Assembly: GCA_035628875.1 (NCBI GenBank)
Contig: DASPIZ010000135.1
Span: forward strand, 50,875-114,874
Length of the DNA stretch: 64,000 nt
DNA from: Ohtaekwangia sp.
GTDB lineage: Bacteria; Bacteroidota; Bacteroidia; Cytophagales; Cyclobacteriaceae
Direction of reading: 5' to 3'
Shown here: one piece after another, positions 1 through 64,000 of the stretch
Layout of the letters: each line of letters opens with the position of its first letter
How positions within the stretch are numbered: the stretch's first letter is position 1
Notes under the pieces: model-generated
Told to the model about the DNA's origin: nothing
The model's database searches: none
The model's input: the letters and a program-made list of their open reading frames with translations, nothing else
Translations under genes and position numbers: made by a program

Positions 1-2
1 TT

Positions 3-1094
3 TATTCTGCCGATTCAATTAACCATATTAATCTGGCCACGTTGCAACAGTTTTCGGCGCTGGCAGGAAATCATAAAATCACGGCCTTAGTACAACATGG
101 CGTGGAAACGTTCCGCATAGTGTATACAACTACATTCCATGGAAAAACCATTCAGGCAAGCGGTTTATTATACCTTCCTTCAAACCTCAAAGAACCAGCA
201 CCATTAATTAGCCTTCAACATGGAACCACATTCAGAAAAGATGAAGCACCTTCCGCAGCAGAACAATTTACCGGTATGGAGTACTTCGCTTCAGCCGGAT
301 ATATCGCGTTGATGCCGGATTATATTGGCTATGGTGCCTCATCAGAGTTCTTCCATCCGTATTATGACCGTGAAAGTGCTGCCTTATCGGTTATCGATAT
401 GATCCACGCCGTAAAAGAATTTCTGAATACAAAAGAAATTGCCTTCAATGAACAATTGTTCCTGGCCGGATACTCCGAAGGTGGTTACGTAACCCTTGCA
501 GCAGCAGAAGAAATCGAATCGAATCCTGAACACAACCTTAACGTTACTGCCGTTGCTGCAGGAGCCGGAGGTTATGACCTTGTGTCGATGTTGAAAAGCG
601 TTACTTCCTCGTCTTACTATACTTACCCAAGTTATCTCGCTTTTGTACTAATGTCCTACAATACCACGTATGGATGGGACCGTTCACTGACTGATTTCTT
701 TCACGAAAAATATGCGACCATTCTGCCCACGTATATGAATGGAAATTATGGAGGCGGGCAAATCAATTCGAAACTAACAACAAAAGTATCATCATTGCTC
801 GCACCAGAATTTTATCAGCAACTCACTGACGAATCCAAGGAACCTGTGCTGCGCAAAGCCCTTCATGATAACAGCGTTAGCGGATGGAAGACCAATATTC
901 CGATTCGTTTGTATCATGGAACAGGGGACGAAATAATTCCTTACCAAAATTCAGAAACAACATTGAAGAATTTTAAGGCAGCAGGAAGTCACGATGTTTC
1001 GCTCACACTTATTCCGGGCGGAACACATGGGAGCAGTTTTGTTCGCATGCTCGAAAAATTCGTTCCGTGGTTTGAAACACTGCGCAAAGGGTAA
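3..1094 (+). CDS. Secretory lipase-like alpha/beta hydrolase (5' end runs off window)
   Basis: Frame is open from base 3. Nucleophile elbow GYSEGG, HGTGDEII (Asp) and GGTHG (His); QHGT and DYIGYG motifs typical of the LIP/secretory lipase family. Confidence 0.85.
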   Translation, partial: YSADSINHINLATLQQFSALAGNHKITALVQHGVETFRIVYTTTFHGKTIQASGLLYLPSNLKEPAPLISLQHGTTFRKDEAPSAAEQFTGMEYFASAGYIALMPDYIGYGASSEFFHPYYDRESAALSVIDMIHAVKEFLNTKEIAFNEQLFLAGYSEGGYVTLAAAEEIESNPEHNLNVTAVAAGAGGYDLVSMLKSVTSSSYYTYPSYLAFVLMSYNTTYGWDRSLTDFFHEKYATILPTYMNGNYGGGQINSKLTTKVSSLLAPEFYQQLTDESKEPVLRKALHDNSVSGWKTNIPIRLYHGTGDEIIPYQNSETTLKNFKAAGSHDVSLTLIPGGTHGSSFVRMLEKFVPWFETLRKG

Positions 1095-1117
1095 GGTGAA
1101 AAGTTATTAGCGATAAT

Positions 1118-1458
1118 GTACGAGCGTGTAGAAGAAGCTACGAGCCAATAGCTTTGAGCCGCGTTTGTTTTGATAACTAACAAGTTTCCGATAACACCTT
1201 CGAACAGGTGTAGGGCCAGGTTACTAGATTTTTAACCATCCCCGTTCAGCTATTCGCTGAACATTCCCTCCTTATTCAAGGATGGGAGTTGGGGGCTGCA
1301 TCTCAATCGGTGGCCAGGAACATTCAACAATTTCGATATCAGTTCGTTGTCGAGGACCGACCTCAAACTTCAAACCTCAAACATCAAACGTCAAACAATT
1401 TCACTAACCCATCGTTTTCGAAATTTCAAACTTTCAACCATGAACCTTGAACCATGAA
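1118..1458 (-). repeat. Composite heptamer cassette, copy E (degenerate), between convergent genes
   Basis: 5 in-phase units cctcaaa/cttcaaa/cctcaaa/catcaaa/cgtcaaa at 1361-1395; ccatgaa/ccttgaa units ~1424-1458 abutting the stop at 1459; gctacga-type units 1118-1185; hairpin ccctcctt-attc-aaggatggg at 1266-1286. Confidence 0.8.
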
Positions 1459-2235
1459 CTATTTCCGCTTATTCATCGACTGTAACCTCTCGTTGACAAA
1501 AATCAATTCGGCATTGACCTGTTCGGTTGCGCGTGCCCGGAACATAAGTTCTTCATTGAGACGTTCGAGGTGAAGGGTTCGCTGGGCTATTTTTTGTTCG
1601 ATCGTCTGGTCCATAGTCCTTAATTCTGTTTCTGCTTTCACCTGGGCTGTGACATCACTCAGGAGGAACAATAATTTACGATTGTTGTTTCGCACAGCCT
1701 CAAGCTGAATAATGACTTCTTTTTTCTCATTATTAGTCATTCGCCAACTGCCTAATTTCCGATAGCTGTCGGTCAGGCGATTCGAAACAGACTGACTCAT
1801 AAAGCGATCGCGCTCTGATTCAATAATCAGGTCTTGCAGGTGCATCGTTCTAAATCCAATAGCATCGTAACCGAATATTTTTTGAGCCGACTCGTTGCTA
1901 TCTGAAACCTGAAGCGTTTTTACATCAACCAAAATTAACGGACATGGATTTTTTAAAAACAAGTTGTGATTCTCCTGGGTTTTAGTCATCAACGATTGAT
2001 GAAGATCATGGACGAGGTAAAAAAGAAATCCACCGGTTACCCCGATAAACATTACCCCTTTTAGGATGTGGATGTGCGACATTTCCAGCAACATGTTATC
2101 CGGCCCCATCCACGACAAAATCGAATCCGAAAAAAGGATCCAAAGCATACCTAAAACGACATACTTAACGGTGAGTGACACCGCAGGGCTCACAAGCTCT
2201 TTAGCTTCCGGAGAAACAGCATTTTGCTTAAGCAT
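1459..2235 (-). CDS. Membrane-anchored PAS-domain protein with C-terminal coiled coil and no kinase domain
   Basis: Two N-terminal hydrophobic segments; PAS-like LFLKNPCP...NESAQKIFGY...DVT; ends after a coiled coil with no H-box. Confidence 0.7.
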   Translation of the reverse strand: MLKQNAVSPEAKELVSPAVSLTVKYVVLGMLWILFSDSILSWMGPDNMLLEMSHIHILKGVMFIGVTGGFLFYLVHDLHQSLMTKTQENHNLFLKNPCPLILVDVKTLQVSDSNESAQKIFGYDAIGFRTMHLQDLIIESERDRFMSQSVSNRLTDSYRKLGSWRMTNNEKKEVIIQLEAVRNNNRKLLFLLSDVTAQVKAETELRTMDQTIEQKIAQRTLHLERLNEELMFRARATEQVNAELIFVNERLQSMNKRK

Positions 2236-2421
2236 CCTTATATGGCGATAAAATCAAAAAGAAAAGACTGCAAAGTACGTAGCAGCTGCTGTTCGGAGAC
2301 CTCAACTTTGGATCTAGGTTGTTTCGTGTAAGTTTTTCGTTTAATCTTCCGAAATGATGGTTGGTTAGGCATTTTATCGGGATGAATCCAATGTAGAGAT
2401 TCAAGCAAAAGCCAGGAAAAG

Positions 2422-2493
2422 TGGTCCCACCGGGAATCGAACCCAGATCTAGAGTTTAGGAAACTCCTATTCTATCCGTTGAACTATGAGACC
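2422..2493 (-). tRNA. tRNA-Arg(CCT)
   Basis: Reverse complement is GGTCTCATAGTTCAACGGATAGAATAGGAGTTTCCTAAACTCTAGATCTGGGTTCGATTCCCGGTGGGACCA: 7-bp acceptor stem, anticodon loop TTCCTAA, GTTCGATTC T-loop, CCA not fully encoded. Confidence 0.97.
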
Positions 2494-2536
2494 TTAAAAC
2501 CAGCAGGAAGTTGCTCCCGGATGGAAAAATGTGCCG

Positions 2537-2544
2537 CAAAGATA
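2537..2544 (-). promoter_or_regulatory. Bacteroidota sigma-70 -7 element (TATCTTTG) upstream of tRNA-Arg
   Basis: Exact TAnnTTTG match ~45 bp upstream of the tRNA. Confidence 0.65.
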
Positions 2545-2679
2545 TAAGTTTAAGCTAAATATGGATAAATCTCACAGCCTTTGACAAGGGATAATTTTTG
2601 CAACCTCGGCTTAGAATTTCATTTTTGAGCAGTCCAAAGAAACCGTCACATACCCTGACATCCGGAGATTACACGCTAA

Positions 2680-3399
2680 TTATTTTTGTTGTGCGCCAAA
2701 CACACGTTTTAATAATTCAGTAGTGCGGGCTGCGGGATTAGCACGAATGTTCTTCTCCTCTTTGGCAATCATCACAAACAAACCTTCTATCGCTTTGTCT
2801 GTTGCATAATCATCCAGGTCGGGATTCACTTTTTGTACCATTGGAATCTGATTATACCGCGTTACGATGTCACTGTAATATCTTGTAGCATTCACTTTCT
2901 CCAGGCTCTTTCGGATAACCGGTTTGAATTTTTCCTTTAGCTGGGCAGACGTTGTACGTACCAGAAATTGGGTGGCTGCATCCTCTTCACCACGGAGTAT
3001 TGCCCAAGCATCATCGATTGTCATTTGTTTGATGGCCGTTATAAAAATTGGTTTAGCCTCCTTAGCCGCATCTTCAGCACCCCGATTCAACGTGAGTATG
3101 AACTTATCCACTTCTTTTCCCAGGCCAACCTGGCGTAACCGGTCTTCCACTTTTTTTACGTCGGGCGGAAATGGAATTTTTATTTCCGGATTTTTAAAAT
3201 AGCCATCCAGTTGTGAGGCAATATCAGATCCGTTGCTTATTCCTTTTATTAATGCTTCTTTTAAACCCTCAGTAACTTCCAAAGTTGTCAATGCCTTATC
3301 ACCGCCAATCACCTCACTCACCTCGCCCAATGTCTGGTTGATCTGAGCTGTTGTACAACCCAACAATAAAACAGATAAAATTAAAATACTCTTTTTCAT
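2680..3399 (-). CDS. DUF4197 family lipoprotein
   Basis: Lipobox-like LLLGC; GLKEAL, LNRGAEDAAKEA, IAKEEKNIRANPAARTTELLKRVFG motifs. Confidence 0.9.
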   Translation of the reverse strand: MKKSILILSVLLLGCTTAQINQTLGEVSEVIGGDKALTTLEVTEGLKEALIKGISNGSDIASQLDGYFKNPEIKIPFPPDVKKVEDRLRQVGLGKEVDKFILTLNRGAEDAAKEAKPIFITAIKQMTIDDAWAILRGEEDAATQFLVRTTSAQLKEKFKPVIRKSLEKVNATRYYSDIVTRYNQIPMVQKVNPDLDDYATDKAIEGLFVMIAKEEKNIRANPAARTTELLKRVFGAQQK

Positions 3400-3594
3400 A
3401 TCAATATGCTGTTAAGCTGAACCGTTACCTTCCGATTATATTGCGACTGAAAGGTAATCATTTCCAACTAATTCTATGCCCGGTTCATCTGTTGCTGAAA
3501 CCTTTGTATACACTAATGCATCAGACGTTTGTTTATTAACCAAGACTGGTTTCCTTTGTAGAACGTTGACTGTTGAGCGAATTCAAAATGACTT

Positions 3595-4839
3595 ATGAAA
3601 ATTATTGTAGCCGAGTTATTAACCATAGGTGATGAACTACTCTATGGACAGATCACAGACACCAATTCAAAATGGATGAGTGTTGCATTAAGTGATGAAG
3701 GAATTAAGGTAATCAGAAAAACAACCGTCGGAGATCAGGAAGACGAAATACTTACAGCCCTTGCTGAGGCTGAGCGCCGTGCAGATATTATTTTGATAAC
3801 GGGTGGCCTTGGCCCCACCAATGATGACCTTACAAAACCTTGTCTTGCAAAATATTTTAACTGTGGCCTTGCACTTCATGAAGAAGCTTTAAACGAAGTA
3901 ACAGCTTTTTTTCAAAGCCGGGGGCGAGCACTCACAGAAATGAATCGTCAACAGGCAATGCTGCCGGTCTGCTGCAAGAAAATTACCAATGCGATGGGTA
4001 CTGCTCCGGGAATGTGGTTTGAAAGAAATGGTAAAGTGTTTGTATCTATGCCAGGGGTGCCCCATGAGATGAAAACCATGATGACCAACATCATCATACC
4101 AAAATTAAAGGAGACCTACGCTACGCCTTTTATCTACCATAAGGTTATCCGAACGGTTGGCATTGGAGAATCGTTTCTCGCGGAGAAAATTTCCACGTGG
4201 GAAAGAGCGCTTCCTTCGCACATCAGACTCGCATATCTGCCAAGTTTAGGTGAAGTGAAATTACGACTCACATCCATCGGTGCCGATCAGGACATTCTAG
4301 AAACACAAACAGAACAGCTTATAACACAGTTAAAAGATCTGGCTGGTGAATACATCTATGGTTATGGTGAAGATCCGCTCGAAGTCGCGCTTGGCAAAAC
4401 ACTACGCGAAAAAAAATTAACGGTAGCAGTTGCGGAAAGCTGTACAGGTGGATATTTATCACATCTCATCACGAGTGTTCCGGGCAGCTCCGATTACTTT
4501 CTTGGGAGTCTTATTCCCTACGCCTACGAAATTAAAATGCGTGAACTGGGTGTGAACCAGGAAACACTCGATCAACATGGTGCGGTAAGCGAACCGACAA
4601 TAATCGAAATGGCAAGTCTCGTACGAAAGAAATTCAAGACACGTATTGGTGTGGCTACCAGTGGCATCGCCGGACCTGCGGGTGCTACACCGGAAAAGCC
4701 TGTTGGCACCGTATGGATTGCTTATTCCGATGAAGACAAAACTGTTACACGCAAATTGCAATTGAGTTCGGACAGGCTCATTAATATCCGTTTGGCGTCG
4801 CTGGCTGCATTAAACCTGATGCGTTTGAATTTAGCCTAA
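3595..4839 (+). CDS. cinA: Competence/damage-inducible protein A (MoCF-biosynthesis-like + NMN deamidase domains)
   Basis: IGDELLYGQITDTNS, GGLGPTNDDLT, AESCTGG, SGIAGP motifs. Confidence 0.95.
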   Translation: MKIIVAELLTIGDELLYGQITDTNSKWMSVALSDEGIKVIRKTTVGDQEDEILTALAEAERRADIILITGGLGPTNDDLTKPCLAKYFNCGLALHEEALNEVTAFFQSRGRALTEMNRQQAMLPVCCKKITNAMGTAPGMWFERNGKVFVSMPGVPHEMKTMMTNIIIPKLKETYATPFIYHKVIRTVGIGESFLAEKISTWERALPSHIRLAYLPSLGEVKLRLTSIGADQDILETQTEQLITQLKDLAGEYIYGYGEDPLEVALGKTLREKKLTVAVAESCTGGYLSHLITSVPGSSDYFLGSLIPYAYEIKMRELGVNQETLDQHGAVSEPTIIEMASLVRKKFKTRIGVATSGIAGPAGATPEKPVGTVWIAYSDEDKTVTRKLQLSSDRLINIRLASLAALNLMRLNLA

Positions 4840-5015
4840 AGCAATAGCGTACGAAATTTTATCGTACGTAAGCAATTGTAGATGGACGTTTTGTTTTCTC
4901 TAACGGCAGATCAGACATAGATTTTTTCGATATTGGAAAAACATCAGACAGAAAACGTTTCCAGAAGTGAAAACAATCAAAATTATTTAACTTGCCACGA
5001 AATTAAGACCACACT

Positions 5016-6311
5016 ATGGCACAGGTACAACTTATAATGCCGAAGATGGGCGAAAGCATCATGGAGGCCACCATCCTTAATTGGTTGAAAAAGTCCGGTG
5101 ATAAAATCGAACAGGACGAATCTGTATTGGAAGTAGCCACGGATAAAGTAGATACAGAAGTTCCTTCTACGCATGCCGGTGTACTGAAAGAAATATTAGC
5201 AAAAAAAGGTGATGTTGTACCTGTGGGTAAACCCATCGCCATCATCACAACCGACGTTGAAGAGGACAATGATTCAACTTCAACTTCACCCGCGCTGGCA
5301 ACGTCACATACAATGCCAATGGCGCAAGCTGCCACAGACGTCAAAAGCAACGGTACTTCGCATAGCGTTCCTGATTATCGCACGGTTTCACGGTTCTATT
5401 CTCCGCTGGTGAAAAATATTGCACGTGAAGAGAACATCCCCGTCAGCGAACTTGAAACAATAGAAGGCTCCGGTGCAGAAGGTCGTGTCACAAAAAAAGA
5501 TATACTTCATTACATCCGGCACCGTAAGACAGGTTTTGTGTCCAAGCCGGCCCAGCAAGCGATAACCACATCGCAACCAAAAGTTTACTCATCGGTAAAT
5601 GCCGGTGATGAAATCATTGAGATGGACCGTATGCGAAAAATGATTGCGGAACGTATGGTTGATTCAAAACGTATTGCGCCACACGTCACCTCTTTTGTAG
5701 AAGCCGATGTGACCAACGTGGTGATGTGGCGGAACAAAGTAAAAGGGGAATTTCAAAAACGCGATGGTGATGTACTCACGTTCACACCAATCTTTATGGA
5801 AGCTGTCGTGCTTGCTATTAAAGATTTCCCGATGATCAATGTGCAGGTAGATGGTGACCGCATCATCAAGAAGAAAGACATAAATATTGGGCTCGCAGTC
5901 GCTTTACCCAATGGAAATCTGATCGTACCGGTTATCAAAAATGCTGATCAATTTAGTATCGCCGGATTAACAAAAGCGGTTAACGATGTTGCACGCAGAG
6001 CCCGCGAGAATAAACTAAAGCCCGATGAGCTTACCGGTGGTACATTCACCATTTCAAACGTGGGATCATTTGGCAATGTAATGGGCACACCCATCATACT
6101 ACAGCCACAGGTTGGTATCATTGCCCTTGGTGCAATCCAGAAAAAACCCGCCGTAATGGAAATGCCCTATGGCGATGTGATTGCGATAAGGCACAAAATG
6201 TTCCTTTCCCATTCGTATGATCATCGTGTCGTAGATGGCGCCCTGGGCGGCAGCGTGGTACGCAGGGTAGCCGATTACCTGGAAAGATTTGATCTGAACA
6301 GAACGATATAA
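5016..6311 (+). CDS. Dihydrolipoamide acyltransferase (E2) of a 2-oxoacid (probably branched-chain) dehydrogenase
   Basis: Lipoyl motif ATDKVDTEVPS; E3-binding GSGAEGRVTKKD; catalytic SYDHRVVDG. Confidence 0.95.
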   Translation: MAQVQLIMPKMGESIMEATILNWLKKSGDKIEQDESVLEVATDKVDTEVPSTHAGVLKEILAKKGDVVPVGKPIAIITTDVEEDNDSTSTSPALATSHTMPMAQAATDVKSNGTSHSVPDYRTVSRFYSPLVKNIAREENIPVSELETIEGSGAEGRVTKKDILHYIRHRKTGFVSKPAQQAITTSQPKVYSSVNAGDEIIEMDRMRKMIAERMVDSKRIAPHVTSFVEADVTNVVMWRNKVKGEFQKRDGDVLTFTPIFMEAVVLAIKDFPMINVQVDGDRIIKKKDINIGLAVALPNGNLIVPVIKNADQFSIAGLTKAVNDVARRARENKLKPDELTGGTFTISNVGSFGNVMGTPIILQPQVGIIALGAIQKKPAVMEMPYGDVIAIRHKMFLSHSYDHRVVDGALGGSVVRRVADYLERFDLNRTI

Positions 6312-6333
6312 TCGCATTTTTAATGAAAAGAAC

Positions 6334-6360
6334 GCCAGGTCCTTACCTGGCTTTTTTATT
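6334..6360 (+). terminator. Intrinsic terminator after E2
   Basis: gccaggt-cctt-acctggc followed by a T run. Confidence 0.8.
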
Positions 6361-6424
6361 TTGTCAGGAAAGCCTTACTTTCCCTGATCAAAGCCCCTCC
6401 TGATGTATTAAATGCAATCCAAGC

Positions 6425-7048
6425 ATGGCTAAAATTATATCTTTTATCAGCCGTAAAGGCGGCACGGGAAAAACAACCAACGCCATTAATCTGGCAACGA
6501 CCTTGCATCATTTGGGTAAACGCGTGTTGCTTATAGAAACGGATGCCAACTACACTTTAAATACCTTACGTAAGATGGAGGTCTTCAAATCAAAGCATGC
6601 CAATAATGCCTTTGAAATACAAGGCTCCCAGGACAATCAAGTAGGCGAAGAACTTGTCACGCTGAAAGAGAATCGAAAACTAGATTTTATCCTGGTTGAC
6701 AGCGCCGGGAAAACCACGGATGAAGGAATAAAAAAACTTTGCCTTGTAAGCGATGTTGTTATTGTACCAACAAGTCTTACGCAAAATGACTTACTGGTAA
6801 CCTATCAAACAGTGACCGACCTCGGCCCTGCGCGTCAGTTAAATCCAAAACTTAAAATTGTTGTGCTGCCAAATCGAATCCACAGCGCCACCAACGCATA
6901 TACCGTGCGTGAGCATCTTAAAAACCTGGACGCATTAATTCTTCCGGTGATCGTTCCGCAGAAAAATCTTTTTGTAAATTTCAGTACCCTGGAGGCTGAA
7001 AAGGAATATATTCCCGTTGCCCAGGCTATTTTAAACTACTGCGCATGA
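6425..7048 (+). CDS. Short ParA/MinD-family ATPase
   Basis: Deviant Walker A RKGGTGKTT, Walker B ILVDSAG, SDVVIVP. Confidence 0.9.
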   Translation: MAKIISFISRKGGTGKTTNAINLATTLHHLGKRVLLIETDANYTLNTLRKMEVFKSKHANNAFEIQGSQDNQVGEELVTLKENRKLDFILVDSAGKTTDEGIKKLCLVSDVVIVPTSLTQNDLLVTYQTVTDLGPARQLNPKLKIVVLPNRIHSATNAYTVREHLKNLDALILPVIVPQKNLFVNFSTLEAEKEYIPVAQAILNYCA

Positions 7049-7404
7049 GTAAGAAGAAAAACACGCTAAAAGATCTTGATGAGTTTCTGAAACAACAAGC
7101 TGCTTCGCTCGTTACCCCAGAACCCGTGAACATGCCAGTACAAGAACCGGCAACAGTATCACCCGCAAAATCTGAAGGTGAGGAACCAACAGCAGATAAA
7201 ATTATTTCTCAACTCAGCGCTCTCGCTAAACAAAATCCTAATCACTTCCGCACAATCCTATACGACATCATTATCAAATCACTTGAACAACTTCCGCATT
7301 CGCTACCCGAAGACAAAATGCTGATCAATACATCTCTCTACTTAAAAAGTGGCGACCAATGGAAGGATGTGATACGGAAGTATTGGAAGGAATATGGTTC
7401 ATAG
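7045..7404 (+). CDS. Hypothetical protein, putative ParA partner
   Basis: ATGA overlap with parA; basic N-terminus MSKKKN, Pro-rich linker, helical C-terminus. Confidence 0.75.
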   Translation: MSKKKNTLKDLDEFLKQQAASLVTPEPVNMPVQEPATVSPAKSEGEEPTADKIISQLSALAKQNPNHFRTILYDIIIKSLEQLPHSLPEDKMLINTSLYLKSGDQWKDVIRKYWKEYGS

Positions 7405-7530
7405 TTCATGGTCCAAAGTTCAAAGTTGGAGTTCGATAACGAAGCGTTTGCGACATTGTTTTGAGGTTTGACGTTTGAGTTTGATTTGTTTTCGATAACG
7501 ATGAGATTTGGCATTGTTTGAGCTTGCTCA
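7396..7530 (+). repeat. Composite heptamer cassette, copy A (left modules)
   Basis: ggttcat/agttcat/ggtccaa/agttcaa/agttgga, then ttcgataacgaagcgttt and tttgagg/tttgacg units as in copies B and C. The first unit overlaps the last codons and stop of the upstream gene. Confidence 0.85.
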
Positions 7531-7941
7531 TGCTCAGAATTTAAACCTGCGGTCCAAACAAGGTTGAGATGACAAGCCTTACCAATTATAACCGTACAAC
7601 TGCTTGGCTGTCGTCAATACTTACCTTTGCTTCTTGTTATTATCGATATATCCTCGAAAATTCACACAAGACATACTCGAATTTACGAACGTATCAAATA
7701 ATGCTTCGCTGGCTGAATCAATGCTCCGAAGGAGCTAAATATGGATAGCCGCGAGCGAAGCTCGTGGCCAATATTCCGACATTAAGCATGTGCCACAGGT
7801 GCAAGTGGATCAGGAGAAAAACGCTCATGGCACACAACATGAAAATTGTGATCGAAAGAAAGCCAATCTTATTTTATCTCCTGATCTAATAAGTTATCCA
7901 AATCTACTTGGACCTTATATGTAAGAACCGAAGACACTTAA

Positions 7942-8210
7942 GCTCGAATCAACCAACCTCGCAGATCGTAACTCAAAGCGCGTAGCTAACTCAAAATCCA
8001 ATTATTAGGAAAAACGCCTTGCAGCTTAAAGCCTGCAGCCTGACGCTTATCAAAAACACATCAGTTAAGACCAACAAACTCGCGGCTCGCAGCTCAAAGC
8101 TCGCGGCTTTTTGAAAGCCCACCGCTTCGCACGCCATCAAACTTTAATTTCTCTCAACATTTTTACTTTCAACTTAAACCATGAACTTGGAACCTTCGTT
8201 GAACCTTCAA
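7942..8210. repeat. Heptamer cassette modules (right modules twice, plus an inverted ttcaagg-type module)
   Basis: caaactcgcggctcgcagctcaaagctcgcggct; cttgcagcttaaagcctgcagcctgacgctta; aaccatgaacttggaacc just before the 8220 start. Confidence 0.75.
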
Positions 8211-8219
8211 TTTAAAAAT

Positions 8220-9368
8220 ATGAAATTCGGAACTAAAGCAGTACATGCCGGGGTTGAACCGGATCCTTCTACCGGCGCTATTATGACGCCGGTCTATCAA
8301 ACATCAACATACGTGCAAGAGTCACCTGCCAAACACAAGGGTTATGCATATGCGCGAGGCGCAAATCCGACGAGGAATGCTTTGCAGAAAAGTATAGCGG
8401 CACTTGAAAACGGTAAGTTCGGTCTTTGCTTCTCATCCGGCATGGGTGCAACAGATGCGGTGATCAAATTATTAAATCCCGGTGATGAAGTGATCACCAG
8501 CTACGACCTGTATGGTGGTTCTTACCGCATGTTCAAACGTGTCTTCGAGAAATATGGTATTCGTTTTCACTTCATTGATCTCACGAACGCAAGCAATGTT
8601 CACCAGGTATTGAATGATAAGACAAAACTTTTTTGGCTTGAAACGCCGACTAATCCTTTAATGAATATCGTAGACATCAAAGCATTCGTTGATATCGCGA
8701 AAGGAAAAAATATTTTGGTGGCTGTTGATAATACTTTTGCATCGCCATATTTACAAAATCCACTTGACCTCGGCGCCGATATCGTGATGCATTCCGTAAC
8801 AAAATATCTCGGCGGACATTCGGACGTGGTGATGGGCGCATTAATAACCAACGATGAAAAATTACACCAGGAACTTGCGTTCATTCACAACTCGTGCGGT
8901 GCTGTACCGGGGCCGCAGGATTCATTCCTTGTGCTTCGTGGAATCAAGACCCTGCACCTTCGCATGGAACGTCATTGTGTTAATGGAAGAAAGATCGCCG
9001 AATACCTTAGAAATCATCCTAAGATTGGCAACGTATTCTGGCCAGGCTTTGCCGATCATCCCAATCATGACATTGCAAAGAAACAAATGCGTGATTTTGG
9101 TGGTATGTTATCTTTTACCTTAAAGGATGATAACATCGCCAAAGCCACCTTACTGATGGAAAGCGTAAGCCTGTTTTCACTTGCTGAATCATTGGGCGGT
9201 GTGGAGTCCCTCATCAACCATCCTGCATCTATGACACATGCCAGCATTCCGAAAGAAGAACGGCTAAAAAGTGGATTAGTCGATTCACTTATACGTCTAA
9301 GCATTGGCGTTGAAGATGCCGAAGACCTGATTGAAGATCTTGAACAAGCATTGAAGAAGATATCATAA
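8220..9368 (+). CDS. Cystathionine gamma-synthase/gamma-lyase (PLP-dependent)
   Basis: YARGANPTR, ETPTNP, DNTF, PLP-lysine motif HSVTKYLGGHSD. Start moved to ATG 8220 (MKFGTK); the 8181 ATG lies inside the repeat. Confidence 0.95.
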   Translation: MKFGTKAVHAGVEPDPSTGAIMTPVYQTSTYVQESPAKHKGYAYARGANPTRNALQKSIAALENGKFGLCFSSGMGATDAVIKLLNPGDEVITSYDLYGGSYRMFKRVFEKYGIRFHFIDLTNASNVHQVLNDKTKLFWLETPTNPLMNIVDIKAFVDIAKGKNILVAVDNTFASPYLQNPLDLGADIVMHSVTKYLGGHSDVVMGALITNDEKLHQELAFIHNSCGAVPGPQDSFLVLRGIKTLHLRMERHCVNGRKIAEYLRNHPKIGNVFWPGFADHPNHDIAKKQMRDFGGMLSFTLKDDNIAKATLLMESVSLFSLAESLGGVESLINHPASMTHASIPKEERLKSGLVDSLIRLSIGVEDAEDLIEDLEQALKKIS

Positions 9369-9389
9369 CCAACGGTTCAATAATTATCT

Positions 9390-9418
9390 GGAAGACCTTT
9401 CGTGTCTTCCTTTTTTTT
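9390..9418 (+). terminator. Intrinsic terminator
   Basis: ggaagac-ctttcgt-gtcttcc followed by T8. Confidence 0.8.
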
Positions 9419-9484
9419 GTCAGTTTTAGTCAACGATTTTATATTCCTGCAGGCTTTGTTATTTTTATTGCACAAACCTAACCC

Positions 9485-10762
9485 ATGAATCAGAAAGACT
9501 TCAGGCAACTCCTCAGTTTACCCGTAATCGTTGCTGCCCTCGGCTATTTCGTTGACATTTATGATCTGCTGTTGTTCAGCATTGTACGCATGCCCAGCCT
9601 TATTTCTTTAGGCGTTCCCCACGATCAGTTGTTTAGCGAGGGAGAATTTTTACTTCAGGCGCAAATGGGTGGCCTGTTGGTAGGCGGCATATTATGGGGA
9701 ATTCTGGGCGACAAACGCGGAAGATTGTCGGTATTATTCGGATCCATCTTGCTTTATTCGCTAGCCAATATTGCGAACGGTTTTGTCACTTCCGTAGATC
9801 AATATGCTTTATTAAGATTTATCGCTGGCATTGGGCTGGCCGGGGAACTTGGTGCAGGCGTAACACTGGTTTCTGAAACCTTGCCACGACACTTGCGTGG
9901 CTATGGAACAACCATCATTGCAACGGTGGGGGTATTGGGAGCCGTACTGGCAAATTTCGTTTCGCAGGTCGTTGACTGGAGCATGGCATACTTCATTGGC
10001 GGTGGACTTGGCCTGCTGCTTTTACTTGCACGCGTTAGCGTTTTCGAATCAGCCATTTTTCTAAAGACCAAAGACAAGATCATAGCGCGGGGAAATTTCT
10101 TTCAGTTGTTTACCAACAAAAAACGGTTCATTAAGTTTATGGGATGTATTCTTATCGGGCTACCTATCTGGTACGCGATCGGAATACTCATTACTTTTTC
10201 ACCTGAACTGGCACAAGCCATTGGCATCACATCAGAAATCAAAGCCGGACATGCCATTATGTTTAGTTACCTCGGCCTTGCCCTGGGCGACCTGTCCAGC
10301 GGCACACTTAGCCAACTCATGCGCTCAAGAAAAAAAGTTGTCGCTATTTACATTTTCATGTCATTATGTTTTATCCTGCTTTATCTTTTTACACCGGTAA
10401 AATCAGCTGACTTCTTTTACTTTATATGCTTCCTTATCGGATGTGGTATTGGGTACTGGGCATTGTTTGTCACCATTGCAGCAGAACAATTCGGCACAAA
10501 CCTGCGATCAACCGTGGCCACGTCAGTTCCCAATTTTATTCGCGGCACGGTTATCCCGCTCACCCTGTTATTCAAGTTTCTTCGTGATACGCTGTACGGA
10601 CAATACCTTCCAACACATCCTCATTCAGAAGCAAAAAGCATGGGCCTTATCTACGGTGCATTGATCGTAGGCATCATCACCATTGTGATCGCGTTTGCCG
10701 CCTTACGGGTGATCGATGAAACTTATGCCCGCGATCTTGATTTTGAGGAGGATAATGATTAA
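9485..10762 (+). CDS. MFS transporter
   Basis: ~12 hydrophobic segments; motif A GILGDKRGRLSV; AEQFGTNLRST. Confidence 0.92.
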   Translation: MNQKDFRQLLSLPVIVAALGYFVDIYDLLLFSIVRMPSLISLGVPHDQLFSEGEFLLQAQMGGLLVGGILWGILGDKRGRLSVLFGSILLYSLANIANGFVTSVDQYALLRFIAGIGLAGELGAGVTLVSETLPRHLRGYGTTIIATVGVLGAVLANFVSQVVDWSMAYFIGGGLGLLLLLARVSVFESAIFLKTKDKIIARGNFFQLFTNKKRFIKFMGCILIGLPIWYAIGILITFSPELAQAIGITSEIKAGHAIMFSYLGLALGDLSSGTLSQLMRSRKKVVAIYIFMSLCFILLYLFTPVKSADFFYFICFLIGCGIGYWALFVTIAAEQFGTNLRSTVATSVPNFIRGTVIPLTLLFKFLRDTLYGQYLPTHPHSEAKSMGLIYGALIVGIITIVIAFAALRVIDETYARDLDFEEDND

Positions 10763-10937
10763 TCAGCGTAACCCGGAATTCATTATTACGTTAACCGTAG
10801 GGGCACAAAAACCTTATTTTTAATACCTTTGTTTTTAGCCTGTTGCTTTCCTCAAAAAATGTCCCGTATGAGTAGAAAATGTGCGGGCCGTGGTAGGGGT
10901 TAAGCAAGTGGGACGTACCTTTTCATCGACGGAACCT

Positions 10938-13031
10938 GTGATTAAGTATCTTCTTCTCGTTCTTATTGTAATACAAACTGCCCCAGTAGCAGCACAAAAC
11001 CTTGAATTAATCCAAGAATTACAGCGCAAACTTTCTTCCGCGAAAGCTTCCGAGCGCGTTGAAATTTTATCAGACCTGGCGTGGGAATACCGATGGGCAT
11101 ATCCTGACAGTACAATTATTTATGCGAAAAAGGCACATAACCTCGGCAAAGAACTAAATCTGTCGTCAGGCCTTGCCGAGCCGCTTAATTTTATGGGCGT
11201 TGCATATAACTATAAAGGCAACCGCATAAAAGCCTATGAGTATTATGATCAGGCCCTGAAAGTAGCGACTATCCAAAGCGATTCCACGCAGATTGCGTTC
11301 TCCAACAATAACCTGGGTCGATTGTTTTTCGAACAAGGTATGCTTAGTCGTTCTTATGAATATTTTGTACGGTCGCTGGCGCTTTTTGCTTCAATCAACG
11401 ATGCTTCTGGTTTAGCCTATACGTATCAAAGTCTGGCGAACTTATATAAAACACAACGCGACTTCACCAAAGCAGAAACAAACTATCTCAAGGCTTACAA
11501 AATTCGTCTATCGCTTGGTAACACCCGTGACATCATGTCTGCGATGGTTCAGCTGGGAAGGTTATACCAGGATAACAATAATCATGATAAAGCATTGGAG
11601 TACCTGCAACTTGCCGATTCTGCCGGCAATGTAATTCAGGATGAGATTAATCTTGCGGAAATAAAAACACTGATTGCAGAAAGTTATTTGAATCAAAACA
11701 AATTAGCTGAAGCAGAAAAAATGTGTGCAACGGGACTGCAAGTAATTACAAAAGTAAACGCTGTGCGGATGTTGCCGCAGGCCAATCTCACCATGGGCCA
11801 GATAAAACTTAGCAAAAATGATCTTACAGAAAGTAAACACTATTTTCAGCTTGCACTCACCATTTCAACAAAGAGTAAAGACCTTAACTCCAAAATGGAA
11901 GCGCACTACTGGTTATGGAAGTTATCAGAAAAAGAAAATAACGTCCGCGAGAAATTGCAAAATCACAACCAATACCTGATTCTTAAAGATTCGGTGAAAG
12001 ACCTGGATCTTGCACGTCATGTGGAACGCCTTCAGTTTGAAATAGAAATAGAACGGAAGGAAAAGGAAAATGAATTACTAAAGCTCAATGAAGCAAGAAA
12101 TGAAGTATTCATACAGCAACAGAAATTACAGAATATTGTTTTAATCGGTGTCATTGCTTTTGTTTCGTCCATCTTATTCATGCAATGGCGTGCAAGTAAA
12201 AGGCGCCGCCAGATAAATGAAAAACTCGCTGCTCAAAATCATTACATCCAAAAACAAGGAGAGGAAATCGTAGAACAGAACGAAAAATTATCCAAGCGTA
12301 ACCACGCGCTTTCTGAATTAAACCACGAGAAAGATACTTTGATGAGCATCGTTGCCCACGATTTGAAATCGCCACTACACCGCATTAAAGGAATCATGGA
12401 GATCATGGAACTCGAAGGCGGCTTAACGGATGACCAGCGGACTTATCTTAAAATGACAAAGGATGCTACCAATGCTGGTCTTAATCTTATCAAAGATCTT
12501 CTTGATGTTCATATGCTCCAGGAAAATACAATTCCTACGCACGCGTCGTTTGACCTGAGCCAGTTTATTTTGGAAAAAACAACGGCATTTGAACCGAGCG
12601 CAGAAGCTAAAAAAATTCATTTACTCATTTCACGTGTCGAAAATGACCTTGTTTATCTAGACCCTACTTACCTTAGCCGCATTGTCGACAACCTGCTATC
12701 CAACGCCATAAAGTTTTCGAAAAAAGATTCCGTTGTGGAAATTGCAGCAGGTAAAGACGAGCATTACGTCTGGGTTTCTGTTAAAGATGAAGGTCCCGGA
12801 TTTTCGGAAACTGATCGCATTCAACTGTTTCAGCGATTCAAAAAACTGAGCGCGCGACCCACGGCCGGAGAACCTTCCAATGGGCTTGGACTTGCCATAG
12901 TGAAAACTTTGGTAGACCGTCTCGGCGGTAGTATAGCGCTAGATTCAGGCATTAACAAGGGAAGTAAATTCACCGTTAAACTTCCCATCATTCACGAAGC
13001 ACAATTCGCGGAATCGCCAAAAATGTTGTAA
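10938..13031 (+). CDS. TPR-repeat sensor histidine kinase
   Basis: Signal/TM segment, multiple TPRs, second TM, H-box VAHDLKSP, NLLSNAIKF, DEGPG, GLGLAIVK. GTG 10938 is the likely start (ORF open from 10881). Confidence 0.9.
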   Translation: MIKYLLLVLIVIQTAPVAAQNLELIQELQRKLSSAKASERVEILSDLAWEYRWAYPDSTIIYAKKAHNLGKELNLSSGLAEPLNFMGVAYNYKGNRIKAYEYYDQALKVATIQSDSTQIAFSNNNLGRLFFEQGMLSRSYEYFVRSLALFASINDASGLAYTYQSLANLYKTQRDFTKAETNYLKAYKIRLSLGNTRDIMSAMVQLGRLYQDNNNHDKALEYLQLADSAGNVIQDEINLAEIKTLIAESYLNQNKLAEAEKMCATGLQVITKVNAVRMLPQANLTMGQIKLSKNDLTESKHYFQLALTISTKSKDLNSKMEAHYWLWKLSEKENNVREKLQNHNQYLILKDSVKDLDLARHVERLQFEIEIERKEKENELLKLNEARNEVFIQQQKLQNIVLIGVIAFVSSILFMQWRASKRRRQINEKLAAQNHYIQKQGEEIVEQNEKLSKRNHALSELNHEKDTLMSIVAHDLKSPLHRIKGIMEIMELEGGLTDDQRTYLKMTKDATNAGLNLIKDLLDVHMLQENTIPTHASFDLSQFILEKTTAFEPSAEAKKIHLLISRVENDLVYLDPTYLSRIVDNLLSNAIKFSKKDSVVEIAAGKDEHYVWVSVKDEGPGFSETDRIQLFQRFKKLSARPTAGEPSNGLGLAIVKTLVDRLGGSIALDSGINKGSKFTVKLPIIHEAQFAESPKML

Positions 13032-13171
13032 TCGCTTCGGTTACCTGTTTCTCTTCACTATTTTTTACCGACCACAAACCGGCATTCACCTACCCTGCTC
13101 AGAGGTTGACCTATCTCCTTTATACGCCTTTTCGCTCCTTCCGTATTTTAGCATATATAAATCAAACAAAA

Positions 13172-13945
13172 ATGGAATCTTCATCAGCTAATAGTTCCCA
13201 AGGCAATAACCCAATACCCTACCACGGTGAACCCAAACATCCGAAATCAAACAATGCAATGGCAGGCTTGATCGTTGTGGCTGTCGGTGCTGTTTTACTG
13301 GCAAAACAAGTCGGAACAGATTTGCCACACTGGTTATTCAGCTGGCCCATGTTTTTAATTGCTCTTGGTTTTTATCTTGGCGCCAAACATTCTTTCAGAA
13401 ATCCAGGGTGGCTTATTCCCATTGCAATCGGAATCTTCTTTATCGCCGATGATTACTTCTACGATCTTAATCTGATGAAATTTTTCTGGCCTGTGCTTAT
13501 CATTGTTGCCGGCCTGTTCATGGTCTTTAAGACACGAAAAAAAAACGATGGGATGGGATCGTGGACCGATAAATTCACCGGTGATTCCTTTCAAAGCTCC
13601 GAGAACTTCATTGAAAGCGTTACCATTTTTGGTGGCGTTCGAAAAAACATAATCGCCAAAGATTTTCGCGGCGGTGAAGCGGTAACCGTTTTTGGCGGCA
13701 CTGAATTGAATTTAATGCAGGCCGACACCAGCAGCAGAATAACACTTGAACTGGTGCAGGTCTTCGGCGGAACCAAGTTGATTGTGCCGGCACACTGGAA
13801 AGTGCAGACTGAAGAACTCGTGAATATTTTTGGTGGCCTCAACGATAAAAGGCCCTTGCCAACGCAACCCCTATCTGACGAATCGAGAGTTTTGATCCTC
13901 AAAGGAACCTGTATTTTCGGTGGCATTGATATAAAGAGCTATTAA
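13172..13945 (+). CDS. LiaF-like membrane protein (DUF5668 + DUF2154)
   Basis: N-terminal TM helices with WPMFLI/FWPVLII; repeated IFGG/VFGG motifs; IFGGIDIKSY C-terminus. ATG 13172 preferred. Confidence 0.88.
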   Translation: MESSSANSSQGNNPIPYHGEPKHPKSNNAMAGLIVVAVGAVLLAKQVGTDLPHWLFSWPMFLIALGFYLGAKHSFRNPGWLIPIAIGIFFIADDYFYDLNLMKFFWPVLIIVAGLFMVFKTRKKNDGMGSWTDKFTGDSFQSSENFIESVTIFGGVRKNIIAKDFRGGEAVTVFGGTELNLMQADTSSRITLELVQVFGGTKLIVPAHWKVQTEELVNIFGGLNDKRPLPTQPLSDESRVLILKGTCIFGGIDIKSY

Positions 13946-13991
13946 GACTTACGCAAAACTAAAGTAATTTTTCACCTCAACACCTCCTGTT

Positions 13992-14336
13992 ATGAATTGG
14001 TACATTGCAAAAATCATCTTTGGCATATCAACAGGAAACACAAGTCTAAATCAATTCGATGAGCAATTCCGATTGATTCAGGCTGACACACATGAAGAAG
14101 CTTTTCTCAAAGCACGGGTAATCGGGCTCGGGGAAGAAGATGCTTTCCTGAATGACAACAACAAACTGGTAAAGTGGGAGTTTATTAATGTCGAAGAATT
14201 GCTTCCGATCAAACAGCTTGAAGATGGTATTGAATTATATTCGCGTATCTATGAAATGGAAGAAGGAAAGGATCATGTTAATTTCATTCATCAGAAAGCC
14301 GTAACCTTACGTTTGAATTCGAGACCACTCTATTAA
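13992..14336 (+). CDS. DUF4288 family protein
   Basis: MNWYIAKIIF, FDEQFRLIQA, VKWEFINV, DGIELYSRI. Confidence 0.8.
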   Translation: MNWYIAKIIFGISTGNTSLNQFDEQFRLIQADTHEEAFLKARVIGLGEEDAFLNDNNKLVKWEFINVEELLPIKQLEDGIELYSRIYEMEEGKDHVNFIHQKAVTLRLNSRPLY

Positions 14337-14345
14337 TCCTTTGCT

Positions 14346-15380
14346 TTGCAGTCAAAAAAGATTTTCCTCGGCAACTTTACCTTTACCTATATCGCATGGT
14401 GGCTGGTGTGGGCTGCCCTTCAAACGGTGGTAGTAAGCTATTCGTTTGGCTTTGACTGGACCGTTGCGCTCAAGGATGCATTATTAACCAATGCCGTCCT
14501 TGGACTTGCAGGATATGAAATGATTCTTGTAATGCGCTATTACCAACCACGCCAGAGCTTACGTATCATCTGGACTATCGGCCTCACTGTTCTATGTATC
14601 ACCTTTGTAAAATGGCTATTGAATCAGTGGCTTCAGGATGAATCAGACTACCTATTATTTATCGACAAATGGTTAGTGGTACGGGGGCTTTTCGCCTGGC
14701 TTATCATCAGCTTTGTTACCCTGATAAGCTGGATGTGGTTTTATATGCAGGAACAACAGGAAATTCAATTGCGCAAAGCGGATACGGAAAAACTTGCGCG
14801 TGAAGCAGAACTCTCAACCTTACGTCAGCAATTGCAACCACACTTCCTGTTTAACAGTCTCAATTCGATCAGCGCATTAGCAGGCTCACGTCCGGAAGAA
14901 GCACGTAAAATGATTCAGCAGCTTTCCGATTTTCTTCGCGGTACAATTAAACGGGATAACGTGCAACTCATCCCTTTATCCGATGAACTTTCACACCTGG
15001 AGCTTTATCTTGAAATTGAAAAAGTACGCTTCGGACACCGCTTAAAAACGGAAGTACACCAAGGTGATAACACATCCGATTTGCTACTGCCATCTCTCTT
15101 ACTGCAGCCCATTGTAGAGAACGCAATCAAATTCGGTTTATATGATACCACGGGAGAAATCACCATCCGCATTGATGCCAGCAACCAAAATAATTACCTG
15201 ATGCTCACTGTTCAGAATCCATTTGACCCGACGACATCACAGCCGCGACACGGTACCGGGTTTGGACTGAGCTCTGTACAACGGAGACTATACCTGCTTT
15301 ATGGGCGAAACGACCTGTTAACCACAAAGCAACACAATTCAATTTTTACAACAGCAGTACAGATTCCCCAAAACAGATGA
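14346..15380 (+). CDS. LytS/YehU-type sensor histidine kinase
   Basis: QLQPHFLFNSLNSI, LLQPIVENAIKFG, GTGFGL. Confidence 0.95.
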   Translation: MQSKKIFLGNFTFTYIAWWLVWAALQTVVVSYSFGFDWTVALKDALLTNAVLGLAGYEMILVMRYYQPRQSLRIIWTIGLTVLCITFVKWLLNQWLQDESDYLLFIDKWLVVRGLFAWLIISFVTLISWMWFYMQEQQEIQLRKADTEKLAREAELSTLRQQLQPHFLFNSLNSISALAGSRPEEARKMIQQLSDFLRGTIKRDNVQLIPLSDELSHLELYLEIEKVRFGHRLKTEVHQGDNTSDLLLPSLLLQPIVENAIKFGLYDTTGEITIRIDASNQNNYLMLTVQNPFDPTTSQPRHGTGFGLSSVQRRLYLLYGRNDLLTTKQHNSIFTTAVQIPQNR

Positions 15381-16114
15381 TCACCACCATTCTTATCGAC
15401 GATGAACCTTTGGCCAGAAGCATCACGCGCGAGTATCTGGCATCTTACTCCGATATTCAAATCGTACAGGAATGTAACGATGGCTTCGAAGGCGTTAAAG
15501 CCATCACACAGCACAAGCCGGATTTAATTTTTCTCGATATCCAAATGCCGAAAATAAATGGGTTTGAGATGCTGGAACTCCTGGACCCATGTCCCTCCGT
15601 AATATTTACCACCGCATTCGATGAATATGCAATCAAAGCTTTTGAAGCACACGCCATTGATTACCTGCTAAAACCTTATAGCAAAGAGCGGTTTGATAAG
15701 GCTATGCAAAAATGGTTGCAGCAAAAAAACAACAACGCAATAGTCAATGAAAAAACCCTACCGGAAAACATACGCCAACCAGAAGAGCGAAATCGTATTG
15801 TTGTAAAAGAAGCCGGAAACATCAGGATCATTCCGGTTCATGAAGTGTTATACCTTGAAGCATATGATGACTACGTAAAGATACACACATCAAAAGAAAT
15901 GTTCCTGAAAAAGAAAACCATGAGTTTTTACGAGCAATCACTCGACGAACACCAATTCGTTCGCGTACACCGATCGTACATTATTCAGTTATCTCAACTC
16001 ACACGCATCGAACCGTTCGAAAAAGACAGTCATATCGCACGCTTGAAAAACGGAACTAAAATTCCCCTTAGCAAAAGCGGATACACAAAACTTAAAACCG
16101 TTCTCGGAATGTGA
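15377..16114 (+). CDS. LytTR-family response regulator
   Basis: REC domain (IDDEPLA, FLDIQMP) plus LytTR FVRVHRSYII; overlaps the kinase stop (ATGA). Confidence 0.95.
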   Translation: MITTILIDDEPLARSITREYLASYSDIQIVQECNDGFEGVKAITQHKPDLIFLDIQMPKINGFEMLELLDPCPSVIFTTAFDEYAIKAFEAHAIDYLLKPYSKERFDKAMQKWLQQKNNNAIVNEKTLPENIRQPEERNRIVVKEAGNIRIIPVHEVLYLEAYDDYVKIHTSKEMFLKKKTMSFYEQSLDEHQFVRVHRSYIIQLSQLTRIEPFEKDSHIARLKNGTKIPLSKSGYTKLKTVLGM

Positions 16115-16118
16115 GGCA

Positions 16119-16463
16119 GGTTCAGAGTTCAAGGTTCAGAGTTCATGGTTCAAAGTTCATGGTTCAAAGTTCAAAGTTTAAGGTTGGAGTTCGATAACGA
16201 AGCGTTTTGTGAATTGTCTGAAGTTAGAGGTTTGAGGTTGGTCTCCGATAATCATGATGTTTCCTGTCCTTACCATCATCCTGACGCGACTGTGCTCAAG
16301 CACATGTATGCAGAAGGATTCCCTAACTCGAGCGAAAAAATGTTTCGTTAGCAAAATCAAATTAAAAAACTGTTAGTATAGAAATTCACATCAATTACGA
16401 TCAGCAAACTCGAGGCTCATAGCTCACAGCTCGTAGCTATTCCCAAACCCAACAATATTCGAC
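16119..16463 (+). repeat. Composite heptamer cassette, copy B (near complete)
   Basis: 10 in-phase heptamers 16119-16188 (ggttcag agttcaa ggttcag agttcat ggttcaa agttcat ggttcaa agttcaa agtttaa ggttgga), tttgagg module, catcctga...gaaggat core, gctcgta module. Confidence 0.9.
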
Positions 16464-16467
16464 ATCG

Positions 16468-16646
16468 CCTTTGCGTGACTCTGCGGCTTTGCGGCTCCTA
16501 TGTTTGCGGTTAAGCGTATTTATCAAATTGCGATAGTACAATGGTAGTGTTTTTCTCACCGCGAAGTCGCGAAGACGCAGAAGTACGCGAAGTGTTAAAT
16601 AGGATTTTACTTTGCGAAACTTTGCGTCTCAGCGCCTCTGCGGTTA
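16468..16646. repeat. 8-bp-periodic imperfect hairpin repeat (cgcgaag / ctttgcg family)
   Basis: accgcgaagtcgcgaagacgcagaagtacgcgaag (16558-16592) pairs with ctttgcgaaactttgcgtctcagcgcctctgcggtt (16610-16646); an extra right arm sits at 16468-16513. Confidence 0.75.
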
Positions 16647-16671
16647 AGTTGTTACCAAATTAGTGTCGAAA

Positions 16672-16800
16672 ACGCATCAATTACGATCAACAAACTCGAG
16701 GCTCGTAGCTCACAACTCGTAGCTTTTCGAAAAAACATATAAATAGTCGAAAACAACTTACCGCTTGCAGCCTATAGCCTGAAGCTTACCAGAAACCGCA
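16672..16800 (+). repeat. Heptamer cassette, right modules only (copy I)
   Basis: catcaattacgatcaacaaactcgaggctcgtagctcacaactcgtagct is nearly identical to 16388-16438; gcttgcagcctatagcctgaagctt module follows. Confidence 0.85.
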
Positions 16801-16822
16801 TCAAACAACGAAACCAAAAACC

Positions 16823-19204
16823 TCATTCATTTCTCAACGTATCCACCGGATTTGCTTTTGCCGCTTTAAGCGTTGTACTGCTTGTTGTAAGCATGCCCAT
16901 TGCAAAGACGCCCACAGCACATACAATGATCGGTATAATACTGATGACAATATGGTGCGCATAGATTTCATCCAGCAATGCGTTAATCAGATAAAAACCA
17001 CCCACACTACCAAATACAACTGCTATCATCAGGATAATCACAAATTCTCTATTCAATAATGCGACGACATTCACCACCGTAGCACCGAGAGCTTTACGTA
17101 TGCCAATCTCCTTAGTACGTCTTGCAATGTTGAGCGAAGCCAGCGAAAAAATTCCCGAAGCAGAAAGCAAACCACCAAGCACTGTAAGAAATAGAAAAAT
17201 CTGTTTGAGGTTGGCGTTTGTCCGCTTCGTCTCTTCCAACACAATATCCTCCTGAAATTTGCTTTCGTAGGATTTAGTAGGAAATGTTTCCTTCCATATC
17301 TTCCCGATGTATTTATCGATCTCGCCACGATCAGCGGCATTTACTTTTACCAACATAAGCTTATAAGCATCTGGTGTAGCCGGATAAAAGACAAAAGGCT
17401 CTGGTTCTTTTGAGCGGAAAAGGTTATCAATATGATCTTCAATAACGCCCACGATGTGACGCTTTACTTCATGTACCACTACAATCTTATCCAACGGATC
17501 CACCATGTTTACCTTTTTCAAAAAAGCTTTATTCACGACTACGGCTTCTGCTAAATCTGATGAATTTTCAGGATTGAATGAATTTCCTTCGATGAATTCA
17601 AAACCCATCGTTTCAAAATAATTTTTTCCAACACCCAACAACCTGGCTTCATATTCTGAAGTATCTACCTTCACAGGAAACTGGTAATTGCTATAACCTA
17701 CCTGATGATCACTTACGCCAATGTTCAGAATTTTGGCATTACCTGAAATCGCATTACGGATCGCCTCATATTCGTTTTCACTTTGAATATTCACGGTAAT
17801 CACCATCTCCTTATCATAACCAAACTTAATTTGCTCCTGGTAATGTGTGTTTTGAATAAATATAACACCAGCGATCAGCACAATGACCGAAAGGGCAAAC
17901 TGAATAGCCACCAACGATCGGGTAAGCCCATTGGTGCCTTTAATCTTTACGCTTCCTTTTAACAATGACACGGGTTTAAATCTGCTGTTAAAAATTGCCG
18001 GATATAGGCCAGCCAATAAGGAAGCAATGAATACAAGAATGATCAAAGTAATAAAAAGATTTACGCCATCGAGGTCACGCAATCCATAAGGAAGGTTCCA
18101 CATGGTGGTGAAGGCCGGCACGATAAACTGGGCCATGATCAACCCGACCACCAGCGACAGTGAAATTGTAATTACGGTTTCGAGAAGAAACTGTGATACG
18201 ATCTGCCCTTGCGCTGCACCAATTGCTTTGCGCACACCTACTTCTTTCAGTCGCTTAGCCGTAAGCGCAATGGATGTATTCGTAAGATTGAAACAGGCAA
18301 TCAATAAGATCATGCCCGCCATAGAAATAAAAATAAGTAACGGAACAAAACTTATGCGCAGGTTCGCATAGCTCGACCGTATGTCATCCTGTGTAAATGA
18401 CGATTTAAATGGCTCAAGCTTATAAGCTGTGACCATAGCATCTTTCTTAACTTCATTGCGCAGGGGTATATACTTATCAAATTGTTTACTTATATGGGCT
18501 GGATCACTTCCGGCAACCAGTTTCACAAAGGTGGAAGGATCACGCCAATCGCCCCAATTATTAATCTCCAATTTATTGATATCCATAAACACTTCAACAC
18601 GCATCAGCACATTGACCGAGAATGAATTGTTAACCGGTGTCTTGGCGAGTACACCACCAACGATTGCCTGGATTTCAATTTCATTCGGATAATTGAGGAC
18701 CAAGACTTTTCCTACAGCATCCTCGTCACCGAAATACTTCTTAGCATATTCCTCGCTGATAAAAACACTGTGTTTATCTTTAAACGCCAGGTGACTCCCG
18801 CTCTTCAGCGGATAATCGAACATATCAAAAAATGTACTGTCGACATAGGCGATATTTTCAGAAAACGAATTATCACCATAACGAATGTAACCCCCACCAT
18901 AGATAAAACGGGTAAACTGTGCGATACCGCTGATATCCTCAGCAGCGATGGGACCGAATACAATAGGTGCCGTAATAGTTTGTGTTGTAGGTCCGTCCTT
19001 CTCCTTGAAATGTGTATGTACTTTATACACATCAGCTACTTTCTCATCTTTATGAAAGCTGTCGAACTCAATATTATATGCTACTAAGATGTATGCCGTA
19101 ATACAACACGCCAGGGAAATGCCCAGTCCGAATGTATTGATGATGACATAACTTTTGTTTCGAAGCAGGTTTCGCCAGGCTACCTGGAGGTAATTTTTGA
19201 TCAT
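16823..19204 (-). CDS. ABC transporter permease, MacB/FtsX type (duplicated)
   Basis: MIKNYLQVAWRNL start at 19204; two FtsX domains (KEVGVRKAIGA; KEIGIRKALGA). Confidence 0.93.
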   Translation of the reverse strand: MIKNYLQVAWRNLLRNKSYVIINTFGLGISLACCITAYILVAYNIEFDSFHKDEKVADVYKVHTHFKEKDGPTTQTITAPIVFGPIAAEDISGIAQFTRFIYGGGYIRYGDNSFSENIAYVDSTFFDMFDYPLKSGSHLAFKDKHSVFISEEYAKKYFGDEDAVGKVLVLNYPNEIEIQAIVGGVLAKTPVNNSFSVNVLMRVEVFMDINKLEINNWGDWRDPSTFVKLVAGSDPAHISKQFDKYIPLRNEVKKDAMVTAYKLEPFKSSFTQDDIRSSYANLRISFVPLLIFISMAGMILLIACFNLTNTSIALTAKRLKEVGVRKAIGAAQGQIVSQFLLETVITISLSLVVGLIMAQFIVPAFTTMWNLPYGLRDLDGVNLFITLIILVFIASLLAGLYPAIFNSRFKPVSLLKGSVKIKGTNGLTRSLVAIQFALSVIVLIAGVIFIQNTHYQEQIKFGYDKEMVITVNIQSENEYEAIRNAISGNAKILNIGVSDHQVGYSNYQFPVKVDTSEYEARLLGVGKNYFETMGFEFIEGNSFNPENSSDLAEAVVVNKAFLKKVNMVDPLDKIVVVHEVKRHIVGVIEDHIDNLFRSKEPEPFVFYPATPDAYKLMLVKVNAADRGEIDKYIGKIWKETFPTKSYESKFQEDIVLEETKRTNANLKQIFLFLTVLGGLLSASGIFSLASLNIARRTKEIGIRKALGATVVNVVALLNREFVIILMIAVVFGSVGGFYLINALLDEIYAHHIVISIIPIIVCAVGVFAMGMLTTSSTTLKAAKANPVDTLRNE

Positions 19205-19328
19205 ATGAGAGAACGTTAGCGGTGGAGTTAACGCGATGACAATAAATATACCACAAATCAAACCCTGAAAATCAATTCAAATACGAAGATCACAGGTATC
19301 ACAATGTTCATTTATGAACGGGGTGAAC

Positions 19329-19690
19329 GTTCATGGTTCAAAGTTCAAGGTTGGACATTCGATAACGAAGCGTTTTGTGAAATTGTTTGAGGTTTGAGGT
19401 TTGAGGTTGGTTTCCGATAATGATGAGATTCGGAATTTGTTTGAGCTTCCTTTTTCGTTACCGTCATCCTGATGCGACTGTGCCTCGGCACAGTCATGCA
19501 GAAGGATCCCCCGATCGTGAGAAAAATGTTTCGTTGGCAAAATCAAACTGAAAAACTTGTTAGTATTGAAAACCACATCGATTATGCCCAACAAACTCGA
19601 GGCTCGAGCTCGCAACTCGCAGCTTTTCAAAAAACTCATCAATAATCGAAAATAGCTTGTTGCCTGTAGCTGCACCAACACACACCTACT
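19329..19690 (+). repeat. Composite heptamer cassette, copy C (complete)
   Basis: Same module order as B; shares the 24-bp identity ttcgataacgaagcgttttgtgaa with B; perfect hairpin gactgtgc-ctcg-gcacagtc inside gtcatcctga...gaaggatc. Confidence 0.9.
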
Positions 19691-19705
19691 ATCGAAATCA
19701 ACCAC

Positions 19706-20917
19706 CTACATGTTTTTATTCAGGCTGAGTCTCGCTAGGAACGCGCTTAACAACGTGAGTGCAGCTGCAGTAAACATTACTGCACCGGGTAAATAGAAAT
19801 CACTTGTGGGCTCGGCTGTGTAATGAAAAATTCCTGTCATCATTAGCGGACCAACGATTGAAGTTAAGCTCATGAGACTTGTTAATGCACCCTGCAGTTC
19901 GCCTTGTTCATTCAGGGCAACCTGGTTCGACATAATGCCTTGTAATGAAGGACCGGCGATTCCGCCAAGGCAATAGGGTATCAGGTAAACAAACATCATC
20001 CACCCTTCGTCGGCTAATCCGAACAATAAAAACCCAAGTGCATAAAGTGCTAAACCGATATAGATACTTCTTTTCTGACCAAGCTTTGGAATTATAATAC
20101 GAATAAGCCAACCCTGAACAAATGCGACTAACACACCAACAAAAGCAAGGGAATATCCAACTTCATCCGCATCCCAATTAAATCGCTCCATCGTATAGTA
20201 AGACCACGTACTTTGTACGGCATGCCCGGCAACGTAAATGAGAACGATTGATGTGACTAATCCGAGAATAAGTTTATGCTTCAGAAAAAATTTTAATGTA
20301 CCAAGCGGATTCGCTCTTTTCCATTCAAACTTTCTTCGATTTTCCAGAGGAAGCGATTCCGGCAGAATAAAAAATCCATACAACCAGTTTAAAAACGTAA
20401 GTATTGCCGCGGCAGCAAATGGTGCACGTATGCCATATTTTGCCAGCAAACCACCCAACGCGGGCCCGATGATAAAACCGAGTCCGAAGGCGGCTCCGAT
20501 CAATCCGAAGTTCTGTGCTTTTTTATCAGGCTCACTGATGTCGGCAATATAAGCGCCTGCCGTGGTGAAGCTTGCACCCATGATTCCGGCAATCACTCTT
20601 CCGGCAAAAAGCCATTCGATGTTAGGTGCGAAGTAAAGGAGCACATAATCCATTCCGAAGCCAAACAACGAAATCAGGAGTACAGGGCGTCTGCCATATT
20701 GGTCACTGAGATTGCCAAGCACCGGAGAAAACAAAAATTGCATTATAGCGAATGAGGCGATCATCCAACCGCCATAGGCAGAAGCTTCGGGTATGCTAAC
20801 ATGCTCAAGATCACTAATCAATGTTGGTATTACCGGGATAATGATTCCGAATCCAATAACGTCAATAAGTAAAGTAATGAAGATAAAACTGAGCGCGGCC
20901 TTTCGTTGTCGTAACAT
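19706..20917 (-). CDS. TCR/Tet-family MFS transporter
   Basis: [14 protein letters not shown], motif [24 protein letters not shown]. Confidence 0.92.
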
Positions 20918-20979
20918 ACTGTCTTATAAAGACTGCAAATAAAATCAATATAATGGAAAAGGGTTTCAGGCAGAACAAC

Positions 20980-21603
20980 TTATTGTTCCTGCCACATCAT
21001 TTTTATGGCGGCACCCAAGGCAATCATTAATTTAAACCGCTCTTCAATCGGGGATCTGTTTTTTAATGAAACAGCCAGTACCATTGTACATGATGAAGTA
21101 AAATCTTGTTCTACGATACGCATGTCGTATTCCTTAATCAACCGCATTACCGCTGGTGTATCGGGATAATCAAACACACAGGTAAAGAACATCTCGACTT
21201 CCTTTTCAATAATAACTGCATGCTGAAGCGCATCGTCTGTTGCATTTTTATAGGCATTAATCAATCCACCCACGCCCAGCTTAGTTCCACCAAAGTACCG
21301 AACCACAACCACCAATACATCGGTAAGATTCCTGGAACGGATTTGTCCGAGAATGGGATCGCCCGCGGAATGATTGGGTTCACCGTCATCAAAGGCACGG
21401 TGATGTTTTTTATCCGGCCCAAGCATCCAGGCATAGCAATGATGTCTGGCATCAAAGTATTGTTTTTTTAATAGAATCAACCGCTTCTTAATCTCGTCCT
21501 CTGTTTCAACAGGATACGCAAAAGCGAGGAATTTGCTTCCTTTATCTTTAAATGAACCTTCGGCAGGACTTTGAATTGTATGGTATGAAAAGGCCGACAT
21601 CAT
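20980..21603 (-). CDS. YigZ/IMPACT family protein
   Basis: KGSKFLA, ARHHCYAW, DDGEPNHSAG, RYFGGTKLGVGGLINAY. Confidence 0.95.
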   Translation of the reverse strand: MMSAFSYHTIQSPAEGSFKDKGSKFLAFAYPVETEDEIKKRLILLKKQYFDARHHCYAWMLGPDKKHHRAFDDGEPNHSAGDPILGQIRSRNLTDVLVVVVRYFGGTKLGVGGLINAYKNATDDALQHAVIIEKEVEMFFTCVFDYPDTPAVMRLIKEYDMRIVEQDFTSSCTMVLAVSLKNRSPIEERFKLMIALGAAIKMMWQEQ

Positions 21604-21620
21604 AAAAATATTTGGCTACA

Positions 21621-21628
21621 CAAAGATA
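21621..21628 (-). promoter_or_regulatory. -7 promoter element TATCTTTG upstream of the YigZ gene
   Basis: Exact TAnnTTTG match 18 bp before the start. Confidence 0.55.
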
Positions 21629-21695
21629 ATTTATCACACCATTATGCAACCTCTTCACGGAAGTGACAGTCTATATCATTAAAATAACATCCGCT

Positions 21696-22511
21696 ATGAA
21701 AAAAAATCTTTCATTGTTCATGGTCATTCTCATGATCAGTGCGTCTGCTTTCGCTCAAAACCGTGAAACACGCAACGTACCCGCTTTTAAAAAGATCGCA
21801 TTTCGTGTCCCTGGAAAATTATACATAAAACAGGGAAACACACAGAAAGTTGAAATCGAAGCCAGTCGCGAGGTGCTAAAAGAAATTGAAACTGAAGTTG
21901 AAGGCAGTCGGTTAAACATTGGTCGGGAAGAAAAATGGGACAACTGGAAGTGGATGAAAGACGAAACAATAACCGTGTATGTCACAGTAACAAATCTTGA
22001 AGGATTAAGCGTGAGCGGATCAGGTGACGCAATTGGTGAAACTCCATTCACAACAGGAGACATTGATTTAAACGTAAGTGGATCAGGTTCACTTAAGATC
22101 GAAGTGCAATCATCGGGTGAGGTTGAAGCCGACGTTTCTGGTTCCGGCGAACTTAATGTGAAAGGAAAAGGCAATGCGTTTGACAGCGATGTAAGCGGAT
22201 CAGGTAGAGTTGTGATGAATATGAACATACGCAATGAGGCTAATTTTCAAATCTCAGGTTCAGGAAAAATTGAGGCCCAGGGAAATGCCGATGTCGTAAA
22301 AACTTCCATCAGCGGATCAGGAAAAGTGTTGGGCGCTGATCTCCAGGTCAATCGTTGTGATGTTCGTATTTCCGGATCAGGGGATGTGGAGATTAGCGTT
22401 AAAGATGAACTTGATGCCAACATTTCCGGAAGTGGAAGTGTGAGCTATCGCGGAAACCCTGGTAAAGTAAACAGTCATTCTTCGGGAAGTGGACGTGTCA
22501 GCAAAATGTAA
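21696..22511 (+). CDS. DUF2807 / head GIN domain beta-helix protein, secreted
   Basis: Signal peptide ending ASAFA-Q; repeated SGSG motifs. ATG 21696 preferred. Confidence 0.9.
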   Translation: MKKNLSLFMVILMISASAFAQNRETRNVPAFKKIAFRVPGKLYIKQGNTQKVEIEASREVLKEIETEVEGSRLNIGREEKWDNWKWMKDETITVYVTVTNLEGLSVSGSGDAIGETPFTTGDIDLNVSGSGSLKIEVQSSGEVEADVSGSGELNVKGKGNAFDSDVSGSGRVVMNMNIRNEANFQISGSGKIEAQGNADVVKTSISGSGKVLGADLQVNRCDVRISGSGDVEISVKDELDANISGSGSVSYRGNPGKVNSHSSGSGRVSKM

Positions 22512-22560
22512 AACGAAGAGTAGACACAGCGTATAAGCTGGCAGCAAAATTTATCGAATT

Positions 22561-22591
22561 AAAAGGGCGAAGATATTTCTTCGCCTTTTTT
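22561..22591 (+). terminator. Intrinsic terminator (possibly bidirectional)
   Basis: aaaagggcgaag-atattt-cttcgccttttt. Confidence 0.8.
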
Positions 22592-22618
22592 CGTTATCGG
22601 AAAATTCAAAATTTAATT

Positions 22619-23263
22619 ATGGAAGCTAATCTACAATTCGACTATGAAGTTGCCATTCGCTTAATGCTCGCCTTTGGGATAGGTACCATGATTGGCCTTG
22701 AAAGAGAATATCATAGCAAGGCAGCCGGTTTAAGGACGATGATTATGATCTGCCTTGGATCTACCATATTCACCTTAATTTCAATTTCAATTGGCGGAGA
22801 CTCTACCGATCGCATCGCATCGAACATCATCACAGGAATTGGATTTCTTGGTGCTGGTGTAATTTTTAAAGATGGTCTTAACATTTCAGGTATTACTACT
22901 GCCACAGCAATCTGGATTTGTGCAGCACTTGGCATGGCTGTAGGCACCGGTCAATATATCCTTGCACTATTAGGTTCAGTCATTGTTCTTATTGTTTTGA
23001 GCGCTTTGCAAAGGGTCACGATGATGGTCGAACATTTTCATCAAGGTCGTAGCTATACGATCTTATATCGGGAATCAATACCATTCCTTTCCGATATGGA
23101 ATCAGAGATGAACCGGTTAAACCTTAAATTCCAAAAACGAAAAGATTTCAAACAGGAGAACGAGTTCGTTGTACTCTATGAAATTTATGGAAAAGAAAAT
23201 GACCTCGAACTATTGAATGTCTATTTGAAGCGGAACGAGTGGGTGAAGAAATACGAATATTGA
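22619..23263 (+). CDS. MgtC/SapB family protein
   Basis: IGLEREYHSKAAGLRT, IITGIGFLGAGVI, GITTATAIW. Confidence 0.93.
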   Translation: MEANLQFDYEVAIRLMLAFGIGTMIGLEREYHSKAAGLRTMIMICLGSTIFTLISISIGGDSTDRIASNIITGIGFLGAGVIFKDGLNISGITTATAIWICAALGMAVGTGQYILALLGSVIVLIVLSALQRVTMMVEHFHQGRSYTILYRESIPFLSDMESEMNRLNLKFQKRKDFKQENEFVVLYEIYGKENDLELLNVYLKRNEWVKKYEY

Positions 23264-23284
23264 CTTGTGTGGAGATTCTTATGT

Positions 23285-23560
23285 GTGTGGCTCTGAGCTG
23301 CAAGCTTTAAGCTTCAAGGATCAAGGGTATTTTCGAATATTTGGAAGTTTGGCGAAAGCTGCGAGCGTTGAGCTACGAGCCGCGAGTTTATTGGCCATAA
23401 CCGATGTGGCTTTCTGTACTAACAAGCATCAGGATGACGATAACGAGAGGGAAACATCATCGTTATCGAAACCAACATCAAACATCAAACATCAAACACT
23501 TTCGCAAAACGTTTTCGTTACCAACTCCAACCTTGAACTTTAAACCTTGAACCTTGAACC
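23285..23560 (-). repeat. Composite heptamer cassette, copy D (internal 81-bp deletion)
   Basis: The reverse complement has all modules in order, but gtcatcctgatg is joined directly to cttgttagta. Confidence 0.9.
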
Positions 23561-23564
23561 AGTC

Positions 23565-24648
23565 TCACCCCTGTGCTCCCAGTAAAAACGCTTTGATAAA
23601 ATCATCGAGTTCACCATCCAATACGTTTTGCGCGTCGTGGCGTTCTACCCCGGTTCGCGCATCTTTCACAAGTTTGTAAGGATGCAAGACATAGTTGCGT
23701 ATCTGCGAACCAAAATCTATTTTCATTTTACCGGCTTCAATTTTATCGCGCGCAGCGTTTCGTTTTTGTATCTCCAGTTGATATAGCTTCGATTTCAACA
23801 TCTGCATGGCGCGTTCTCGGTTCGCATGTTGCGAGCGCTCTACCTGGCAGACAATAACGATCCCGGTTGGCTTATGCGTAAGCTGTACTTTGGTTTCAAC
23901 CTTGTTTACATTCTGACCTCCTGCCCCACCGGATCGGGATGTTTGGATTTCGACATCCGCTGGATTTACCTCAATCTCGATTGAATCATCGACTTTGGGA
24001 TAAACAAAAATCGAAGCAAACGATGTGTGTCTGCGGTCATTGGAATCGAAAGGTGAAATGCGAACCAACCGATGAACACCAATCTCACTTTTTAGTTTAC
24101 CATAGGCAAATGGACCTTCGATTTCAAGCGTTGCGCTTTTAATACCCGCCACCTCGCCTGCCTGATAATCAACCTGCGATACCTTGTAACCATTTTTTTC
24201 ACCCCACATGATGTACATGCGATTGAGCATGTCGGCCCAGTCCTGGCTTTCAGTTCCCCCGGCGCCAGGGTTAATCTCTACAACGGCACTAAGCTGATCC
24301 TCTTCTTTGCTCAACATTTTTTTGAATTCAAGCTCTTCAACCGAATGGTTTACGCGCTTGTATTCACGTTCCAACTCCTCCTCCCCTACATCACCGACTT
24401 CATGAAACTCATTGAGTACCTCCAGGTCATCAACCCGCTTTCGGACTTCATCGAAAGCATCGGTCCATATTTTTTTCAGACGAATACTTTTGAGCATGAC
24501 TTCTGCGTGTTTAGGGTTATTCCAGAAATCTGCTTGTTGTGTAATAAGTTCTTCGTCGTTTATTTCAAGGCACTTACGATCGTAGTCAAAGATACCCCCT
24601 CAAGGCACTAACGCGAGCCTTCAAATCTTTCAATTGATCTGTTGTCAT
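23565..24648 (-). CDS. prfB: Peptide chain release factor 2 with programmed +1 frameshift
   Basis: ATG at 24648 gives 20 codons [20 protein letters not shown], then CTT-TGA-C (24591-24585) with the internal SD AGGGGG 3 nt upstream; the +1 frame continues DYDRKC... and contains SPF and GGQ motifs. Confidence 0.97.
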
Positions 24649-24667
24649 GGTTAAAAATAATTTGCGA

Positions 24668-24675
24668 CAAAGGTA
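24668..24675 (-). promoter_or_regulatory. -7 promoter element TACCTTTG for prfB
   Basis: Exact TAnnTTTG match 20 bp upstream of the ATG. Confidence 0.6.
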
Positions 24676-24718
24676 ACAAAACCAAACAAATGCCCCTTAT
24701 CTGTAAGGGTACAAGCCA

Positions 24719-25273
24719 TTAATTTTGTTTAAAGAATGGTAAATTTAAAGCTTTTCGTTCGGGAAGATAAAACGGAGAACCCTTTTCCACGACTAAGAGC
24801 CGGTAACGTCCACCGACTTTTTGTGATTTCTTTTTAATGAGCATCATCGGCAATCCTGCACCAATCATAATGGCTGATGGGAGAAGTACCGATTTTTCCA
24901 ACGCCGGTTCTTGTTTGTTGACGATCACAAGATTCACCTGGTCAATAAGGAAATAGCCAACTCCGCCAGCCACGAGTAAGCCACCTACAACGTTGGCAAA
25001 ATTGCCCTGATCAAAGTACACCCGGTCTATCTGATGAAATGGAATTACATCGCGATGTGCAACCACAGCGGTATCGTATAAATTGTTGATGTAACTTCTG
25101 CGGATGGTCTTGCTTCCTTTCAGCCGGAAATTAAAGTCATCGCCACCGTAGAGCCGAAGCTTTACATTTTGCCCTTTTAGTAAGACAAGCTGCTTTTGCG
25201 CTGGCGCACACCATGCAATCGAAACAAAAAAAAGTATACAGCTCAATTTGCAAATGAAAAACATATCATTCAT
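24719..25273 (-). CDS. Hypothetical exported/membrane protein
   Basis: Signal-like N-terminus, beta-rich domain, two C-terminal hydrophobic segments; start uncertain (25264-25318). Confidence 0.7.
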   Translation of the reverse strand: MNDMFFICKLSCILFFVSIAWCAPAQKQLVLLKGQNVKLRLYGGDDFNFRLKGSKTIRRSYINNLYDTAVVAHRDVIPFHQIDRVYFDQGNFANVVGGLLVAGGVGYFLIDQVNLVIVNKQEPALEKSVLLPSAIMIGAGLPMMLIKKKSQKVGGRYRLLVVEKGSPFYLPERKALNLPFFKQN

Positions 25274-25326
25274 TGTTTCCTTGACGATAGAACCGATGAT
25301 TAAATATAAGGCATACACGTTGTTCT

Positions 25327-25854
25327 TTACTTTGATTCATAAAATAATGGTGCTCCATCCTTTACGATGAGTATTCGGTTGTTCCTATTCAGTTTTGTTG
25401 ATCGTTGCATAAGTAGAATTGCCGAGCCGGTGCATATCAATGCGGCTGAAACAAAGGCAACCGTCCGATTTATTTCGTAAGGATTATTCTGAACGAGTGT
25501 TACATTAGCAATATCACCTACCTGAAGTAAGATGCCTGCAGCTATTAGTTTTGGTCCTGCGGAACGAAAATTTAATCCGTTGGTTGTTCTCGAACGAGTT
25601 TCCACATCGTCCGTATTTACTCTTGTTACTTCACGAATAAGAATCGTATCAGCGGTGGTAATAAACGATGTATCTGTCATGCTTATGATCCTATCACGCC
25701 TGAGAACGGGATCATTTACACTGGCATAATGAATATTTTGTCCAACGTTGAACCTGGTTTTCACATTATTCTTACGCATGACGATAAGCTGATGCTGCGA
25801 CGAAGCACAAAGTGCTTTACACAGCAAGAGTACCAGGATAAATAAAATTGGCAT
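25327..25854 (-). CDS. Hypothetical exported/membrane protein, probable paralogue of its neighbour
   Basis: Same layout as 24719-25273: Q-x-QL(V/I)..., two TM segments, then R(I/L)L(I/V)V(K/E)xG(A/S)P(L/F). Confidence 0.7.
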   Translation of the reverse strand: MPILFILVLLLCKALCASSQHQLIVMRKNNVKTRFNVGQNIHYASVNDPVLRRDRIISMTDTSFITTADTILIREVTRVNTDDVETRSRTTNGLNFRSAGPKLIAAGILLQVGDIANVTLVQNNPYEINRTVAFVSAALICTGSAILLMQRSTKLNRNNRILIVKDGAPLFYESK

Positions 25855-25993
25855 CCCTTATAATTGCTAAACTAAACGTAGGATGTTTTTGTGAAGCAAA
25901 AAGTTTCCAACAACAAGAGGAATCTCGCAGAATAAAAAAACGATTACTTCAATTTTATAACTTCCTGACGGGAGCGTGAATTAACAAAAACTG

Positions 25994-26545
25994 TTAATCA
26001 CTTTGAGGCAACCATGGTGTTTCCGTGATCCGTGATTCGTGTGCCATCATACGACAAAGCACAAAGAGATAATCAGAAAGCCGGTTAAGATATTTTATCA
26101 CATAAGGATTGACCGCTTCTGTATGGTGCAGTTCGATAACCATGCGCTCGGCTCTTCTGCACACCGTTCGGGCCACGTGACCAAAAGAAACAGCCGGATG
26201 ACCTCCCGGTAAAACAAAATGACGCATCGGTGGAAGCGTTTGGTCCATTACATCAATTCCATTTTCAAGCTGCAGAATGTCAGCTTCTTTCATCGCTGGA
26301 ATTTTTACTTTAGTATTCCCGGGCTCAGTCGCTAAGATGGATCCGATCGTAAAGAGTCGATCCTGAATCTGAATGAGAAAATCAATGCGATTTGCATTTG
26401 CGCCCTGATCACGCAACACACCTATCCAGGCGTTCAATTCGTCTATTGTTCCATAGGTATTAATTCGCAGGTCGGATTTTGAAACACGCTTACCTCCAAA
26501 TAGCGAAGTGCTCCCTTCGTCACCGGTGCGGGTATATATTTTCAT
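25994..26545 (-). CDS. Cob(I)alamin adenosyltransferase, PduO type
   Basis: KIYTRTGDEG, YGTIDELN, RTVCRRAER, YLNRLSDYLF. Confidence 0.95.
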   Translation of the reverse strand: MKIYTRTGDEGSTSLFGGKRVSKSDLRINTYGTIDELNAWIGVLRDQGANANRIDFLIQIQDRLFTIGSILATEPGNTKVKIPAMKEADILQLENGIDVMDQTLPPMRHFVLPGGHPAVSFGHVARTVCRRAERMVIELHHTEAVNPYVIKYLNRLSDYLFVLCRMMAHESRITETPWLPQSD

Positions 26546-26597
26546 CGCAAGTAAAATTTTGATAAACCGTTAAACCGGCTTGAATATACGTGTAGTT

Positions 26598-27320
26598 CTA
26601 ATGCGACTGAACTGTAACAGGCTGGCCGCGGTTAATACTTTCATTTTTCACGTCGCGTTCGATTAACCCATCACGCAATCGTATAATTCGGTGAGCGTAA
26701 TGTGCGATGTCATCTTCGTGGGTTACCATGATAATGGTATTGCCTTTATCATGTAGCTCCTGAAAAAGATTCATGATATCGTAAGATGTTTTTGTATCCA
26801 GGTTTCCGGTAGGTTCATCGGCCAGAATGATAGAAGGGTCGTTAACCAGGGCTCGTGCTATCGCCACGCGCTGGCGTTGCCCGCCAGATAACTCATTGGG
26901 TTTATGATGATGTCTTTCTTCCAAACTCACGCTCCGTAATGCTTCCATGGCCAACTCTTCACGATCAGCTTTATTATATCCGGCATAGATCAGCGGAAGC
27001 GCAACATTCTCTAACGCAGAAGCACGAGGCAACAGGTTAAAGGTCTGAAACACAAAGCCGATTTCCTTGTTTCTAATTTCAGCCAGTTCATTTTCTGTCA
27101 TATCACTTACGTTGTGATTGTTCAGCATGTACGTGCCTTCAGTAGGGGTATCCAAACAACCCACGATATTCATTAATGTCGATTTTCCGGAACCGGAAGG
27201 CCCCATAAAAGCAACATATTCACCTTTGTCAATTGAAATGGTCACATCCTGGAGGGCGTTAACGATGTTATTACCCATTTTATAAATCTTTGCGATGTGC
27301 GTTGTTTCTATGATCTTCAT
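26598..27320 (-). CDS. ABC transporter ATP-binding protein (MacB/LolD type)
   Basis: [35 protein letters not shown]. Confidence 0.96.
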
Positions 27321-27468
27321 GCATCAATTAGTTAGAAAGAGAACCGGTTAATTACAACGAAAGAGGACTTTTTATGTTTTTGCAAGATAAAGATGCGCAT
27401 TTTCAAATTAAAGTTGAATCCGATCCGTTTTAAAGAATTTCAAGATTGTGCCATTTCCACATCGAATT

Positions 27469-27503
27469 TCCCAATCCCTGATGCCCAATGCCTAATTCCC
27501 AAT
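27469..27503 (-). repeat. Heptamer array (5 units, attggga/attaggc family)
   Basis: + strand tcccaat ccctgat gcccaat gcctaat tcccaat, 2 bp from the stop at 27506. Confidence 0.8.
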
Positions 27504-27505
27504 CG

Positions 27506-28369
27506 TTATAAAGACGAAGAGTCACCGATAAAAGTTACACATCGGCGGATCACGGCATCATCCCTTAATATGCGGGTGTGACCGAGTTTTGTGGTTCGGA
27601 TCAGGTTGGCGTTTGGATAAACAGCCAGCAGCGCTTCGGCATTTTTGATATCAACTTCTTTATCGTTCTCATCGTGAACCAATAAAAGATCGATTGGTGC
27701 GGGTAAGTGTTTTACAAAATAGAGCGATGAATATTCTTCGAAAGGTTTACCTTCCGTTTTCAACACATAGGATTTAAAAAATTCACCCGTTTTATACGAT
27801 CCCTGAACAGCACTCAAATAGGTACGAATCACTTCGTCGGCTATTGTCGGAGAAGCAATGTTGACAAGCTTCTTTATAGGTAATCCTTGCATGACCGAAA
27901 AAAGTGCCGCTACGCCACCAAAAGAATGTGCTATAACTGCATGAGGGTGCCCCTGGATGCTGAAAATTTTTTCAAGTGCTTCTTCGAATTCCACAATCGA
28001 TGTTTTCCTTCCTTCTGAATTCCCGTGTGCGGGGCCGTCAAATCCTACTACACGAAACCCGGCTGCCATAAGGGGTTTAATGAATCTCCTGAACTGTGTA
28101 GTGCGTCCAGCCCAACCGTGGATAAACAAAACATAAGGTCCTGTTTCACCCCATGCGTAACACTGTACATTCTTTCCGGCGGTAATAATGTTAAATTTCT
28201 TAGCGAAGGTCTCCGCTTTTCTTTCTTTTTCAGGTGTCGGATAACGAAGCGGCGTGTTAAATATCTTTATAAAATAACGATGTGCCAGAAAAGGGGCGAT
28301 TCGCTCAAGTACCGGAAAAACGGAACGAACTACTTTCAGCATGAAGGGTGTTTTGTCTTTTTGCCCCAT
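27506..28369 (-). CDS. Alpha/beta hydrolase
   Basis: HGWAG, FDGPAHG, AHSFGG, HDENDKEV, LGHTRIL. Confidence 0.92.
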   Translation of the reverse strand: MGQKDKTPFMLKVVRSVFPVLERIAPFLAHRYFIKIFNTPLRYPTPEKERKAETFAKKFNIITAGKNVQCYAWGETGPYVLFIHGWAGRTTQFRRFIKPLMAAGFRVVGFDGPAHGNSEGRKTSIVEFEEALEKIFSIQGHPHAVIAHSFGGVAALFSVMQGLPIKKLVNIASPTIADEVIRTYLSAVQGSYKTGEFFKSYVLKTEGKPFEEYSSLYFVKHLPAPIDLLLVHDENDKEVDIKNAEALLAVYPNANLIRTTKLGHTRILRDDAVIRRCVTFIGDSSSL

Positions 28370-28413
28370 TTTGTTAGTTACACCATTTTTGAGGGAAATT
28401 CAAGACCGACCAT

Positions 28414-29181
28414 TTATTTTTGAATCGGAAACTCGTACGACCGCGTGGTATATTGAAATGACTTGAGATCATACGTGCGCTCGGCAAAGAAAACACGATT
28501 ATGGTTATCAATCATTACAAGTGTTGAACAACGTGAACCGTAATTCGGTGTTTTTATAAACATGGATGAAAGTGCACGTTCCCTGTCAACCGGCAAACCG
28601 GTTTGAGGCAACAACGCATCTTCTGCAATTTCATCATTATATAATACGGAGAAAATTTTTTCAGTATCGATCTTTGGCGCATAGACCAGGGGTTTGATCC
28701 TCAGTTTACCGTTCACCACCTTTGGCCATGGTGTATCGAGAAGGTGATTACTCAAACCGTAAAATCCACGATCGAGTTTCTTTACATCAGCTCCATAGTT
28801 GGAATAGTAATACATTTCATCTGGTGTCCCCGCCAATAGATTGAACCCATTGTAAGTATTTCCTTGCCCTGCAATGGCGTTTAAATACTCCGGCGCGGAT
28901 ACCGGTTCAATCAGATAATCAATCACCAGCTTTCCGCGTGAAGGAGCCTGCGGATTAATATTCGAAGGATCGCGGTAATTGGTCAGCATACTGATCCTTC
29001 CGGTCTTCGTTATGCCAAGCCATGTACCTCCCGCTTCCATATCCCGCCCTGCCAGAACATCGGGATGGTCTCGCCAGAATTGTGCCGGTGCAGTAGCCCT
29101 ATTGTAAAATTCATCCCGGTTAGCAGCGATAATCAGCTTATAATCCGGATGCTCATTTAGTGAAAAGAAGATAAGGCACAT
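28414..29181 (-). CDS. NRDE/TANGO2 family protein
   Basis: MCLIF, NRDEFY, GGTWLG, LTNYR, YGSRCST. Confidence 0.95.
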   Translation of the reverse strand: MCLIFFSLNEHPDYKLIIAANRDEFYNRATAPAQFWRDHPDVLAGRDMEAGGTWLGITKTGRISMLTNYRDPSNINPQAPSRGKLVIDYLIEPVSAPEYLNAIAGQGNTYNGFNLLAGTPDEMYYYSNYGADVKKLDRGFYGLSNHLLDTPWPKVVNGKLRIKPLVYAPKIDTEKIFSVLYNDEIAEDALLPQTGLPVDRERALSSMFIKTPNYGSRCSTLVMIDNHNRVFFAERTYDLKSFQYTTRSYEFPIQK

Positions 29182-29182
29182 G

Positions 29183-29273
29183 ATTAGGCATTAGGCATTA
29201 GGTATTAGGTATTAGGTATTGGGTATTGGGTATTGGGTATTGGGTATTGGGTATTGGGTATTGGGTATTGGGG
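29183..29273. repeat. Heptamer VNTR, 13 units
   Basis: attaggc x2, attaggt x3, attgggt x7, attgggg x1, in phase. Confidence 0.97.
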
Positions 29274-29279
29274 TGTAGA

Positions 29280-29903
29280 TTAACAGGCTTCGAGTTCGAC
29301 AGGGGTTTTGAAGAGGTCGAGTTGTGCCGGGAGCAGTTGGAAACTTTTTCTGTGATAAGGTGTAATGCCTAACCTGCGAATACCATCACGATGCGCATCA
29401 GTGGGGTATCCCATGTTTGTTTCCCATCCGTATCCGGGAAATTTATGCGACAACCTACGCATTAGTTCGTCACGATACGTTTTGGCCAGAATCGAAGCCG
29501 CAGCAATTGAAAGGTATTTGCCATCACCTTTTATGATGCACTCATGTTTTATGCCATCATATGGACTGAAACGGTTACCGTCGATCAGAAGCAATGAAGG
29601 CTTCTTTTTCAATTGATCGATCGCAGCGTGCATCGCCTTGAAGGATGCGTTGAGAATATTGATGTTATCGATCTCAATGTTACTGATTTCAGCCACGGCG
29701 TAGGCTACTGCATCACGCTCAATATCAACGCGTAAGAGTTCTCGCTCTGCCCGTGTTAACTGCTTTGAATCGTTTAACAATTCGTGGCAATAATTTTTAG
29801 GTAACACCACGGCTGCTGCCACCACAGGACCGGCTAAACACCCTCTTCCGGCCTCATCACAACCGGCCTCCACATGATTATTAGAAAAACACGACAACAG
29901 CAT
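29280..29903 (-). CDS. rnhB: Ribonuclease HII
   Basis: GCDEAGRGCLAGPV, DSKQL, DGNRF, IAAASILAKTYRD, HRKSF. ATG 29903 preferred. Confidence 0.96.
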   Translation of the reverse strand: MLLSCFSNNHVEAGCDEAGRGCLAGPVVAAAVVLPKNYCHELLNDSKQLTRAERELLRVDIERDAVAYAVAEISNIEIDNINILNASFKAMHAAIDQLKKKPSLLLIDGNRFSPYDGIKHECIIKGDGKYLSIAAASILAKTYRDELMRRLSHKFPGYGWETNMGYPTDAHRDGIRRLGITPYHRKSFQLLPAQLDLFKTPVELEAC

Positions 29904-30046
29904 ACACAAACTTAACCTACCCACAGCTTATAGCCAATCAGATTCGGGATGAAATTTTTCACCAATGAAAAAACCGGTCTTATAAACCAAAAAGAATGAA
30001 TAGTTTTGAAAAACTGAACTGACGTAATTCTAATACACAGCATATT

Positions 30047-30604
30047 ATGTTGAATGATGAAATTAAAAATCCCTGGACAACCTTATCAGGTGAAGAAAAA
30101 TATGACAACCCCTGGATTAATGTTACGGAATACAAAGTATTAAATCCCGGGGGCGGTCCGGGAATTTATGGGAAAGTTCATTTTAAAAATCAGGCTATCG
30201 GTATAGTTCCAATTGATAATGATGGCAATACATGGCTCGTGGGGCAATTCAGGTATACATTAAATGCTTTTTTCTGGGAAATTCCTGAGGGAGGCGGAAC
30301 ATTGGGAGGCGATCCGTTGGAAGCCGCTAAACGTGAACTAAAGGAAGAAACCGGTTTCACAGCCAAAAAATGGACGCTCCTCACTGAGATGCATACTTCA
30401 AACTCGGTTACAGATGAAGCTGGATTTATTTTCGTTGCCGAAGATCTTGAAGCCGGAGACAACGCACTCGAGGAAACTGAAGCAGACATGAAGGTCTGGA
30501 AACTGCCATTGCAGGAAGCTGTCTCTATGGTGCTACGCGGGGAAATAACGGATAGTATGAGTATGATCGGACTTTTGTTGGTGGCAAGACAACGGGGAAT
30601 CTAG
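30047..30604 (+). CDS. NUDIX hydrolase (ADP-ribose pyrophosphatase-like)
   Basis: Nudix box GG...AAKRELKEETG. Confidence 0.93.
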   Translation: MLNDEIKNPWTTLSGEEKYDNPWINVTEYKVLNPGGGPGIYGKVHFKNQAIGIVPIDNDGNTWLVGQFRYTLNAFFWEIPEGGGTLGGDPLEAAKRELKEETGFTAKKWTLLTEMHTSNSVTDEAGFIFVAEDLEAGDNALEETEADMKVWKLPLQEAVSMVLRGEITDSMSMIGLLLVARQRGI

Positions 30605-30683
30605 GCGAGATACGAGGTACAAGGCACGGGGTAGGAAGTACAAGGTAAGGATGAAGCGAAGTACGAGGAACGAGGTGCAAAGG
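30605..30683 (+). repeat. Heptamer array (tacgagg/tacaagg family)
   Basis: tacgagg tacaagg cacgggg taggaag tacaagg ... tacgagg aacgagg tgcaaag directly after the NUDIX stop. Confidence 0.8.
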
Positions 30684-30772
30684 CGAACATGGTTAAGGAA
30701 ATACGGAAAAAAAATTAGTATGGGTGTTTATTGCGGGTTTGATTTATCAACACAAGGGACGGCTTGAACGAA

Positions 30773-32107
30773 ATGGCACTACTTACACTTCGAGCACATT
30801 TAAAAGAAAACACGCGACTTGCCATTCCGGTGATGCTAAGTAATCTCGGACACGTAATGATGGGGGTTTGTGATAATATCATGGTGGGACACATCGATAC
30901 CGTGTCACTTGCCGGCTCTGGTTTGGCTATTGTTGCATTTAATGTGTTGCTGCTTTTTGGGATTGGCGTGTCTTATGCCATCACACCACTTGTCGCGGCT
31001 GCACACGGAGAAAACAATGAATCACACATCACCAAAATTCTCCGGCATGGATTGGTGATTAATACGATCAATGGTATTTTTCTTGTTGGCGTGGTCTACT
31101 TTGCCCGCCATGTATTGTACTACATTAATCAGCCTCCGGAAGTTGTTGACAAAGCCATTCCGTACCTGAACATCATCATGCTTTCGCTGATCCCGGTTCT
31201 GATCTTCCAATCGTTTAAACAATTCGCCGAAGGTTTATCCAATACGCGTATAGCCCTCGTCGTTGTAATCATCAGCAACCTCATGAACATTCTGCTTAAC
31301 TATTTATTGATCTACGGTCATGCCGGGTTTCCGGAACTGGGATTAAACGGCGCCGGATGGGCGACATTAATCTCACGCATCGGTATGGCTATTGGCATCG
31401 CACTTTACTTTTATTATGCAGCAGCGTTCCGTCAATTTCGTGGAGCCTTCAAACCAATCGCCTTCTCAAAAAAACTATTCGTCGCTTTATTGGCTCTTGG
31501 TATACCCAGCGGTGCTCAATTCATATTTGAAGTTGCTGCCTTCGATTTTTCTCTTGTTATGATGGGATGGCTCGGCACGGAAACACAAGCTGCACATCAG
31601 ATCGTGATCAATATGGCAACGCTAAGTTATATGACCACCGCTGGTGTTGCTGCGGCAGCTACCATTCGGGTTGGCTACTTTTCCGGCAAAGGGGATGCTG
31701 AAAACCTCAGCCGTTCCGCCTATACTTCTGTCGGTATGGCACTCGCCTTAATGAGTTTGTGGGCAATCCTTTTTATCGCTGGCAATAGTTGGCTACCTAC
31801 GTTGTATGTTGAAGACAACAAAGTGATTGCCATCGCATCCTCACTGCTCATCATCGCGGGATTGTTTCAGTTATCTGATGGTGTCCAGGTAGTTTGCAAT
31901 TCAGCACTGCGCGGCTTACAAGATGTCAAAATCCCCTCCCTCCTGATCTTCATCTCTTATTGGATCATTGGTTTACCGCTTGGATATTGGTTAGCGTTCA
32001 TCCTGGACCTGGGTGCCATCGGAATATGGACGGGGCTCCTCATCGGACTAACCCTTACGGCAACGGCAACGTTTTTACGTTTACGGTCTAAATTATTACA
32101 ACGTTAA
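30773..32107 (+). CDS. MATE family efflux transporter
   Basis: LAIPVM, FKQFAEG, GLNGAGWATL, FQLSDGVQ, GAIGIWTG. Start TTG 30764 or ATG 30773. Confidence 0.95.
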   Translation: MALLTLRAHLKENTRLAIPVMLSNLGHVMMGVCDNIMVGHIDTVSLAGSGLAIVAFNVLLLFGIGVSYAITPLVAAAHGENNESHITKILRHGLVINTINGIFLVGVVYFARHVLYYINQPPEVVDKAIPYLNIIMLSLIPVLIFQSFKQFAEGLSNTRIALVVVIISNLMNILLNYLLIYGHAGFPELGLNGAGWATLISRIGMAIGIALYFYYAAAFRQFRGAFKPIAFSKKLFVALLALGIPSGAQFIFEVAAFDFSLVMMGWLGTETQAAHQIVINMATLSYMTTAGVAAAATIRVGYFSGKGDAENLSRSAYTSVGMALALMSLWAILFIAGNSWLPTLYVEDNKVIAIASSLLIIAGLFQLSDGVQVVCNSALRGLQDVKIPSLLIFISYWIIGLPLGYWLAFILDLGAIGIWTGLLIGLTLTATATFLRLRSKLLQR

Positions 32108-32117
32108 CGCTAAAGGA

Positions 32118-33107
32118 TTAAACTTCTACATCAACACGTGTGGCACTTGTGTGTCGCTGATCTTGTTTCACTTCTCCCCGCAGGCCATTGGCTTTCAAGA
32201 GATCTGCTACCGTATTGAGTAACAAAATCGAGGCATCTACTTCCTCTTTTCGGATGGCAACACTTTCAATATTAAATCCGAAAGGAATGGCATTTTTCAT
32301 ACAATACGCAATGAGGTCTTTTGCAATCTCAATGGCGATCTCAACGGAACGATCAACGGGGCGGGTACACGCTTCAAGCTCTTCCTTAATATCAGCCGGG
32401 ATGTGAATTCCCAGCCATTCCATAAAATGAAGCGTTTTAACGGAACCGCAGATAGTAAGTGTGAAAATAATCGTGGGGAATTCCTGTTTCTTCTTTGCAC
32501 AGGCTATAAGGAGGTCTTCCAGGATCTGTTTCGTAAAACCTACATTAAAGATGCATTGAGAAATAAAGTAAGAAACACCACAGTCTACTTTATCCAGAAT
32601 TCTCACATCCTCATCCTTTAACACCGCATGTCTTTCCGGTATGGTAACCGCTCCGATAACAGAATGATCCGCATGGTTTTTCCTCCATAGCCCATAAGCT
32701 TCCCGAAGACTTGTTTTAACTACACAATCCGGTGCAGGCAAACCTACGAATACAGGATAAAATCCATTCGCTTTTAAGCCTTCAAGCCACTGGGCTAATT
32801 CAGCCTGCGTAAATTTTCCCGCAGGGCGATAGATTATCTTCGGCGCAGTGAGCGGTTTTAAGTATTGACTGGCATATTCAAACGGGTCCAGAGAGCTGGC
32901 AAAAGGAAATGGCCTTTCTTCAGAGGTGCGGGCAGATTCATCCTGCACATCATAAACAACCAGGGCATCTATATCGAGTGAACGAAGGTTATGAAGCGTT
33001 TTCTCAGCTATGACACTTACCTTCTCAATGGGAGTCTGCGCCTTGGGTGGGGTGATCCCATATAACAAAATACCGGATTCTCTTCTTTTGATTTTTGTAA
33101 AGAACAT
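32118..33107 (-). CDS. Methylenetetrahydrofolate-reductase-like (FAD-linked) protein
   Basis: LLYGITPPKA, YDVQDE...ERPFPF, IPERH, YFISQ, FMEWLGI, GFNIESVAIRK. ATG 33107 preferred. Confidence 0.7.
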   Translation of the reverse strand: MFFTKIKRRESGILLYGITPPKAQTPIEKVSVIAEKTLHNLRSLDIDALVVYDVQDESARTSEERPFPFASSLDPFEYASQYLKPLTAPKIIYRPAGKFTQAELAQWLEGLKANGFYPVFVGLPAPDCVVKTSLREAYGLWRKNHADHSVIGAVTIPERHAVLKDEDVRILDKVDCGVSYFISQCIFNVGFTKQILEDLLIACAKKKQEFPTIIFTLTICGSVKTLHFMEWLGIHIPADIKEELEACTRPVDRSVEIAIEIAKDLIAYCMKNAIPFGFNIESVAIRKEEVDASILLLNTVADLLKANGLRGEVKQDQRHTSATRVDVEV

Positions 33108-33156
33108 GTGTTGGGGTTCTATAAAAGATAAAAGTAATAAATTATCGAAGAATAAA

Positions 33157-33650
33157 GCCACTAAGGCACCAGGACACTAAGAAGAAATACCTCTTGTAGT
33201 TTGCATTCCTTCGTGTCTTCGTGCCTCGTGGCTTCATATCGCACGCTCAATCAAAAATTGACGCCACTAAGACACCAGGACACTAAGAATACCTACCACC
33301 TTTTATACTTTGAATTCCTTCGTGTCTTCGTGCCTTCGTGGCTTCATATAGCACACTTCATTAACATTAACGCCACTAAGGCACCAGGACACTAAGAAGA
33401 AATACCTCTTGTAGTTTGTATTCGTTCGTGTCTTCGTGCCTCCGTGGCTTCATATAGCACGCTCAATAAAACTTGACGCCACTAAGGCACCAGGGCACTA
33501 AGAATACCTACCACCTTTTATAGTTTGAATTCCTTCGTGTCTTCGTGCCTTCGTGTCTTCATATAGCACATTTCATTAAAATTAACGCCACTAAGGCACC
33601 AGGACATTAAGAAGAAATACCATTTTTATAGTTTGTATTCCTTGATGTAT
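33157..33650. repeat. Tandem array of alternating 106/109-bp palindromic units
   Basis: Units start at 33157, 33263, 33372, 33478 and 33587 with gccactaag(g/a)caccagg(a/g)ca(c/t)taagaa; units 1=3 and 2=4 by loop sequence; the fifth unit is degenerate. Confidence 0.95.
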
Positions 33651-33693
33651 TTATGCTTAAAATTATCAACAAATAAGTCTTACCCATATTCCG

Positions 33694-33701
33694 TATATTT
33701 G
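33694..33701 (+). promoter_or_regulatory. -7 promoter element TATATTTG for the thioesterase-acyltransferase-gatC unit
   Basis: Exact TAnnTTTG match 24 bp before the ATG. Confidence 0.55.
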
Positions 33702-33724
33702 GAACCCGGACCTATCCCTGCCCC

Positions 33725-34279
33725 ATGACTTTAAAAGCCAAACCTGTTTCTGTATCACAAACAACAATCACCGAACTGATGATTCCTTCCTATGCCAATT
33801 TTGGCGGAAAGATTCACGGCGGTATCCTCCTATCATTGATGGACAAAGTAGCCTACGCCTGCGCGAGTAAACATGCCGGGGAATATTGTGTCACTGTATC
33901 GGTCGATAAGGTTGAATTTCTTCAGCCGGTGGAAGTCGGCGAACTTGTTTCCCTGCATGCTTCCGTAAACCACGTCGGTAACTCATCCATGATCATCGGC
34001 ATCCGTGTGGAGGCACAAAACGTAAAACTTGGAACGATTAAACATACCAACTCATGTTACTTTACCATGGTAGCGAAAGGCGACGACGATAAACCAACCA
34101 CCGTTCCGATGTTGATTTTAGAAAACAATGAACAGGTGAAGCGCTTCATTGAAGCCCTTCGCATGAAAGAAATCAAAAACAAAGTAAAATTTGCCCTTGA
34201 TGATGCACGCTCGCATATTCACCTGGAAGAAGCTTCAGAAATTCTAAAAAACGAAAGATGTGTTATTCGTTATACCTGA
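33725..34279 (+). CDS. Acyl-CoA thioesterase (hotdog fold)
   Basis: NFGGKIHGGILLSLMD, VTVSVDKVEFLQP. Confidence 0.93.
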   Translation: MTLKAKPVSVSQTTITELMIPSYANFGGKIHGGILLSLMDKVAYACASKHAGEYCVTVSVDKVEFLQPVEVGELVSLHASVNHVGNSSMIIGIRVEAQNVKLGTIKHTNSCYFTMVAKGDDDKPTTVPMLILENNEQVKRFIEALRMKEIKNKVKFALDDARSHIHLEEASEILKNERCVIRYT

Positions 34280-34357
34280 GACGGCTGACATCAACACAGT
34301 TATCGCGATTAAAAAATCATCTTATCGTTACAGGTAATTCTCTATTTTTGATCTATC

Positions 34358-35095
34358 ATGAAGTTTATAAGGGTTGTACACACGGGTTATGGATTGGTTG
34401 TTTTTACCATTATTTTTCTCCTGCTTTTACCGTTGCTCCTTATTCCAATCTTCTTTCCGAAGAAATTCAAACTTATTGGCACCATAAACCGTTGGTGGGC
34501 AAAAGCCCTGTTTGCCGGCGTGTTCTTACCTTTTAAAATAGTCTATCGCGCCAAACCAGATCGTACAAAACAGTACATATTTTGCGCGAATCATTTTTCC
34601 TATCTGGACATCCCAACGATGGGCCTAAACGATCATCCAACCATTTTTGTGGGTAAAAGTGAGATGGCCACCATTCCGTTGTTCGGGTACATGTATCGAA
34701 AGCTTCATATCACCGTGAACAGGGCAAGCCTGAAGAGTAAGATCAATACGTTAAAGCTTTCAAGGGAAGCTATTGAAGCTGGCAAAAGCCTCGTTATTTT
34801 TCCTGAAGGCGGTATTATCACAGCAAAAGACCCGATCATGGGCCGTTTTAAAGACGGTGCGTTCAGGATTGCCATCGACAAACAAATCCCGATTGTACCT
34901 GTTACCATTCCATATAATTGGATAATTTTGCCTCCCGAAGAATTTCTTTTAAGGTGGCATCCACTAAAAATTGTTTTTCACGAACCCGTCGTGACAACTG
35001 GCCTTACTACGGATGATCTGGAGTCCTTGAAAGAAAAGGTATTTACAATCATAAATGATGAATTAAACGATCATCTGAAGAATCTAAAAAAATGA
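34358..35095 (+). CDS. Lysophospholipid acyltransferase (PlsC-like)
   Basis: NHFSYLD, FVGKSE, IFPEGG, FKDGAF. Confidence 0.95.
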   Translation: MKFIRVVHTGYGLVVFTIIFLLLLPLLLIPIFFPKKFKLIGTINRWWAKALFAGVFLPFKIVYRAKPDRTKQYIFCANHFSYLDIPTMGLNDHPTIFVGKSEMATIPLFGYMYRKLHITVNRASLKSKINTLKLSREAIEAGKSLVIFPEGGIITAKDPIMGRFKDGAFRIAIDKQIPIVPVTIPYNWIILPPEEFLLRWHPLKIVFHEPVVTTGLTTDDLESLKEKVFTIINDELNDHLKNLKK

Positions 35096-35379
35096 AAATA
35101 GATCGCGCTTTACTCGACAAGATAGCCCATCTCGCCCGCCTTGAGTTTGAAGAAAAAGATGCAGAAAAAATGATGAGTGATATGACTGCCATTGTAAACT
35201 GGGTAGAAAAACTTAGCGAAGTTGATACTGATGGGGTAGAACCGCTCACTACCATGAGTTACGAAGTGAATAAACTTCGCGAGGATGAGGTAAAGCAGCA
35301 CCTTGACCATGACCGCGCCTTGAAGCACGCACCCAAAAAAGACACAGATTATTTTCGTGTACCTAAAGTACTCGAATAA
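35092..35379 (+). CDS. gatC: Asp/Glu-tRNA amidotransferase subunit C
   Basis: IAHLARLEF, VDTDGVEP, LREDEV, YFRVPKV. Confidence 0.95.
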   Translation: MKIDRALLDKIAHLARLEFEEKDAEKMMSDMTAIVNWVEKLSEVDTDGVEPLTTMSYEVNKLREDEVKQHLDHDRALKHAPKKDTDYFRVPKVLE

Positions 35380-35471
35380 ATGCATTTCAGATTCGACATG
35401 TCGACCGGCGTTCGGTCAGGCTTTTAAAATATCAAATCGTCTTTTAGCTTGCATGTCAAATTTCCACGTTC

Positions 35472-38429
35472 ATGAGTTCTCTTTTTTTCTGGAAGGAATG
35501 GCATAAAGAATATCGGTACACCTGGTATGCAATGCTTGGCCTCTTTCTTACAGCCCTGGTTTTTTTGTGGGTCTCCTATGCTCAGGGTGCCGATGCAGTA
35601 ATTTCCTGGCAACGACTTCAGGAACAAAAAGAAATTGAAACATCGGTTCATTCCTTTCGGCTGGGACCTTTTGAATTAACGGTTCCAGGGGAAACCTATA
35701 TCATTTTTGAATATCTCAACGGAAGCACCATCAAACCCAATACCACTGCCTCCTACCTGTTCCTCGTGATCCTCACGTTATCGGCCATTATATTACTTTC
35801 GGTAATTACCACGGCAGAACGATTCTGGTTTTTTATTGCGATGGGATTATTCATCCTTTTTGTGGTAAGTTTCCGCCTCGAGGTATTGGGCCTCTTCGGA
35901 CTGTTTAATCGCGTACCAACGCTGATTGTATTAACCGCTTATATTCTTCCAGCATTCTATTTTAACCGCATCCGGTCATCAACACCTTTTCTAACGCGAC
36001 TGGCTGTTTTCGGTAGCATCACCCTGCTATTCTCCATCATCATCGCGATGTTTGCAACCGTAAATTTTCCCTTCTATCAGCTTACAATAACCAGCTTTGT
36101 ACCCGGTCTTATTTTGTCGATACTCTTCATCATCATGGTGTCGCATGAGATTATCAGCTCCTTTGTGATCGTTATCAGTCAGGGGAATTCTAAAAGTCTT
36201 AATCACCTGCTTATTATCAGTACCATATACCTCATCAACATCATCATCACGTGTTTTCATGAAATCGGTGTAATCGACTGGAGCTTTTTATACATCAATC
36301 TGTATTTACTGCTTACCATTTCCGCTCTGCTTGGCATCTGGGGATTTTGCCACCGTGAAGCGCTATATGGGAATATTGTATCCTTTTATCCGTTTGGCGC
36401 ATTGTTCTTTCTTGCCATGGGTGCGATTTGCTTTGCTACAACGGCACAGCTACTGGGCAATGCCAACGACCCGGGTGTACGCATCATCCGCGATGTGATC
36501 ATCTTCAGCCATACCGGTTTTGGATTCATATTTCTTATCTACCTGTTTTCGAATTATTCTCCCATGCTGGCGAAAAACCTGCCCGTCCATAAAGTGCTGT
36601 ACACGCCAACGCGTATGCCTTACTTTACATACCGGCTTGCCGGACTCATTGTGATGCTGGCGTTCATCTTCAATTCAAACTGGAGACAATACGTCTATCA
36701 CGGCATTTCAGCGTTCTATAATTCCGGAGGAGACCTCTATGCCCTCGAGGGAAATTTTACTTATGCCGAATCTTTTTATGAAAAAGCGCGTGCACAAGCT
36801 TTTCAAAATCACCGTTCTAACTATGCACTCGGTTCCATGCGCGGCAACAGTTACGATCTCGAAGATGCCCGCGACAACTATGACGATGCGAATTCAAAAA
36901 GACCCACAGCTTATTCATTAACCAATGAAGGGAATACTTATTTCTGGGAACAGAAGTATTACGACGCCATCCGCACCTATAAAAACGGACTGGAGAAAAT
37001 CAACAACACCGGACCTCTGGCAAATAATCTGGGGTTAAGCTATATCAAAATACATCGTATTGACTCCGCTGCTTATTTTTTAAATCAGGCGCGTGAGTAC
37101 AAGCTTACTAAAAACGCCGCCGAAACAAATTTCTTTGCTATGGCGGCAGTAGAAATGCTTCCCATGAATCCTGATTCCGTGCTGCGCACGTTCAACAGTG
37201 ATTTTCCGGGAACGCTTTGCAATGCGCTTGCGCTGTCAACCGTAGTGAACAAACCTTTTAAAATAGATTCGGATCCGCTGGCTGACTCTGTACTCAATCT
37301 TTACACGGCTACATTCTTAAACAACTATATCATTAAGAATGCAAAAGAAGTGGATACAACATTTATCAACCGCGCGTATGCAATTGCTTCCGATTCCTTA
37401 AACGCCGATTATAGTGAGGCCTTAAAGTCATCATTGTCATTCGCATATTATCACCAGGGAAATATCCAAAAAGCGCTGGAGATTTTGGCGGAGCAGATTT
37501 ATCTCAGTCAAAGTTACCAGGGAACCTTTAATTATATCATGGGATTGTGGGCACTTGAGCAGCTGAACCCTGAGTCGGCGGCGATATATTTTTCCTATGC
37601 TGACAACTATGAGTTTGAAAACGCGCCTTTTTACATGGCGATTGCACAAACTGAAGCAGGTCAAATAGAAACGGCATTGAAGGCGTGGGACACCGTTGCT
37701 GTACGGGGTAATCGATCACAACGACTAATTGCGGGCCAGATCAAAAGGATTCTTACTTTATCCAGTGATCAGGTACAATCCCTCACTGATGCAGAAAAAT
37801 ATCAATTCTGCAGATATCGCATCGGACTCGAAGATTCAGTTTTGTTTAACCGGATATCCAATTCATTTGATAATCCAAATTACAAAGCGCAGGCATTGTT
37901 GGATCTGAGTCGCAAATATCAGGAAGCCGGTGACCTCGTTTCAGCCATCTATTACTACCAAAGAATCGCAGGGCTTGAGCTTTCAGACAAACGATTATAC
38001 CACGAGTTCAGGCATTTTGAATTAATCCTTCTCGCTACACGAAGGGAAATCAATCTTTTAGCAGAACAGATCAACAATGGAATTGAATTCGACGCCTCAA
38101 AAAGACTTGAGAAAATTTACTACACAGCCCTTATCACCGAAGCAAGTGGAGATACGGCCACCGCGAGAAAAAATTACACCATCCTCGCTAACTATAATCC
38201 TTATTTTGAAGATGGCATCCTTTCAGCGTACCAGTTTTTCCTCAAACACAGTGATATACCCTTCTATCCTTATAACATACTGGCTGAGGCCGTGCAAGTG
38301 AATACACAATCCATTCGCCTATGGAGAGCATACTACAATGAAGCAGTTCGTATTGGCTTTGATGAGTACGCAGCCAGCGCAGCAAAGACAATTGCTGAAC
38401 TGGAAGCTAAAGGCATTAGGAATCGTTGA
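35472..38429 (+). CDS. Large hypothetical protein: multi-TM N-terminal half, TPR-like C-terminal half
   Basis: Many hydrophobic segments in the first ~410 aa; TPR-like helical motifs later (NYALG, NNLGLSY, YIMGLWA). Confidence 0.85.
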   Translation: MSSLFFWKEWHKEYRYTWYAMLGLFLTALVFLWVSYAQGADAVISWQRLQEQKEIETSVHSFRLGPFELTVPGETYIIFEYLNGSTIKPNTTASYLFLVILTLSAIILLSVITTAERFWFFIAMGLFILFVVSFRLEVLGLFGLFNRVPTLIVLTAYILPAFYFNRIRSSTPFLTRLAVFGSITLLFSIIIAMFATVNFPFYQLTITSFVPGLILSILFIIMVSHEIISSFVIVISQGNSKSLNHLLIISTIYLINIIITCFHEIGVIDWSFLYINLYLLLTISALLGIWGFCHREALYGNIVSFYPFGALFFLAMGAICFATTAQLLGNANDPGVRIIRDVIIFSHTGFGFIFLIYLFSNYSPMLAKNLPVHKVLYTPTRMPYFTYRLAGLIVMLAFIFNSNWRQYVYHGISAFYNSGGDLYALEGNFTYAESFYEKARAQAFQNHRSNYALGSMRGNSYDLEDARDNYDDANSKRPTAYSLTNEGNTYFWEQKYYDAIRTYKNGLEKINNTGPLANNLGLSYIKIHRIDSAAYFLNQAREYKLTKNAAETNFFAMAAVEMLPMNPDSVLRTFNSDFPGTLCNALALSTVVNKPFKIDSDPLADSVLNLYTATFLNNYIIKNAKEVDTTFINRAYAIASDSLNADYSEALKSSLSFAYYHQGNIQKALEILAEQIYLSQSYQGTFNYIMGLWALEQLNPESAAIYFSYADNYEFENAPFYMAIAQTEAGQIETALKAWDTVAVRGNRSQRLIAGQIKRILTLSSDQVQSLTDAEKYQFCRYRIGLEDSVLFNRISNSFDNPNYKAQALLDLSRKYQEAGDLVSAIYYYQRIAGLELSDKRLYHEFRHFELILLATRREINLLAEQINNGIEFDASKRLEKIYYTALITEASGDTATARKNYTILANYNPYFEDGILSAYQFFLKHSDIPFYPYNILAEAVQVNTQSIRLWRAYYNEAVRIGFDEYAASAAKTIAELEAKGIRNR

Positions 38430-38449
38430 TTGACTAAACTTTTACGACC

Positions 38450-38995
38450 TTAACGCTTATGCGTATCAACGCGTTTGGCTGTTTTATGTGACTTTTTGCT
38501 TGTCTTTTTTGCAGATGATTTCTTTGCGGACTTTTTGGCCTTAGCTTTATCTTTCTTCTTTGCTTCTTCTTTTGCTTCTGCAGCCCAAAGCTTTATGTTT
38601 TCGCGAATCACCTTCCAGTAATCTTTACCATAATCAACAAGTATCTCCGATCTGGCGGGAATATCTTTTTTCGCTTCGATAAATGCCTTGGTTCCCTCAA
38701 CGATGTAATCACAGTTGTTTACCAAGCCTTTAATCTTCACTAAACCACGGGCATCGTTCGCATATCGTGCAAATGCTTTCTTGTCAGGAAATCCGTCGAT
38801 CACATGGTTTCTATTGATATAAAAGATATATCCGTTCTTTCCGTCATCATCTGCCACATCTTTCCAGGCTGAACGCTTTCCTTTGTACTCAACGATCAAT
38901 GTTCCCTTCGGAATAAATTTTTTTGTAAATAACCCTTTTCCAGCGTTGGGAATGGTAGACTTCTTAACGTAAAGTTGTTTTTCTAATAGTGCCAT
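38450..38995 (-). CDS. SET-domain protein with Lys/Ala/Ser-rich tail
   Basis: STIPNAGKGLF, EYKG, ARYAND, EILVDYG...YW; tail AKKKDKAKAKKSAKKSSAKKTSKK. Confidence 0.9.
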   Translation of the reverse strand: MALLEKQLYVKKSTIPNAGKGLFTKKFIPKGTLIVEYKGKRSAWKDVADDDGKNGYIFYINRNHVIDGFPDKKAFARYANDARGLVKIKGLVNNCDYIVEGTKAFIEAKKDIPARSEILVDYGKDYWKVIRENIKLWAAEAKEEAKKKDKAKAKKSAKKSSAKKTSKKSHKTAKRVDTHKR

Positions 38996-39076
38996 GTATA
39001 AGCTGTTCTCTAAAAATGCGCGTGAAGATAGGTTAATTTAACTTTTATAAAAAGTTTATGCCATAATATGTCGTAG

Positions 39077-39140
39077 AGTTAGGGATTGAGTATTAGGTAT
39101 TAGGCATTAGGTATTAGGGGTTGGGTATTAGTGTCTTGGG
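39077..39140. repeat. Heptamer array (tattagg family)
   Basis: agttagg gattgag tattagg tattagg cattagg tattagg ggttggg tattagt. Confidence 0.85.
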
Positions 39141-39262
39141 TGTTACGATCAGTGATGATTGTTGATATGGACGTAAATGAAGACTTTTATACAATGGCGC
39201 TATATTTATAAAGCTTTCAAATAAATGGTTATGAAGTTTTAAGATGAAGTTTAAAGCATACG

Positions 39263-40240
39263 ATGAAGATTTTCGAACGATTAAATAAAGTCGGGTTAAA
39301 TACATTCTTTCTGCTTATACTGGGCATGGTAGGGCTTGCATGGCTTGCACCATCGTATGGAACAAACCAGAGTCATTTACCACTTCAACCGATCAGTTAT
39401 TATGGCGTTTCACTGATTTTTTTCTTCTATGGTCTTCGGCTAAGCGCCATCGCACTCTGGAAGGGATTATCCCATTGGAAAATACATCTCGTCATACAAG
39501 GCACCACCTTTGTGTTGTTTCCTTTGATCGCATTATTGTGCTATGAATTTTTTCACAGTCAGACTTATGCATTATTGTGGATCGGTTTTTTTTATCTCGC
39601 TGCACTGCCTTCTACGGTGTCATCTTCTGTAGTAATGATTTCTATCGCCGGAGGAAATTTACCGGCCGGAATTTTTAATGCCAGCGTTTCCAGTGTATTG
39701 GGAATTTTAATGACGCCGCTCTGGATGAGCATGTTCATTGTAAATACAAACAACACACAGAATTTTCTCCATGTCATCTTAAGCTTGTGTCTTCAGGTAC
39801 TCTTACCCTTTATTCTTGGATTGTCCCTTCATCGCTACCTCGGCCGTGTGGCCGAAAAACACAAGACCATATTACGATACTTCGACCAGGCGGTTATCTT
39901 ATTAATTGTTTACCGTGCCTTTTGTGAATCGTTTTACAATAAAATGTTTTCCGGGTTTACCACTTTAGAAATTTTTACCCTGGGTGGTTTAATACTGGCA
40001 TTCTTTTTACTGATGGCAGCTTTGATGTATATCTTATCCCTAGTCATGAAGTTTTCACGCGAGGACCGCATCACCATACTTTTTTGCGGATCAAAGAAAT
40101 CGCTTATTCAAGGGGTTGTGATGGCGCAGGTATTATTTTCGAACCAGGTATCACTGGGAATTATACTTCTTCCACTCATGCTATACCACACGCTACAACT
40201 TATAGCGGGAAGCATCATCGCAGAACGATTGTCAAAATAA
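39263..40240 (+). CDS. Bile acid:sodium symporter family protein
   Basis: FFFYGLRLS, LPSTVSSSV, GNLPAGIFNAS, FCGSKKSL. Confidence 0.93.
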   Translation: MKIFERLNKVGLNTFFLLILGMVGLAWLAPSYGTNQSHLPLQPISYYGVSLIFFFYGLRLSAIALWKGLSHWKIHLVIQGTTFVLFPLIALLCYEFFHSQTYALLWIGFFYLAALPSTVSSSVVMISIAGGNLPAGIFNASVSSVLGILMTPLWMSMFIVNTNNTQNFLHVILSLCLQVLLPFILGLSLHRYLGRVAEKHKTILRYFDQAVILLIVYRAFCESFYNKMFSGFTTLEIFTLGGLILAFFLLMAALMYILSLVMKFSREDRITILFCGSKKSLIQGVVMAQVLFSNQVSLGIILLPLMLYHTLQLIAGSIIAERLSK

Positions 40241-40315
40241 CATTTGAGCTATACATTGTTTTGTCATTGGACCAAAAACTAGAACTCAGGCGTTAAAATT
40301 TTCGGTATCAATCGG

Positions 40316-40350
40316 AAAAAAAAGAGCCGTCACTTTCGCAACGGCCCCTC
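40316..40350 (-). terminator. Intrinsic terminator of the catalase gene
   Basis: Minus strand gccgttgcgaaagtgacggc followed by tc and T8. Confidence 0.75.
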
Positions 40351-40355
40351 CATCA

Positions 40356-41870
40356 TTAAAACAAATTATTACCGGGTTGCATCATTCCGGCTTCGATGCT
40401 TACACCCAATCCATCCGCGACACGCAAGCCTAACCCTGGATCGCAGCGAAAAAAGTGACAAAGCTGGCGATTAACAATAAGCTCTTTTTTTGGACCAGAA
40501 ATCGCTTTCATGGAACCGACAATATTCTTTACAAGGTTTATTCTTTCTTCTTCAGTTAACACCCTTTTATACAACCAGCCCGGCTGTGTATAATGATCAT
40601 CTTCGCCAGGGGCATTGCGATCATACCAATCCGCTACAATGGCATCCAACGAAAGTGCAGGTTCTTTGTATGCAGGATCAGGATAGATGGCATCGAAACT
40701 ATTGGGGAAATAATTTGGCGCAGATCCTCCGTTGCCATCAACGCGCATGGCACCGTCACGTTGATAGTTATGCACCGCATATGGGCACTTATTAACCGGG
40801 ATCTGCTCATAGTTTGCACCCAAACGATAACGATGTGCATCCGGATAAGATAAAATTCTTCCCTGCAACATCTTGTCAGGTGAATAACCGACGCCATCAA
40901 TAACATGGGCAGGAGCAAAAGCAGCTTGTTCAACTTCCGCAAAATAATTTGACGGGACTTCGTTTAACTCCATCACACCAACATCAATCAACGGAAAGTC
41001 TTTCTGTGGCCAAATCTTAGTAAGATCAAACGGATTAAAGTTAAACTCCTGAGCCTGCTGTAACGTCATGACCTGGACCTTCAGTGACCACTTCGGAAAA
41101 TCCCTCCGATCTATGGCTTCCACAAGATCGCGTTGCGCCTGATCGAGATCTTTTGACTTCATCAAATCGGCTTCATCTGCGGTAAAATTTTGAATTCCCT
41201 GTTGTGATTTAAAATGAAACTTTACCCACACAATGTCATTGTCCTTATTCACTAACGAAAATGTGTGACTTCCAAAACCATGCATATGCCGGTAACTGTA
41301 CGGCGTACCCCGGTCACTCATTACAATCATCACCTGGTGCAGGCTTTCCGGATTTAACGACCAGAAATCCCACATCATCGTTGGACTTTTAAGATTCGTA
41401 CGGGGATCACGTTTTTGCGTGTGAATAAAGTCATCAAACTTCTTGGGGTCTTTGATAAAAAACACAGGTGTGTTATTGCCTACCAGATCCCAGTTACCCT
41501 CTTCTGTATAAAATTTAACCGCGAAGCCACGCGGATCGCGCTCAGAATCTGCGCTTCCTTTTTCACCACCTACTGTTGAGAACCTTGCCAACACACGGCA
41601 TTCATTTCCGACATTACCGAAGAGTTTAGCACGTGTATACTTAGAAATATCATGGGTTACCTTAAATGTACCATACGCTCCGGTTCCTTTTGCATGGACA
41701 ACACGTTCAGGAATTCTTTCGCGGTTGAAGTGCGCCATCTTTTCATGCAAAATGAAATCCTGAAGTAAAACCGGACCACGCGGTCCTGCAGTCATACTGT
41801 TTTCATGTTCTACATAAGGCTTTCCACTTGCAGTGGTGAGTTTGTGTTTTTGTTCTTTTCCGTTTTCCAT
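40356..41870 (-). CDS. katA: Monofunctional heme catalase
   Basis: FNRERIPERVVHAKG, VGNNTPVFF, RILSYPDAHRYR; small-subunit size (504 aa). Confidence 0.95.
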   Translation of the reverse strand: MENGKEQKHKLTTASGKPYVEHENSMTAGPRGPVLLQDFILHEKMAHFNRERIPERVVHAKGTGAYGTFKVTHDISKYTRAKLFGNVGNECRVLARFSTVGGEKGSADSERDPRGFAVKFYTEEGNWDLVGNNTPVFFIKDPKKFDDFIHTQKRDPRTNLKSPTMMWDFWSLNPESLHQVMIVMSDRGTPYSYRHMHGFGSHTFSLVNKDNDIVWVKFHFKSQQGIQNFTADEADLMKSKDLDQAQRDLVEAIDRRDFPKWSLKVQVMTLQQAQEFNFNPFDLTKIWPQKDFPLIDVGVMELNEVPSNYFAEVEQAAFAPAHVIDGVGYSPDKMLQGRILSYPDAHRYRLGANYEQIPVNKCPYAVHNYQRDGAMRVDGNGGSAPNYFPNSFDAIYPDPAYKEPALSLDAIVADWYDRNAPGEDDHYTQPGWLYKRVLTEEERINLVKNIVGSMKAISGPKKELIVNRQLCHFFRCDPGLGLRVADGLGVSIEAGMMQPGNNLF

Positions 41871-41946
41871 GATAAGCAGTTGTTATTTGTGATACGAAGG
41901 TGTCCCAGGCCGTGCGCTAAAACAAAGCGAAAGTTTTTATATCCGT

Positions 41947-41961
41947 ATAGACAGAATCTAT
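41947..41961. promoter_or_regulatory. Putative OxyR half-site upstream of catalase
   Basis: ATAG-acagaat-CTAT matches ATAG-N7-CTAT exactly. Confidence 0.55.
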
Positions 41962-41966
41962 TACTA

Positions 41967-42170
41967 AGTTCAAGGTTCATGATTCAAGGTTAAAAGTTTG
42001 TGTTCTGTAACGAGTGGCAGACGAACTAATTTGAGGTTTGAGGTTTGAGGTTTGAAATGCCCTCATAGCTTGATACTGATTGGATGCAAAGCTCGCTTTA
42101 GCATTCAAAACCTAATTATAATTAGTTAACCGGAAACCAACCTCCAACATCAAACGTCAAACCTCAAACA
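41967..42170. repeat. Heptamer cassette copy F with an inverted tttgagg pair
   Basis: ttcaagg units from 41967; tttgagg x3 + tttgaaa (42030-42057) opposite cctccaa catcaaa cgtcaaa cctcaaa (42141-42168). Confidence 0.8.
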
Positions 42171-42185
42171 GTTCTGCACAACCCG

Positions 42186-43106
42186 TCACCTCCACGTCAC
42201 CCGAATGTACTTTTCGTTCTTTTTAAAATGTGCGGGAATAGCTTTTAGTATGGCTTGCCTGAGTTTATCAAGAAGCATTTCCTTGACAAATCCGTTGTGT
42301 ACCACCAGGCTTACTTCGCGTACGGGTTCCGGTGCGTTGAAATGTTTGACGTGTTTGTTCTTTGAATCAACCGCGAGTTCGGGAATGAGTGTATAACCGT
42401 AGTTGTTATCTACCATTGCTTTCAATGTTTCAAACGAACCGCTCTGGTAATTCAGCTGATTATGGGTTTTCTTTTGTTTCGCAGAGCAAAGGTTTTCAAC
42501 CTGTCCACGGAAGCAGTGTCCTTCTTCCAATAAAAGCAGGTTGTCGTACGAAAGCGATTTAACGTTGATTTTTTCCTGTTGAAAATACTTGAGATGTTCG
42601 GCAGTGTATAACAGAATAGGTTCGTAAAAAATCGGGATCTCCCGGATTTCGCGGTCGTCAACCGGTGTTACCAATATGGCAACATCCAAACGATTTGTTT
42701 TTAACATTCTGATAATCTCTTCGGTTTGCAATTCCATTACCGTAAAAGATGTACCGGGATGTTTCTCCAGGAACTTATTTAAAAACTTAGGCAATAGGTA
42801 AGGCGCTAACGTAGGAATAACACCGAGGCGAAATTCACCTTCGATGGAATCTTTTTCATTTCGAATGAACTCCTTTAGATTCTTAATCTCTTGTAAAATC
42901 TGCCGCGCCCTCGAAATAATAATTTCCCCTGACTTTGTTGGCTTTAACGGCTGACCTTTGTCAAAGATTTTAACGCCGAGCTCATCTTCAAGCTTTTTAA
43001 CCATCATACTGAGCGTGGGTTGTGTCACGTTACAGAAATTTGCGGCTTTGGCATGGTTCCGATGAATATCCAGCGCAATTATATATTCCAGTTGTTGCAA
43101 GTTCAT
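42186..43106 (-). CDS. oxyR: Hydrogen peroxide sensor, LysR family
   Basis: LysR HTH (CNVTQPTLS); LEEGHCFRGQVENLC with the two redox cysteines; adjacent to catalase and ahpCD. Confidence 0.93.
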   Translation of the reverse strand: MNLQQLEYIIALDIHRNHAKAANFCNVTQPTLSMMVKKLEDELGVKIFDKGQPLKPTKSGEIIISRARQILQEIKNLKEFIRNEKDSIEGEFRLGVIPTLAPYLLPKFLNKFLEKHPGTSFTVMELQTEEIIRMLKTNRLDVAILVTPVDDREIREIPIFYEPILLYTAEHLKYFQQEKINVKSLSYDNLLLLEEGHCFRGQVENLCSAKQKKTHNQLNYQSGSFETLKAMVDNNYGYTLIPELAVDSKNKHVKHFNAPEPVREVSLVVHNGFVKEMLLDKLRQAILKAIPAHFKKNEKYIRVTWR

Positions 43107-43156
43107 TCGATTGCGCTCTAATCTAAAACGGTGTCATAAACAAAACTAATAAGTTG

Positions 43157-43193
43157 ATAACAAATATCAATATTGTTTATAACATTTCCATTG
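43157..43193. promoter_or_regulatory. Putative OxyR operator in the oxyR-ahpC divergent region
   Basis: ATAA-N7-CAAT-N7-ATAA spacing; partial match to ATAG-N7-CTAT-N7-ATAG-N7-CTAT. Confidence 0.4.
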
Positions 43194-43234
43194 CTATTTT
43201 CGCGGCATCATTAAATAAAAAATTTTTAAGACGT

Positions 43235-43792
43235 ATGACAAAAGGTATTTTATCAGTAGGTCAGACTTTCCCTAAGTTCAAGAAAAGTGCAGTAGTTTCC
43301 CTTGAAAAAGGAAAAGAATTTTACGACGTCTCTTCGGATGAATTGGTAAACGAAGAAGGTCGCTGGACGGTGATGTTTTGGTGGCCAAAAGACTTCACAT
43401 TTGTTTGTCCTACAGAAATTGCAGAATTCAACAAAAATTATGGAGAATTCAGAGATCGTAATGCCAACTTAATTGGCGCTTCAACAGATTCTGAATTCGT
43501 TCACCTGGCGTGGAGAAAAAATCATGACGATCTGAGAGATCTTAAGTTCCCTATGCTGGCCGATACATCAAAAACCCTGGCCGAAGATTTGGGTATTCTT
43601 GAAGCAAATGAAAAGGTTGCTTATCGTGCAACGTTTATCATCGATCCTCAGGGTATCGTTCGTTGGGTAAGTGTAAATGACCTCAATGTAGGCCGCAACG
43701 TGAAAGAAGTAATCCGCGTGCTGGATGCATTGCAAACCGACGAACTCTGTCCTTGTAACTGGGAAAAAGGAAAAGAAACGATTAAAGCTTAA
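43235..43792 (+). CDS. ahpC: Peroxiredoxin (alkyl hydroperoxide reductase C)
   Basis: WPKDFTFVCPTEI, LCPCNW. ATG 43235 preferred. Confidence 0.95.
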   Translation: MTKGILSVGQTFPKFKKSAVVSLEKGKEFYDVSSDELVNEEGRWTVMFWWPKDFTFVCPTEIAEFNKNYGEFRDRNANLIGASTDSEFVHLAWRKNHDDLRDLKFPMLADTSKTLAEDLGILEANEKVAYRATFIIDPQGIVRWVSVNDLNVGRNVKEVIRVLDALQTDELCPCNWEKGKETIKA

Positions 43793-43890
43793 AGGTTCAA
43801 GCGGTTCAAGGTTCATGGTTTAAGGTTCAAAGTTAGGCGTTCGAATAACACCAGAATTTCGACATTGTTTGAAATTTGATGTTTGGTTAC
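43793..43890 (+). repeat. Heptamer cassette copy G (left modules)
   Basis: ggttcaa ggttcat ggtttaa ggttcaa agttagg starting 1 bp after the ahpC stop, then tttgaaa tttgatg. Confidence 0.8.
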
Positions 43891-43922
43891 GACGACATGG
43901 AACTATATTAAAATTAAAAATT

Positions 43923-44519
43923 ATGGAACAAGTAATCTTAACATATTCAGAAAGCACGCAGGAGTTTCTCGAGTTTTTACAATTGGAGAAAGATTATCGT
44001 ACGGAGGCGCTCGACTTGCTGGAAGAAGGAAAGTCGCGATACCTGGCCGATTTAAAAATCAATTTTAAAAATTCTTTTGAGAGTGAGTTTCTTTCTAAGA
44101 AGGAAATCGTGCTTCTTGGTGTAGCGCTGGCTGTCAACGCGAGCAATGGTATACTTCGTGATTTCTTTAAAAGAAAAGCAGAAGCAGAAGGTGTTACAGC
44201 GGAAGAGGTCGCGGAAGCCGTGGCATGTTCGTCCTTATTGAGCGCAAATAATGTCTTTTATCGTTTTCGCCATTTTCTTAACAAAGAAAAATACGACGAG
44301 ATCCCTGCACGTATTAAAATGAATATCATGGCTCGCCCGGTAACGGGAAAAGAGTTCTTTGAACTTATTAGTCTTGCAGTGAGTGCCGTAAATGGTTGCG
44401 AAATGTGTGTAAAGTCACATGAAGCATCCCTGCTCGAACTCGGCAGCAAGGAAGAACGGATTTTTGAAGCCGTACGCCTTGCTTCAGTTATCACGAGCTT
44501 AAGCAAAGTGGTGTATTAA
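43923..44519 (+). CDS. ahpD: AhpD-like carboxymuconolactone decarboxylase family reductase
   Basis: AVSAVNGCEMCVKSHE CxxC motif; directly after ahpC. ATG 43923 preferred. Confidence 0.88.
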   Translation: MEQVILTYSESTQEFLEFLQLEKDYRTEALDLLEEGKSRYLADLKINFKNSFESEFLSKKEIVLLGVALAVNASNGILRDFFKRKAEAEGVTAEEVAEAVACSSLLSANNVFYRFRHFLNKEKYDEIPARIKMNIMARPVTGKEFFELISLAVSAVNGCEMCVKSHEASLLELGSKEERIFEAVRLASVITSLSKVVY

Positions 44520-44542
44520 CATTCATCTGATTTATTTTCTAA

Positions 44543-44572
44543 GGACCCGGGCAAAACGTCCGGGTTTTTTAT
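44543..44572 (+). terminator. Intrinsic terminator after ahpD
   Basis: acccgg-gcaaaacgt-ccgggt followed by a T run. Confidence 0.8.
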
Positions 44573-44679
44573 TATAAAACACTGACAAGCACGTGTTAAC
44601 ATCTTGATTTATTGATAATCTTTCGGACTTACCACTTTCGGCAGGCATTTTGTGTCTAAGTATAAAAATTAAAAATATC

Positions 44680-45363
44680 ATGCGTTATACATTCATTCTT
44701 GTATTCCTTTTTACCTGTTCAGGTGTTTTTGCACAACACGAGGCATTTGAAGGCGAACCTTTTATTGAAGTAACAGGTATTGCCGAAACCGAGATCGAAC
44801 CAGATGAAATTACCTTGTTAATTCGCTTAAAAGAATTTGAAGAAAACAGGAGTAAAACTGATCTTGAAAAACTCGATAAAGATTTCCTTGCTGCCCTAAA
44901 GAAAAGCGGAATTGAGAAGAAAAGACTCTTACTTGCCGACGCGGGTTCTAAACTTGACAAACTGGGCAAGCGAGATAAAGATGCATTTCGGGAAAAATCA
45001 TATGAATTGATGCTTACGGGAGCTGCAGAAGTTGACAAATTATTGACTGCGTTGCAACCCGTTGCCGTAGACCTTGTTACTATCACCCGTGTACATCATT
45101 CACAATTGGAGAAGCATAAGCTTGATCTCAAGCTAAAGGCGCTTCAGGTCGCCCGATCGAAAGCAGAATTGTTGTTAAAAGCAATTGGTAATGAAGTGGG
45201 GAAACCCCTGATGATTCGCGAATGGGATAATGAGCCAATACCGATGGCAAAAGCCAACGTTATGATGCGGCAAGAATCTGTCGGTTTTGCAGATGAAGCC
45301 AGTATGGAGTTTAAAAAAATCAGGCTTAGAGCGCAGGTTCACGCGCAGTTTGAAATTAAATAA
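44680..45363 (+). CDS. SIMPL (DUF541) domain periplasmic protein
   Basis: Signal peptide; IEVTGIAETEIEPD; ARSKAELL; IRLRAQVHAQFEI. Confidence 0.88.
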   Translation: MRYTFILVFLFTCSGVFAQHEAFEGEPFIEVTGIAETEIEPDEITLLIRLKEFEENRSKTDLEKLDKDFLAALKKSGIEKKRLLLADAGSKLDKLGKRDKDAFREKSYELMLTGAAEVDKLLTALQPVAVDLVTITRVHHSQLEKHKLDLKLKALQVARSKAELLLKAIGNEVGKPLMIREWDNEPIPMAKANVMMRQESVGFADEASMEFKKIRLRAQVHAQFEIK

Positions 45364-45473
45364 CAGATTCAAAAAGCTGTTTATATCTCTTAAACTTTGA
45401 GAATTTTGAACTTAAAGTGACGTCTATTCACCTTACGTTAAATGAAATTGTGACTAAGCTGACAAAGTGAAAA

Positions 45474-45602
45474 CTAATGATGTCGTCTCATTTCATCATT
45501 CAATCTAAAGGCATGCCAGAAGAAAGCCACAAAGAATAATATCACCGACACTAAAACGATCAACATAACAATAGTTGTTGTTTGCAATCCAAAGATCGGC
45601 AT
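45474..45602 (-). CDS. Unannotated 42-aa single-pass membrane peptide
   Basis: Hand translation gives MPIFGLQTTTIVMLIVLVSVILFFVAFFWHAFRLNDEMRRHH*; below the ORF-track length cutoff. Confidence 0.6.
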   Translation of the reverse strand: MPIFGLQTTTIVMLIVLVSVILFFVAFFWHAFRLNDEMRRHH

Positions 45603-45725
45603 AACAGTAAGGGCTATATTGACCAAAGTGGGGGGCTTGTAACAAAGGTAAGATCGGTTGACTTTTTGAAGCTTTTACCGCAAACCGCGGGTGTAAATTC
45701 CGAACATAATTATGGATCCTTGCGT

Positions 45726-45733
45726 TATATTTG
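45726..45733 (+). promoter_or_regulatory. -7 promoter element TATATTTG for the S8 peptidase
   Basis: Exact TAnnTTTG match 28 bp before the ATG. Confidence 0.6.
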
Positions 45734-45761
45734 CAACTGTTTAATTGAAAACCAATAATTT

Positions 45762-47453
45762 ATGTTAAAAAGAATGATTCGAGTGCTGTTGGTTGTAATG
45801 ATGGGAATCCTCCTCAACCCGGCTATCCAGGTATATGGGATGTATGAATTTCAGGATACCACGCTTACTCCCCGGGACTGGTTCTTACGCGATCCTGAAA
45901 CTGACAAGGTGCAAGGCTTGAGCGTTGAACGCACGTACGAGACCTTATTGAAAGGGAAACCTTCACGCACCGTTTTGGTAGCGGTTATTGATTCGGGTAT
46001 TGACATCGAACATGAGGATCTCAAAGATGTGCTTTGGATTAATGAAGATGAGATTCCTGAAAACGGTATTGATGATGACAAAAACGGATACGTCGATGAT
46101 ATCCATGGATGGAATTTCATTGGTGGAAAAGAGGGAAATGTGGATGCCGATACCTATGAAGTTACGCGTGAATATGCTCGCCTTAAACCGAAATACGAAA
46201 ACTTCGACGAAAAGGATCTCAACAAAAAAAATAAAGCAGAATACGAATATTGGAAACGCGTTAAAACCAAATATGAACGCGATTCTAAATTTAATAAAGA
46301 ACAATTCGATCAGTATAACCAGCAATTCGAATTGTACACCAACGCACTCGCAACGATTAAATATTGTGACAGCATCTTAACTGTTAAACTCGGTGCGCCA
46401 GTTTCAAAGTCATCGCTCGCCAGTATCGCTGAGACGAACGATACCATAATGTTCGCTAAACAAACTTTAACAAAAGTGCTTGAAAATGTGCAGGGCGATA
46501 TCGCAGTGAATGAGTTTGTCACTGAACTGGCAGCGTATCTTGAACAACTCAACGAAGGTGTTGAACACTATCGCGTAGCGGTTGAGTACGGTTACAACAC
46601 GGAGTTCAACTCGCGCACCATCGTGGGAGACGATATCAATAACCTCAAAGAAAAAGGTTATGGCAATAACGATGTCGAAGGACCTGATGCAAGTCATGGT
46701 ACACACGTGGCCGGTATTATAGCCGCCAATCGAAAAAACGAAATCGGAATAAATGGCATTGCCGACAATGTTCGCATCATGTCGGTTCGCGCTGTGCCAA
46801 ACGGTGATGAACGCGATAAGGATGTGGCGAACGCTATTATCTATGCCGTGGATAACGGTGCACAAATCATCAACATGAGTTTCGGAAAATCATTTTCTCC
46901 GCAAAAAGAAGTGGTGGACAAAGCGGTGAAATATGCTGAATCTAAAGGCGTACTTTTAATTCATGCTGCCGGCAACGATGGTAAAAACCTGGATGAAGAG
47001 CAGAACTATCCTACTAAAAAGGTAGGCAAAGGAGAAATAAAAACGTGGCTTGAAATCGGTGCGTCTGCCGCGGGAGCAGAAGATGAACTTGTGGGATCGT
47101 TTTCAAACTACGGAAAAAAATCAGTTGATCTCTTTGCTCCCGGTGTAGAAATTTACTCTACTACGCCTGATAATACGTATAAAGAATTTCAGGGAACCAG
47201 TATGGCATCTCCCGCCACGGCCGGAGTAGCTGCCATCATCATGTCTTATTTTCCACACCTCGATGCTGAGCAGGTGAGGGATGTACTGCGCAAATCAACC
47301 CGTACTTTCGATGAGCTTAACGTTTCCAAGCCAGGAGACGATGAACCGCAGGAAGTTAAATTCACAGAACTAAGCAGTACAGGTGGTATTGTCAACGCTT
47401 ACGAAGCGGTAAAACTTGCTTCCACCATTCCGGTGAAAACACCTAAGAAATAA
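45762..47453 (+). CDS. S8 (subtilisin-like) serine peptidase
   Basis: VAVIDSG, HGTHVAG, AAGNDG, GTSMASP catalytic motifs; signal peptide. Confidence 0.96.
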   Translation: MLKRMIRVLLVVMMGILLNPAIQVYGMYEFQDTTLTPRDWFLRDPETDKVQGLSVERTYETLLKGKPSRTVLVAVIDSGIDIEHEDLKDVLWINEDEIPENGIDDDKNGYVDDIHGWNFIGGKEGNVDADTYEVTREYARLKPKYENFDEKDLNKKNKAEYEYWKRVKTKYERDSKFNKEQFDQYNQQFELYTNALATIKYCDSILTVKLGAPVSKSSLASIAETNDTIMFAKQTLTKVLENVQGDIAVNEFVTELAAYLEQLNEGVEHYRVAVEYGYNTEFNSRTIVGDDINNLKEKGYGNNDVEGPDASHGTHVAGIIAANRKNEIGINGIADNVRIMSVRAVPNGDERDKDVANAIIYAVDNGAQIINMSFGKSFSPQKEVVDKAVKYAESKGVLLIHAAGNDGKNLDEEQNYPTKKVGKGEIKTWLEIGASAAGAEDELVGSFSNYGKKSVDLFAPGVEIYSTTPDNTYKEFQGTSMASPATAGVAAIIMSYFPHLDAEQVRDVLRKSTRTFDELNVSKPGDDEPQEVKFTELSSTGGIVNAYEAVKLASTIPVKTPKK

Positions 47454-47482
47454 CCGAACACAAAACGTCCGGTTTCGATACA

Positions 47483-47517
47483 AAAAGTACCGTCATTACA
47501 ATGGCGGTATTTTTTTG
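47483..47517 (+). terminator. Intrinsic terminator
   Basis: aaaagtaccgtcat-tac-aatggcggtatttttt. Confidence 0.75.
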
Positions 47518-47715
47518 TGCCACCTTTATCTTAAAAATACCACGGCTAACGGTATGGATATACGTAAATTATACCGACCAGTATACCGAATAACCGTGTA
47601 ACCCTTGTATCTAAAAACCCAGGTGTACTTTTAAGGATGAAGAAATATCCGCCATGAAGCGGGTTACACAGTAATACAAAGTGGACTAGCTTTCCTGTAT
47701 ACAACAACCGTATAC

Positions 47716-48651
47716 ATGAACCCTTTTCCCCGACTGATCTTCATCATCGTACTTGCCGTGCTTACCTGCAACAGTACGAAGGCTTCTCCCCGTGCCGGAT
47801 TTTATTTGCCGGATTCTCTTCAGCAAGTCACATTAACCTATCGTAACATCAACAATCTTATTCTCCTTCCAGTGATCATCAACGATAGCATACAACTGAA
47901 TCTCATTCTTGATACAGGATGCAGAAACCTCGTCTTATTCGGAAAGAGATTTCAAAAATTATTTATTGCTGAGCCAGGAAAAAAAGTACAGTTCTCCGGA
48001 CTTGGTTCAGGTCGGGCTATTGTCGGGTCACTTTCCCTGAACAACAAAGTAAAGATCGGCGCCGTGTTAGGTGAACACATCCCTATTGTGGTCATCCCGA
48101 ATCGCAATCTGTTTGGATCATATCCCCGAATAGACGGCGTAATAGGTTATGAAGTCTTCACCAGATTTGAGATTGAGCTAAATCCGGTACATCAAAAAAT
48201 TACCTTCCGCCCCGGGTATTCCGGATCATTACCTTTGGGCTACACGCACATTCCGTTACGTATAGAAGATTCAAGACCAATTATGGATGGCAAAGTGGTC
48301 TTCGATGTCAATGAAACACAACAATTTAGTTTAATGATAGATACGGGATCAACATTGGGTTTACTTTTAAAGACATCTTCGTCCAGAGAAGCTACTACTA
48401 AAGGAAAACGATCAGTACTTGGACGCGGCTTCAATGGCATCATGGAAGGAATTCTAAGAAAAAGCAAAAAGCTGATTCTTCATAAGATGGAAATTGATAT
48501 GACTGAAACCGCCGTGGTATATTCATCTTCTTACACGCATGCTTCCCTCGGCATGGAAGTATTGAAAGATTATTCCCTTATCCTGAATTATAGCAAGGCG
48601 TATGCAGGATTAAAAAAAATAATCCAGGGTGACATTCCCGAAAGTATTTAA
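47716..48651 (+). CDS. Retropepsin-like aspartyl protease (two DTG half-domains)
   Basis: LILDTGC and LMIDTGS; IDGVIGY; signal peptide. Confidence 0.88.
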   Translation: MNPFPRLIFIIVLAVLTCNSTKASPRAGFYLPDSLQQVTLTYRNINNLILLPVIINDSIQLNLILDTGCRNLVLFGKRFQKLFIAEPGKKVQFSGLGSGRAIVGSLSLNNKVKIGAVLGEHIPIVVIPNRNLFGSYPRIDGVIGYEVFTRFEIELNPVHQKITFRPGYSGSLPLGYTHIPLRIEDSRPIMDGKVVFDVNETQQFSLMIDTGSTLGLLLKTSSSREATTKGKRSVLGRGFNGIMEGILRKSKKLILHKMEIDMTETAVVYSSSYTHASLGMEVLKDYSLILNYSKAYAGLKKIIQGDIPESI

Positions 48652-48724
48652 AAGAAGTACTGACAGGATTTAGTAAAGAAAAAAAGCATTATTACGGGAA
48701 GGATTGTATTAAACCAGTGTGATT

Positions 48725-48990
48725 ATATCGTACCTGACGGCACTAACAAAAATCCAGATTCGTTTTCTACCCTTATTGCATCCTTACGGGGTTAAGCAAC
48801 ACGTTCATTTCATCCGATCTTGTGCCTACATATAGGCAGGGAACATATTGTTAGTAAATAGAGTTTCGTTAGTGGCATTAAATTCTAAAGGCACGCTTTG
48901 TGATGCCACAGAGACAAAACGACACCAATAAATGCAACTATGAAGATGGCATATCTTCTTAGTGCCCTGGTCTCTTAGTGGCGTTAAATT
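48725..48990. repeat. Cluster of degenerate REP-like palindromes plus a solo arm of the 106/109-bp family
   Basis: gtacctgacggcac, ccttacgggg, gcctacatataggc; cttagtgccctggtctcttagtggcgttaa (~48957-48987) is the reverse complement of the 33-kb array arm. Confidence 0.6.
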
Positions 48991-49076
48991 CGAATGGCAC
49001 GCTTTATGCCAATGTGGTCGTTTAAAAAAAGAATAGTAAATTTAATACTTAGTTTTTTTAACATAACCCACACAAC

Positions 49077-49832
49077 ATGAACCAGGAAGTACATTGGAAT
49101 AACATTGCCACCAGTTACGATGATGAAATCTTTGATGTATTTAAATCCGACAAGAAAAAAGTTCTCGCCAAATACTTTAAAAAACATGCAAACAGAAGAA
49201 AAGATGCAACTGATTTCGGATGCGGCACAGGCAAAGCATTACCCTTCCTTTCTCCTGGCTTTAAACATGTGCTCGCGCTTGACATTTCGCAGGAGTGTAT
49301 CGTGATCGCAAAGGAGAGAAACTTCAACAACGTTACTTTTAAACGTGCGGACCTTACAAGACAATCCGTTAAACTTCCCCCCGCACATTTTGGATTGTGT
49401 GTTAACGTGGCCATTCTTCCAGAACTTGCACAAAATCGCGCCATCATTAAAACAGTAAAGCGTGGATTGCGAAAGAATGGTACAGCAATCTTTGTGGTCC
49501 CTTCTATGGAGTCTATGCTTTTTGCCTCATGGCAACTCCTGGAGTGGTACCGTAGAGAGAAGGTCTCACCGGAGCATATTCCTGGCGACGAATTGAATTA
49601 TTTCGACCGGAATAAAACAGATCTTATTCAGGGTATCATTAACATTAACGGTGTTCCTACCAAGCATTACACAGCACCTGAGATACACGTGTTGTTTGAA
49701 GAAGCGGGACTAACCGTAACCGCACTCAAAAAACTGGAATACGATTGGAACACAGAATTCGATTCGCCGCCTTCCTGGCTTAAAGCACCATACCCATGGG
49801 ATTGGCTGATTGAATGCAAGTCTGTTAATTAA
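49077..49832 (+). CDS. Class I SAM-dependent methyltransferase
   Basis: Motif I TDFGCGTG; LALDISQ. Confidence 0.9.
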   Translation: MNQEVHWNNIATSYDDEIFDVFKSDKKKVLAKYFKKHANRRKDATDFGCGTGKALPFLSPGFKHVLALDISQECIVIAKERNFNNVTFKRADLTRQSVKLPPAHFGLCVNVAILPELAQNRAIIKTVKRGLRKNGTAIFVVPSMESMLFASWQLLEWYRREKVSPEHIPGDELNYFDRNKTDLIQGIININGVPTKHYTAPEIHVLFEEAGLTVTALKKLEYDWNTEFDSPPSWLKAPYPWDWLIECKSVN

Positions 49833-49899
49833 GGACTTTAACATTTCATTAACGCGCTATAGTTGGTAAGCGTGTGTATATTTTCCACCATTATAAAAA

Positions 49900-50757
49900 A
49901 TGAATATGAAAATCATACACACACTCTACTTTTTTCTGCTGAGCGGAATTGTCCAGGCGCAGTTGCATCTACCCGAACTTAGCCCGCGAAGTTACCTGAA
50001 ACAAGAAGTAGGATATACAAACATTACTATTTCGTATGGACGACCCGCAACGCGTGGTCGTGTGGTTATGGGGGAAGTTGTTCCCTACAACACACTATGG
50101 CGAACTGGTGCAGGTGAAGGAACCCAGATTTCTTTCGATCGACCCGTTACAATCGCAGGTAAAAAAATTCCAGCCGGGACTTACGCATTCGTCACTATAC
50201 CTGATCGCGATCAATGGACCGTGTTACTCAATACCGATACCAGCAAAATTTATGGCGACCCTGCTGAATATGATTTAAAATTTGAAGCGCTTCGATTTAG
50301 TGTAACTCCGCAAAAATCATCGCGGTTTTATGAATCTCTTACCATTGACTTAGATATTACCAACTACAATGCTGACTTATACCTTTCATGGGAGAATACA
50401 CAAATTCATTTTCCAATTCTCACACATACAGATGAAGAGGCACTAAAACATATTGCACTATCCCTTGAGAAAAATCCCGGGAACGACGAGATGTACGCTG
50501 CGGCAGCTTACTACTACTTTGTGAACCAAAAAGATCCTGACCAGGCGCTTCAATTCATCAACAACGCCTTAAGCATAAAAGAAGACCGGTGGTATTACCT
50601 ACAGAAAATTGACCTGCTAATCCGATTAAAAAATCACAGTGAAGCTATTGTTTTAACCGAAAAAACAATTGAATTCCTAAGAAGAACAAAACCAATTGAA
50701 TGGGAGCATACTGTAAAAAGCATTGAAGCAAAACGCAATAGCTGGCCCCATAAATAA
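49900..50757 (+). CDS. DUF2911 family secreted protein with C-terminal TPR-like region
   Basis: SPRSYLKQEVG, YGRPATRGR, LWRTGAGE, SWENT. Confidence 0.9.
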   Translation: MNMKIIHTLYFFLLSGIVQAQLHLPELSPRSYLKQEVGYTNITISYGRPATRGRVVMGEVVPYNTLWRTGAGEGTQISFDRPVTIAGKKIPAGTYAFVTIPDRDQWTVLLNTDTSKIYGDPAEYDLKFEALRFSVTPQKSSRFYESLTIDLDITNYNADLYLSWENTQIHFPILTHTDEEALKHIALSLEKNPGNDEMYAAAAYYYFVNQKDPDQALQFINNALSIKEDRWYYLQKIDLLIRLKNHSEAIVLTEKTIEFLRRTKPIEWEHTVKSIEAKRNSWPHK

Positions 50758-50949
50758 GGATGCAGCAATAGCTAAAGACCCTGCCGAGGCATGGGCCGTC
50801 CATCTCAGCAAGCTTGGAAATGACAACGTGGCTAGCGTTAAAGCACCTTAAATCGTTCCATCATGCCATTCATCAAAATCCAAGCTTCCGTCTAACCAGT
50901 TTCAATTTCGCATTTCGAAAAACCATTACCTTCGTAGGCTAAGATCGAT

Positions 50950-53391
50950 ATGCATACAACCTTATTTACCTTCAACGCCTTAAAACTAATCATCCTTGCA
51001 GGATTACTTCTAACGTACAGTCATGCCGTTAAGGCGCAAAATCCCAATGAGATTACAATCACCGGCAAAGTGATAGATTCGGTATCTGCGGTTCCCGTAA
51101 GCTTTGCCACGATCCGGGTTTTTAAAAGCAACGCAGGCACGATCGTAACCGGAAGTATTAGCGGCGAAGATGGATCATTCGCTATACCAGTAGCTCCAGG
51201 GCAATATTACGCAGAAATAGACTTTATGGGCTTTCAATCGCAGCGCACAAAAGAATTTACGTTAACGGAGAATCAAAAAAACTATGCGCTACCGGTTATA
51301 AGACTGACTACTTCTGTAAGTCAACTTGATGAGGTAGTTGTTCAGGCTGAAAAAAGCAGCATGGAGCTAACGCTCGACAAAAAAGTTTTTAACGTCGGAC
51401 AGGATCTGGCAAATGCAGGCGGATCAGCAACAGATATTCTTACCAATATACCATCCGTCTCTGTTGATCCGGAAGGAACTGTTAAACTCCGCGGGAGTGA
51501 TAATGTTCGTATTCTCATTGACGGTAAGCCCTCCGGACTGGTGAGTTTTAAAGGTGGCAGCGGATTGCAACAACTCCAGGCTAGCATGATTGAGCGTGTG
51601 GAAGTGATTACAAATCCTTCTGCACGTTATGAGGCAGAAGGCATGGCAGGAATTATTAATATCGTTTTGAAGAAAGAAAGAACACAGGGCTTCAATGGAT
51701 CTTTCGAACTGATTGGCGGCTATCCAACCAATTTCGGTGGCGCAGCTAATCTGAACTACAGGCATAAGAAACTCAACTTTTTTATCAACTATGGGATTGC
51801 CTACCGGAAACAACCTGGCGGAGGAACGTTGTACCAGGAAGTTACGGATGAAAATAGTAATATCACATCCATCCTCGACCAAAAAAGTGATTTCTCCGTC
51901 ATCGGATTCAACAATAACATTCGTGGAGGGCTGGATTACTACTTCAGCGAAAAAAGTATTCTTACCGGATCGTATCTCTACCGCAGAAGTGATGGGCAAC
52001 GGATTACACACATCCGCTATAATAATTTTACATCCCCTAATGATCTTCAAAATACAATACGCCGAAAACAGGACGAAGATGAGATAGAGCCGAACTCCGA
52101 GTATTCGCTGATCTATAAAAAATCATTTGCTAAAAAAGGCCATGAGTTGACTGCTGAAATTAAATTTTTAGATAACTGGGAAAACTCCGACCAACTTTTC
52201 ACGGAACGCTACTTTAATCCTGACGGCTCTGCAGATCCTTCACGTGACAGTGTTGAGCGATCTGTGAATGACGAATTTGAAAAACACTACCTTTTCCAGT
52301 TCGATTTTACAAAACCAATTGGAAAAGAAGGAAAATTCGAAACTGGCATACGCAGCAGTTTCCGGGATATGGTGAATGACTATATCGTTACGCAACGCAA
52401 TGTGTCAGGTGAGTTCGAGGCCATTGAAGGATTGGATAACGTATTTGTGTACGACGAAAACATCCATGCCGTGTACGCGATCTATGGTAATAAAATCAAT
52501 AAGATTTCTTACCAGGCTGGCCTGCGCGCGGAATGGACGGATGTAAAAACGACGCTGCGAAAAACCAGTGAAGTTAATCCCCGTGAGTATGCGAATCTTT
52601 TTCCCAGTGCCCACTTCACCTATGATATGCCACGCGACAACGCCATTCAATTAAGCTATAGCCGAAGAGTAAGGCGCCCGTTTTACAATGACCTGAGTCC
52701 TTTTATGACGTACTCCGATAAGCGAAATTATTTCAGCGGCAACCCTGATCTTGATCCTGAATTCAGTAATGTGTTTGAAGTTGGTCACATAAAATATTTT
52801 GATCTTGGATCATTGTCTTCGTCCATTTATTATCGTGACACGCATGGCAAAATCGATCGTATCAGAACGGTGGATGAGCTGGGCAACGCCGTTACCCTTC
52901 CGGAGAATTTAAATTCCGAAAAGGCCACAGGAATTGAATTCGCCATGGGTTACACACCTTATGAATGGTGGAAGCTTGATTTTAATTTTAATTTCTTTTA
53001 TTCCGAAATCGACGGAAGCAACATCACGGAAACGTATAAAGCCACAACATATAGTTGGTTTGTTCGTCAGACGTCACGTTTTACGTTGCCTAAAAATTTA
53101 AATATTCAGTTGCGTGGAAATTACGAAGCGCCTCAAAATACAGCACAGGGAAAACGGAAGGCGCTGTACTACGCTGACTTTTCCGTCAGTAAAGATGTAT
53201 TCAACAGACGCGGCACGATTACCTTCAACATTTTAGATGTATTCAATTCCAGAAAAACGCGATCAATAACAGAGGGAACAAATTTTTATACAGAAAGTGA
53301 TTTCCAATTCAGACAAAGACAGTTTAACCTTACGATAAATTACCGGATCAACCAGTCTAAAACCAAAAAAGATCCGCTCGATGAAAACTAA
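50950..53391 (+). CDS. TonB-dependent receptor (CarboxypepD-like N-domain, plug, beta-barrel)
   Basis: LDEVVVQAEK, plug LRGSDNVRILIDGKPS, IERVEVITNPSARYEAEG, C-terminal FNLTINYR. Confidence 0.93.
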   Translation: MHTTLFTFNALKLIILAGLLLTYSHAVKAQNPNEITITGKVIDSVSAVPVSFATIRVFKSNAGTIVTGSISGEDGSFAIPVAPGQYYAEIDFMGFQSQRTKEFTLTENQKNYALPVIRLTTSVSQLDEVVVQAEKSSMELTLDKKVFNVGQDLANAGGSATDILTNIPSVSVDPEGTVKLRGSDNVRILIDGKPSGLVSFKGGSGLQQLQASMIERVEVITNPSARYEAEGMAGIINIVLKKERTQGFNGSFELIGGYPTNFGGAANLNYRHKKLNFFINYGIAYRKQPGGGTLYQEVTDENSNITSILDQKSDFSVIGFNNNIRGGLDYYFSEKSILTGSYLYRRSDGQRITHIRYNNFTSPNDLQNTIRRKQDEDEIEPNSEYSLIYKKSFAKKGHELTAEIKFLDNWENSDQLFTERYFNPDGSADPSRDSVERSVNDEFEKHYLFQFDFTKPIGKEGKFETGIRSSFRDMVNDYIVTQRNVSGEFEAIEGLDNVFVYDENIHAVYAIYGNKINKISYQAGLRAEWTDVKTTLRKTSEVNPREYANLFPSAHFTYDMPRDNAIQLSYSRRVRRPFYNDLSPFMTYSDKRNYFSGNPDLDPEFSNVFEVGHIKYFDLGSLSSSIYYRDTHGKIDRIRTVDELGNAVTLPENLNSEKATGIEFAMGYTPYEWWKLDFNFNFFYSEIDGSNITETYKATTYSWFVRQTSRFTLPKNLNIQLRGNYEAPQNTAQGKRKALYYADFSVSKDVFNRRGTITFNILDVFNSRKTRSITEGTNFYTESDFQFRQRQFNLTINYRINQSKTKKDPLDEN

Positions 53392-53863
53392 TACCAACGC
53401 AAACACGCCGATTATGAAATTCTGTTTACCCCTGCTCCTGACTTTTATGTTCGTCTCCTGTAGCGACGCTACTAAAAACCAGGATAGCCCATCCGTTGAT
53501 ATCGAAGGAACCTGGCAGTTGGTTTCTTCCGTTCAGATACAAAACGATTCTACGCATACCGATGATCTCTCCGGTCAAAAGATGATTAAGATTTTGAACA
53601 AGACCCACTTCTCTTTCCTGCGTCACGACTTAGACTCTGGTAAATCGGCATCACCCGTTTTTGTTTCAGGCGGCGGTCGCTATTTCTTCGAAGACCAAAA
53701 ATATACTGAGCACCTGGAGTATTGTAACTTCAGAGAATGGGAAGGCCATGAATTCGATTTCGAAGTAAAATTTATTGGCGATACACTGATCCAGCAAGGT
53801 GTTGAAGAGATTAAAGAACTTGGGGTGAATCGTACGATTATTGAAAAGTATGTTAGGATCTAG
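53381..53863 (+). CDS. Lipocalin-like lipoprotein
   Basis: Lipobox FVSC; IEGTWQLVS; overlaps the receptor stop by 11 bp. Confidence 0.8.
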   Translation: MKTNTNANTPIMKFCLPLLLTFMFVSCSDATKNQDSPSVDIEGTWQLVSSVQIQNDSTHTDDLSGQKMIKILNKTHFSFLRHDLDSGKSASPVFVSGGGRYFFEDQKYTEHLEYCNFREWEGHEFDFEVKFIGDTLIQQGVEEIKELGVNRTIIEKYVRI

Positions 53864-53867
53864 GAAG

Positions 53868-53965
53868 GTACGGGGACGAGGTAAAAGGTACGAAATACGG
53901 GACGAATACAAAGTACAAGAGACGAAGCACGAGGCATGAAGTGTGAGTGACGATGTATAAGGTGC
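53868..53965 (+). repeat. Heptamer array (tacgagg family, degenerate)
   Basis: taaaagg tacgaaa ... tacaaag tacaaga gacgaag cacgagg catgaag directly after the stop. Confidence 0.7.
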
Positions 53966-53990
53966 GTAATAGGACAACGAAGATATGGAA

Positions 53991-54018
53991 AGAGGCTGCC
54001 CATGTTGGGCAGCCTCTT
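53991..54018. terminator. Hairpin/terminator between convergent genes
   Basis: agaggctgccc-atgtt-gggcagcctct. Confidence 0.7.
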
Positions 54019-54023
54019 CTGGT

Positions 54024-55100
54024 TTAGACCAATACTGGTGCGTTTTCGAATACCGGATAATCAGTATATCCTTCAGCTTCCGCGGAATATAATAAATTAT
54101 AATTCGGTTGATTGAACGGTAACTTTTTCTGAAGTCTTTGTACAAGATCTGGATTTGCAAGGAAGGGCCGACCGAACGCTACCAGATCGGCTTTATCTTC
54201 AAGTGCTTCTCTGGCTTTATCTGCATTGTAATCGCCGGCAACTATCAGTGTATTAGTAAAATTTTTCCGAATAGTTGTCAACAGGTCATTTGGAAGTGAC
54301 TGCGTAATAACGTGTAGATAAGCAATATCAAGATCGTTCAATTGTTTTGAAAGATAATCGTATGTTTCATCTACATCAGCATAAACTGGTGTTTCATTAA
54401 ACGTGCTGTAAGGCGAAAGGCGAACACCGACCTTTTCTTTTCCGATAGCACCAATGATGCCTTTTACAATTTCCAATAAAAAACGTGAACGATTGGCCAC
54501 GCTTCCACCATACGCATCGGTGCGTTGATTTGTATGTGGATTTAAAAATTGTTTTACAAGATACCCGTTAGCGCCATGAAGTTCTACACCGTCAAATCCG
54601 GCTTTGATGGCATTCTTAGCTGCTTCAATATGTTCCTTTATGGTAAGGCGAATGTCTTCAGCGGTCATTTCTTTTGCTACTGGAATATCGAGGCTACCTT
54701 TTCCGTCTACCCACATTTTTGTTTCTTTCAGTGGCACAGCGGAAGGAGCCAGTACCTGCGCACCTTGCGGTAAATTATCTGGATGAGTGATGCGTCCTGT
54801 ATGCATGATCTGTATAAAGATTTTGCCATCTCGTTCGTGAACTGCATCCGTTACTTGTTTCCATGCAGCAACCTGTTCTTTATTGAAGATACCAGGAATT
54901 CGCGCATAGCCAAGACCGTTGGGTGAAGGAGATGTACCTTCAGTGATAATCAACCCTGCCGAGGCACGTTGTGCATAATAGGTTTGCACCAGTTCGTTGG
55001 GTTTATTGCCCAGCGCGCGACTACGTGTCATGGGGGCCATCACGGTTCGATTCTTTAAGTCGAGGTTAGCTAATTGGTAAGGGCTGAAGAGTGTCGTCAT
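54024..55100 (-). CDS. Alkene reductase, old yellow enzyme / NemA family
   Basis: MAPMTRSRA, YYAQRASAG, GFDGVELHGANGYL, VAFGRPFLANPDL. Confidence 0.95.
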   Translation of the reverse strand: MTTLFSPYQLANLDLKNRTVMAPMTRSRALGNKPNELVQTYYAQRASAGLIITEGTSPSPNGLGYARIPGIFNKEQVAAWKQVTDAVHERDGKIFIQIMHTGRITHPDNLPQGAQVLAPSAVPLKETKMWVDGKGSLDIPVAKEMTAEDIRLTIKEHIEAAKNAIKAGFDGVELHGANGYLVKQFLNPHTNQRTDAYGGSVANRSRFLLEIVKGIIGAIGKEKVGVRLSPYSTFNETPVYADVDETYDYLSKQLNDLDIAYLHVITQSLPNDLLTTIRKNFTNTLIVAGDYNADKAREALEDKADLVAFGRPFLANPDLVQRLQKKLPFNQPNYNLLYSAEAEGYTDYPVFENAPVLV

Positions 55101-55171
55101 AAAAATACATTGGTTTATTTAAACATTTATATATTTAAGTTTATCGATGTATTTAAGACGAAAAAAAACTC

Positions 55172-55468
55172 TTATTCGTTCCGTAATTTTTCTAAAAAAG
55201 TTGAAAATTGTTCTAAAGCCTTGGTATTCAAGGTATATTTTAGATTACGTCCCTCCTTTTCCGGTTCAATAAGCCCTGCCTGGACCAGAATTTTTACGTG
55301 ATGGGAAATGGACGGCTGGGTCAGGTCGATCACGTCCTGAATATCAGCACAGGGTGCACAGCCACCCTTTTTGGTTATATGAAGTAATATACTGAGGCGG
55401 TTCTTATCACCCAAAGCCTTGGCGATCGTTTCAATCGCCTTGATATCAATAGTTTTTATTGTTGCCAT
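55172..55468 (-). CDS. ArsR/SmtB-family transcriptional regulator
   Basis: AKALGDKNRL, TQPSISHHVKIL; CxxC (CAPC) before the HTH. Confidence 0.92.
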   Translation of the reverse strand: MATIKTIDIKAIETIAKALGDKNRLSILLHITKKGGCAPCADIQDVIDLTQPSISHHVKILVQAGLIEPEKEGRNLKYTLNTKALEQFSTFLEKLRNE

Positions 55469-55514
55469 GATTGTAGGTATACAAACGTATGAAGCATTTT
55501 ATCGTTATAAAAGT

Positions 55515-56656
55515 TCAGACCTTTCGATTATGAAAGATACCAAGTAAGGTCATTACAAACAATAAGAACGCAACGACAACCAAAGCGATACGAAGGTTTT
55601 GCCAATCGGCGATGAAACCGATAACCGGAGGCCCTAACAAAAATCCAGTATATCCTACGGTGGTTACCATGGCGAGGCCAACTCCGGAAGGAAGATCTTT
55701 TGTGCCTCCGGCAATGCTATAGGTAATGGGGACGATCACGGATAACCCCAGACCGACAAAGAACGATCCTGCGATTACAATACCCGCCTCAGGAAATACT
55801 AAGGCGGCGCATAAACCGCTGGTGCTTACAAGTCCCCCTGCAATAATGAGTTTCCAATCGCCAAACATAGCCCTGGCTTTATCGCCAAAGATTCTACCCA
55901 ACGTCATGGCCGTAGCAAATGTGGACAGGGCAATGGGCGCTAAAGTTTTACTGGTATGTACAACGTTTTCCATATAGTTTACCGACCAATCTGCCATAGA
56001 ACCTTCTGCTAACATACAACAGAATGCAATTATTCCTATTCGGACCAGCGCACCGTTCGGCATCCTGAATAACGGGCCTTCATGTTTTATTGATGGATCG
56101 GGCTTATCGTGTACGAGGCGTTTGCTAAACCATATTGTTACCAGCAGCGCCCCTGCTACCACTGTTGAAAAATGATAAAACAAATCGAAAGAGAACTCAA
56201 CAAACAAGGCACCACTCCATGCACCCAACGCCATGCCTATACTAATAAAGCGTGAAACGAAGTCATGATGGGACGATTGTATGCTTGCTCTACCATAACT
56301 GCCTGTGCATTCATGGCTACGTCGAACATGCCTGTGGCTATACCCAGCAAAAAGTATAAGCCCATCAACACCATCCAATTTGGCATAAACGGAATTAGTG
56401 GAATAACGGCACAATAGATTAAGGCTACAACGATGGTGATCTTCCGGCTTCCGTTTTTTATGATTGCCCATCCGGTAAAGGGCATGGCACCTACCGCTCC
56501 CATTGAACACGCCAGTAACACCAAACCGATGGTTCCATTGTCGGCACCATAAAGTTCCTGTATCCTTGGCAATCGCGAAACCCAATTGGCATAGATAAAG
56601 CCATTGATAAAAAACGCGGCATTAACAGCAAGGCGATTTTTGAGTAAAGGTTTCAA
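55515..56656 (-). pseudogene. MFS transporter split by a 1-bp deletion (pseudogene or sequencing error)
   Basis: The N-half ends ...RPIMTSFHALLV*; the C-half frame reads SIGMALGA.... One extra T at 56244-56245 (GCT TTA TT[T] AGT) restores HALFSIGMALG. Confidence 0.85.
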
Positions 56657-56687
56657 TGCCGTTTCAATGTGTAAGCCGCAGATGAAG

Positions 56688-59108
56688 TTAATTCAAATTC
56701 ATTTCCTTCACGGAAAAAGTACACTGACCTGATCCTGCTAATCCGTTGGTGGTTAATCCCTCCACAACAACCTGATATTGTCCAGACAGATCAGAAGTAT
56801 AAAATTCCAACTCATAAATTCCCTGATCATTGGTTGTTACATTTGGCGACCAGAAAAGTAGGTTTCGATGATCCGGTATACGCGCATTTCTTTCCGCTTG
56901 TTTTTCATATTGTGGTGAATAAAACTCCAGCTGACGTTGTAAGCCTTCATAATCAACAACCAAGGCCCGTGGATCAAGCTGGAATCCGCCCAGGTCGCCC
57001 TGATATGTTGAATAACTCACGATTCCAGGTGCTATGATCGGCCCCACGTAAAACGTATTCATCACTACGTCAAGCCGTTTAACTTTCAAAGGCGAAAAAG
57101 CCATGATTCTGTCTACATCGAACACTGGAACACCATCAAGCAACACAAGCGGATCATCGGGAAGAATACCACCTTCCTCCTGATTCACGACAAGAAAGTG
57201 AAATCCGTCCCGTTTCTTTCTCACCAAAACACCCGGAACATACTCTCGCATCACTTCTTCCATCACCGGGAAACGGGTATAGGTATCAAGAAAGTAACGC
57301 TGATTAGGTTTACCATAAAAAGGCAAGCTATCTGTGTTGCTCTTCACCACTTGCTCAAGGCTTTCCCGGTTATATATGTCCTGAATTTGCATGCCCATAC
57401 TTCTTGTAAGCAGGGCATCAGCACGTCTTTCTGATAGATGTAACATTGGAACCTGTACCGTTGCATGCGCGGTGCTGAATGGATTATCCACCGTGATTGT
57501 TAACGTACTGTCGCGTTGAGTATTGGTTTGAATAACCAGCTTTCGTGCTCCTGAAAGGTTCGATGTTTCATAAAAAATCTCCCCTTGGGGGTTACTGCGC
57601 GCGCCATAGAGGGAAACCATTTTTCCCGGCGAAGACATGTAGGTCAAAACGCCAGCCACAGGACTTCCATTACTGGACAATACTTTAGCTTTAACAAGGT
57701 GCCCGCGATATTCAGGTATAAACGAATACGCAGGTGCCTTTCCAAAAACATCTTTCCAGGTGAAGCGTCTCCAACCATGGGTGAGCATTAAGTTATCTGC
57801 GCATTTTTTTACCAGAGAATCACTGCTGTTAAAATAATATGCCGGCGATTCAACCTCACCTTTTAAATCGGAGGAGAGAAACAGGTATTCAAAGATGCCA
57901 TCCGTTGGTGGTAATGATAAGGAATCCAATTTATACACCGATATCGATAGATTTGCCTGTGCAGGTTCATCCACTGAGGCAGTGTTTATTTTCAGGGAAA
58001 CCTTTCTTCGAATGCCATATTGTTTTTGATCCGTTTGTACCGTAGCAGAAAGTTTTTGTTCCGGCATCTTAAAATACAATCGCTCACACACCGGATTATT
58101 GTTCGTATCAAAAATTGTGAGGTGGGAAATCCCATCTGGCAGTTTATCTTTTGATATGACAAAGACGGCATCTTCAGGGTTAACGGGTTTAACTTCAGCA
58201 TGGACGAGAAAATTTCGCGCATGAACCAAAAGTCCGGCAACGGCACGTAATCTCAAATTTTCGTCACTAAAGCGTACGAGAACTTTAAGCATAGTATCGG
58301 TGCTATCACTTACCTCCATGACATAACCGTTTTCTTGTACCGTCGGAAAGGGATGAACAGACGTGTGTCCTGATTCATCCACCAGCACAGCGCGGTACGT
58401 AACGTCCACCATCGGTGTAAAATAAAAGCTTCCAAGGCCGAATTTCAACGGTACTGCCATCGCAACGGTATCACTATTGGAATCTGTAATGATAACCTTT
58501 CCGGAGATCGCCTTTTGTTCAGTTCCTGTCATTTTAAATGCAATCCGACTTCTCAGACCGGCTACCAGGTTACCGCCTTCCGGAAAGAGGTCTAATGTAT
58601 TCTTAATTGTTGGCGCGTCTTCTTCAGCACCTGACTCTGCTTTTACAAAGGGATTTACGATGCTGATGGCTTTATGAAAGTAAAAAGCAGGATCAAAGTT
58701 CTTCATCCATTGTGTATGGGCGCGCACATAGTAATTACCGGATGAAAGTGTAGCCGGAATAAACAAAGACCCACCGCCACCATTTTCCCGTAATGATACT
58801 TTGGTCTGCAATACAGGTTTATGATCCTTATCCATTACTTCAACATACGCTACTTTACTAATATCCATTGGCCTGTGCAGGCTTGCATCTACGGCATAAA
58901 TTTTAAACCAGAGTATTTCACCGGTTAAAAGAAAAGTCTGATCCAGGTGGAGATACAACTTCTCCTGTAAAGCATGTTCACGATAAGATTTAAATGATTG
59001 CTCGAAATTATCTGTGGGCTTTTGCGCCAACCCTGTTTGTGCGATACAAACAAAGCATACCAGGTTCAATACAACAATTATTCTTTTCATTCGGTGTATA
59101 AAGATCAT
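56688..59108 (-). CDS. Large secreted protein with macroglobulin (MG2)-like N-domain and TonB-plug-like region
   Basis: QEKLYLHLDQ...GEILWFKIY, FPEGGNLVAG, LLTHGWRRF-like LMLTHGWRRF, LLDGVPV, DHRNLLFWSP, FYTSDLSGQY. Confidence 0.8.
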   Translation of the reverse strand: MIFIHRMKRIIVVLNLVCFVCIAQTGLAQKPTDNFEQSFKSYREHALQEKLYLHLDQTFLLTGEILWFKIYAVDASLHRPMDISKVAYVEVMDKDHKPVLQTKVSLRENGGGGSLFIPATLSSGNYYVRAHTQWMKNFDPAFYFHKAISIVNPFVKAESGAEEDAPTIKNTLDLFPEGGNLVAGLRSRIAFKMTGTEQKAISGKVIITDSNSDTVAMAVPLKFGLGSFYFTPMVDVTYRAVLVDESGHTSVHPFPTVQENGYVMEVSDSTDTMLKVLVRFSDENLRLRAVAGLLVHARNFLVHAEVKPVNPEDAVFVISKDKLPDGISHLTIFDTNNNPVCERLYFKMPEQKLSATVQTDQKQYGIRRKVSLKINTASVDEPAQANLSISVYKLDSLSLPPTDGIFEYLFLSSDLKGEVESPAYYFNSSDSLVKKCADNLMLTHGWRRFTWKDVFGKAPAYSFIPEYRGHLVKAKVLSSNGSPVAGVLTYMSSPGKMVSLYGARSNPQGEIFYETSNLSGARKLVIQTNTQRDSTLTITVDNPFSTAHATVQVPMLHLSERRADALLTRSMGMQIQDIYNRESLEQVVKSNTDSLPFYGKPNQRYFLDTYTRFPVMEEVMREYVPGVLVRKKRDGFHFLVVNQEEGGILPDDPLVLLDGVPVFDVDRIMAFSPLKVKRLDVVMNTFYVGPIIAPGIVSYSTYQGDLGGFQLDPRALVVDYEGLQRQLEFYSPQYEKQAERNARIPDHRNLLFWSPNVTTNDQGIYELEFYTSDLSGQYQVVVEGLTTNGLAGSGQCTFSVKEMNLN

Positions 59109-60244
59109 GGCCAGAATTCAGGTTTTGTAGTAACACCTCCATACACTCTACAATCCAGACATTGTGTATTGGCAATACTATAGCCAGCCGGCTTAGTGTC
59201 CATTCCAACATAAAACGGAGAAACAAGTAAAGTTCCAGTGGCACGAAGGAGCAGCTCTTCCATTACAACATTTGTTAATTCACAATAAGGCCACCTGTAT
59301 TCCCAGTAATCATCGGGTAAGTCTTCTGGTACAATATACATGTGATGTTCACTCACCTTAGCGCCATAAAATAATCCAATTACAGTTTCACTGGGATCAC
59401 TTAAGTTAGTTATGTTGCCAATAACCTGACCAGGCATTGGATCGAAAAGACCACCCACATTTTCCGTCGTTTTGTATAAGCTTAACCAATATGAGTATGC
59501 CTCTTCCGTAAGCGCGATCTGTTGTACCTTGAAACTATACCGCTTGGTGATTTTAATCGACTCCCTTGGAATGGTAAGCAGCACATTATTTCGAATCATG
59601 TCTAAAGACAAATCTTCAGTTGTACCGATTAATATCGAGGTTGAGTTATCTGTACGCCAACAACGGTATATCTGATCTTCCAGTGCGCGAGGTTCGACTT
59701 CACCACCTTTAAGAACATACCCGGAATAAAATGGAACGGTGTATTCGTATATTTCTTCAAACTTCCAGCGATAATATTTACTCTTACCTGAAGGGTCACT
59801 GGTATTCAATTTAATTTCAAGGCCTTCAGGTTTTGGGTCCCAAAATACATCTTCGATCGGAGGTGTTTGTTTTATTTCCACGAATGCCGAAGCATATTCA
59901 TTGTTTTCATGGCTTATTTTTATTCTGTACTTTTTATCAAAATCAACGACAACTTCTGAAATGCTGTACGTGCCAGGAGGATGTTCAATCAGGTTCATAA
60001 CAAAACCATCCTGCTCCTCAAGTTGCACTGTTGCGTCAGAAACCGGAAGCTGTAAGTTTTCTTCTAACCCCATTGTTTTCGAAAGTTTAACAACAGCTGA
60101 CGCGTTTGTGGCGTCCACAAAACCATCTACGACCAAATAGCTCGGTGCATTTTTAATTGCAGGTGGATCGTACGGTTCTACGCAACCCGTAATCACCAGC
60201 AAGGCGACCACCACCACGTCTTTGAATATATTGGTAACGTTCAT
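59105..60244 (-). CDS. DUF4249 family lipoprotein
   Basis: Lipobox ITGC-VEPY; YLVVDG; KYYRW; GGLFDPMP; C-terminal CLDCR...KPEFWP. Confidence 0.9.
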   Translation of the reverse strand: MNVTNIFKDVVVVALLVITGCVEPYDPPAIKNAPSYLVVDGFVDATNASAVVKLSKTMGLEENLQLPVSDATVQLEEQDGFVMNLIEHPPGTYSISEVVVDFDKKYRIKISHENNEYASAFVEIKQTPPIEDVFWDPKPEGLEIKLNTSDPSGKSKYYRWKFEEIYEYTVPFYSGYVLKGGEVEPRALEDQIYRCWRTDNSTSILIGTTEDLSLDMIRNNVLLTIPRESIKITKRYSFKVQQIALTEEAYSYWLSLYKTTENVGGLFDPMPGQVIGNITNLSDPSETVIGLFYGAKVSEHHMYIVPEDLPDDYWEYRWPYCELTNVVMEELLLRATGTLLVSPFYVGMDTKPAGYSIANTQCLDCRVYGGVTTKPEFWP

Positions 60245-60247
60245 AGG

Positions 60248-63010
60248 TCAGAATTTAAAATTATAGGTGATGGTAGGGATCGGCCGGGCAAAAACGGAAA
60301 GTTTATACCCTTTTACAGCTGTGCCTTCGGTAACAAAGTACACAGAATACGCATTTGCTCTACCCAGTACGTTGTAGATGGAGAATGTCCATGAACTATG
60401 CGCCAGTTTTCGCACCTTATGATTGCCTTCAAAGTTCAAAGAAATATCAGAACGGAAGTAATCAGGTATTCTGGCTCCATTTCTATCCCCATAAAATATT
60501 CTTTCTGTCCCTTCAAAGTTATACTTTCCAAGGGGCAGGGTAATCGGACGCCCCGTGCTATATACAATGTTCAGCGAAAAATTAAATCGACGGCTGAACT
60601 TATAATTGCCAATAAAATTAACAGCATGTGGTTTGTCAAAATTGCTCGGGTAATACGCGCCTTTGTTTACCCTTTCACTATTAAAATCGGAGACTACTTT
60701 TAGAAAAGAACGCGAGTACGTATAACTGATCCAACCATTAACTTTACCGGTTGACTTCTTGATCATAAATTCGAGTCCGTAAGCTTTGCCCCTGGCGTCG
60801 AGAACATCGGTTTCTATCTGTTCGTTGGATATCAACTCACCGCCGTCTTTATAATCGATCGTACTAAGTGTATTCTTATAATAAGCTTCAACGGAAGTTT
60901 CAATTCGATTGCCCATCAGGTTTTTGTATAAGCCTACAGAGAATTGATCACCCACCTGTGGTTTTATGTACCGGTCACTTAATTTCCAGGTATCAATCGG
61001 CGTAATCGATGTTGTATTGGAGAGCATCTGAACGTATTGCCGCATCCGGTTATAGCTGAATTTAACCGAAGCGTTTTCGGACAGCGAGTAGCGAAGTGAG
61101 ACACGCGGTTCCATGCCATGGTAAGTGATAACCTTTTCTCCTTTACCATAAGAAAGGGTATCCGCGATATTATTTTTATGACGCGGCACACCCTCGCGAT
61201 AAACATACACATCGCGTTCGCCAAAATTGGAATACAACGAATACCGCATGCCGAGATACACCGACAGCTTCGGCGTCAACTCATAATTGTCTCCGACATA
61301 AACAGCGCTTTCCAAACCCCTGTCGCGCTGAAGAACCTTGCTGCTATGAATGGATTCTTCGCCTTTTGGTTGAAGATCTCCTGGCGATATTCCATACCGT
61401 GTTACGCTTACCCCTCCGGTTAGATTGTGTTTGGCGTTCGGAAAGAAATAAAAGTCTGCCTTACCATTGACCTGCGCAATTGAAAAATCCATGTTAAACG
61501 CATCAGCCGGATTTTCGACGCTATTGATCGAATAACTGTAATTGCTATACGTACCCGTGAGGACGCCGTAAAATTTATTATTGAAAACATGTTTCCATTT
61601 CAACGAAGCGTTTCGGTCGCTGTAGGCATAAGCCGTATCACCATTTAATTTAAACTTGTCTTTACTGATATAACCCGAGAGATACAGGTTATTGTTGTCA
61701 TTAATTTTATGCGAAATGTTAGCCGTTACATCGTAAAAAGACGCAGAACTATTCTTAAGCGCCTCCTCATCTAAACGGCGAAGCAACCAATTTGAATATG
61801 TTGATCTTACACCGACAACAAACGAAGTGCGTTCTTTCAATATTGGACCTTCCAATGTAAATCTTCCGGTAATTGGGCTTATTCCCCCTGCACCTGAGAA
61901 TTTTTTAATATTACCCTCCCTGCTGTGTACATCTAAAACTGAAGATAACCGGCCACCATAATCAGCAGTGATGCCGCTCTTATACAGTTCAACATTTTTT
62001 AATACATCGGGATTGAATGTCGAAAAGAATCCAAACAAATGCGATGGGTTAAAAACAACCGCGTCATTGAATAAAATCAGATTTTGATTTGTTGCTCCAC
62101 CGCGCACATTTATCCCCCCGGAGCCTTCGCCTACACTCTGCACACCTGGTAAGGCCAGCATAACCTTCATAATATCGGTTTCACCCAATGCCAGGGGTAG
62201 TTGTTTCATGGTGCGGATGTCCAGTTTTTCCATACCCATCTGCATACCCGTCACACGAATGTCTCGTTCCGATTCGATCACCACTTCTTTTAATGGTGTT
62301 ACATCTTCTTCAAGCTCGATATCAAGGCGTCCATCAGCGTATAGCATAATCTGGCGAACGGTATTCTTCATCCCGATACTTTGTATTTTAAGTTCATGCC
62401 TTCCTTTCGGCAGCGTTAAAGAATAAAAACCAGTTTGATCTGAAGCGGCACCGATCATTGGATTCTCAATGTAAACCGATGCACCGATTATGGGTTCACC
62501 TGTAGCCGCATCACGTAATCTGCCCAGCACCGTAGCAGTACCCTGCAAGTCATTCGTTCGTGCACCCAATGCATAAAGTTTTGCTTCGGCAATTCTTTTC
62601 TTCTTCTCCCGCGTTTCATATGCTGAGTAATCAAAATCAATCACCGTACGCGCATGGCCTTCGGTATGCTGGTTGAAATAATCATCCGGCAAAGTATTAA
62701 GAATCGCCCTCCCCTTTGTAATAAAAACGCGATCGTTTGAATCTATGGTATAAAACAAATCTGTATCCTGAAACAATTCAGTAAGGAACTCCTTCAGCGG
62801 TTTGTTTTTCACATTGACATTAACCTTCATACTATCGGTCCATACGGGCTTGTAATAAAACCGATATGAACTCTGCGTTTCTATTTTTGCTACTACTTCG
62901 TTGAATGACAACCCGGAGAAATCACCTTCAATCAAATCTTTTTTTTGCGCCAACGCCGAAAACGAAACAAAGCAAAAACAAATCAAAACTAAAAACCAGG
63001 TGTATTTCAT
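60248..63010 (-). CDS. TonB-dependent receptor
   Basis: STN-like and CarboxypepD-like N-domains; GINVRGG, NPSHLFGFFSTFNPD, YGGRLSSV; terminal YNFKF. Confidence 0.95.
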   Translation of the reverse strand: MKYTWFLVLICFCFVSFSALAQKKDLIEGDFSGLSFNEVVAKIETQSSYRFYYKPVWTDSMKVNVNVKNKPLKEFLTELFQDTDLFYTIDSNDRVFITKGRAILNTLPDDYFNQHTEGHARTVIDFDYSAYETREKKKRIAEAKLYALGARTNDLQGTATVLGRLRDAATGEPIIGASVYIENPMIGAASDQTGFYSLTLPKGRHELKIQSIGMKNTVRQIMLYADGRLDIELEEDVTPLKEVVIESERDIRVTGMQMGMEKLDIRTMKQLPLALGETDIMKVMLALPGVQSVGEGSGGINVRGGATNQNLILFNDAVVFNPSHLFGFFSTFNPDVLKNVELYKSGITADYGGRLSSVLDVHSREGNIKKFSGAGGISPITGRFTLEGPILKERTSFVVGVRSTYSNWLLRRLDEEALKNSSASFYDVTANISHKINDNNNLYLSGYISKDKFKLNGDTAYAYSDRNASLKWKHVFNNKFYGVLTGTYSNYSYSINSVENPADAFNMDFSIAQVNGKADFYFFPNAKHNLTGGVSVTRYGISPGDLQPKGEESIHSSKVLQRDRGLESAVYVGDNYELTPKLSVYLGMRYSLYSNFGERDVYVYREGVPRHKNNIADTLSYGKGEKVITYHGMEPRVSLRYSLSENASVKFSYNRMRQYVQMLSNTTSITPIDTWKLSDRYIKPQVGDQFSVGLYKNLMGNRIETSVEAYYKNTLSTIDYKDGGELISNEQIETDVLDARGKAYGLEFMIKKSTGKVNGWISYTYSRSFLKVVSDFNSERVNKGAYYPSNFDKPHAVNFIGNYKFSRRFNFSLNIVYSTGRPITLPLGKYNFEGTERIFYGDRNGARIPDYFRSDISLNFEGNHKVRKLAHSSWTFSIYNVLGRANAYSVYFVTEGTAVKGYKLSVFARPIPTITYNFKF

Positions 63011-63756
63011 TTTGTTCCGGGGGTTAACGCATCATAATAGGAAGCTGCTGCTGTAAGGTCTGCGACGAGTTTGTCTTTTTTAAAACGGACCCGGTTTTTT
63101 TTCATCCATGATTTCATGGCTTGCTTCTGATCGGCGAAAATACCGAGTATATCACCTTTTCCTGAAACACGTAAATAGATCTCATCCTTCAGCATGTAAT
63201 AACGAGTCTTCATTTTAAAGTAACGTTGAATTGACCTGTCTTCAATTTGTTCATTGAGCGTCTTGGTATGCCTGGCTACCAATTTAGATCTGCCTCCATA
63301 CAACACTTCGTAAAAACCAGAAACAGGCAATCCTTTTCCTTTGTTTTGGGTTTCTATAAATTCAAAAGGAACAATTCCGATGGCAAAAGCACTTACGTCT
63401 TCAGCAACCAGTGCAATAGGCGTACTGTTAAACGATTCACTTACAATTTTATCCGACGTAAGATCATATAGAAGCGGGACACGGGTATATAGCCTGTTCT
63501 TATAATGCACACTTCCCCATTGCCATTCTTCCGTCAAGAAAAATGGATGCTCACTGTTCGTTGTTCGGGGCTCAACATATCTGGCACCGTTGTACAAACT
63601 GGATTGGTGCGTGATCTGTTGATTGTACAGCTTAATACTATTTTCTTTTGCTGCGGCAAGAAAGACGGAATCATCGTTAATGGTTTGCGCCGCGATTTGA
63701 GAAGTACAAAGTCCAATCAATGTGATTGTCTTAAAAAGAATCTTTAGCATAAACAT
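63007..63756 (-). CDS. Hypothetical secreted protein heading the TonB locus
   Basis: Signal peptide; LYNGARY, HPFF, LLYD, GFYEVLYGG; overlaps the receptor start; start uncertain (63750-63807). Confidence 0.8.
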   Translation of the reverse strand: MFMLKILFKTITLIGLCTSQIAAQTINDDSVFLAAAKENSIKLYNQQITHQSSLYNGARYVEPRTTNSEHPFFLTEEWQWGSVHYKNRLYTRVPLLYDLTSDKIVSESFNSTPIALVAEDVSAFAIGIVPFEFIETQNKGKGLPVSGFYEVLYGGRSKLVARHTKTLNEQIEDRSIQRYFKMKTRYYMLKDEIYLRVSGKGDILGIFADQKQAMKSWMKKNRVRFKKDKLVADLTAAASYYDALTPGTK

Positions 63757-63855
63757 GAACACAGGATAAGAACCTGAAAATAGCATTTTAAATCCAGCCG
63801 AGAACATCGTTCAGGTAATTATCGATAAAATATATCCACACAATCATTTGTTAAG

Positions 63856-63887
63856 AAAAAAAAAAGACCCCGTCATCGGAGTCTTTT
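63856..63887 (-). terminator. Intrinsic terminator after rny
   Basis: Minus strand gactccg-atga-cggggtc followed by T10. Confidence 0.8.
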
Positions 63888-63911
63888 AATTATTATCAGA
63901 ATAAAACAGGA

Positions 63912-64000
63912 TTACTTGGCGTATGCCACACTTCGCATTTCGCGAATCACCGTAACTTTTACCTGTCCCGGATATTGCATGTCACGTTCAATCTTCTGTG
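63912..64000 (-). CDS. rny: Ribonuclease Y, C-terminal fragment (runs off window)
   Basis: Hand translation QKIERDMQYPGQVKVTVIREMRSVAYAK* matches the conserved RNase Y C-terminus. Confidence 0.9.
   Translation of the reverse strand, partial: QKIERDMQYPGQVKVTVIREMRSVAYAK

Follow-up and report, generated by a model that had tools for sequence, protein, structure and literature searches.

The window, the whole 64,000-nt stretch of Ohtaekwangia sp. DNA that we analysed, carries several copies of a modular cassette built from tandem heptamers (Table 1). Four heptamer families can be distinguished by their consensus, L1 (RGTTCAW), L2 (GTTTGAK), R2 (GCTCGYA) and R1 (GCTTGMA), and they occur together with non-repetitive junctions (J1-J4) and a core hairpin, K. 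All nine copies listed in the first-pass annotation were found again at their coordinates and on their strands and, as it had noted, the copies of the window contain no transposase. The 24-bp exact block that it assigned to cassettes B and C was misplaced: the block, TTCGATAACGAAGCGTTTTGTGAA, is common to 16119-16463 and 19329-19690, while the longest exact match between 19329-19690 and 23285-23560 is at most 16 bp. The K of cassette C has an 81-nt internal deletion relative to cassette B, leaving its 5' half.

Table 1. Heptamer arrays (strict scan) and cassettes in the window; (-) marks arrays on the minus strand.
Feature	Position	Strand	Description
L1 arrays	1433-1460(-), 7396-7423, 16119-16181, 19328-19348, 23533-23560(-), 41967-41994, 43803-43830
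L2 arrays	1363-1397(-), 7458-7478, 16215-16235, 19384-19404, 23478-23498(-), 42028-42055, 43866-43886
R2 arrays	8078-8105, 16415-16435, 16701-16721
R1 arrays	8017-8051, 16763-16790, 23299-23319(-)
Cassette 1118..1460	1118..1460	-	L1 1433-1460 overlaps TAG stop of gene 1459-2235 (AAA-TAG-TTCATGG…); then J1, L2 1363-1397, filling, R2-like units near 1118-1160
Long cassette	7394..8180	+	between ParA-partner gene and next gene; L1, J1, L2 7458-7478, J2, ~450 nt unrelated filling, R2-like units, R1 8017-8051, R2 8078-8105
Cassette A	16115..16822	+	occupies convergent gap 3' of stop of gene 15377-16114
Cassette A, left part			L1 16119-16181 (9 units), J1 (TTCGATAACGAAGCG...), L2 16215-16235, core K ~16267-16349
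Core K of cassette A	16267..16349	+	member of 108-copy family
Cassette A, right part			J3 and R2 16415-16435; nested foreign repeat 16469-16674; second J3 and R2 16701-16721; J4; R1 16763-16790
Cassette B	19328..19690	+	antisense to both neighbouring genes
Cassette B, left part			L1 19328-19348, J1, L2 19384-19404, J2, core K ~19455-19537
Core K of cassette B	19455..19537	+	P1 AUCCU:AGGAU, 2x2 GA/GA internal loop, P2 UGC:GCA, 2-nt bulge, P3 GACUGUGCC-UCG-GCACAGUC
Cassette B, right part			J3, degenerate R2 ~19596-19625, J4, short R1-like end
Cassette C	23285..23560	-	begins 4 nt past TGA stop of prfB (RF2, 23565-24497, minus strand); L1 23533-23560, J1, L2 23478-23498, 5' half of K only, J3, R2, J4, R1 23299-23319
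Simple form	41967..42170	+	L1 41967-41994, J1, L2 42028-42055, 87-nt loop, L2' 42143-42170
Short left-half copy	43793..43890	+	directly 3' of TAA stop of gene 43154-43792; L1 43803-43830, J1, start of L2 43866-43886

A strict scan for the four families found 701 arrays in 283 clusters on 92 contigs, compared with a single array in the base-shuffled genome, and BLAST matches to the cassette lie on many contigs. Period-7 repeats account for 822 of the 2465 TRF rows, and 608 of 801 merged heptamer arrays are intergenic on a crude ORF map. The number of units varies freely, with a median of 4 in each family and a maximum of 13. The fixed module order described for the window holds genome-wide: the canonical succession L1(RGTTCAW)n – L2(GTTTGAK)n – core – R2(GCTCGYA)n – R1(GCTTGMA)n is kept in 160 of 186 informative clusters, where 54 are expected by chance. 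J1-J4 and K, also in fixed order, are 70-95% identical between loci on different contigs, and 74 inverted array pairs are present in the genome.

We have shown that the L1 end sits, in sense, on the native stop codon of the gene upstream and in many cases provides that stop itself. After a same-strand stop we found 106 of 167 L1-first clusters (median gap 1 nt, mode -2), and TAG is used at 59 of 102 such L1 sites (58%) compared with 899 of 4407 stops (20%) genome-wide. G-rich array ends lie <=15 nt from a stop in 127 cases and C-rich ends in 10. In the long cassette, gene 7045-7404 runs into the first L1 unit and takes from it both its final two codons and its TAG stop (…KEYGS*). In 8 congeners this ParA-partner protein is shorter by 1-2 residues, the GS* here being read from the array. 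At prfB, too, the insertion lies at the native stop, the C-terminus of the protein being conserved to the final residue. About a quarter of the cassettes (52/230) are antisense within co-directional gaps, and the genes flanking cassettes have unrelated functions.

The cassette had been described as pseudo-palindromic, and folding of copy C agrees, with L1 pairing to R1 and L2 to R2 (-85.8 kcal/mol, z = -3.25). However, R2 is not the complement of L2, since it pairs at 5/7 positions only, one of these a wobble; a true reverse-complement array, L2', is present at other loci, e.g. 42143-42170. A single long, imperfect hairpin can form when L1 pairs with R1 as the outer arms and L2 with R2 or L2' as the inner ones, as in the fold of copy C and in the L2…L2' pair at 42028-42170. 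No T-tract follows the hairpins. Folding favours the sense over the antisense strand by 7.0 kcal/mol; because shuffles of the same composition already give 4.8 kcal/mol, this does not clearly point to a role of the structure as RNA rather than DNA.

The core K is laid out as TTACCGTCATCCTGA–variable hairpin–GAAGGATCCCC and occurs in 108 copies in the genome. Its family consensus is TTACC(G/A)TCATCCTGA, the variable hairpin, GAAGGATYCCC and an A-rich tail ending in TTCGTT. K is intergenic and forms an imperfect hairpin of ~45 nt, in which the single-stranded 5' tail is conserved and the top varies. Its fold is conserved (median z of -3.5) while the sequence changes: the two subfamilies differ at P2 (UGC:GCA or AUU:AAU) with pairing kept, and P1 shows a compensatory exchange from ATCCT:AGGAT here to ATTCT:AGAAT in other genomes, which bears out the suggestion of a structured module. 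Relative to the arrays, 63 copies are co-oriented and 6 opposite. K is also found in tandem or alternating-orientation clusters, e.g. C119:8200-10070. Its distribution is patchy, covering 2-3 of 20 congeners and two other genera, and L1 arrays are present in congeners without K. Of the Rfam covariance models, only that of a tRNA reached gathering score in the window, and no hit with E <=5 fell on a cassette.

Comparison with relatives showed the cassettes to be insertions specific to this lineage. Congeners lack them at the orthologous sites: those of prfB and the ParA partner are missing from up to 19 of them. The prfB site of congeners has an ordinary terminator hairpin in place of the cassette, while in other lineages it holds different heptamer arrays, arrays with a four-helix-bundle (4HB) gene (L011) or arrays with a remnant of such a gene (L021). 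The closest genomes belong to different species, with 76-81% nt identity in the flanking genes, and the insertion borders are therefore not alignable. Cassette ends look like TAGTTCAAGG…CCTTGAAGCTA, and no empty site is near enough in sequence to read a duplication. Neither movement nor a target-site duplication nor a trans-acting enzyme was seen. The earlier proposal of a non-autonomous mobile or recombinogenic element, or of a repeated structured module, is nevertheless supported by the genome-wide copies, the absence from orthologous sites, the other heptamer arrays at the prfB site of other lineages, the conserved fold of K and the lack of an Rfam match; none of the outcomes that had been named as refuting it was observed.

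A link between 7-bp arrays and TIGR02436 4HB genes, mentioned in the first-pass annotation, is true of this genome. Four of the five 4HB genes adjoin arrays. Clear inverted pairs enclose three of these four, and two have arms of cassette families: L2/L2' at C18, where the TGA of the upstream gene lies inside the first L2 unit, and R1'/R1 at C121. Among the five, none was seen with arms of the L1 or R2 family. The cassettes of the window hold no PF05635/TIGR02436 gene in their loops, as had also been noted, and because of this we file them as gene-less relatives of the 4HB/IVS-type element and not as full members. Besides 4HB genes, the arms enclose K, a TA-flanked MITE of the classical type whose terminal repeats are TTAGTGTCCGGGA, nested in two cassettes, and, in one L1-L2…R2 cassette, an IS200-like gene with its own terminal repeats. 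The genome yielded no transposase bounded by L1/R1 ends.

The general class has been described before: the heptameric intergenic SSRs of Xanthomonas and Nostoc lie on the sense strand at stop codons, most commonly count four units and frequently form inverted pairs (Rehm et al. 2015, PMC4692102). TAACTGA repeats are known from Beggiatoaceae, Cyanobacteria and some Bacteroidetes (MacGregor 2015, PMC4679880), and in Coxiella the IVS has heptamers in a stem cut by RNase III (Warrier et al. 2016, PMC4990558). Our genome shares with the Xanthomonas/Nostoc repeats and the cyanobacterial STRR heptamers the hundreds of intergenic loci, four units as the commonest number and the lack of a transposase. 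As in the SSR class, tandem 7-nt units are in large excess and mostly intergenic, the arrays are G-rich on the coding strand and overlap the stop or lie only a few bases from it, and convergent pairs are frequent (74 pairs, median 4 units). In contrast to the Xanthomonas/Nostoc repeats, however, four families are nested in a fixed order around a structured core and joined by conserved junctions, the stop codon is donated by the array (TAG excess), the 4HB link and nested guests are visible, and the units are not G-quadruplex-forming.

The second relative is formed by the ORF-bearing 23S rRNA IVS of Coxiella burnetii and Leptospira and by free-standing 4HB (S23p, PF05635/TIGR02436) genes, in which inverted tandem-heptamer arms likewise form a long stem and the insert lies in sense in a transcribed region; 4HB genes here have L2 and R1 arms. 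Unlike the rRNA IVS, the window's cassettes are gene-less and sit after stops of protein genes instead of in rRNA helix 45, their arms are two-tiered and imperfect, and RNase III processing, a feature of the IVS, is only predicted for them. MITEs are similar in being short, gene-less, dispersed and intergenic with inverted ends, but the cassettes have no defined terminal repeat matching a transposase, their length varies with unit number, and no related autonomous element with a transposase was found.

Taken together, we consider the cassettes to be gene-less, nested mosaic members of the heptamer-armed hairpin elements, with a probability of about 0.6. We read this class as including the Xanthomonas/Nostoc heptamer repeats and the S23p-type ORF-bearing 23S rRNA intervening sequences; its gene-carrying form is a 4HB (S23p/TIGR02436) gene between inverted heptamer arrays. 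The mosaic may have arisen from new hairpin elements and other small elements settling inside existing hairpins, and probably also from recombination of arrays, changes in their unit number and internal deletions. Transcription of the upstream gene is predicted to run on into the cassette, which would form the 3' tail of the transcript and fold as RNA, to be trimmed by RNase III by analogy with the rRNA intervening sequence; it would be tolerated at cistron ends because of this trimming. Spread would be driven by a trans-acting factor, no transposase gene being inside the element, and 4HB paralogues with the same arm heptamers are the obvious candidates. Against this reading stand the numbers (~800 arrays for 5 4HB genes, none of these seen with L1 or R2 arms), the absence of any observed movement, target-site duplication or enzyme, the poor complementarity of R2 to L2, a folding asymmetry that shuffled sequences largely reproduce and the antisense position of copy B.

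An extension of this reading, a transposase-less mobile system of a new type combining stop-reading polar insertion, one 4HB paralogue per heptamer family and K as cis site, seems doubtful to us. Here, the mechanism would read the translation end or stop context, the left arm landing in sense on the stop and being able to replace it. Each family would have its own 4HB paralogue recognising the periodic stem, the putative pairs being L2 with the C18 gene, R1 with the C121 gene and ATTRGGN with the C8 gene, and K, conserved across genera amid changing surroundings, would be the putative cis site of a further enzyme. If true, this would link the heptamer-repeat excess of bacteria, the 4HB/S23p family and the rRNA intervening sequences.

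Alternatively, the cassettes might be a selected 3'-UTR or intercistronic RNA module, kept for host use and not for spread, in which the heptamers (G/U-rich after the stop) and K act as binding platforms, or as structures that determine where the mRNA ends at its 3' side, how stable it is, how it terminates or how translation is coupled. The strict sense polarity with arrays abutting the stop codon, the K fold kept across genera by compensatory P1 changes and the terminator hairpin at the prfB site of congeners agree with such a role, and the Xanthomonas repeats are mostly transcribed (PMC4692102). We nevertheless regard it as rather unlikely, given the patchy distribution of K and the cassettes' absence from orthologous sites, the unrelated neighbour genes, the antisense copies in co-directional gaps, the missing T-tract and a folding asymmetry that base composition accounts for.

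Growth of microsatellites in place, through slippage at gene ends and gene conversion among arrays with no pre-formed element inserted, is less probable still. It would explain the free variation of unit numbers, the species-specific heptamer sequences and those relatives in which an array starts with units similar to the final bases of the gene itself, e.g. CAGTAA-type units after …AAACAGTAA of prfB. However, the junctions and K are alike across contigs in a fixed order, and slippage yields neither inverted partner arrays nor a 4HB gene between arrays.

REPs of E. coli also cluster near stop codons. Like the cassettes, enterobacterial REP/BIMEs are high-copy extragenic palindromes in a regular mosaic order with short motifs, often near stops and serving as landing sites for other insertion sequences. 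That a RAYT (Y1) transposase mobilises K as a REP-like hairpin, with the cassette as local BIME equivalent, is very improbable: the form of K, its >100 intergenic copies in tandem or alternating mosaic clusters and the Y1 transposases encoded in the genome would fit, but both RAYT-like genes (C14:30195 and C160:835) are flanked by their own, different palindromes and not by K or heptamers, congeners without K still have L1 arrays, and the arms are tandem arrays instead of single palindromes.

In many bacterial genomes, no other long simple repeat is as over-represented as the heptamer. The genome studied here is an unusually rich and rule-bound case, with its four-family grammar, a core hairpin shared across genera, exact and polar placement at and donation of stops, and 4HB genes with the same arms, and each of these features gives a concrete handle for experiments. 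For annotation, it matters that cassettes alter protein C-termini and stop usage and create spurious ORFs, in the window 19331-19705 and 23265-23543. Moreover, cassette copies sit at contig ends, which suggests that short-read assemblies are broken by them.

The most striking feature of the cassettes is their polar placement, exact to the stop codon. A same-strand stop codon lies upstream of 106 of the 167 clusters that begin with L1, the first left-hand array, with a median gap of 1 nt between stop and array; the commonest gap is -2, that is NNN-TAG-TTCAWGG…. Of the 102 stops lying 15 nt or less from an L1 array, 59 are TAG, 27 TAA and 16 TGA, while our own genome-wide ORF set ends in TAG 899, TAA 2325 and TGA 1183 times. 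Thirteen ORFs run 7-20 nt into an array, which supplies their TAG or TAA stop. Right ends do not abut stop codons in this way (10 vs 127 cases within 15 nt), and the rule is valid for arrays of any heptamer family. The product of the flanking gene prfB, RF2, can be aligned to its last residue in ~80 relatives. The ParA-partner protein ends in …YWKEYGS*, eight congeners have …YW plus 3-4 residues, and the GS* is encoded by the first L1 unit. Since the C-terminus of RF2 is intact and this GS* is read from the array, the cassettes are, as far as sequence comparison indicates, insertions at a native stop codon and not truncations. We favour, with a probability of about 0.6, the reading that they belong to the heptamer-armed hairpin elements as gene-less, nested mosaic forms, tolerated and probably RNA-processed at cistron ends.

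Comparable arrangements have been described in other bacteria. Xanthomonas genomes carry ~185 (GGGAATC)n loci each, with a mode of four units; convergent pairs number 70-75, the G-rich strand overlaps a stop codon or comes within 50 bp of one, and most loci are transcribed (Rehm et al. 2015, PMC4692102). TAACTGA repeats have five Bacteroidetes among their carriers (MacGregor 2015, PMC4679880), and in the S23p-bearing IVS of Coxiella, heptamers lie in a stem cut by RNase III (Warrier et al. 2016, PMC4990558). Our literature search found no description of the fixed two-tier mosaic, of the K hairpin or of stop-codon donation.

All three near-complete and six partial copies listed in the first-pass annotation lie where it had placed them, each with heptamer arrays (TRF), and under a strict scan (at least 3 in-phase units, at most 1 mismatch per unit) the L1, L2, R2 and R1 arrays of the window match its description exactly. 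The 24-bp exact block that it had ascribed to copies B and C is real and common to 16119-16463 and 19329-19690; the minus-strand copy does not carry it. Two ORFs wholly inside cassettes B (124 aa) and C (92 aa) are very likely spurious frames held open by the repeats.

Modules of the cassette and coordinates of the loci discussed (window positions unless a contig of the own assembly, G000, is named)
Feature	Sequence or position in the module order	Coordinates
L1	(RGTTCAW)n	
J1	GGTTGGA-GTTCGATAACGAAGCG…	
L2	(NGTTTGA)n	
J2, then core K, then J3	between L2 and R2	
R2	(GCTCGYA)n	
J4	between R2 and R1	
R1	(GCTTGMA)n	
Cassette A		16115..16822 (+)
Cassette B		19328..19690 (+)
Cassette C		23285..23560 (-)
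ParA-partner gene		7045-7404
prfB (RF2)		23565-24497 (-)
ORF inside cassette B		19331-19705 (-)
ORF inside cassette C		23265-23543 (+)
Octamer-run repeat	CTTTGCGG… / CGCGAAGT…	16469-16674
Inverted arrays in window	ATTRGGN	27470-27504; 29183-29272
Higher-order tandem repeat	CTTCGTGN	33153-33643
Four-helix-bundle gene with ATTRGGN arms		G000:C8:30308-30625
MITE copies	TTAGTGTCCGGGA (terminal inverted repeats)	G000:C16:83442-83795; C91:75450-75802
RAYT-like Y1 transposase genes	GCCGTGAGCTTCAGCTCACGGC (example of flanking palindromes)	G000:C14:30195-30542; C160:835-1176
K-b hairpin regions		G000:C119:8100-10300; C44:30180-31450, 78550-79000
Contig-end cassettes, first pair		C14:1-525 vs C142:42277-43063
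Contig-end cassettes, second pair		C5:137-392 vs C2:28663-29269

The pseudo-palindromic character proposed earlier is borne out by the predicted fold of cassette C, a single long nested hairpin whose stems are L1:R1 and L2:R2 (-85.8 kcal/mol, z = -3.25; opposite strand -77.5, z = -2.9). L1 and R1 pair at 6/7 positions and L2 and R2 at 5/7, one of them a wobble, which leaves periodic mismatches in the stems. At other loci, including 42143-42170, R2 is replaced by L2', the true complement of L2. The heptamer families are so common that inverted pairs lying kilobases apart carry no information. A 3'-UTR module selected by the host would also sit behind stop codons and fold, and we consider this alternative possible though rather unlikely. 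In the 91 compact cassettes compared, the sense strand has an advantage of 7.0 kcal/mol over the antisense strand and folds better in 69; composition-matched shuffles already reach 4.8 kcal/mol, so that the difference is mostly one of base composition and the strand test does not tell an RNA role from a DNA role.

Three intergenic regions used as BLAST queries gave >1000 matches on many contigs of the assembly (5.59 Mb, 164 contigs), in which the window occupies C135:50875-114874, and the family is thus not limited to the window. Period 7 is the dominant tandem repeat of the genome (822 of 2465 TRF rows). By the strict scan the genome has 701 arrays of the four heptamer families, whereas a shuffled genome has 1. 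The arrays have four units at the median and form 283 clusters, spanning 60.7 kb in all, on 92 contigs. The fixed module order that had been noticed in the window holds genome-wide: of the 186 single-strand clusters in which two or more families occur, 160 follow L1, L2, R2, R1, where 54 are expected from random order, and ~15 long copies found by BLAST share it. Cassette regions on different contigs have a median identity of 77%, up to 92-95%, which suggests copies of many ages. At contig ends, pairs of cassettes are 96-99% identical, suggesting that the repeats break short-read assembly.

Pure slippage in place, combined with gene conversion, might account for tandem arrays; given the shared module order, we regard it as improbable. 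At the orthologous sites of the cassettes after prfB and after the ParA-partner gene, neither cassette was found in congeners. The orthologue search for gene 1459-2235 gave no close relatives. For RF2, the best relatives are uncultured Bacteroidota/Cytophagales MAGs (92% amino-acid identity), followed by the Chryseolinea, Ohtaekwangia, Chryseosolibacter and Dawidia group (82-90%). Downstream of prfB, relatives L006 and L008 have a plain terminator hairpin, and L024 and L029 have inverted arrays of other heptamers that enclose no gene. L011 carries TAA-(TCGGTRR)n, a 134-aa TIGR02436 gene and a complementary array that stops 2 nt short of the next gene's start, and in L021 arrays of the same kind enclose the remnant of a TIGR02436 gene start. 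These two states indicate that gene-less arrays can come from gene-bearing ones. The prfB stop-codon site has been hit repeatedly in separate lineages, always at the stop codon.

The link between heptamer arrays and TIGR02436 four-helix-bundle genes that the first-pass annotation had mentioned also holds in this genome, as arrays adjoin four of the five such genes of the genome and three lie between clear inverted pairs. The gene on C18 has L2/L2' arms, with the TGA of the upstream gene inside the first L2 unit; that on C121 has R1'/R1 arms and that on C8 ATTRGGN arms, while the gene on C119 has an 8-mer family on its upstream side only. In the window, inverted ATTRGGN arrays, the family that forms the arms of the C8 gene, enclose two genes.

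The core hairpin K was found in 108 copies by iterated nhmmer. Its consensus reads TTACCGTCATCCTGA, a variable hairpin, GAAGGATCCCC, a small second hairpin, an A-run and GATTCGT. An RNAalifold consensus from 60 copies aligned with MAFFT was weak, owing to misalignment of the variable hairpin; per-copy folds and anchor-based pair counts were used instead. In the shared fold, a symmetric GA/GA internal loop separates P1 (AUCCU:AGGAU) from the 3-bp P2, and a 2-nt bulge separates P2 from P3; the median z is -3.5, and z < -2 in 82% of copies. The two subfamilies differ in P2 (UGC:GCA or AUU:AAU), P3 has many different sequences, and in other genomes P1 is ATTCT:AGAAT. K has the same orientation as the arrays in 63 cases vs 6 and usually lies between L2 and R2; the [K-J3-R2] unit may be iterated, e.g. 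in C47, C2:28691 and C21. K is presumably neither a hammerhead (CUGAUGA…GAAA), as A9 and A15.1 are not conserved, nor a k-turn, as the GA/GA loop has no adjoining 3-nt bulge. Rfam gave no match to the cassettes, whether at gathering score or with E values as high as 5, and plasmid and phage collections held nothing resembling K plus J3.

Within the genus, the K pattern occurs 54 times in the own genome, 9 in G419, 12 in G001 and 0 in 17 other species. L1 arrays are present in congeners without K, suggesting that the modules spread independently. Across ~400 genomes of the order, intergenic K was found in only two other genera, both of the same family; the matches of G022 and G043 are apparently within coding sequence. 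In genus g24 (G366, G395) K is again amid short tandem repeats, but these differ in sequence. A REP/RAYT-type system behind K is the least probable alternative: the proposed neighbourhood of cassettes and RAYT genes was not found, since the RAYT-like Y1 loci bear other repeats, unrelated palindromes.

Both Y1 genes have their own palindromic family on either side. K-b hairpins alternate in orientation about every 200 nt over ~2-kb regions on C119 and C44 and resemble a BIME-like cluster.

Guests between the arms comprise K, an octamer-repeat element, a MITE, an IS200-like gene that has ends of its own, and four-helix-bundle genes. The octamer-run repeat (~200 bp) inside cassette A gives 15 BLAST hits, spread over 13 contigs and 84-94% identical, and is flanked by a duplicated J3-R2 (~70 bp, 87% identical). 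The classical MITE (~350 bp, TA flanks) is present in two copies, 92% identical, each nested beside an array of a different cassette. A further window repeat, of 109/215-bp higher-order period with octamer runs, matched two contigs only by BLAST.

Follow-up and report, generated by a model that had tools for sequence, protein, structure and literature searches.

On balance, the evidence tilts towards the tandem heptamer arrays at the gene ends of Ohtaekwangia sp. being the arms of modular, hairpin-type intergenic cassettes that were copied into about 330 gene gaps. Each cassette would have a built-in polarity, with the 5' end of its G/T-rich strand as its outer edge and conserved non-repetitive motifs inside, and the host ORFs would always lie outside it. 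Such a polarity, with the ORFs outside, would produce both halves of a strand rule at gene ends: a G-rich strand past stop codons and a C/A-rich strand ahead of start codons.

The genome (5.59 Mb in 164 contigs) was scanned for tandem repeats with TRF, which returned 822 rows of period 7, 132 of period 6, and 228 of period 8. Merging the period-7 rows gave 878 arrays, 723 of which are intergenic in a genome that is 84% coding. The leading unit families are TTTGAGG, TTCAAAG, TTCAAGG, GCGAGCT, and TTTGATG, in which the longest G run is GG; GGG is present only in the minor TATTGGG family. Arrays change by slippage of 7 nt. A loose consensus, T-N-Y-R-A-G-S, had been proposed to unite the families, and this was borne out: among 620 oriented arrays, 50% match it exactly and 88% with at most one mismatch, compared with 3% and 27% for letter-shuffled units and 0.5% and 23% for the C-rich strand. 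TATTAGG/TATTGGG is the family with both the poorest fit to this consensus and the poorest obedience to the strand rule. By their dispersal, their non-coding excess, and their polarity at gene ends, these arrays are heptameric intergenic repeats of the type described by Rehm in 2015.

The original prediction, made from a stretch of 64,000 nucleotides of this genome (the window), held that the G-rich strand of the arrays begins directly after stop codons and that its complement precedes start codons. Genome-wide, the strand bias is far from random, and the pattern is far stronger than the window had shown. Within 100 bp of a stop, the G-rich strand is in sense in 306 arrays and the C-rich strand in 23 (p = 3e-64); over the same distance from a start, the C-rich strand is in sense in 99 of 107 arrays and the G-rich strand in the other 8 (p = 4e-21). 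In 162 arrays the G strand has its 5' end within 10 bp of an ORF, and in 11 its 3' end, where uniform placement expects 26 +/- 4. In all four gap types (++, --, +-, and -+), left-side arrays are G-rich on the plus strand and right-side arrays are C-rich; in every gene arrangement, the G-rich strand read 5' to 3' heads away from the nearest ORF, whether from its stop or its start. The order of G-rich (G) and C-rich (C) arrays inside one gap is GC in 30 cases, GGC in 21, and GCC in 16, with CG found about 0 times. The description of the arrays as transcript-oriented therefore fails, because their polarity is the same in all four gap types and start-adjacent arrays are antisense to the gene. With about 100 such antisense arrays, a pure 3'-UTR signal is insufficient as an explanation. 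A replication-direction bias was also excluded, since orientation flips inside single gaps.

Within the window, we located the following arrays and elements; element A denotes a composite of two heptamer arms around a spacer.

1096..1165, plus strand: units of TACGAGC/AGCT type about 27 nt past stop 1094, forming the left arm of a two-sided cassette that fills the convergent gap 1095-1458.
1350..1459, minus strand: element A flush with stop 1459, comprising a (TTCATGG/TTCAAGG) arm, a spacer of about 34 nt, and a (TTTGAKG) arm.
7397..7500, plus strand: element A; the TAG stop of the gene (7402-7404) lies within a TTCATAG unit.
8065..8110, minus strand: TGCGAGC-type array 72 nt upstream of start 8181, with the G strand directed away from that start, so that the array is C-rich in gene sense.
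16115..16200, plus strand: about 10 TTCARRG units, 6 nt past stop 16114, followed by the inner motif GTTGGAGTTCGATAACGA.
16400..16822, minus strand: arrays of AAGCTNC/GCTACGA type and cassette modules past stop 16823.
19320..19705, minus strand: full modular cassette of about 385 bp running outward from stop 19706, with AGCT-type arrays (MC), a middle hairpin module (MM), and an inverted element A.
19335-19420, plus strand: the inverted element A of the preceding cassette, its G strand on the plus strand and pointing away from start 19204.
23264..23564, both strands: two-sided cassette that fills a convergent gap, with AAGCTTC/GAGCTAC arrays on the plus strand past stop 23263 and element A on the minus strand.
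27470..27505, minus strand: ATTGGGA/ATTAGGC array, 2-5 nt past stop 27506.
29183..29272, plus strand: 12 TATTAGG/TATTGGG units that fill a 98-bp tandem gap, flush with start 29181.
30605..30690, plus strand: degenerate TACGAGG/TACAAGG array immediately past stop 30604.
39079..39145, plus strand: TATTAGG-type array in a divergent gap, its G strand pointing away from start 38995.
41965..42060, plus strand: element A about 95 nt upstream of start 41870 (minus-strand gene), pointing away from it.
42139..42185, minus strand: 5'-truncated element past stop 42186, with half of the spacer (GGGTTGTGCAGAACTG), the TTTGAKG arm, and TTGGTTTCCGGTTAAC.
43793..43885, plus strand: element A immediately past the ahpC stop, between ahpC and an ahpD-like gene.
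53864..53965, plus strand: degenerate, purine-rich TACGRGG/TACAAAG array immediately past stop 53863.

All 13 statements on stop codons proved correct: a G-rich, C-poor array begins 0-6 nt past stops 1459, 7404, 16114, 23565, 27506, 30604, 43792, and 53863, and 17-35 nt past stops 1094, 16823, 19706, 23263, and 42186. As for the start codons, the 29181 array directly abuts the ATG; those at 19204, 38995, and 41870 are found some 83-130 nt upstream, and for the start placed at 8220 our gene call gives the 8181 listed above. The remark that lone arrays filling tandem gaps (29183 and 43793) satisfy just one half of the rule was accurate.

We give almost no credence to the possibility that the rule is an artefact of ORF calling, in which arrays shift the called ORF ends. 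The TTCAARG strand is stop-free and its complement contains TGA, and ORF ends near arrays are partly array-defined; however, the bias would then run in the opposite direction, with the stop-free strand being read through. TTTGAGG and TTTGATG, moreover, carry TGA on their G strand with equal polarity, and the rule persists when only high-confidence genes are counted (254:16 at stops and 88:9 at starts). It also agrees with ortholog ends in relatives and with annotation-based counts in other genomes (PMC4692102). Polarity by family (TTTGAGG 83:1, TTCAAAG 74:2, TTCAAGG 62:2, TTTGATG 37:1, and GCGAGCT 28:1) is independent of stop codons in the strand, which excludes a trivial cause through strand stop-codon content.

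Many arrays belong to composite elements. Element A has the form (TTCAARG)n, a conserved 34-nt spacer, and (TTTGAKG)n, and is present in roughly 135-250 copies. Its first arm precedes its second 149 times and follows it 8 times, the modal spacer length is 34 nt, and the spacer consensus is TTGGTTTTCGATAACGA..GGGCTTGTGCCAATTG. The second composite is a modular cassette of about 330 bp, in which one end carries AGCT-type arrays and the other an inverted element A. We counted 248 MA, 104 MC, and 62 MM modules, which are chained only with their G strands converging.

Comparison with relatives revealed sites that lack these elements. The spacer between ahpC and ahpD measures 130 nt here and 3-28 nt in 13 relatives; no target-site duplication was seen at this insertion. 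At the end of prfB, 19 relatives have 5 more codons, most of them then followed by a canonical terminator hairpin; here, a premature TGA (stop 23565) ends the gene, element A starts 6 nt later, and the canonical terminator is absent. The gap between pyrG and yidC spans 554 nt here, comprising an array, an Avd-like gene, and a complementary array, versus 17-33 nt in 15 relatives of the same genus, and the TGA stop of pyrG lies inside the first unit of the array. The closest match to this context is in a Chryseolinea sp. MAG, with a PyrG that is 82% identical. The short empty sites in relatives indicate that the elements are insertions.

The inserted elements are anchored to ORF ends. Arrays start 0-8 nt after the stop, and in 44% of cases they begin before the end of the stop codon. 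TAG makes up 47% of stops beside arrays versus 21% genome-wide (chi2 70). Arrays thus often overwrite terminal codons and provide the stop. The 5' end of element A lies a median of 6-7 nt from stops, with 255-420 nt from its 3' side to the next ORF. Solo copies behave alike and are anchored by their 5' end even in gaps of about 380 nt; insertion into tiny spacers is therefore not the whole reason for this anchoring, and a polar process or selection is needed.

One such process would make the arrays in place, either on 3' ends left by breaks in spacers, through slippage or templated addition, or by slippage on the displaced non-template strand at R-loops formed by nascent RNA free of ribosomes, with the proximal border ratcheting to constrained DNA. 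The G strand running 5' to 3' into the gap from both ORFs is the geometry of 3'-end extension, arrays pile up at the limit of constraint where they overwrite terminal codons, 5'-truncated elements abut stops, and unit sequences turn over fast between species. We nevertheless regard this origin as improbable. In-situ growth is unable to make more than 130 copies with the same non-repetitive 34-nt spacer and a fixed arm order, and whole elements appear at once when compared with empty sites. The genome has no telomerase-like or DGR-type reverse transcriptase, and the C-to-T bias expected of R-loops would not account for an opposite composition ahead of starts. The original prediction offered templated addition at gene ends as one origin, which is accordingly disfavored: what is inserted relative to empty sites are preformed, spacer-bearing elements, and the only reverse transcriptases appear to be of group II intron type and are far from arrays. 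These RVT_1 matches, with a YADD motif and a maturase-like C-terminal region, are on other contigs and have no arrays nearby.

At the RNA level, the G strand of element A folds at -19 to -28 kcal/mol and the C strand at about -9 kcal/mol. In 3 of 4 copies, the fold energy of element A was no better than that of dinucleotide shuffles, and RNAalifold gave -1.7 kcal/mol for the spacer, with no compensatory pairs or covariation. The stems, rich in A, U, and G.U pairs, contain a mismatch in every 7 nt, and TTGGTTTCGATAAC comes after them. Element A has neither a GC-rich stem nor a T-run after the hairpin, and we rejected its identity as an intrinsic (Rho-independent) terminator. In ordinary gaps, left and right arrays are complementary with 0-1 mismatch in 14% of cases versus 22% in random pairs. 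Since these arrays are non-complementary, most free arrays lack a stem partner, and a looped-out intergenic region was dropped for ordinary gaps because arm complementarity is not above that of random pairs. Across the whole window, tRNA-Arg was the only Rfam match at the gathering score.

These data bear on whether the arrays are selected 3'-UTR signals, acting as hairpins that stop or protect transcripts, as RNase III-type sites, or as periodic tracks for an RNA-binding protein, pictured as ring-shaped in the original prediction, with orientation kept by selection. Candidate binders would be a cold-shock-domain protein, whose monomers each cover about 7 nt, S1, or a CsrA-like protein. Within 100 bp, stop-adjacent arrays number 298 and start-adjacent arrays 100, and the onset so close to the stop, the folding of the G strand rather than the C strand, and a prfB element that occupies the intrinsic terminator site of relatives all agree with such a role. 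The TNYRAGS pattern common to the families could likewise be a protein-binding motif. In a crude scan for genome-wide replacement of intrinsic terminators by arrays, terminator-like sites within 100 nt were halved past array-bearing stops (12% vs 21.5%), but their frequency is alike by 260 nt (26% vs 31%). Further evidence makes this reading unlikely: a quarter of the boundary arrays lie upstream of starts, antisense, with a polarity that is likewise 92%; one element sits inside the ahpC-ahpD operon spacer; the hairpin is not followed by a U-tract; fold z-scores are non-significant and covariation is absent; and congeners have no elements at the same sites, which argues against a conserved, locus-bound function. 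Protection or processing of 3' ends by the arrays is possible, as G.U pairing allows the G strand to fold and the prfB element replaces a canonical terminator.

A gene family is associated with the arrays. Among 4560 called genes, only 2 are flanked on either side by arrays that point inward, and these encode TIGR02436/PF05635 (Avd-like) proteins; a third PF05635 gene is bracketed by AGCT-type arrays. None of the window arrays encloses a PF05635 gene, and the array-enclosed cassettes, all outside the window, are at the following contig positions.

C18:3048-3604: array-enclosed PF05635 cassette, with the gene at 3149-3559.
C8:30141-30756: array-enclosed PF05635 cassette, with the gene at 30278-30682.
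C121, around 27787-28179: array-enclosed PF05635 cassette, these being the coordinates of the gene.

The unit families of these cassettes (TTTGAGG, TATTRGG, and AAGCTNC) match the main families of free arrays, and a short inner motif, TTGGTTTTGAT / TTGGTTTTCGAT, is common to the non-coding elements and the Avd-like cassettes. In both MFE and centroid folds, the two arrays are predicted to pair around the ORF. Among homologous loci from named genomes, 64 out of 80 have period-7 arrays, mostly flanking the gene. At 37 loci, representing 25 distinct units, the upstream unit and the reverse complement of the downstream unit differ by a mean distance of 1.05, compared with 2.51 +/- 0.14 for shuffled pairs. 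The flanking arrays thus remain complementary in 37 named genomes though the unit differs. Only 1 of the 80 loci has the pyrG-yidC context, which indicates that the PF05635 cassette is mobile. Across the phylum, the number of PF05635 copies correlates with GTT/TTG heptamer matches (rho 0.64; 101/119 vs 6/32), in a comparison that ignores phylogeny and is confounded by the gene-flanking arrays. The correlation is real and backs association, not dependence.

The closest solved structure to this Avd-like family is 2GSC (XCC0516 of Xanthomonas campestris). Separately, X. campestris is among the species known to have GGGAATC heptamers that obey the same rule. A diversity-generating retroelement was rejected, as no reverse transcriptase adjoins the Avd-like gene and the DGR Avd model scores 21.8 against a cut-off of 80 bits.

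It is very unlikely that the elements are REP/BIME-like sequences mobilized by a RAYT (Y1 transposase) or ordinary DNA-transposon MITEs. They do resemble these in being extragenic, hairpin-capable, high-copy, mostly past stops, and under-represented between divergent genes, and the genome has 4 Y1_Tnp genes. However, no array or module lies within 800 bp of any of the 4, whose flanks carry different small palindromes. The ahpC-ahpD insertion is likewise without a duplication, and orientation reverses in single gaps, which excludes control by replication direction as in IS200/IS605-type elements. More broadly, our search of the genome for marks of mobility returned no transposase with matching ends, no target-site duplication, and no other such mark.

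In the cassette model that we favor, three forms are represented in this genome: element A; the cassette of about 330 bp; and a gene-bearing cassette with complementary arrays around a TIGR02436/PF05635 four-helix-bundle ORF. The non-coding elements may derive from the gene-bearing cassettes, as MITEs do from transposons, a descent suggested by shared unit families and the short inner motif rather than by a tree. Spread would occur by recombination or by an unrecognised mobility function with no recognisable transposase. Arrays would come to sit flush against selectively constrained DNA through insertion into very short ancestral spacers followed by loss of the unconstrained flank. The G/U-rich strand would fold via G.U pairs in transcripts running out of a gene, and complementary arm pairs would make long stems, as in rRNA intervening sequences, while transcripts running into a gene would meet only the unstructured C/A-rich version. 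The likeliest molecular effect would be a structured or processed transcript 3' end.

A more specific proposal, which we advance only tentatively, is that heptamer-repeat arrays at large, a puzzle since the cyanobacterial ones were described in 1990, belong to a single class of mobile, IVS-like hairpin cassettes, either as their stems or as solo arms. The autonomous form would carry the TIGR02436/PF05635 (Avd-like, pentameric) gene, each paralogue recognising or maintaining its own heptamer family. If true, this would explain the fixed inside and outside of the arrays, and hence the strand rule at gene ends, the co-variation of arms across species, and why array-rich lineages are the lineages rich in the PF05635 family.

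In several bacterial phyla, few unexplained repeats are as abundant as tandem heptamers, and the tight, co-varying link with a small Avd-like family offers a concrete protein candidate for this old puzzle. The elements also reshape genes, in that they overwrite C-terminal codons, supply stops, replace terminators, and split operon spacers, which bears on annotation and on the reading of 3' UTRs in Bacteroidota.

Several known systems share features with these cassettes. In 23S rRNA intervening sequences, an ORF of PF05635 ('23S rRNA-intervening sequence protein') lies in the loop of a long stem, and RNase III removes the sequence. Here, too, a PF05635 ORF lies between two complementary arms and the whole unit is inserted relative to relatives; in contrast, our cassettes lie between protein-coding genes and have stems of tandem heptamers. 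REP/BIME elements, REPINs, and MITEs are likewise short, high-copy, hairpin-capable, and extragenic, concentrated past stops, and arranged as modular mosaics. The arms here differ in being slippage-prone heptamers, with an orientation set by the nearest ORF and no link to a RAYT or transposase. Inverted array ends, as in MITEs, are present on the two-sided cassettes; the duplication and a related transposase were not found.

The short tandemly repeated repetitive (STRR) heptamers of heterocystous cyanobacteria were reportedly described by Mazel et al. in 1990. Like the present arrays, they form hundreds of intergenic tandem 7-nt copies, fall into several unit families within a genome, and have an unexplained function, but they belong to another phylum and have other unit sequences. 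To our knowledge, neither gene-end polarity nor composite cassettes have been described for STRRs. We rejected a cyanobacterial STRR identity for our arrays, since all 80 of the nearest loci found for a resident gene come from Bacteroidota and allies. STRR heptamers serve as fingerprinting targets (e.g. PMC5088731).

TAACTGA direct repeats in Beggiatoaceae, cyanobacteria, and some Bacteroidetes lie in 'forward' orientation 1-43 nt ahead of starts, and those of Flexibacter litoralis occur in reverse orientation directly past a stop; spacers of close relatives are shorter and repeat-free (MacGregor 2015, PMC4679880). The complement, GTTATCA, reads outward, which is the geometry found here. That study considered a single unit family, read as the site of a translational regulator, and did not report a general polarity rule, a composite element, or an associated gene (PMC4679880).

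The closest precedent is provided by the G-rich heptamers GGGAATC (Xanthomonas) and GGGGA(C/T)T (Nostoc PCC 7120), which are mostly intergenic and rare between divergent genes; they lie with the sense strand within 50 bp past stops and the antisense strand within 50 bp upstream of starts, and some overlap the stop (Rehm 2015, PMC4692102). This positional strand rule is identical to ours; the polarity was thus already published for G4-type heptamers, and the repeats described here belong to a known, unexplained repeat class. Those heptamers have G3-G4 tracts, are quadruplex-capable, and prefer four units, whereas our main units (TTCAARG, TTTGAKG, and GCTACGA) have no such tracts, so a quadruplex explanation cannot apply here. 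Our arrays further differ in their Bacteroidota host, in forming composite elements with conserved non-repeat spacers, and in their association with PF05635, which is absent from that paper. In this genome, the published strand rule at gene ends is independent of both G-quadruplex potential and transcription direction, and it would stem from the position of the arrays as outer arms of inserted cassettes.

Tandem Repeats Finder (TRF) detected ~25 arrays of period 7 (or 14/21) in the window (C135:50875-114874). Across the 5.59-Mb, 164-contig genome, it returned 822 rows of period 7, against 132 of period 6 and 228 of period 8. Merging of rows yielded 878 arrays totaling 28 kb, 723 of them intergenic; ORFs from a home-made gene caller (4560 genes) occupy 84% of the genome. 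The commonest units were TTTGAGG (137 arrays), TTCAAAG (101), TTCAAGG (71), GCGAGCT (56), and TTTGATG (45). The proposal that these families share a loose consensus, T-N-Y-R-A-G-S on the G-rich strand, held: among 620 oriented arrays, 50% were exact matches and 88% had no more than one mismatch, compared with 3% and 27% for letter-shuffled units. Arrays lay within 400 bp of 35 of the 328 contig ends, where ~21 were expected; some breaks in the assembly thus coincide with cassettes, which makes the copy numbers minimum estimates. A repeat class distinct from the heptamers occupies a divergent promoter region at window 33153-33643: a higher-order tandem array of 109/215 bp (4.6 and 2.3 copies) in which 8-nt CTTCGTGN repeats are nested. 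The sole Rfam/ARAGORN match in the window was a tRNA-Arg (CCT) at 2421-2493 on the minus strand.

A G-rich array followed the stop codon at all 13 positions named in the original prediction. Of its start-side claims, the array flush with the start at 29181 was recovered, and the other arrays lay 72-130 nt upstream of their starts. The same strand pattern emerged from a genome-wide scan.

Arrays by strand and distance to the neighboring ORF end, genome-wide
Within 10 bp of a stop: G strand in sense, 151; C strand in sense, 8
Within 100 bp of a stop: G strand in sense, 306; C strand in sense, 23
Within 100 bp of a start: G strand in sense, 8; C strand in sense, 99

The bias was unchanged for the 3328 high-confidence genes alone (G:C in sense, 254:16 at stops and 9:88 at starts) and recurred family by family (83:1, 74:2, 62:2, 37:1, and 28:1), with the weakest adherence in the TATTRGG family. 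An ORF lay within 10 bp of the G strand's 5' end 162 times and of its 3' end 11 times, with 26 ± 4 expected under uniform placement in gaps. That the rule is an artefact of ORF calling is barely conceivable, since it holds for units with a stop-free G strand (TTCAARG) and for units with TGA on the G strand (TTTGAKG), and is thus independent of stop codons in the unit. Whether the gap was ++, --, convergent, or divergent, arrays beside the left ORF were G-rich on the + strand and those beside the right ORF were C-rich. Order within gaps was G then C (GC 30, GGC 21, GCC 16, GGCC 5), C-then-G being essentially absent. A single rule describes these arrangements: the G/T-rich strand runs 5' to 3' away from the nearest ORF, seen as "after stops" at one kind of ORF end and as "before starts" at the other, with about three times as many arrays on stop sides (~298 vs 100). 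Orientation flips inside one gap, which excludes replication direction as the cause. The initial observation is confirmed and strengthened, but its "transcript-oriented" reading is only partly supported: the strand pattern stands, and orientation follows ORF borders in all four gap types rather than transcription. Two minus-strand genes in window 27470-29272 (27506-28369 and 28414-29181) lie between complementary, outward-pointing TATTGGG-type arrays that conform to the general rule; as ordinary gap arrays show no preference for complementarity, this pair is probably incidental, not a device for looping.

(TTCAARG)n was followed by (TTTGAKG)n on the same strand within 150 nt 149 times, and the opposite order occurred 8 times. 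This composite, element A, has a modal spacer of 34 nt with the consensus TTGGTTTTCGATAACGA-N-GGGCTTGTGCCAATTG. The median distance from its 5' end is 6-7 nt to a stop (84 copies) and 58-81 nt to a start (34 copies), and on its 3' side the next ORF is 255-420 nt away. 5'-truncated copies adjoin stops too (e.g. 42139-42185), and solo copies share the 5' anchoring, the cause of which we infer. Alignment of window gaps 1095-1458, 16115-16822, 19205-19705, 23264-23564, and 7405-8180 showed a larger cassette, ~330 bp long.

Parts of the ~330-bp cassette
Part 1: AAGCTNC/GCTACGA arrays
Part 2: conserved stretch, ending in GAGTTTGTTG..CATAATCGATGTGG
Part 3: middle hairpin module
Part 4: element A, inverted

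BLAST found 248, 104, and 62 genomic copies of three cassette modules, chained solely with both G strands converging.

Comparison with relatives revealed insertions against gene ends. The gap between ahpC and a Pfam-identified ahpD-like gene is 3-28 nt in 13 relatives and 130 nt here, where element A directly follows the TAA stop. Right after it (window 43886-43929) come the ancestral start context GACATGGAAC and then a 26-nt insertion/duplication (TATATTAAAATTAAAAATT plus ATGGAAC), which restores an in-frame ATGGAAC start of the ahpD-like gene; the first ATGGAAC now meets a stop. At prfB (window 23565-23585), an early TGA leaves the gene five codons shorter than in 19 same-genus relatives (L115-L133), and element A begins 6 nt after that TGA; the canonical hairpin-plus-T-run terminator found 10-30 nt after the stop in most of these relatives is lost. 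As called, the prfB ORF has only 310 aa, and the frameshifted N-terminal portion usual for RF2 may be encoded in a different frame. Genome-wide, TAG made up 47% of stops with an outward-pointing G-strand array within 10 nt vs 21% overall (chi2 = 70), and the TRF-defined array began before the end of the stop codon in 44%, typically as a TTCATAG unit or as TAG followed by TTCA. A polar mutational process building the arrays in situ appears improbable to us.

Element A's two arms can pair with each other at 6/7 positions on the G strand when G.U pairs are used, with predicted fold energies of -19 to -28 kcal/mol compared with ~-9 for the complementary strand. However, only one of four copies folded better than dinucleotide shuffles, RNAalifold found no covariation in the spacer, and the heptamer elements had no Rfam match. 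In a crude scan, terminator-like sites within 100 nt were found at 12% of array-bearing stops vs 21.5% of others, frequencies that converged by 260 nt (26% vs 31%). These modeled folds and terminator frequencies make an RNA-level role possible, and any effect of the arrays on RNA would be conjectural; that the arrays are selected 3'-UTR or protein-binding elements we consider unlikely.

The genome contains five PF05635/TIGR02436 genes ("23S rRNA intervening sequence protein", Avd-like four-helix bundle), the nearest solved structures being 2GSC (XCC0516, Xanthomonas campestris) and 2RLD. Three of the five, on other contigs (L029-L031), lie between inverted heptamer arrays.

PF05635/TIGR02436 genes between heptamer arrays
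C18:3149-3559 (cassette 3048-3604): between (TTTGAGG)n and (CCTCAAA)n
C8:30278-30682 (cassette 30141-30756): between (TATTGGG)n and its complement
C121:27787-28179 (locus 27760-28300): between AAGCTNC arrays

Their units come from the families that also prevail among free arrays, and only 2 of the 4560 genes, both of this family, have inward-pointing G strands on both sides. The two arrays are predicted to pair around the ORF (z ~-1.7). In 15 same-genus relatives, pyrG and yidC are 17-33 nt apart with neither array nor PF05635 gene; here the C18 cassette widens the gap to 554 nt, its first array unit containing the TGA stop of pyrG. Period-7 arrays occurred at 64 of the 80 closest homologous loci (named genomes), mostly directly flanking the PF05635 gene, with G>C in 37/46 upstream arrays and C>G in 36/45 downstream ones. 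Of the 37 loci that had both arrays, 28 had an upstream unit that was the reverse complement of the downstream one with at most one mismatch; across these 37 loci and 25 different units, mean unit distance was 1.05, vs 2.51 ± 0.14 when pairings were shuffled. A single locus of the 80, in a Chryseolinea sp. MAG (PyrG 82% identical), shares the pyrG-yidC context, which indicates that the cassette moves. Among 151 Bacteroidota genomes, PF05635 copy number correlated with (GTT/TTG N4)x5 matches (rho 0.64, uncorrected for kinship and partly due to the arrays flanking PF05635 genes themselves; presence 101/119 vs 6/32). In the library searched, we found no paper tying this family to heptamer repeats, and the association merits experiment.

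We observed polarity, composite structure, insertions, overwritten gene ends, and, at PF05635 genes, flanking arms that co-vary. Most economically, the arrays can be read as outer arms of inserted cassettes, each having a fixed inside and a fixed outside. With host ORFs always on the outside, the strand rule would arise with no need to invoke transcription. The non-coding elements may derive from gene-bearing cassettes, and the manner of their movement we likewise infer. That they are REP/MITE elements of a known transposase is very improbable, as no transposase, RAYT, or RT link to them was found in the genome. Y1_Tnp (IS200/RAYT-like) genes (C14:30096-30629, C160:823-1269, and C139:23423-23974) have their own small palindromic repeats alongside (e.g. 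AAGTCTTCAGACTTGA and GAGCTAAAAGCTC), which have no relation to the heptamer cassettes and, together with these genes, may constitute a REP-like system of their own. Four to five RT genes (C79:2830-4134, C138:36485-37855, and on C7, C5, and C158), some fragmented and several near contig ends, look by sequence like group II intron RTs.

A Nostoc-type cyanobacterial host, as for STRR repeats, was ruled out, the closest 80 loci of one resident gene all being from Bacteroidota and allies. The genome probably belongs to a member of the Cytophagales near Chryseolinea, an order that also includes genomes of 1.0-1.6 Mb. The repeat class is known yet unexplained, and the same positional strand rule has been published for other units, GGGAATC in Xanthomonas and GGGGA(C/T)T in Nostoc PCC 7120 (PMC4692102); the TAACTGA repeats of Beggiatoaceae, cyanobacteria, and Flexibacter show it as well (PMC4679880). 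Unlike the Xanthomonas and Nostoc units, those described here cannot form quadruplexes, so the strand rule is independent of G4 structure. The present genome represents a variant from outside the cyanobacteria and lacking G4 units, in which the composite elements are clear and a protein family is associated with the repeats.

What the first reader, a model, noticed from the sequence alone, without database searches (positions are those of the whole stretch)
6425..7404. Orphan ParA plus small coupled partner: candidate intracellular positioning system
Seen: a 207-aa ParA with signature Lys Walker A overlapping (ATGA) a 119-aa protein with basic tip MSKKKN, amphipathic helix, Pro-rich linker and helical domain. 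No ParB, plasmid rep or chemotaxis genes are in the window. Established: ParA/MinD ATPases with small partners bearing basic N-terminal peptides position cargo (McdAB for carboxysomes, ParF/ParG). Inference: this pair positions an unknown cargo. The upstream E2 of a large dehydrogenase complex is a speculative candidate, weakened by the terminator between them.
Basis: partly seen in the sequence, partly recalled or inferred. Interest (0 to 1): 0.6.

Follow-up and report, generated by a model that had tools for sequence, protein, structure and literature searches.

The report
ParF-like ATPase with new docking-peptide partner
A soil Cytophagales bacterium has a conserved two-gene unit, a small ParA-type positioning ATPase and an undescribed 119-residue partner built like a cargo adaptor; what it positions is unknown.

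Summary
Window 6425-7048 encodes a 207-aa ParA/MinD ATPase with an intact deviant Walker A. Its closest solved relative is plasmid TP228 ParF. It overlaps by ATGA a 119-aa ORF (7045-7404) that matches no Pfam, NCBIfam, PHROG, PADLOC or PDB family.

The pair is real and under selection:
- All 65 loci of the Chryseolinea/Ohtaekwangia clade where both genes were recognised keep the ATGA overlap.
- Partner residues 1-25 are almost invariant while synonymous sites are saturated.
- The linker varies freely in length.
- The C-terminal domain folds confidently as three helices with no informative structural match.

ParA orthologues (about 60% identity) in Bernardetia and one other Cytophagales family are followed by partners that share only the N-terminal peptide. 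That is the hallmark of a ParA-docking and activating peptide joined to exchangeable cargo domains.

The cargo was not identified. Adjacency to the E2 gene is clade-specific synteny. BMC and encapsulin genes were not found, and chemotaxis genes are not shared by all carriers. No plasmid or phage copy was found.

One unexpected point: outside its own clade, the pair was found only in the two Cytophagales families that lack canonical ParB.

Binding was not shown; the complex prediction gave no verdict. The scan has noted analogous orphan ParA pairs in other phyla, but not this family. Verdict: a new variant of a known kind.

The parts
6334..6357 (+). Terminator-like hairpin (GCCAGGTCCTTACCTGGC plus T-run) between the E2 acyltransferase gene (5016-6311) and the ParA gene. 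It is context, not part of the module.
   Evidence: A hairpin in the same position occurs in several relatives. In four loci (L112-L115) the tblastn matches to E2 and ParA lie only 4-5 nt apart.
6425..7048 (+). Gene for a 207-aa ParF-like ParA/MinD-family ATPase.
   Evidence: Pfam VirC1, AAA_31 and CbiA above their cut-offs. NCBIfam ParA_partition scores 96 bits, below its cut-off of 180. The closest solved sequence is TP228 ParF, E 4e-15. The AF2 model (pTM 0.84) best matches TP228 ParF/ParA structures 5u1g, 4e03 and 4e07, with TM 0.77-0.81 and rmsd 2.7-3.3.
6449..6478 (+). Deviant Walker A, SRKGGTGKTT. The signature Lys K11 is at codon 6455-6457 and the P-loop Lys K16 is also present.
   Evidence: The motif is invariant in 31 orthologues from three families.
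7045..7048 (+). ATGA start/stop overlap (translational coupling).
   Evidence: The same -4 spacing is found in all 65 clade loci where both genes were recognised. Bernardetia and genus g83 instead have gaps of 63-148 nt.
7045..7404 (+). Gene for the 119-aa partner, an undescribed family.
   Evidence: No hit in Pfam, NCBIfam, PHROGs or PADLOC. It has 767 homologous clusters, named 'hypothetical protein' wherever a source name is listed, and 60 representative clusters among 1.84 billion proteins.
7045..7119 (+). N-terminal peptide, residues 1-25 (MSKKKNTLKDLDEFLKQQAASLVTP). It is the putative ParA-docking and ATPase-activating motif.
   Evidence: Nearly invariant in 64 loci although synonymous sites are saturated; for example L8 and L15 each use six codons. 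It is the only segment aligned by hhalign with the Bernardetia partners (probability 93.5%, E 2.4e-7). The ParA-docking function is inferred.
7120..7191 (+). Acidic, Pro-rich disordered linker, residues 26-49.
   Evidence: pLDDT about 58 with no secondary structure. Homologues carry insertions of up to about 60 residues here. Net charge is -4.
7192..7401 (+). C-terminal three-helix domain, residues 50-119, with the motif PEDKMLINTxLYLKSGDQWKDVIRxYW. It is the putative cargo-binding or self-association domain.
   Evidence: pLDDT 96-98. N95 is invariant, and T96, L98, Y99, W106 and W114 are nearly invariant in 68 diverse homologues. No informative structural match: best Foldseek E 0.5 and best VIA-align Z 5.1.

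Best explanation
This is a self-contained, chromosomal two-gene positioning module of the ParA/MinD type.

The 207-aa ParF-like ATPase would form an ATP-sandwich dimer. It would then bind a cellular matrix, most likely the nucleoid, because no extra C-terminal membrane-targeting helix is present.

The 119-aa partner would act as the adaptor. Its basic N-terminal peptide (residues 1-25: a KKK tip followed by the helix TLKDLDEFLKQQA) would dock on the ParA dimer and stimulate ATP hydrolysis and release. A flexible linker would tether the peptide to a three-helix C-terminal domain that binds the cargo or self-associates on it.

Shown here:
- the anatomy of the two genes;
- intact catalytic motifs;
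- a ParF-like fold;
- strict gene coupling;
- strong purifying selection on the peptide;
- retention of the peptide alone across families.

Inferred: docking, ATPase stimulation, the nature of the matrix, and the existence and identity of a cargo. The cargo is unidentified. It is not a BMC, an encapsulin or a chemotaxis array.
For: ParA family, motifs and fold.

Coupling and conservation of the pair:
- 11 of 11 same-genus loci.
- 65 of 65 clade loci with the ATGA overlap.
- Partner found in 18 of 19 same-genus genomes and in two sister genera.

Modular partner:
- Residues 1-25 are nearly invariant at the protein level with saturated synonymous sites.
- The linker is variable in length.
- The C-terminal domain is confidently folded.

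Across families: ParA orthologues of 57-61% identity in Bernardetia and in genera g45 and g83 were found. In Bernardetia and g83 they are followed by partners that begin MAK(K)N(S/T)LxDL(D/N)xFLKE and otherwise differ. hhalign aligns only the N-peptide with the Bernardetia type, and the N-peptide plus the first C-domain helix with the g83 type.

Established knowledge: partners of ParA/MinD ATPases act through a positively charged N-terminal peptide, and the rest of the protein gives cargo specificity (PMC10241942; PMC11407121; PMC12462528 for ParB; TP228 ParF-ParG, PDB 5u1g).

The module is chromosomal and not mobile. Neither protein has a match in 72,556 plasmids, and the partner has none in 50,697 phage records. 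The Bernardetia copies lie on chromosomes of 4.9-5.9 Mb.

Weak hint of expression: contigs from two soil RNA libraries, 92-98% identical, cover parts of ParA. One of them bridges the ParA-partner junction at 7003-7187.
Against: - No direct evidence that the two proteins bind.
- No cargo could be named. Neighbours differ between lineages and the C-domain has no informative fold match.
- K9, which aligns with the central Arg of this genome's own ParB motif, is not kept in the other families. The activating residue would therefore have to be among K3-K5.
- Nucleoid binding by this ParA was not tested.
Confidence: 0.62

Rival explanations
1. DNA cargo. The pair is a chromosomal, type Ib-like partition system in which the partner takes the place of ParG or ParB as a centromere- or nucleoid-binding protein. 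It would help segregate the chromosome or a chromosomal region. In lineages without ParAB it would be the only such system.
For: - The closest relatives by sequence and by fold are plasmid partition ATPases: TP228 ParF, and the NCBIfam ParA_partition model as best hit.
- In a sample of 300 Cytophagales genomes, canonical ParB was found in nearly every family. The exceptions are f2 (Bernardetiaceae; 2 of 17, weak hits only) and f19 (hits of about E 1e-13 only). The two f19 proteins examined are ParB_N-DNA methylase fusions.
- Outside the window's own clade, close ParA orthologues (E below 1e-60) occur in exactly these two families: f2 in 10 of 17 genomes and f19 in 4 of 20.
- The Bernardetia genome G082 (4 contigs, its ParA lying on a chromosome recorded as a complete genome) has no Soj and no ParB. 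The ParF-like protein is the only partition-type ParA on its chromosome.
- The g83 partner has a strongly basic Lys/Thr-rich linker, +11 net charge in 30 residues.
Against: - The window's own genome and genus g4 have canonical Soj and ParB as well.
- Most ParB-less genomes of f2 and f19 lack the pair.
- No repeat array or conserved operator was seen next to the genes in three lineages.
- The C-domain model is all-helical, with no strand that an RHH fold would need.
- The linker of this clade is acidic.
- In Bernardetia the genes lie 28-54% of the chromosome away from dnaA.
- The family-level association rests on two or three lineages and was noticed post hoc.
Confidence: 0.15
2. The cargo is the 2-oxoacid dehydrogenase complex whose E2 core gene lies directly upstream.
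For: E2 lies immediately upstream in 72 of 80 clade loci. In four loci (L112-L115) the E2 and ParA matches are only 4-5 nt apart, which leaves no room for a terminator.
Against: - The adjacency is confined to one vertically related clade.
- In sister genera g2 and g4 the upstream genes are a type III PKS and a methyltransferase. In Bernardetia the upstream gene is an M50-like protein, and in g83 it is malate dehydrogenase.
- Four clade loci with full 4-kb flanks lack E2.
- A terminator-like hairpin separates the genes here.
Confidence: 0.05
3. The pair is not a positioning system. Two variants are possible. The partner's ParB-like peptide could modulate the resident Soj/ParAB. Alternatively, the ATPase-partner pair could act as a nucleotide-dependent switch that regulates another process, as FlhG and MipZ regulate rather than transport.
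For: - The partner's first residues (MSKKKNTLKDLDEFL) resemble the N-terminus of this genome's own ParB (MSKKKALGRGLSALL).
- Soj and ParB coexist with the pair in this clade.
Against: - The pair also exists in Bernardetia, where no Soj or ParB was found.
- An N-terminus M[SA]KK(K) is not rare: 42 of 39,566 ATG-started frames in this genome have it. The hydrophobic spacing also differs from the ParB motif.
- Strict coupling to its own ParA argues for a cognate pair.
Confidence: 0.1
4. The pair is a relic of an integrated plasmid or conjugative-element partition (or VirC1-like) module, with no present cellular role.
For: The best Pfam hit is VirC1 and the best structural matches are plasmid ParF.
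Against: - Catalytic motifs are intact, and the peptide and C-domain are under strong purifying selection.
- The chromosomal position is stable across a family-level clade.
- No mobile-element genes were seen among the neighbours examined.
- No copy was found in plasmid or phage collections.
- The VirC1 equivalog score is 55 bits against a cut-off of 313.
Confidence: 0.04

Closest known systems
ParF-ParG of plasmid TP228 (type Ib partition; PDB 4dzz, 4e03, 5u1g)
   Same: - A small (about 206 aa) ParA without an N-terminal DNA-binding extension.
- ParF is the best sequence match (E 4e-15) and the best fold match (TM 0.77-0.81).
- The downstream small partner has a flexible N-terminal tail that, in ParG, binds ParF and stimulates its ATPase.
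   Different: - Chromosomal, with no plasmid homologue found.
- The partner is unrelated to ParG. Its C-terminus is a three-helix domain, not a ribbon-helix-helix.
- No adjacent centromere or operator repeats were found.
- Only 25-27% identity to ParF.
McdA-McdB carboxysome positioning system
   Same: - A two-gene ParA plus adaptor unit.
- The adaptor has a basic N-terminus and a disordered region.
- There is a conserved tryptophan near the C-terminus. W114 is nearly invariant here, and the Bernardetia type ends in an invariant IWK(K/R)FW plus one final residue, usually D. In McdB an invariant C-terminal Trp binds the cargo (PMC11321042).
   Different: - No BMC shell gene was found in five carrier genomes.
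- W114 lies inside a folded helix, not in a free tail.
- The g83-type partner has no C-terminal Trp.
- There is no sequence similarity to McdB.
Chromosomal ParABS (Soj-Spo0J)
   Same: - The docking principle: a short N-terminal motif of aliphatic and basic residues on the partner binds the ParA dimer (PMC12462528).
- The partner's N-terminus resembles this genome's own ParB N-terminus.
   Different: - The partner has no ParB_N, HTH or CTPase domain.
- This ParA is about 55 residues shorter than the resident Soj and only distantly related to it. Soj sits on a very long branch in the ParA tree.
- Canonical Soj and ParB are encoded elsewhere, on contig C18.
PomXYZ, MipZ and other orphan ParA/MinD systems with ATPase-activating partners
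   Same: The general logic: a ParA-like ATPase plus a lineage-specific partner that carries an N-terminal activating peptide (PMC10241942).
   Different: No homology of the partner to PomX, PomY or MinE was detected. No link to division genes is visible in the neighbourhood.

Membership tests
ParA/MinD (deviant Walker A) ATPase family | Deviant Walker A KGGxGK[ST] with the signature lysine, plus Walker A' and Walker B aspartates | tested here: met
   SRKGGTGKTT with K11 and K16, and D40 and D92 in the ETD and VDSAG stretches. All are invariant in 31 orthologues.
ParA/MinD (deviant Walker A) ATPase family | ParA/MinD fold | tested here: met
   AF2 model with pTM 0.84. Top Foldseek matches are TP228 ParF/ParA, followed by MinD, Soj, MipZ and McdA, all with probability 1.00.
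ParA/MinD (deviant Walker A) ATPase family | ATP-dependent dimerisation and matrix (DNA or membrane) binding | not testable with these tools
   Needs biochemistry. The only indication is that no extra C-terminal helix beyond the ParF-length core is present.
Type Ib plasmid partition system (ParF/ParG-like) | Small ParA lacking an N-terminal HTH | tested here: met
   207 aa. The profile alignment to ParF begins at residue 3, so there is no N-terminal extension, and Foldseek aligns 214-218 columns to the 204-211-residue ParF chains.
Type Ib plasmid partition system (ParF/ParG-like) | Partner is a ribbon-helix-helix centromere-binding protein | tested here: not met
   The model of the C-domain is all-helical at pLDDT 96-98, with no strand. 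No relevant PDB sequence match: the only hit below E 0.001 is a designed repeat protein.
Type Ib plasmid partition system (ParF/ParG-like) | Centromere or operator repeats next to the operon | tested here: inconclusive
   No repeat array in window 6250-8250 or at the Bernardetia and g83 loci. Upstream regions are not conserved. A distant site cannot be excluded.
Type Ib plasmid partition system (ParF/ParG-like) | Carried on a plasmid or other mobile replicon | tested here: not met
   Stable chromosomal locus. No match in the plasmid collection.
NCBIfam NF041546 ParA family partition ATPase (equivalog) | Score above the curated cut-off of 180 bits | tested here: not met
   96.4 bits.
VirC1 (T-DNA / conjugal transfer ATPase) | Equivalog-level score and a VirC2 / T4SS context | tested here: not met
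   Pfam PF07015 scores 52.8 bits, above its domain cut-off. The NCBIfam VirC1 equivalog scores 55.5 bits against a cut-off of 313. No transfer genes among the neighbours examined.
McdAB carboxysome/BMC positioning | A BMC or carboxysome encoded in the genome | tested here: not met
   PF00936 found in 0 of 5 carrier genomes, with positive controls in E. coli and Synechococcus.
McdAB carboxysome/BMC positioning | Adaptor with a basic N-terminus and an invariant C-terminal aromatic residue | tested here: inconclusive
   The basic tip and W114 are conserved, but W114 lies in a folded helix and the g83-type partner lacks a C-terminal Trp.
ParA/MinD partner (adaptor / ATPase-activating) proteins, functional class | [quoted passage not shown] | tested here: met
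ParA/MinD partner (adaptor / ATPase-activating) proteins, functional class | Direct binding to the cognate ATPase and stimulation of it | not testable with these tools
   Needs ATPase and binding assays.

The most novel reading that the evidence does not exclude
In the Cytophagales families that have lost canonical ParAB (Bernardetiaceae and family f19), this ParF-like ATPase and its non-ParB partner would be the chromosome's own segregation or nucleoid-organising system. That would make it a chromosomal, ParB-independent, type Ib-like partition machine. In the Chryseolinea/Ohtaekwangia clade it coexists with ParABS and may have been re-purposed there.
Probability: 0.13. Interest if true: 0.75.

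Novelty: new variant of a known kind. Interest (0 to 1): 0.45.

Why it matters
ParA/MinD ATPases are the main cargo-positioning machines of bacteria. For many "orphan" members, neither the partner nor the cargo is known.

This work defines a clean, strongly conserved ATPase-partner pair in gliding soil and marine Cytophagales. It identifies the likely docking peptide. It also shows that the peptide is retained on different C-terminal domains in different families.

The C-terminal domain has no known fold relative, and the usual cargos are excluded or not shared. The cargo is therefore probably new for this family of systems. The alternative is the chromosome itself in lineages that lack ParB, which would be a notable exception to the ParABS rule.

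Cultured carriers exist (Chryseolinea serpens, Ohtaekwangia koreensis and O. kribbensis, a Bernardetia strain), so the question can be tested directly.

Tried and rejected
- Complex prediction: ParA dimer plus ATP plus partner residues 1-40. The result was no verdict (score 0.26, mark 0.32). It counts neither for nor against binding.
- Fold searches with the partner model: Foldseek against PDB gave a best E of 0.5. VIA-align wide gave a best Z of 5.1, to a de novo designed helical protein, with generic helical proteins below it. Nothing informative.
- PDB sequence search with the partner profile: only designed helical repeat proteins.
- ESM Atlas: only unnamed Bacteroidota clusters, and TPR-like helical look-alikes with TM below 0.5.
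- PADLOC and PHROGs: nothing for the partner.
- Rfam scan of 6250-8250: no match.
- Repeat and inverted-repeat scans around the pair here and in Bernardetia and g83: no array that looks like a centromere or operator. The alignment of upstream regions shows no conserved motif beyond a hairpin in some species.
- Plasmid and phage collections: no homologue.
- Encapsulin (PF04454): found in 0 of 5 carriers.
- Gas-vesicle search (PF00741): 0 of 5, but the control rang nowhere, so it is uninformative.
- CheW: present in only 3 of 5 carriers, so chemotaxis arrays are not a shared cargo.
- Position relative to dnaA in Bernardetia: not origin-proximal.
- 'MSKKK' identity with the genome's own ParB: judged not significant on its own, because 42 other ATG-started frames begin the same way.
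- RNA-library contigs: they come from relatives, are short, and could include DNA. They are treated only as a weak hint of co-transcription.
- Rooting the ParA tree: the Soj outgroup is too distant, so no direction of transfer is claimed.
Full report
**Observation.**
The 207-aa ORF lies at 6425-7048 and the 119-aa ORF at 7045-7404. They overlap in ATGA.

The first protein carries the deviant Walker A SRKGGTGKTT, with the signature lysine K11 and the P-loop lysine K16. D40 and D92, in the ETD and VDSAG stretches that I read as Walker A' and Walker B, are invariant in the orthologue alignment. It hits Pfam VirC1, AAA_31 and CbiA above their cut-offs. Its best NCBIfam model is 'ParA family partition ATPase', at 96 bits against a cut-off of 180.

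The second protein hits nothing in Pfam, NCBIfam, PHROGs or PADLOC.

A terminator-like hairpin with a T-run lies between the upstream E2 acyltransferase gene (5016-6311) and ParA. The genome's canonical Soj and ParB are on another contig (C18), and its CheW genes are on contig C113.

**Source.**
The whole stretch is held by one soil metagenome run. The nearest named relatives are Ohtaekwangia, Chryseolinea, Chryseosolibacter and Dawidia, with ParA 75-84% identical.

**The ATPase.**
By profile search the closest solved sequences are TP228 ParF (4dzz) and the TP228 ParA-ParB complex (5u1g), both at E about 4e-15.

An AlphaFold2 model built on 31 orthologues (pTM 0.84) superposes best on the same ParF structures: TM 0.77-0.81, rmsd 2.7-3.3 A, 25-27% identity. 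MinD, Soj, MipZ and McdA follow.

It is therefore a small, type Ib-like ParA of ParF length. It has no N-terminal extension and no additional C-terminal helix of the kind that MinD uses for membrane binding.

**The partner.**
It has 767 protein clusters in the 5.8-billion-protein collection, named 'hypothetical protein' wherever a source name is listed. It has 60 representatives at 50% clustering among 1.84 billion proteins, nearly all short. The only two long hits match the low-complexity linker.

Alignments show three parts:
- Residues 1-25, MSKKKNTLKDLDEFLKQQAAxLVxP, are almost invariant.
- The linker is Pro/Ala/Glu-rich and carries insertions of up to about 60 residues.
- A C-terminal region of about 65 residues contains PEDKMLINTALYLKSGDQWKDVIRxYW. 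N95 is invariant, and T96, L98, Y99, W106 and W114 are nearly invariant.

With 68 sequences, AlphaFold2 gives:
- a low-confidence helix at 7-19;
- no structure at 20-49;
- three helices (50-63, 68-81, 88-117) at pLDDT 96-98.

Neither Foldseek nor the Foldseek-independent search finds an informative relative. The best E is 0.5 and the best Z is 5.1.

**The pair is real and under selection.**
In 11 of 11 same-genus loci the order E2-ParA-partner-MetB is kept. In 65 loci of the wider Chryseolinea/Ohtaekwangia clade where both genes could be recognised, the spacing is always -4, the ATGA overlap.

Codon counts over 64 loci were made for partner residues 1-25. They show essentially one amino acid per position while synonymous codons are scrambled. 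L8 and L15 each use six codons, and A19 and P25 each use four. Selection therefore acts on the peptide, not on the nucleotide sequence.

**Behaviour across families (the most informative result).**
A partner HMM finds nothing in 300 other Cytophagales genomes. ParA orthologues of 57-61% identity do occur in two other families: f2, genus g37 = Bernardetia, in 10 of 17 genomes, and f19, genera g45 and g83, in 4 of 20. None was found in a sample of 400 genomes from across the phylum.

Behind these ParA genes, after a gap of 63-148 nt, lie proteins of 143-217 aa. They start MAK(K)N(S/T)LxDL(D/N)xFLKE and are otherwise different.

Profile-profile comparison gives two results:
- Only the first 24 residues align with the Bernardetia type (probability 93.5%, E 2.4e-7).
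- The N-peptide plus the first helix of the C-domain align with the g83 type (probability 97%).

Sister genera g2 and g4, and a Roseivirgaceae MAG, hold intermediate forms.

The pattern is a peptide that travels with the ATPase while the remainder is exchanged. This is what is known for partners of ParA/MinD ATPases. A positively charged N-terminal stretch contacts the ATPase, and the rest specifies the cargo (PMC10241942, PMC11407121). [quoted passage not shown] In TP228, the ParG tail does this for ParF (PDB 5u1g).

I therefore read residues 1-25 as the docking and activating peptide. This step is inferred, not shown.

**The cargo.**
Neighbours give no answer.

E2 is upstream in 72 of 80 clade loci. 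In four of them (L112-L115) the E2 and ParA matches lie only 4-5 nt apart. Four loci with full flanks lack E2, however. Outside this clade the neighbours are a type III PKS, a methyltransferase and a PALP enzyme (g4). They are an aspartyl protease-PDZ protein (g2), an M50-like protein (Bernardetia), and malate dehydrogenase and a CMD-family protein (g83). The E2 link is best explained by inherited synteny.

Known protein cargos are unlikely:
- BMC shell genes: 0 of 5 carriers.
- Encapsulin: 0 of 5 carriers.
- CheW: only 3 of 5 carriers.

The module is not plasmid- or phage-borne.

One resemblance deserves mention. McdB adaptors use an invariant C-terminal tryptophan to bind carboxysomes (PMC11321042). 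Here W114 is nearly invariant, and the Bernardetia partners end in an invariant IWK(K/R)FW motif. But W114 sits in a folded helix, and the g83 type has no such residue.

**An unexpected association.**
Canonical ParB (E about 1e-32 to 1e-40) was found in nearly every Cytophagales family sampled, with two exceptions. One is f2 (2 of 17, both weak). The other is f19, where matches are only about E 1e-13; the two such proteins examined are ParB_N-DNA methylase fusions.

These are exactly the two families that, besides the window's own clade, hold close ParA orthologues.

In the Bernardetia genome G082, no Soj and no ParB were found. The ParF-like protein is the only partition-type ParA on its chromosome. 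This raises the possibility of a DNA cargo, that is, a ParB-independent chromosomal partition system.

Several points count against this reading:
- Most ParB-less genomes of f2 and f19 lack the pair.
- The window's genome has both systems.
- No centromere-like repeats adjoin the genes.
- The C-domain is not an RHH.
- The genes are not near dnaA in Bernardetia.
- The association rests on two or three lineages and was noticed after the fact.

I give it about 0.13-0.15.

**Expression.**
Contigs from two soil metatranscriptome libraries, 92-98% identical to the window, cover parts of ParA. One contig bridges the ParA-partner junction at 7003-7187. They come from relatives, and DNA carry-over cannot be excluded, so this is only a weak hint.

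**Comparison and novelty.**
[quoted passage not shown] It fails the equivalog thresholds for ParA_partition and VirC1.

The system fails defining features of type Ib plasmid partition: the partner is not an RHH, the locus is not plasmid-borne, and no adjacent repeats were seen. It fails a defining feature of McdAB: there is no BMC.

It works like these systems in architecture, but its partner family and C-terminal fold are undescribed. I found no paper on it.

The scan's notebook lists analogous orphan ParA-partner pairs in other phyla but nothing like this sequence.

I rate it a new variant of a known kind, of moderate interest.

Noticed in passing
window 7405-8180: A 775-bp gap lies between the partner stop and the metB start. 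In most relatives the matches to these two genes lie only about 30-390 nt apart, though a few loci have gaps of 0.7-2.6 kb. The gap holds short elements (about 7394-7461, 7716-7768, 8010-8116) that match many other contigs of the source soil metagenome at high summed depth. Some contigs join 7429 to 8076, skipping 646 nt. It looks like a small insertion flanked by dispersed repeats. No Rfam match.
   Followed up: partly
Cytophagales genomes, families f2 (Bernardetiaceae) and f19; e.g. G082, G061, G203: These two families appear to lack canonical chromosomal ParB. In Bernardetia, Soj was also not found. The two f19 'ParB_N' proteins examined (611-615 aa) are ParB_N-DNA methylase fusions.
   Followed up: partly
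L037 3228-3467 and L054 4621-4875: In two MAG loci the partner ORF is truncated (79 and 84 aa), with an unrelated tail after the conserved N-peptide. This is probably a frameshift or an assembly error.
   Followed up: no
L010, L011, L012, L039, L050, L068 (region upstream of ParA): In Ohtaekwangia and Dawidia-type loci a conserved hairpin (ACCCGG...CCGGGTTT) ends only about 15 nt before the ParA ATG. This leaves little room for a separate promoter, so ParA may be read through from E2 or may be made from a very short leader.
   Followed up: no
L123 6278-8093 and L124 6226-8087: In sister genera g4 and g2 the pair sits directly behind two genes of similar size and layout. In g4 (L123) these are a type III polyketide synthase and a SAM methyltransferase; the g2 genes were not scanned.
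   Followed up: no
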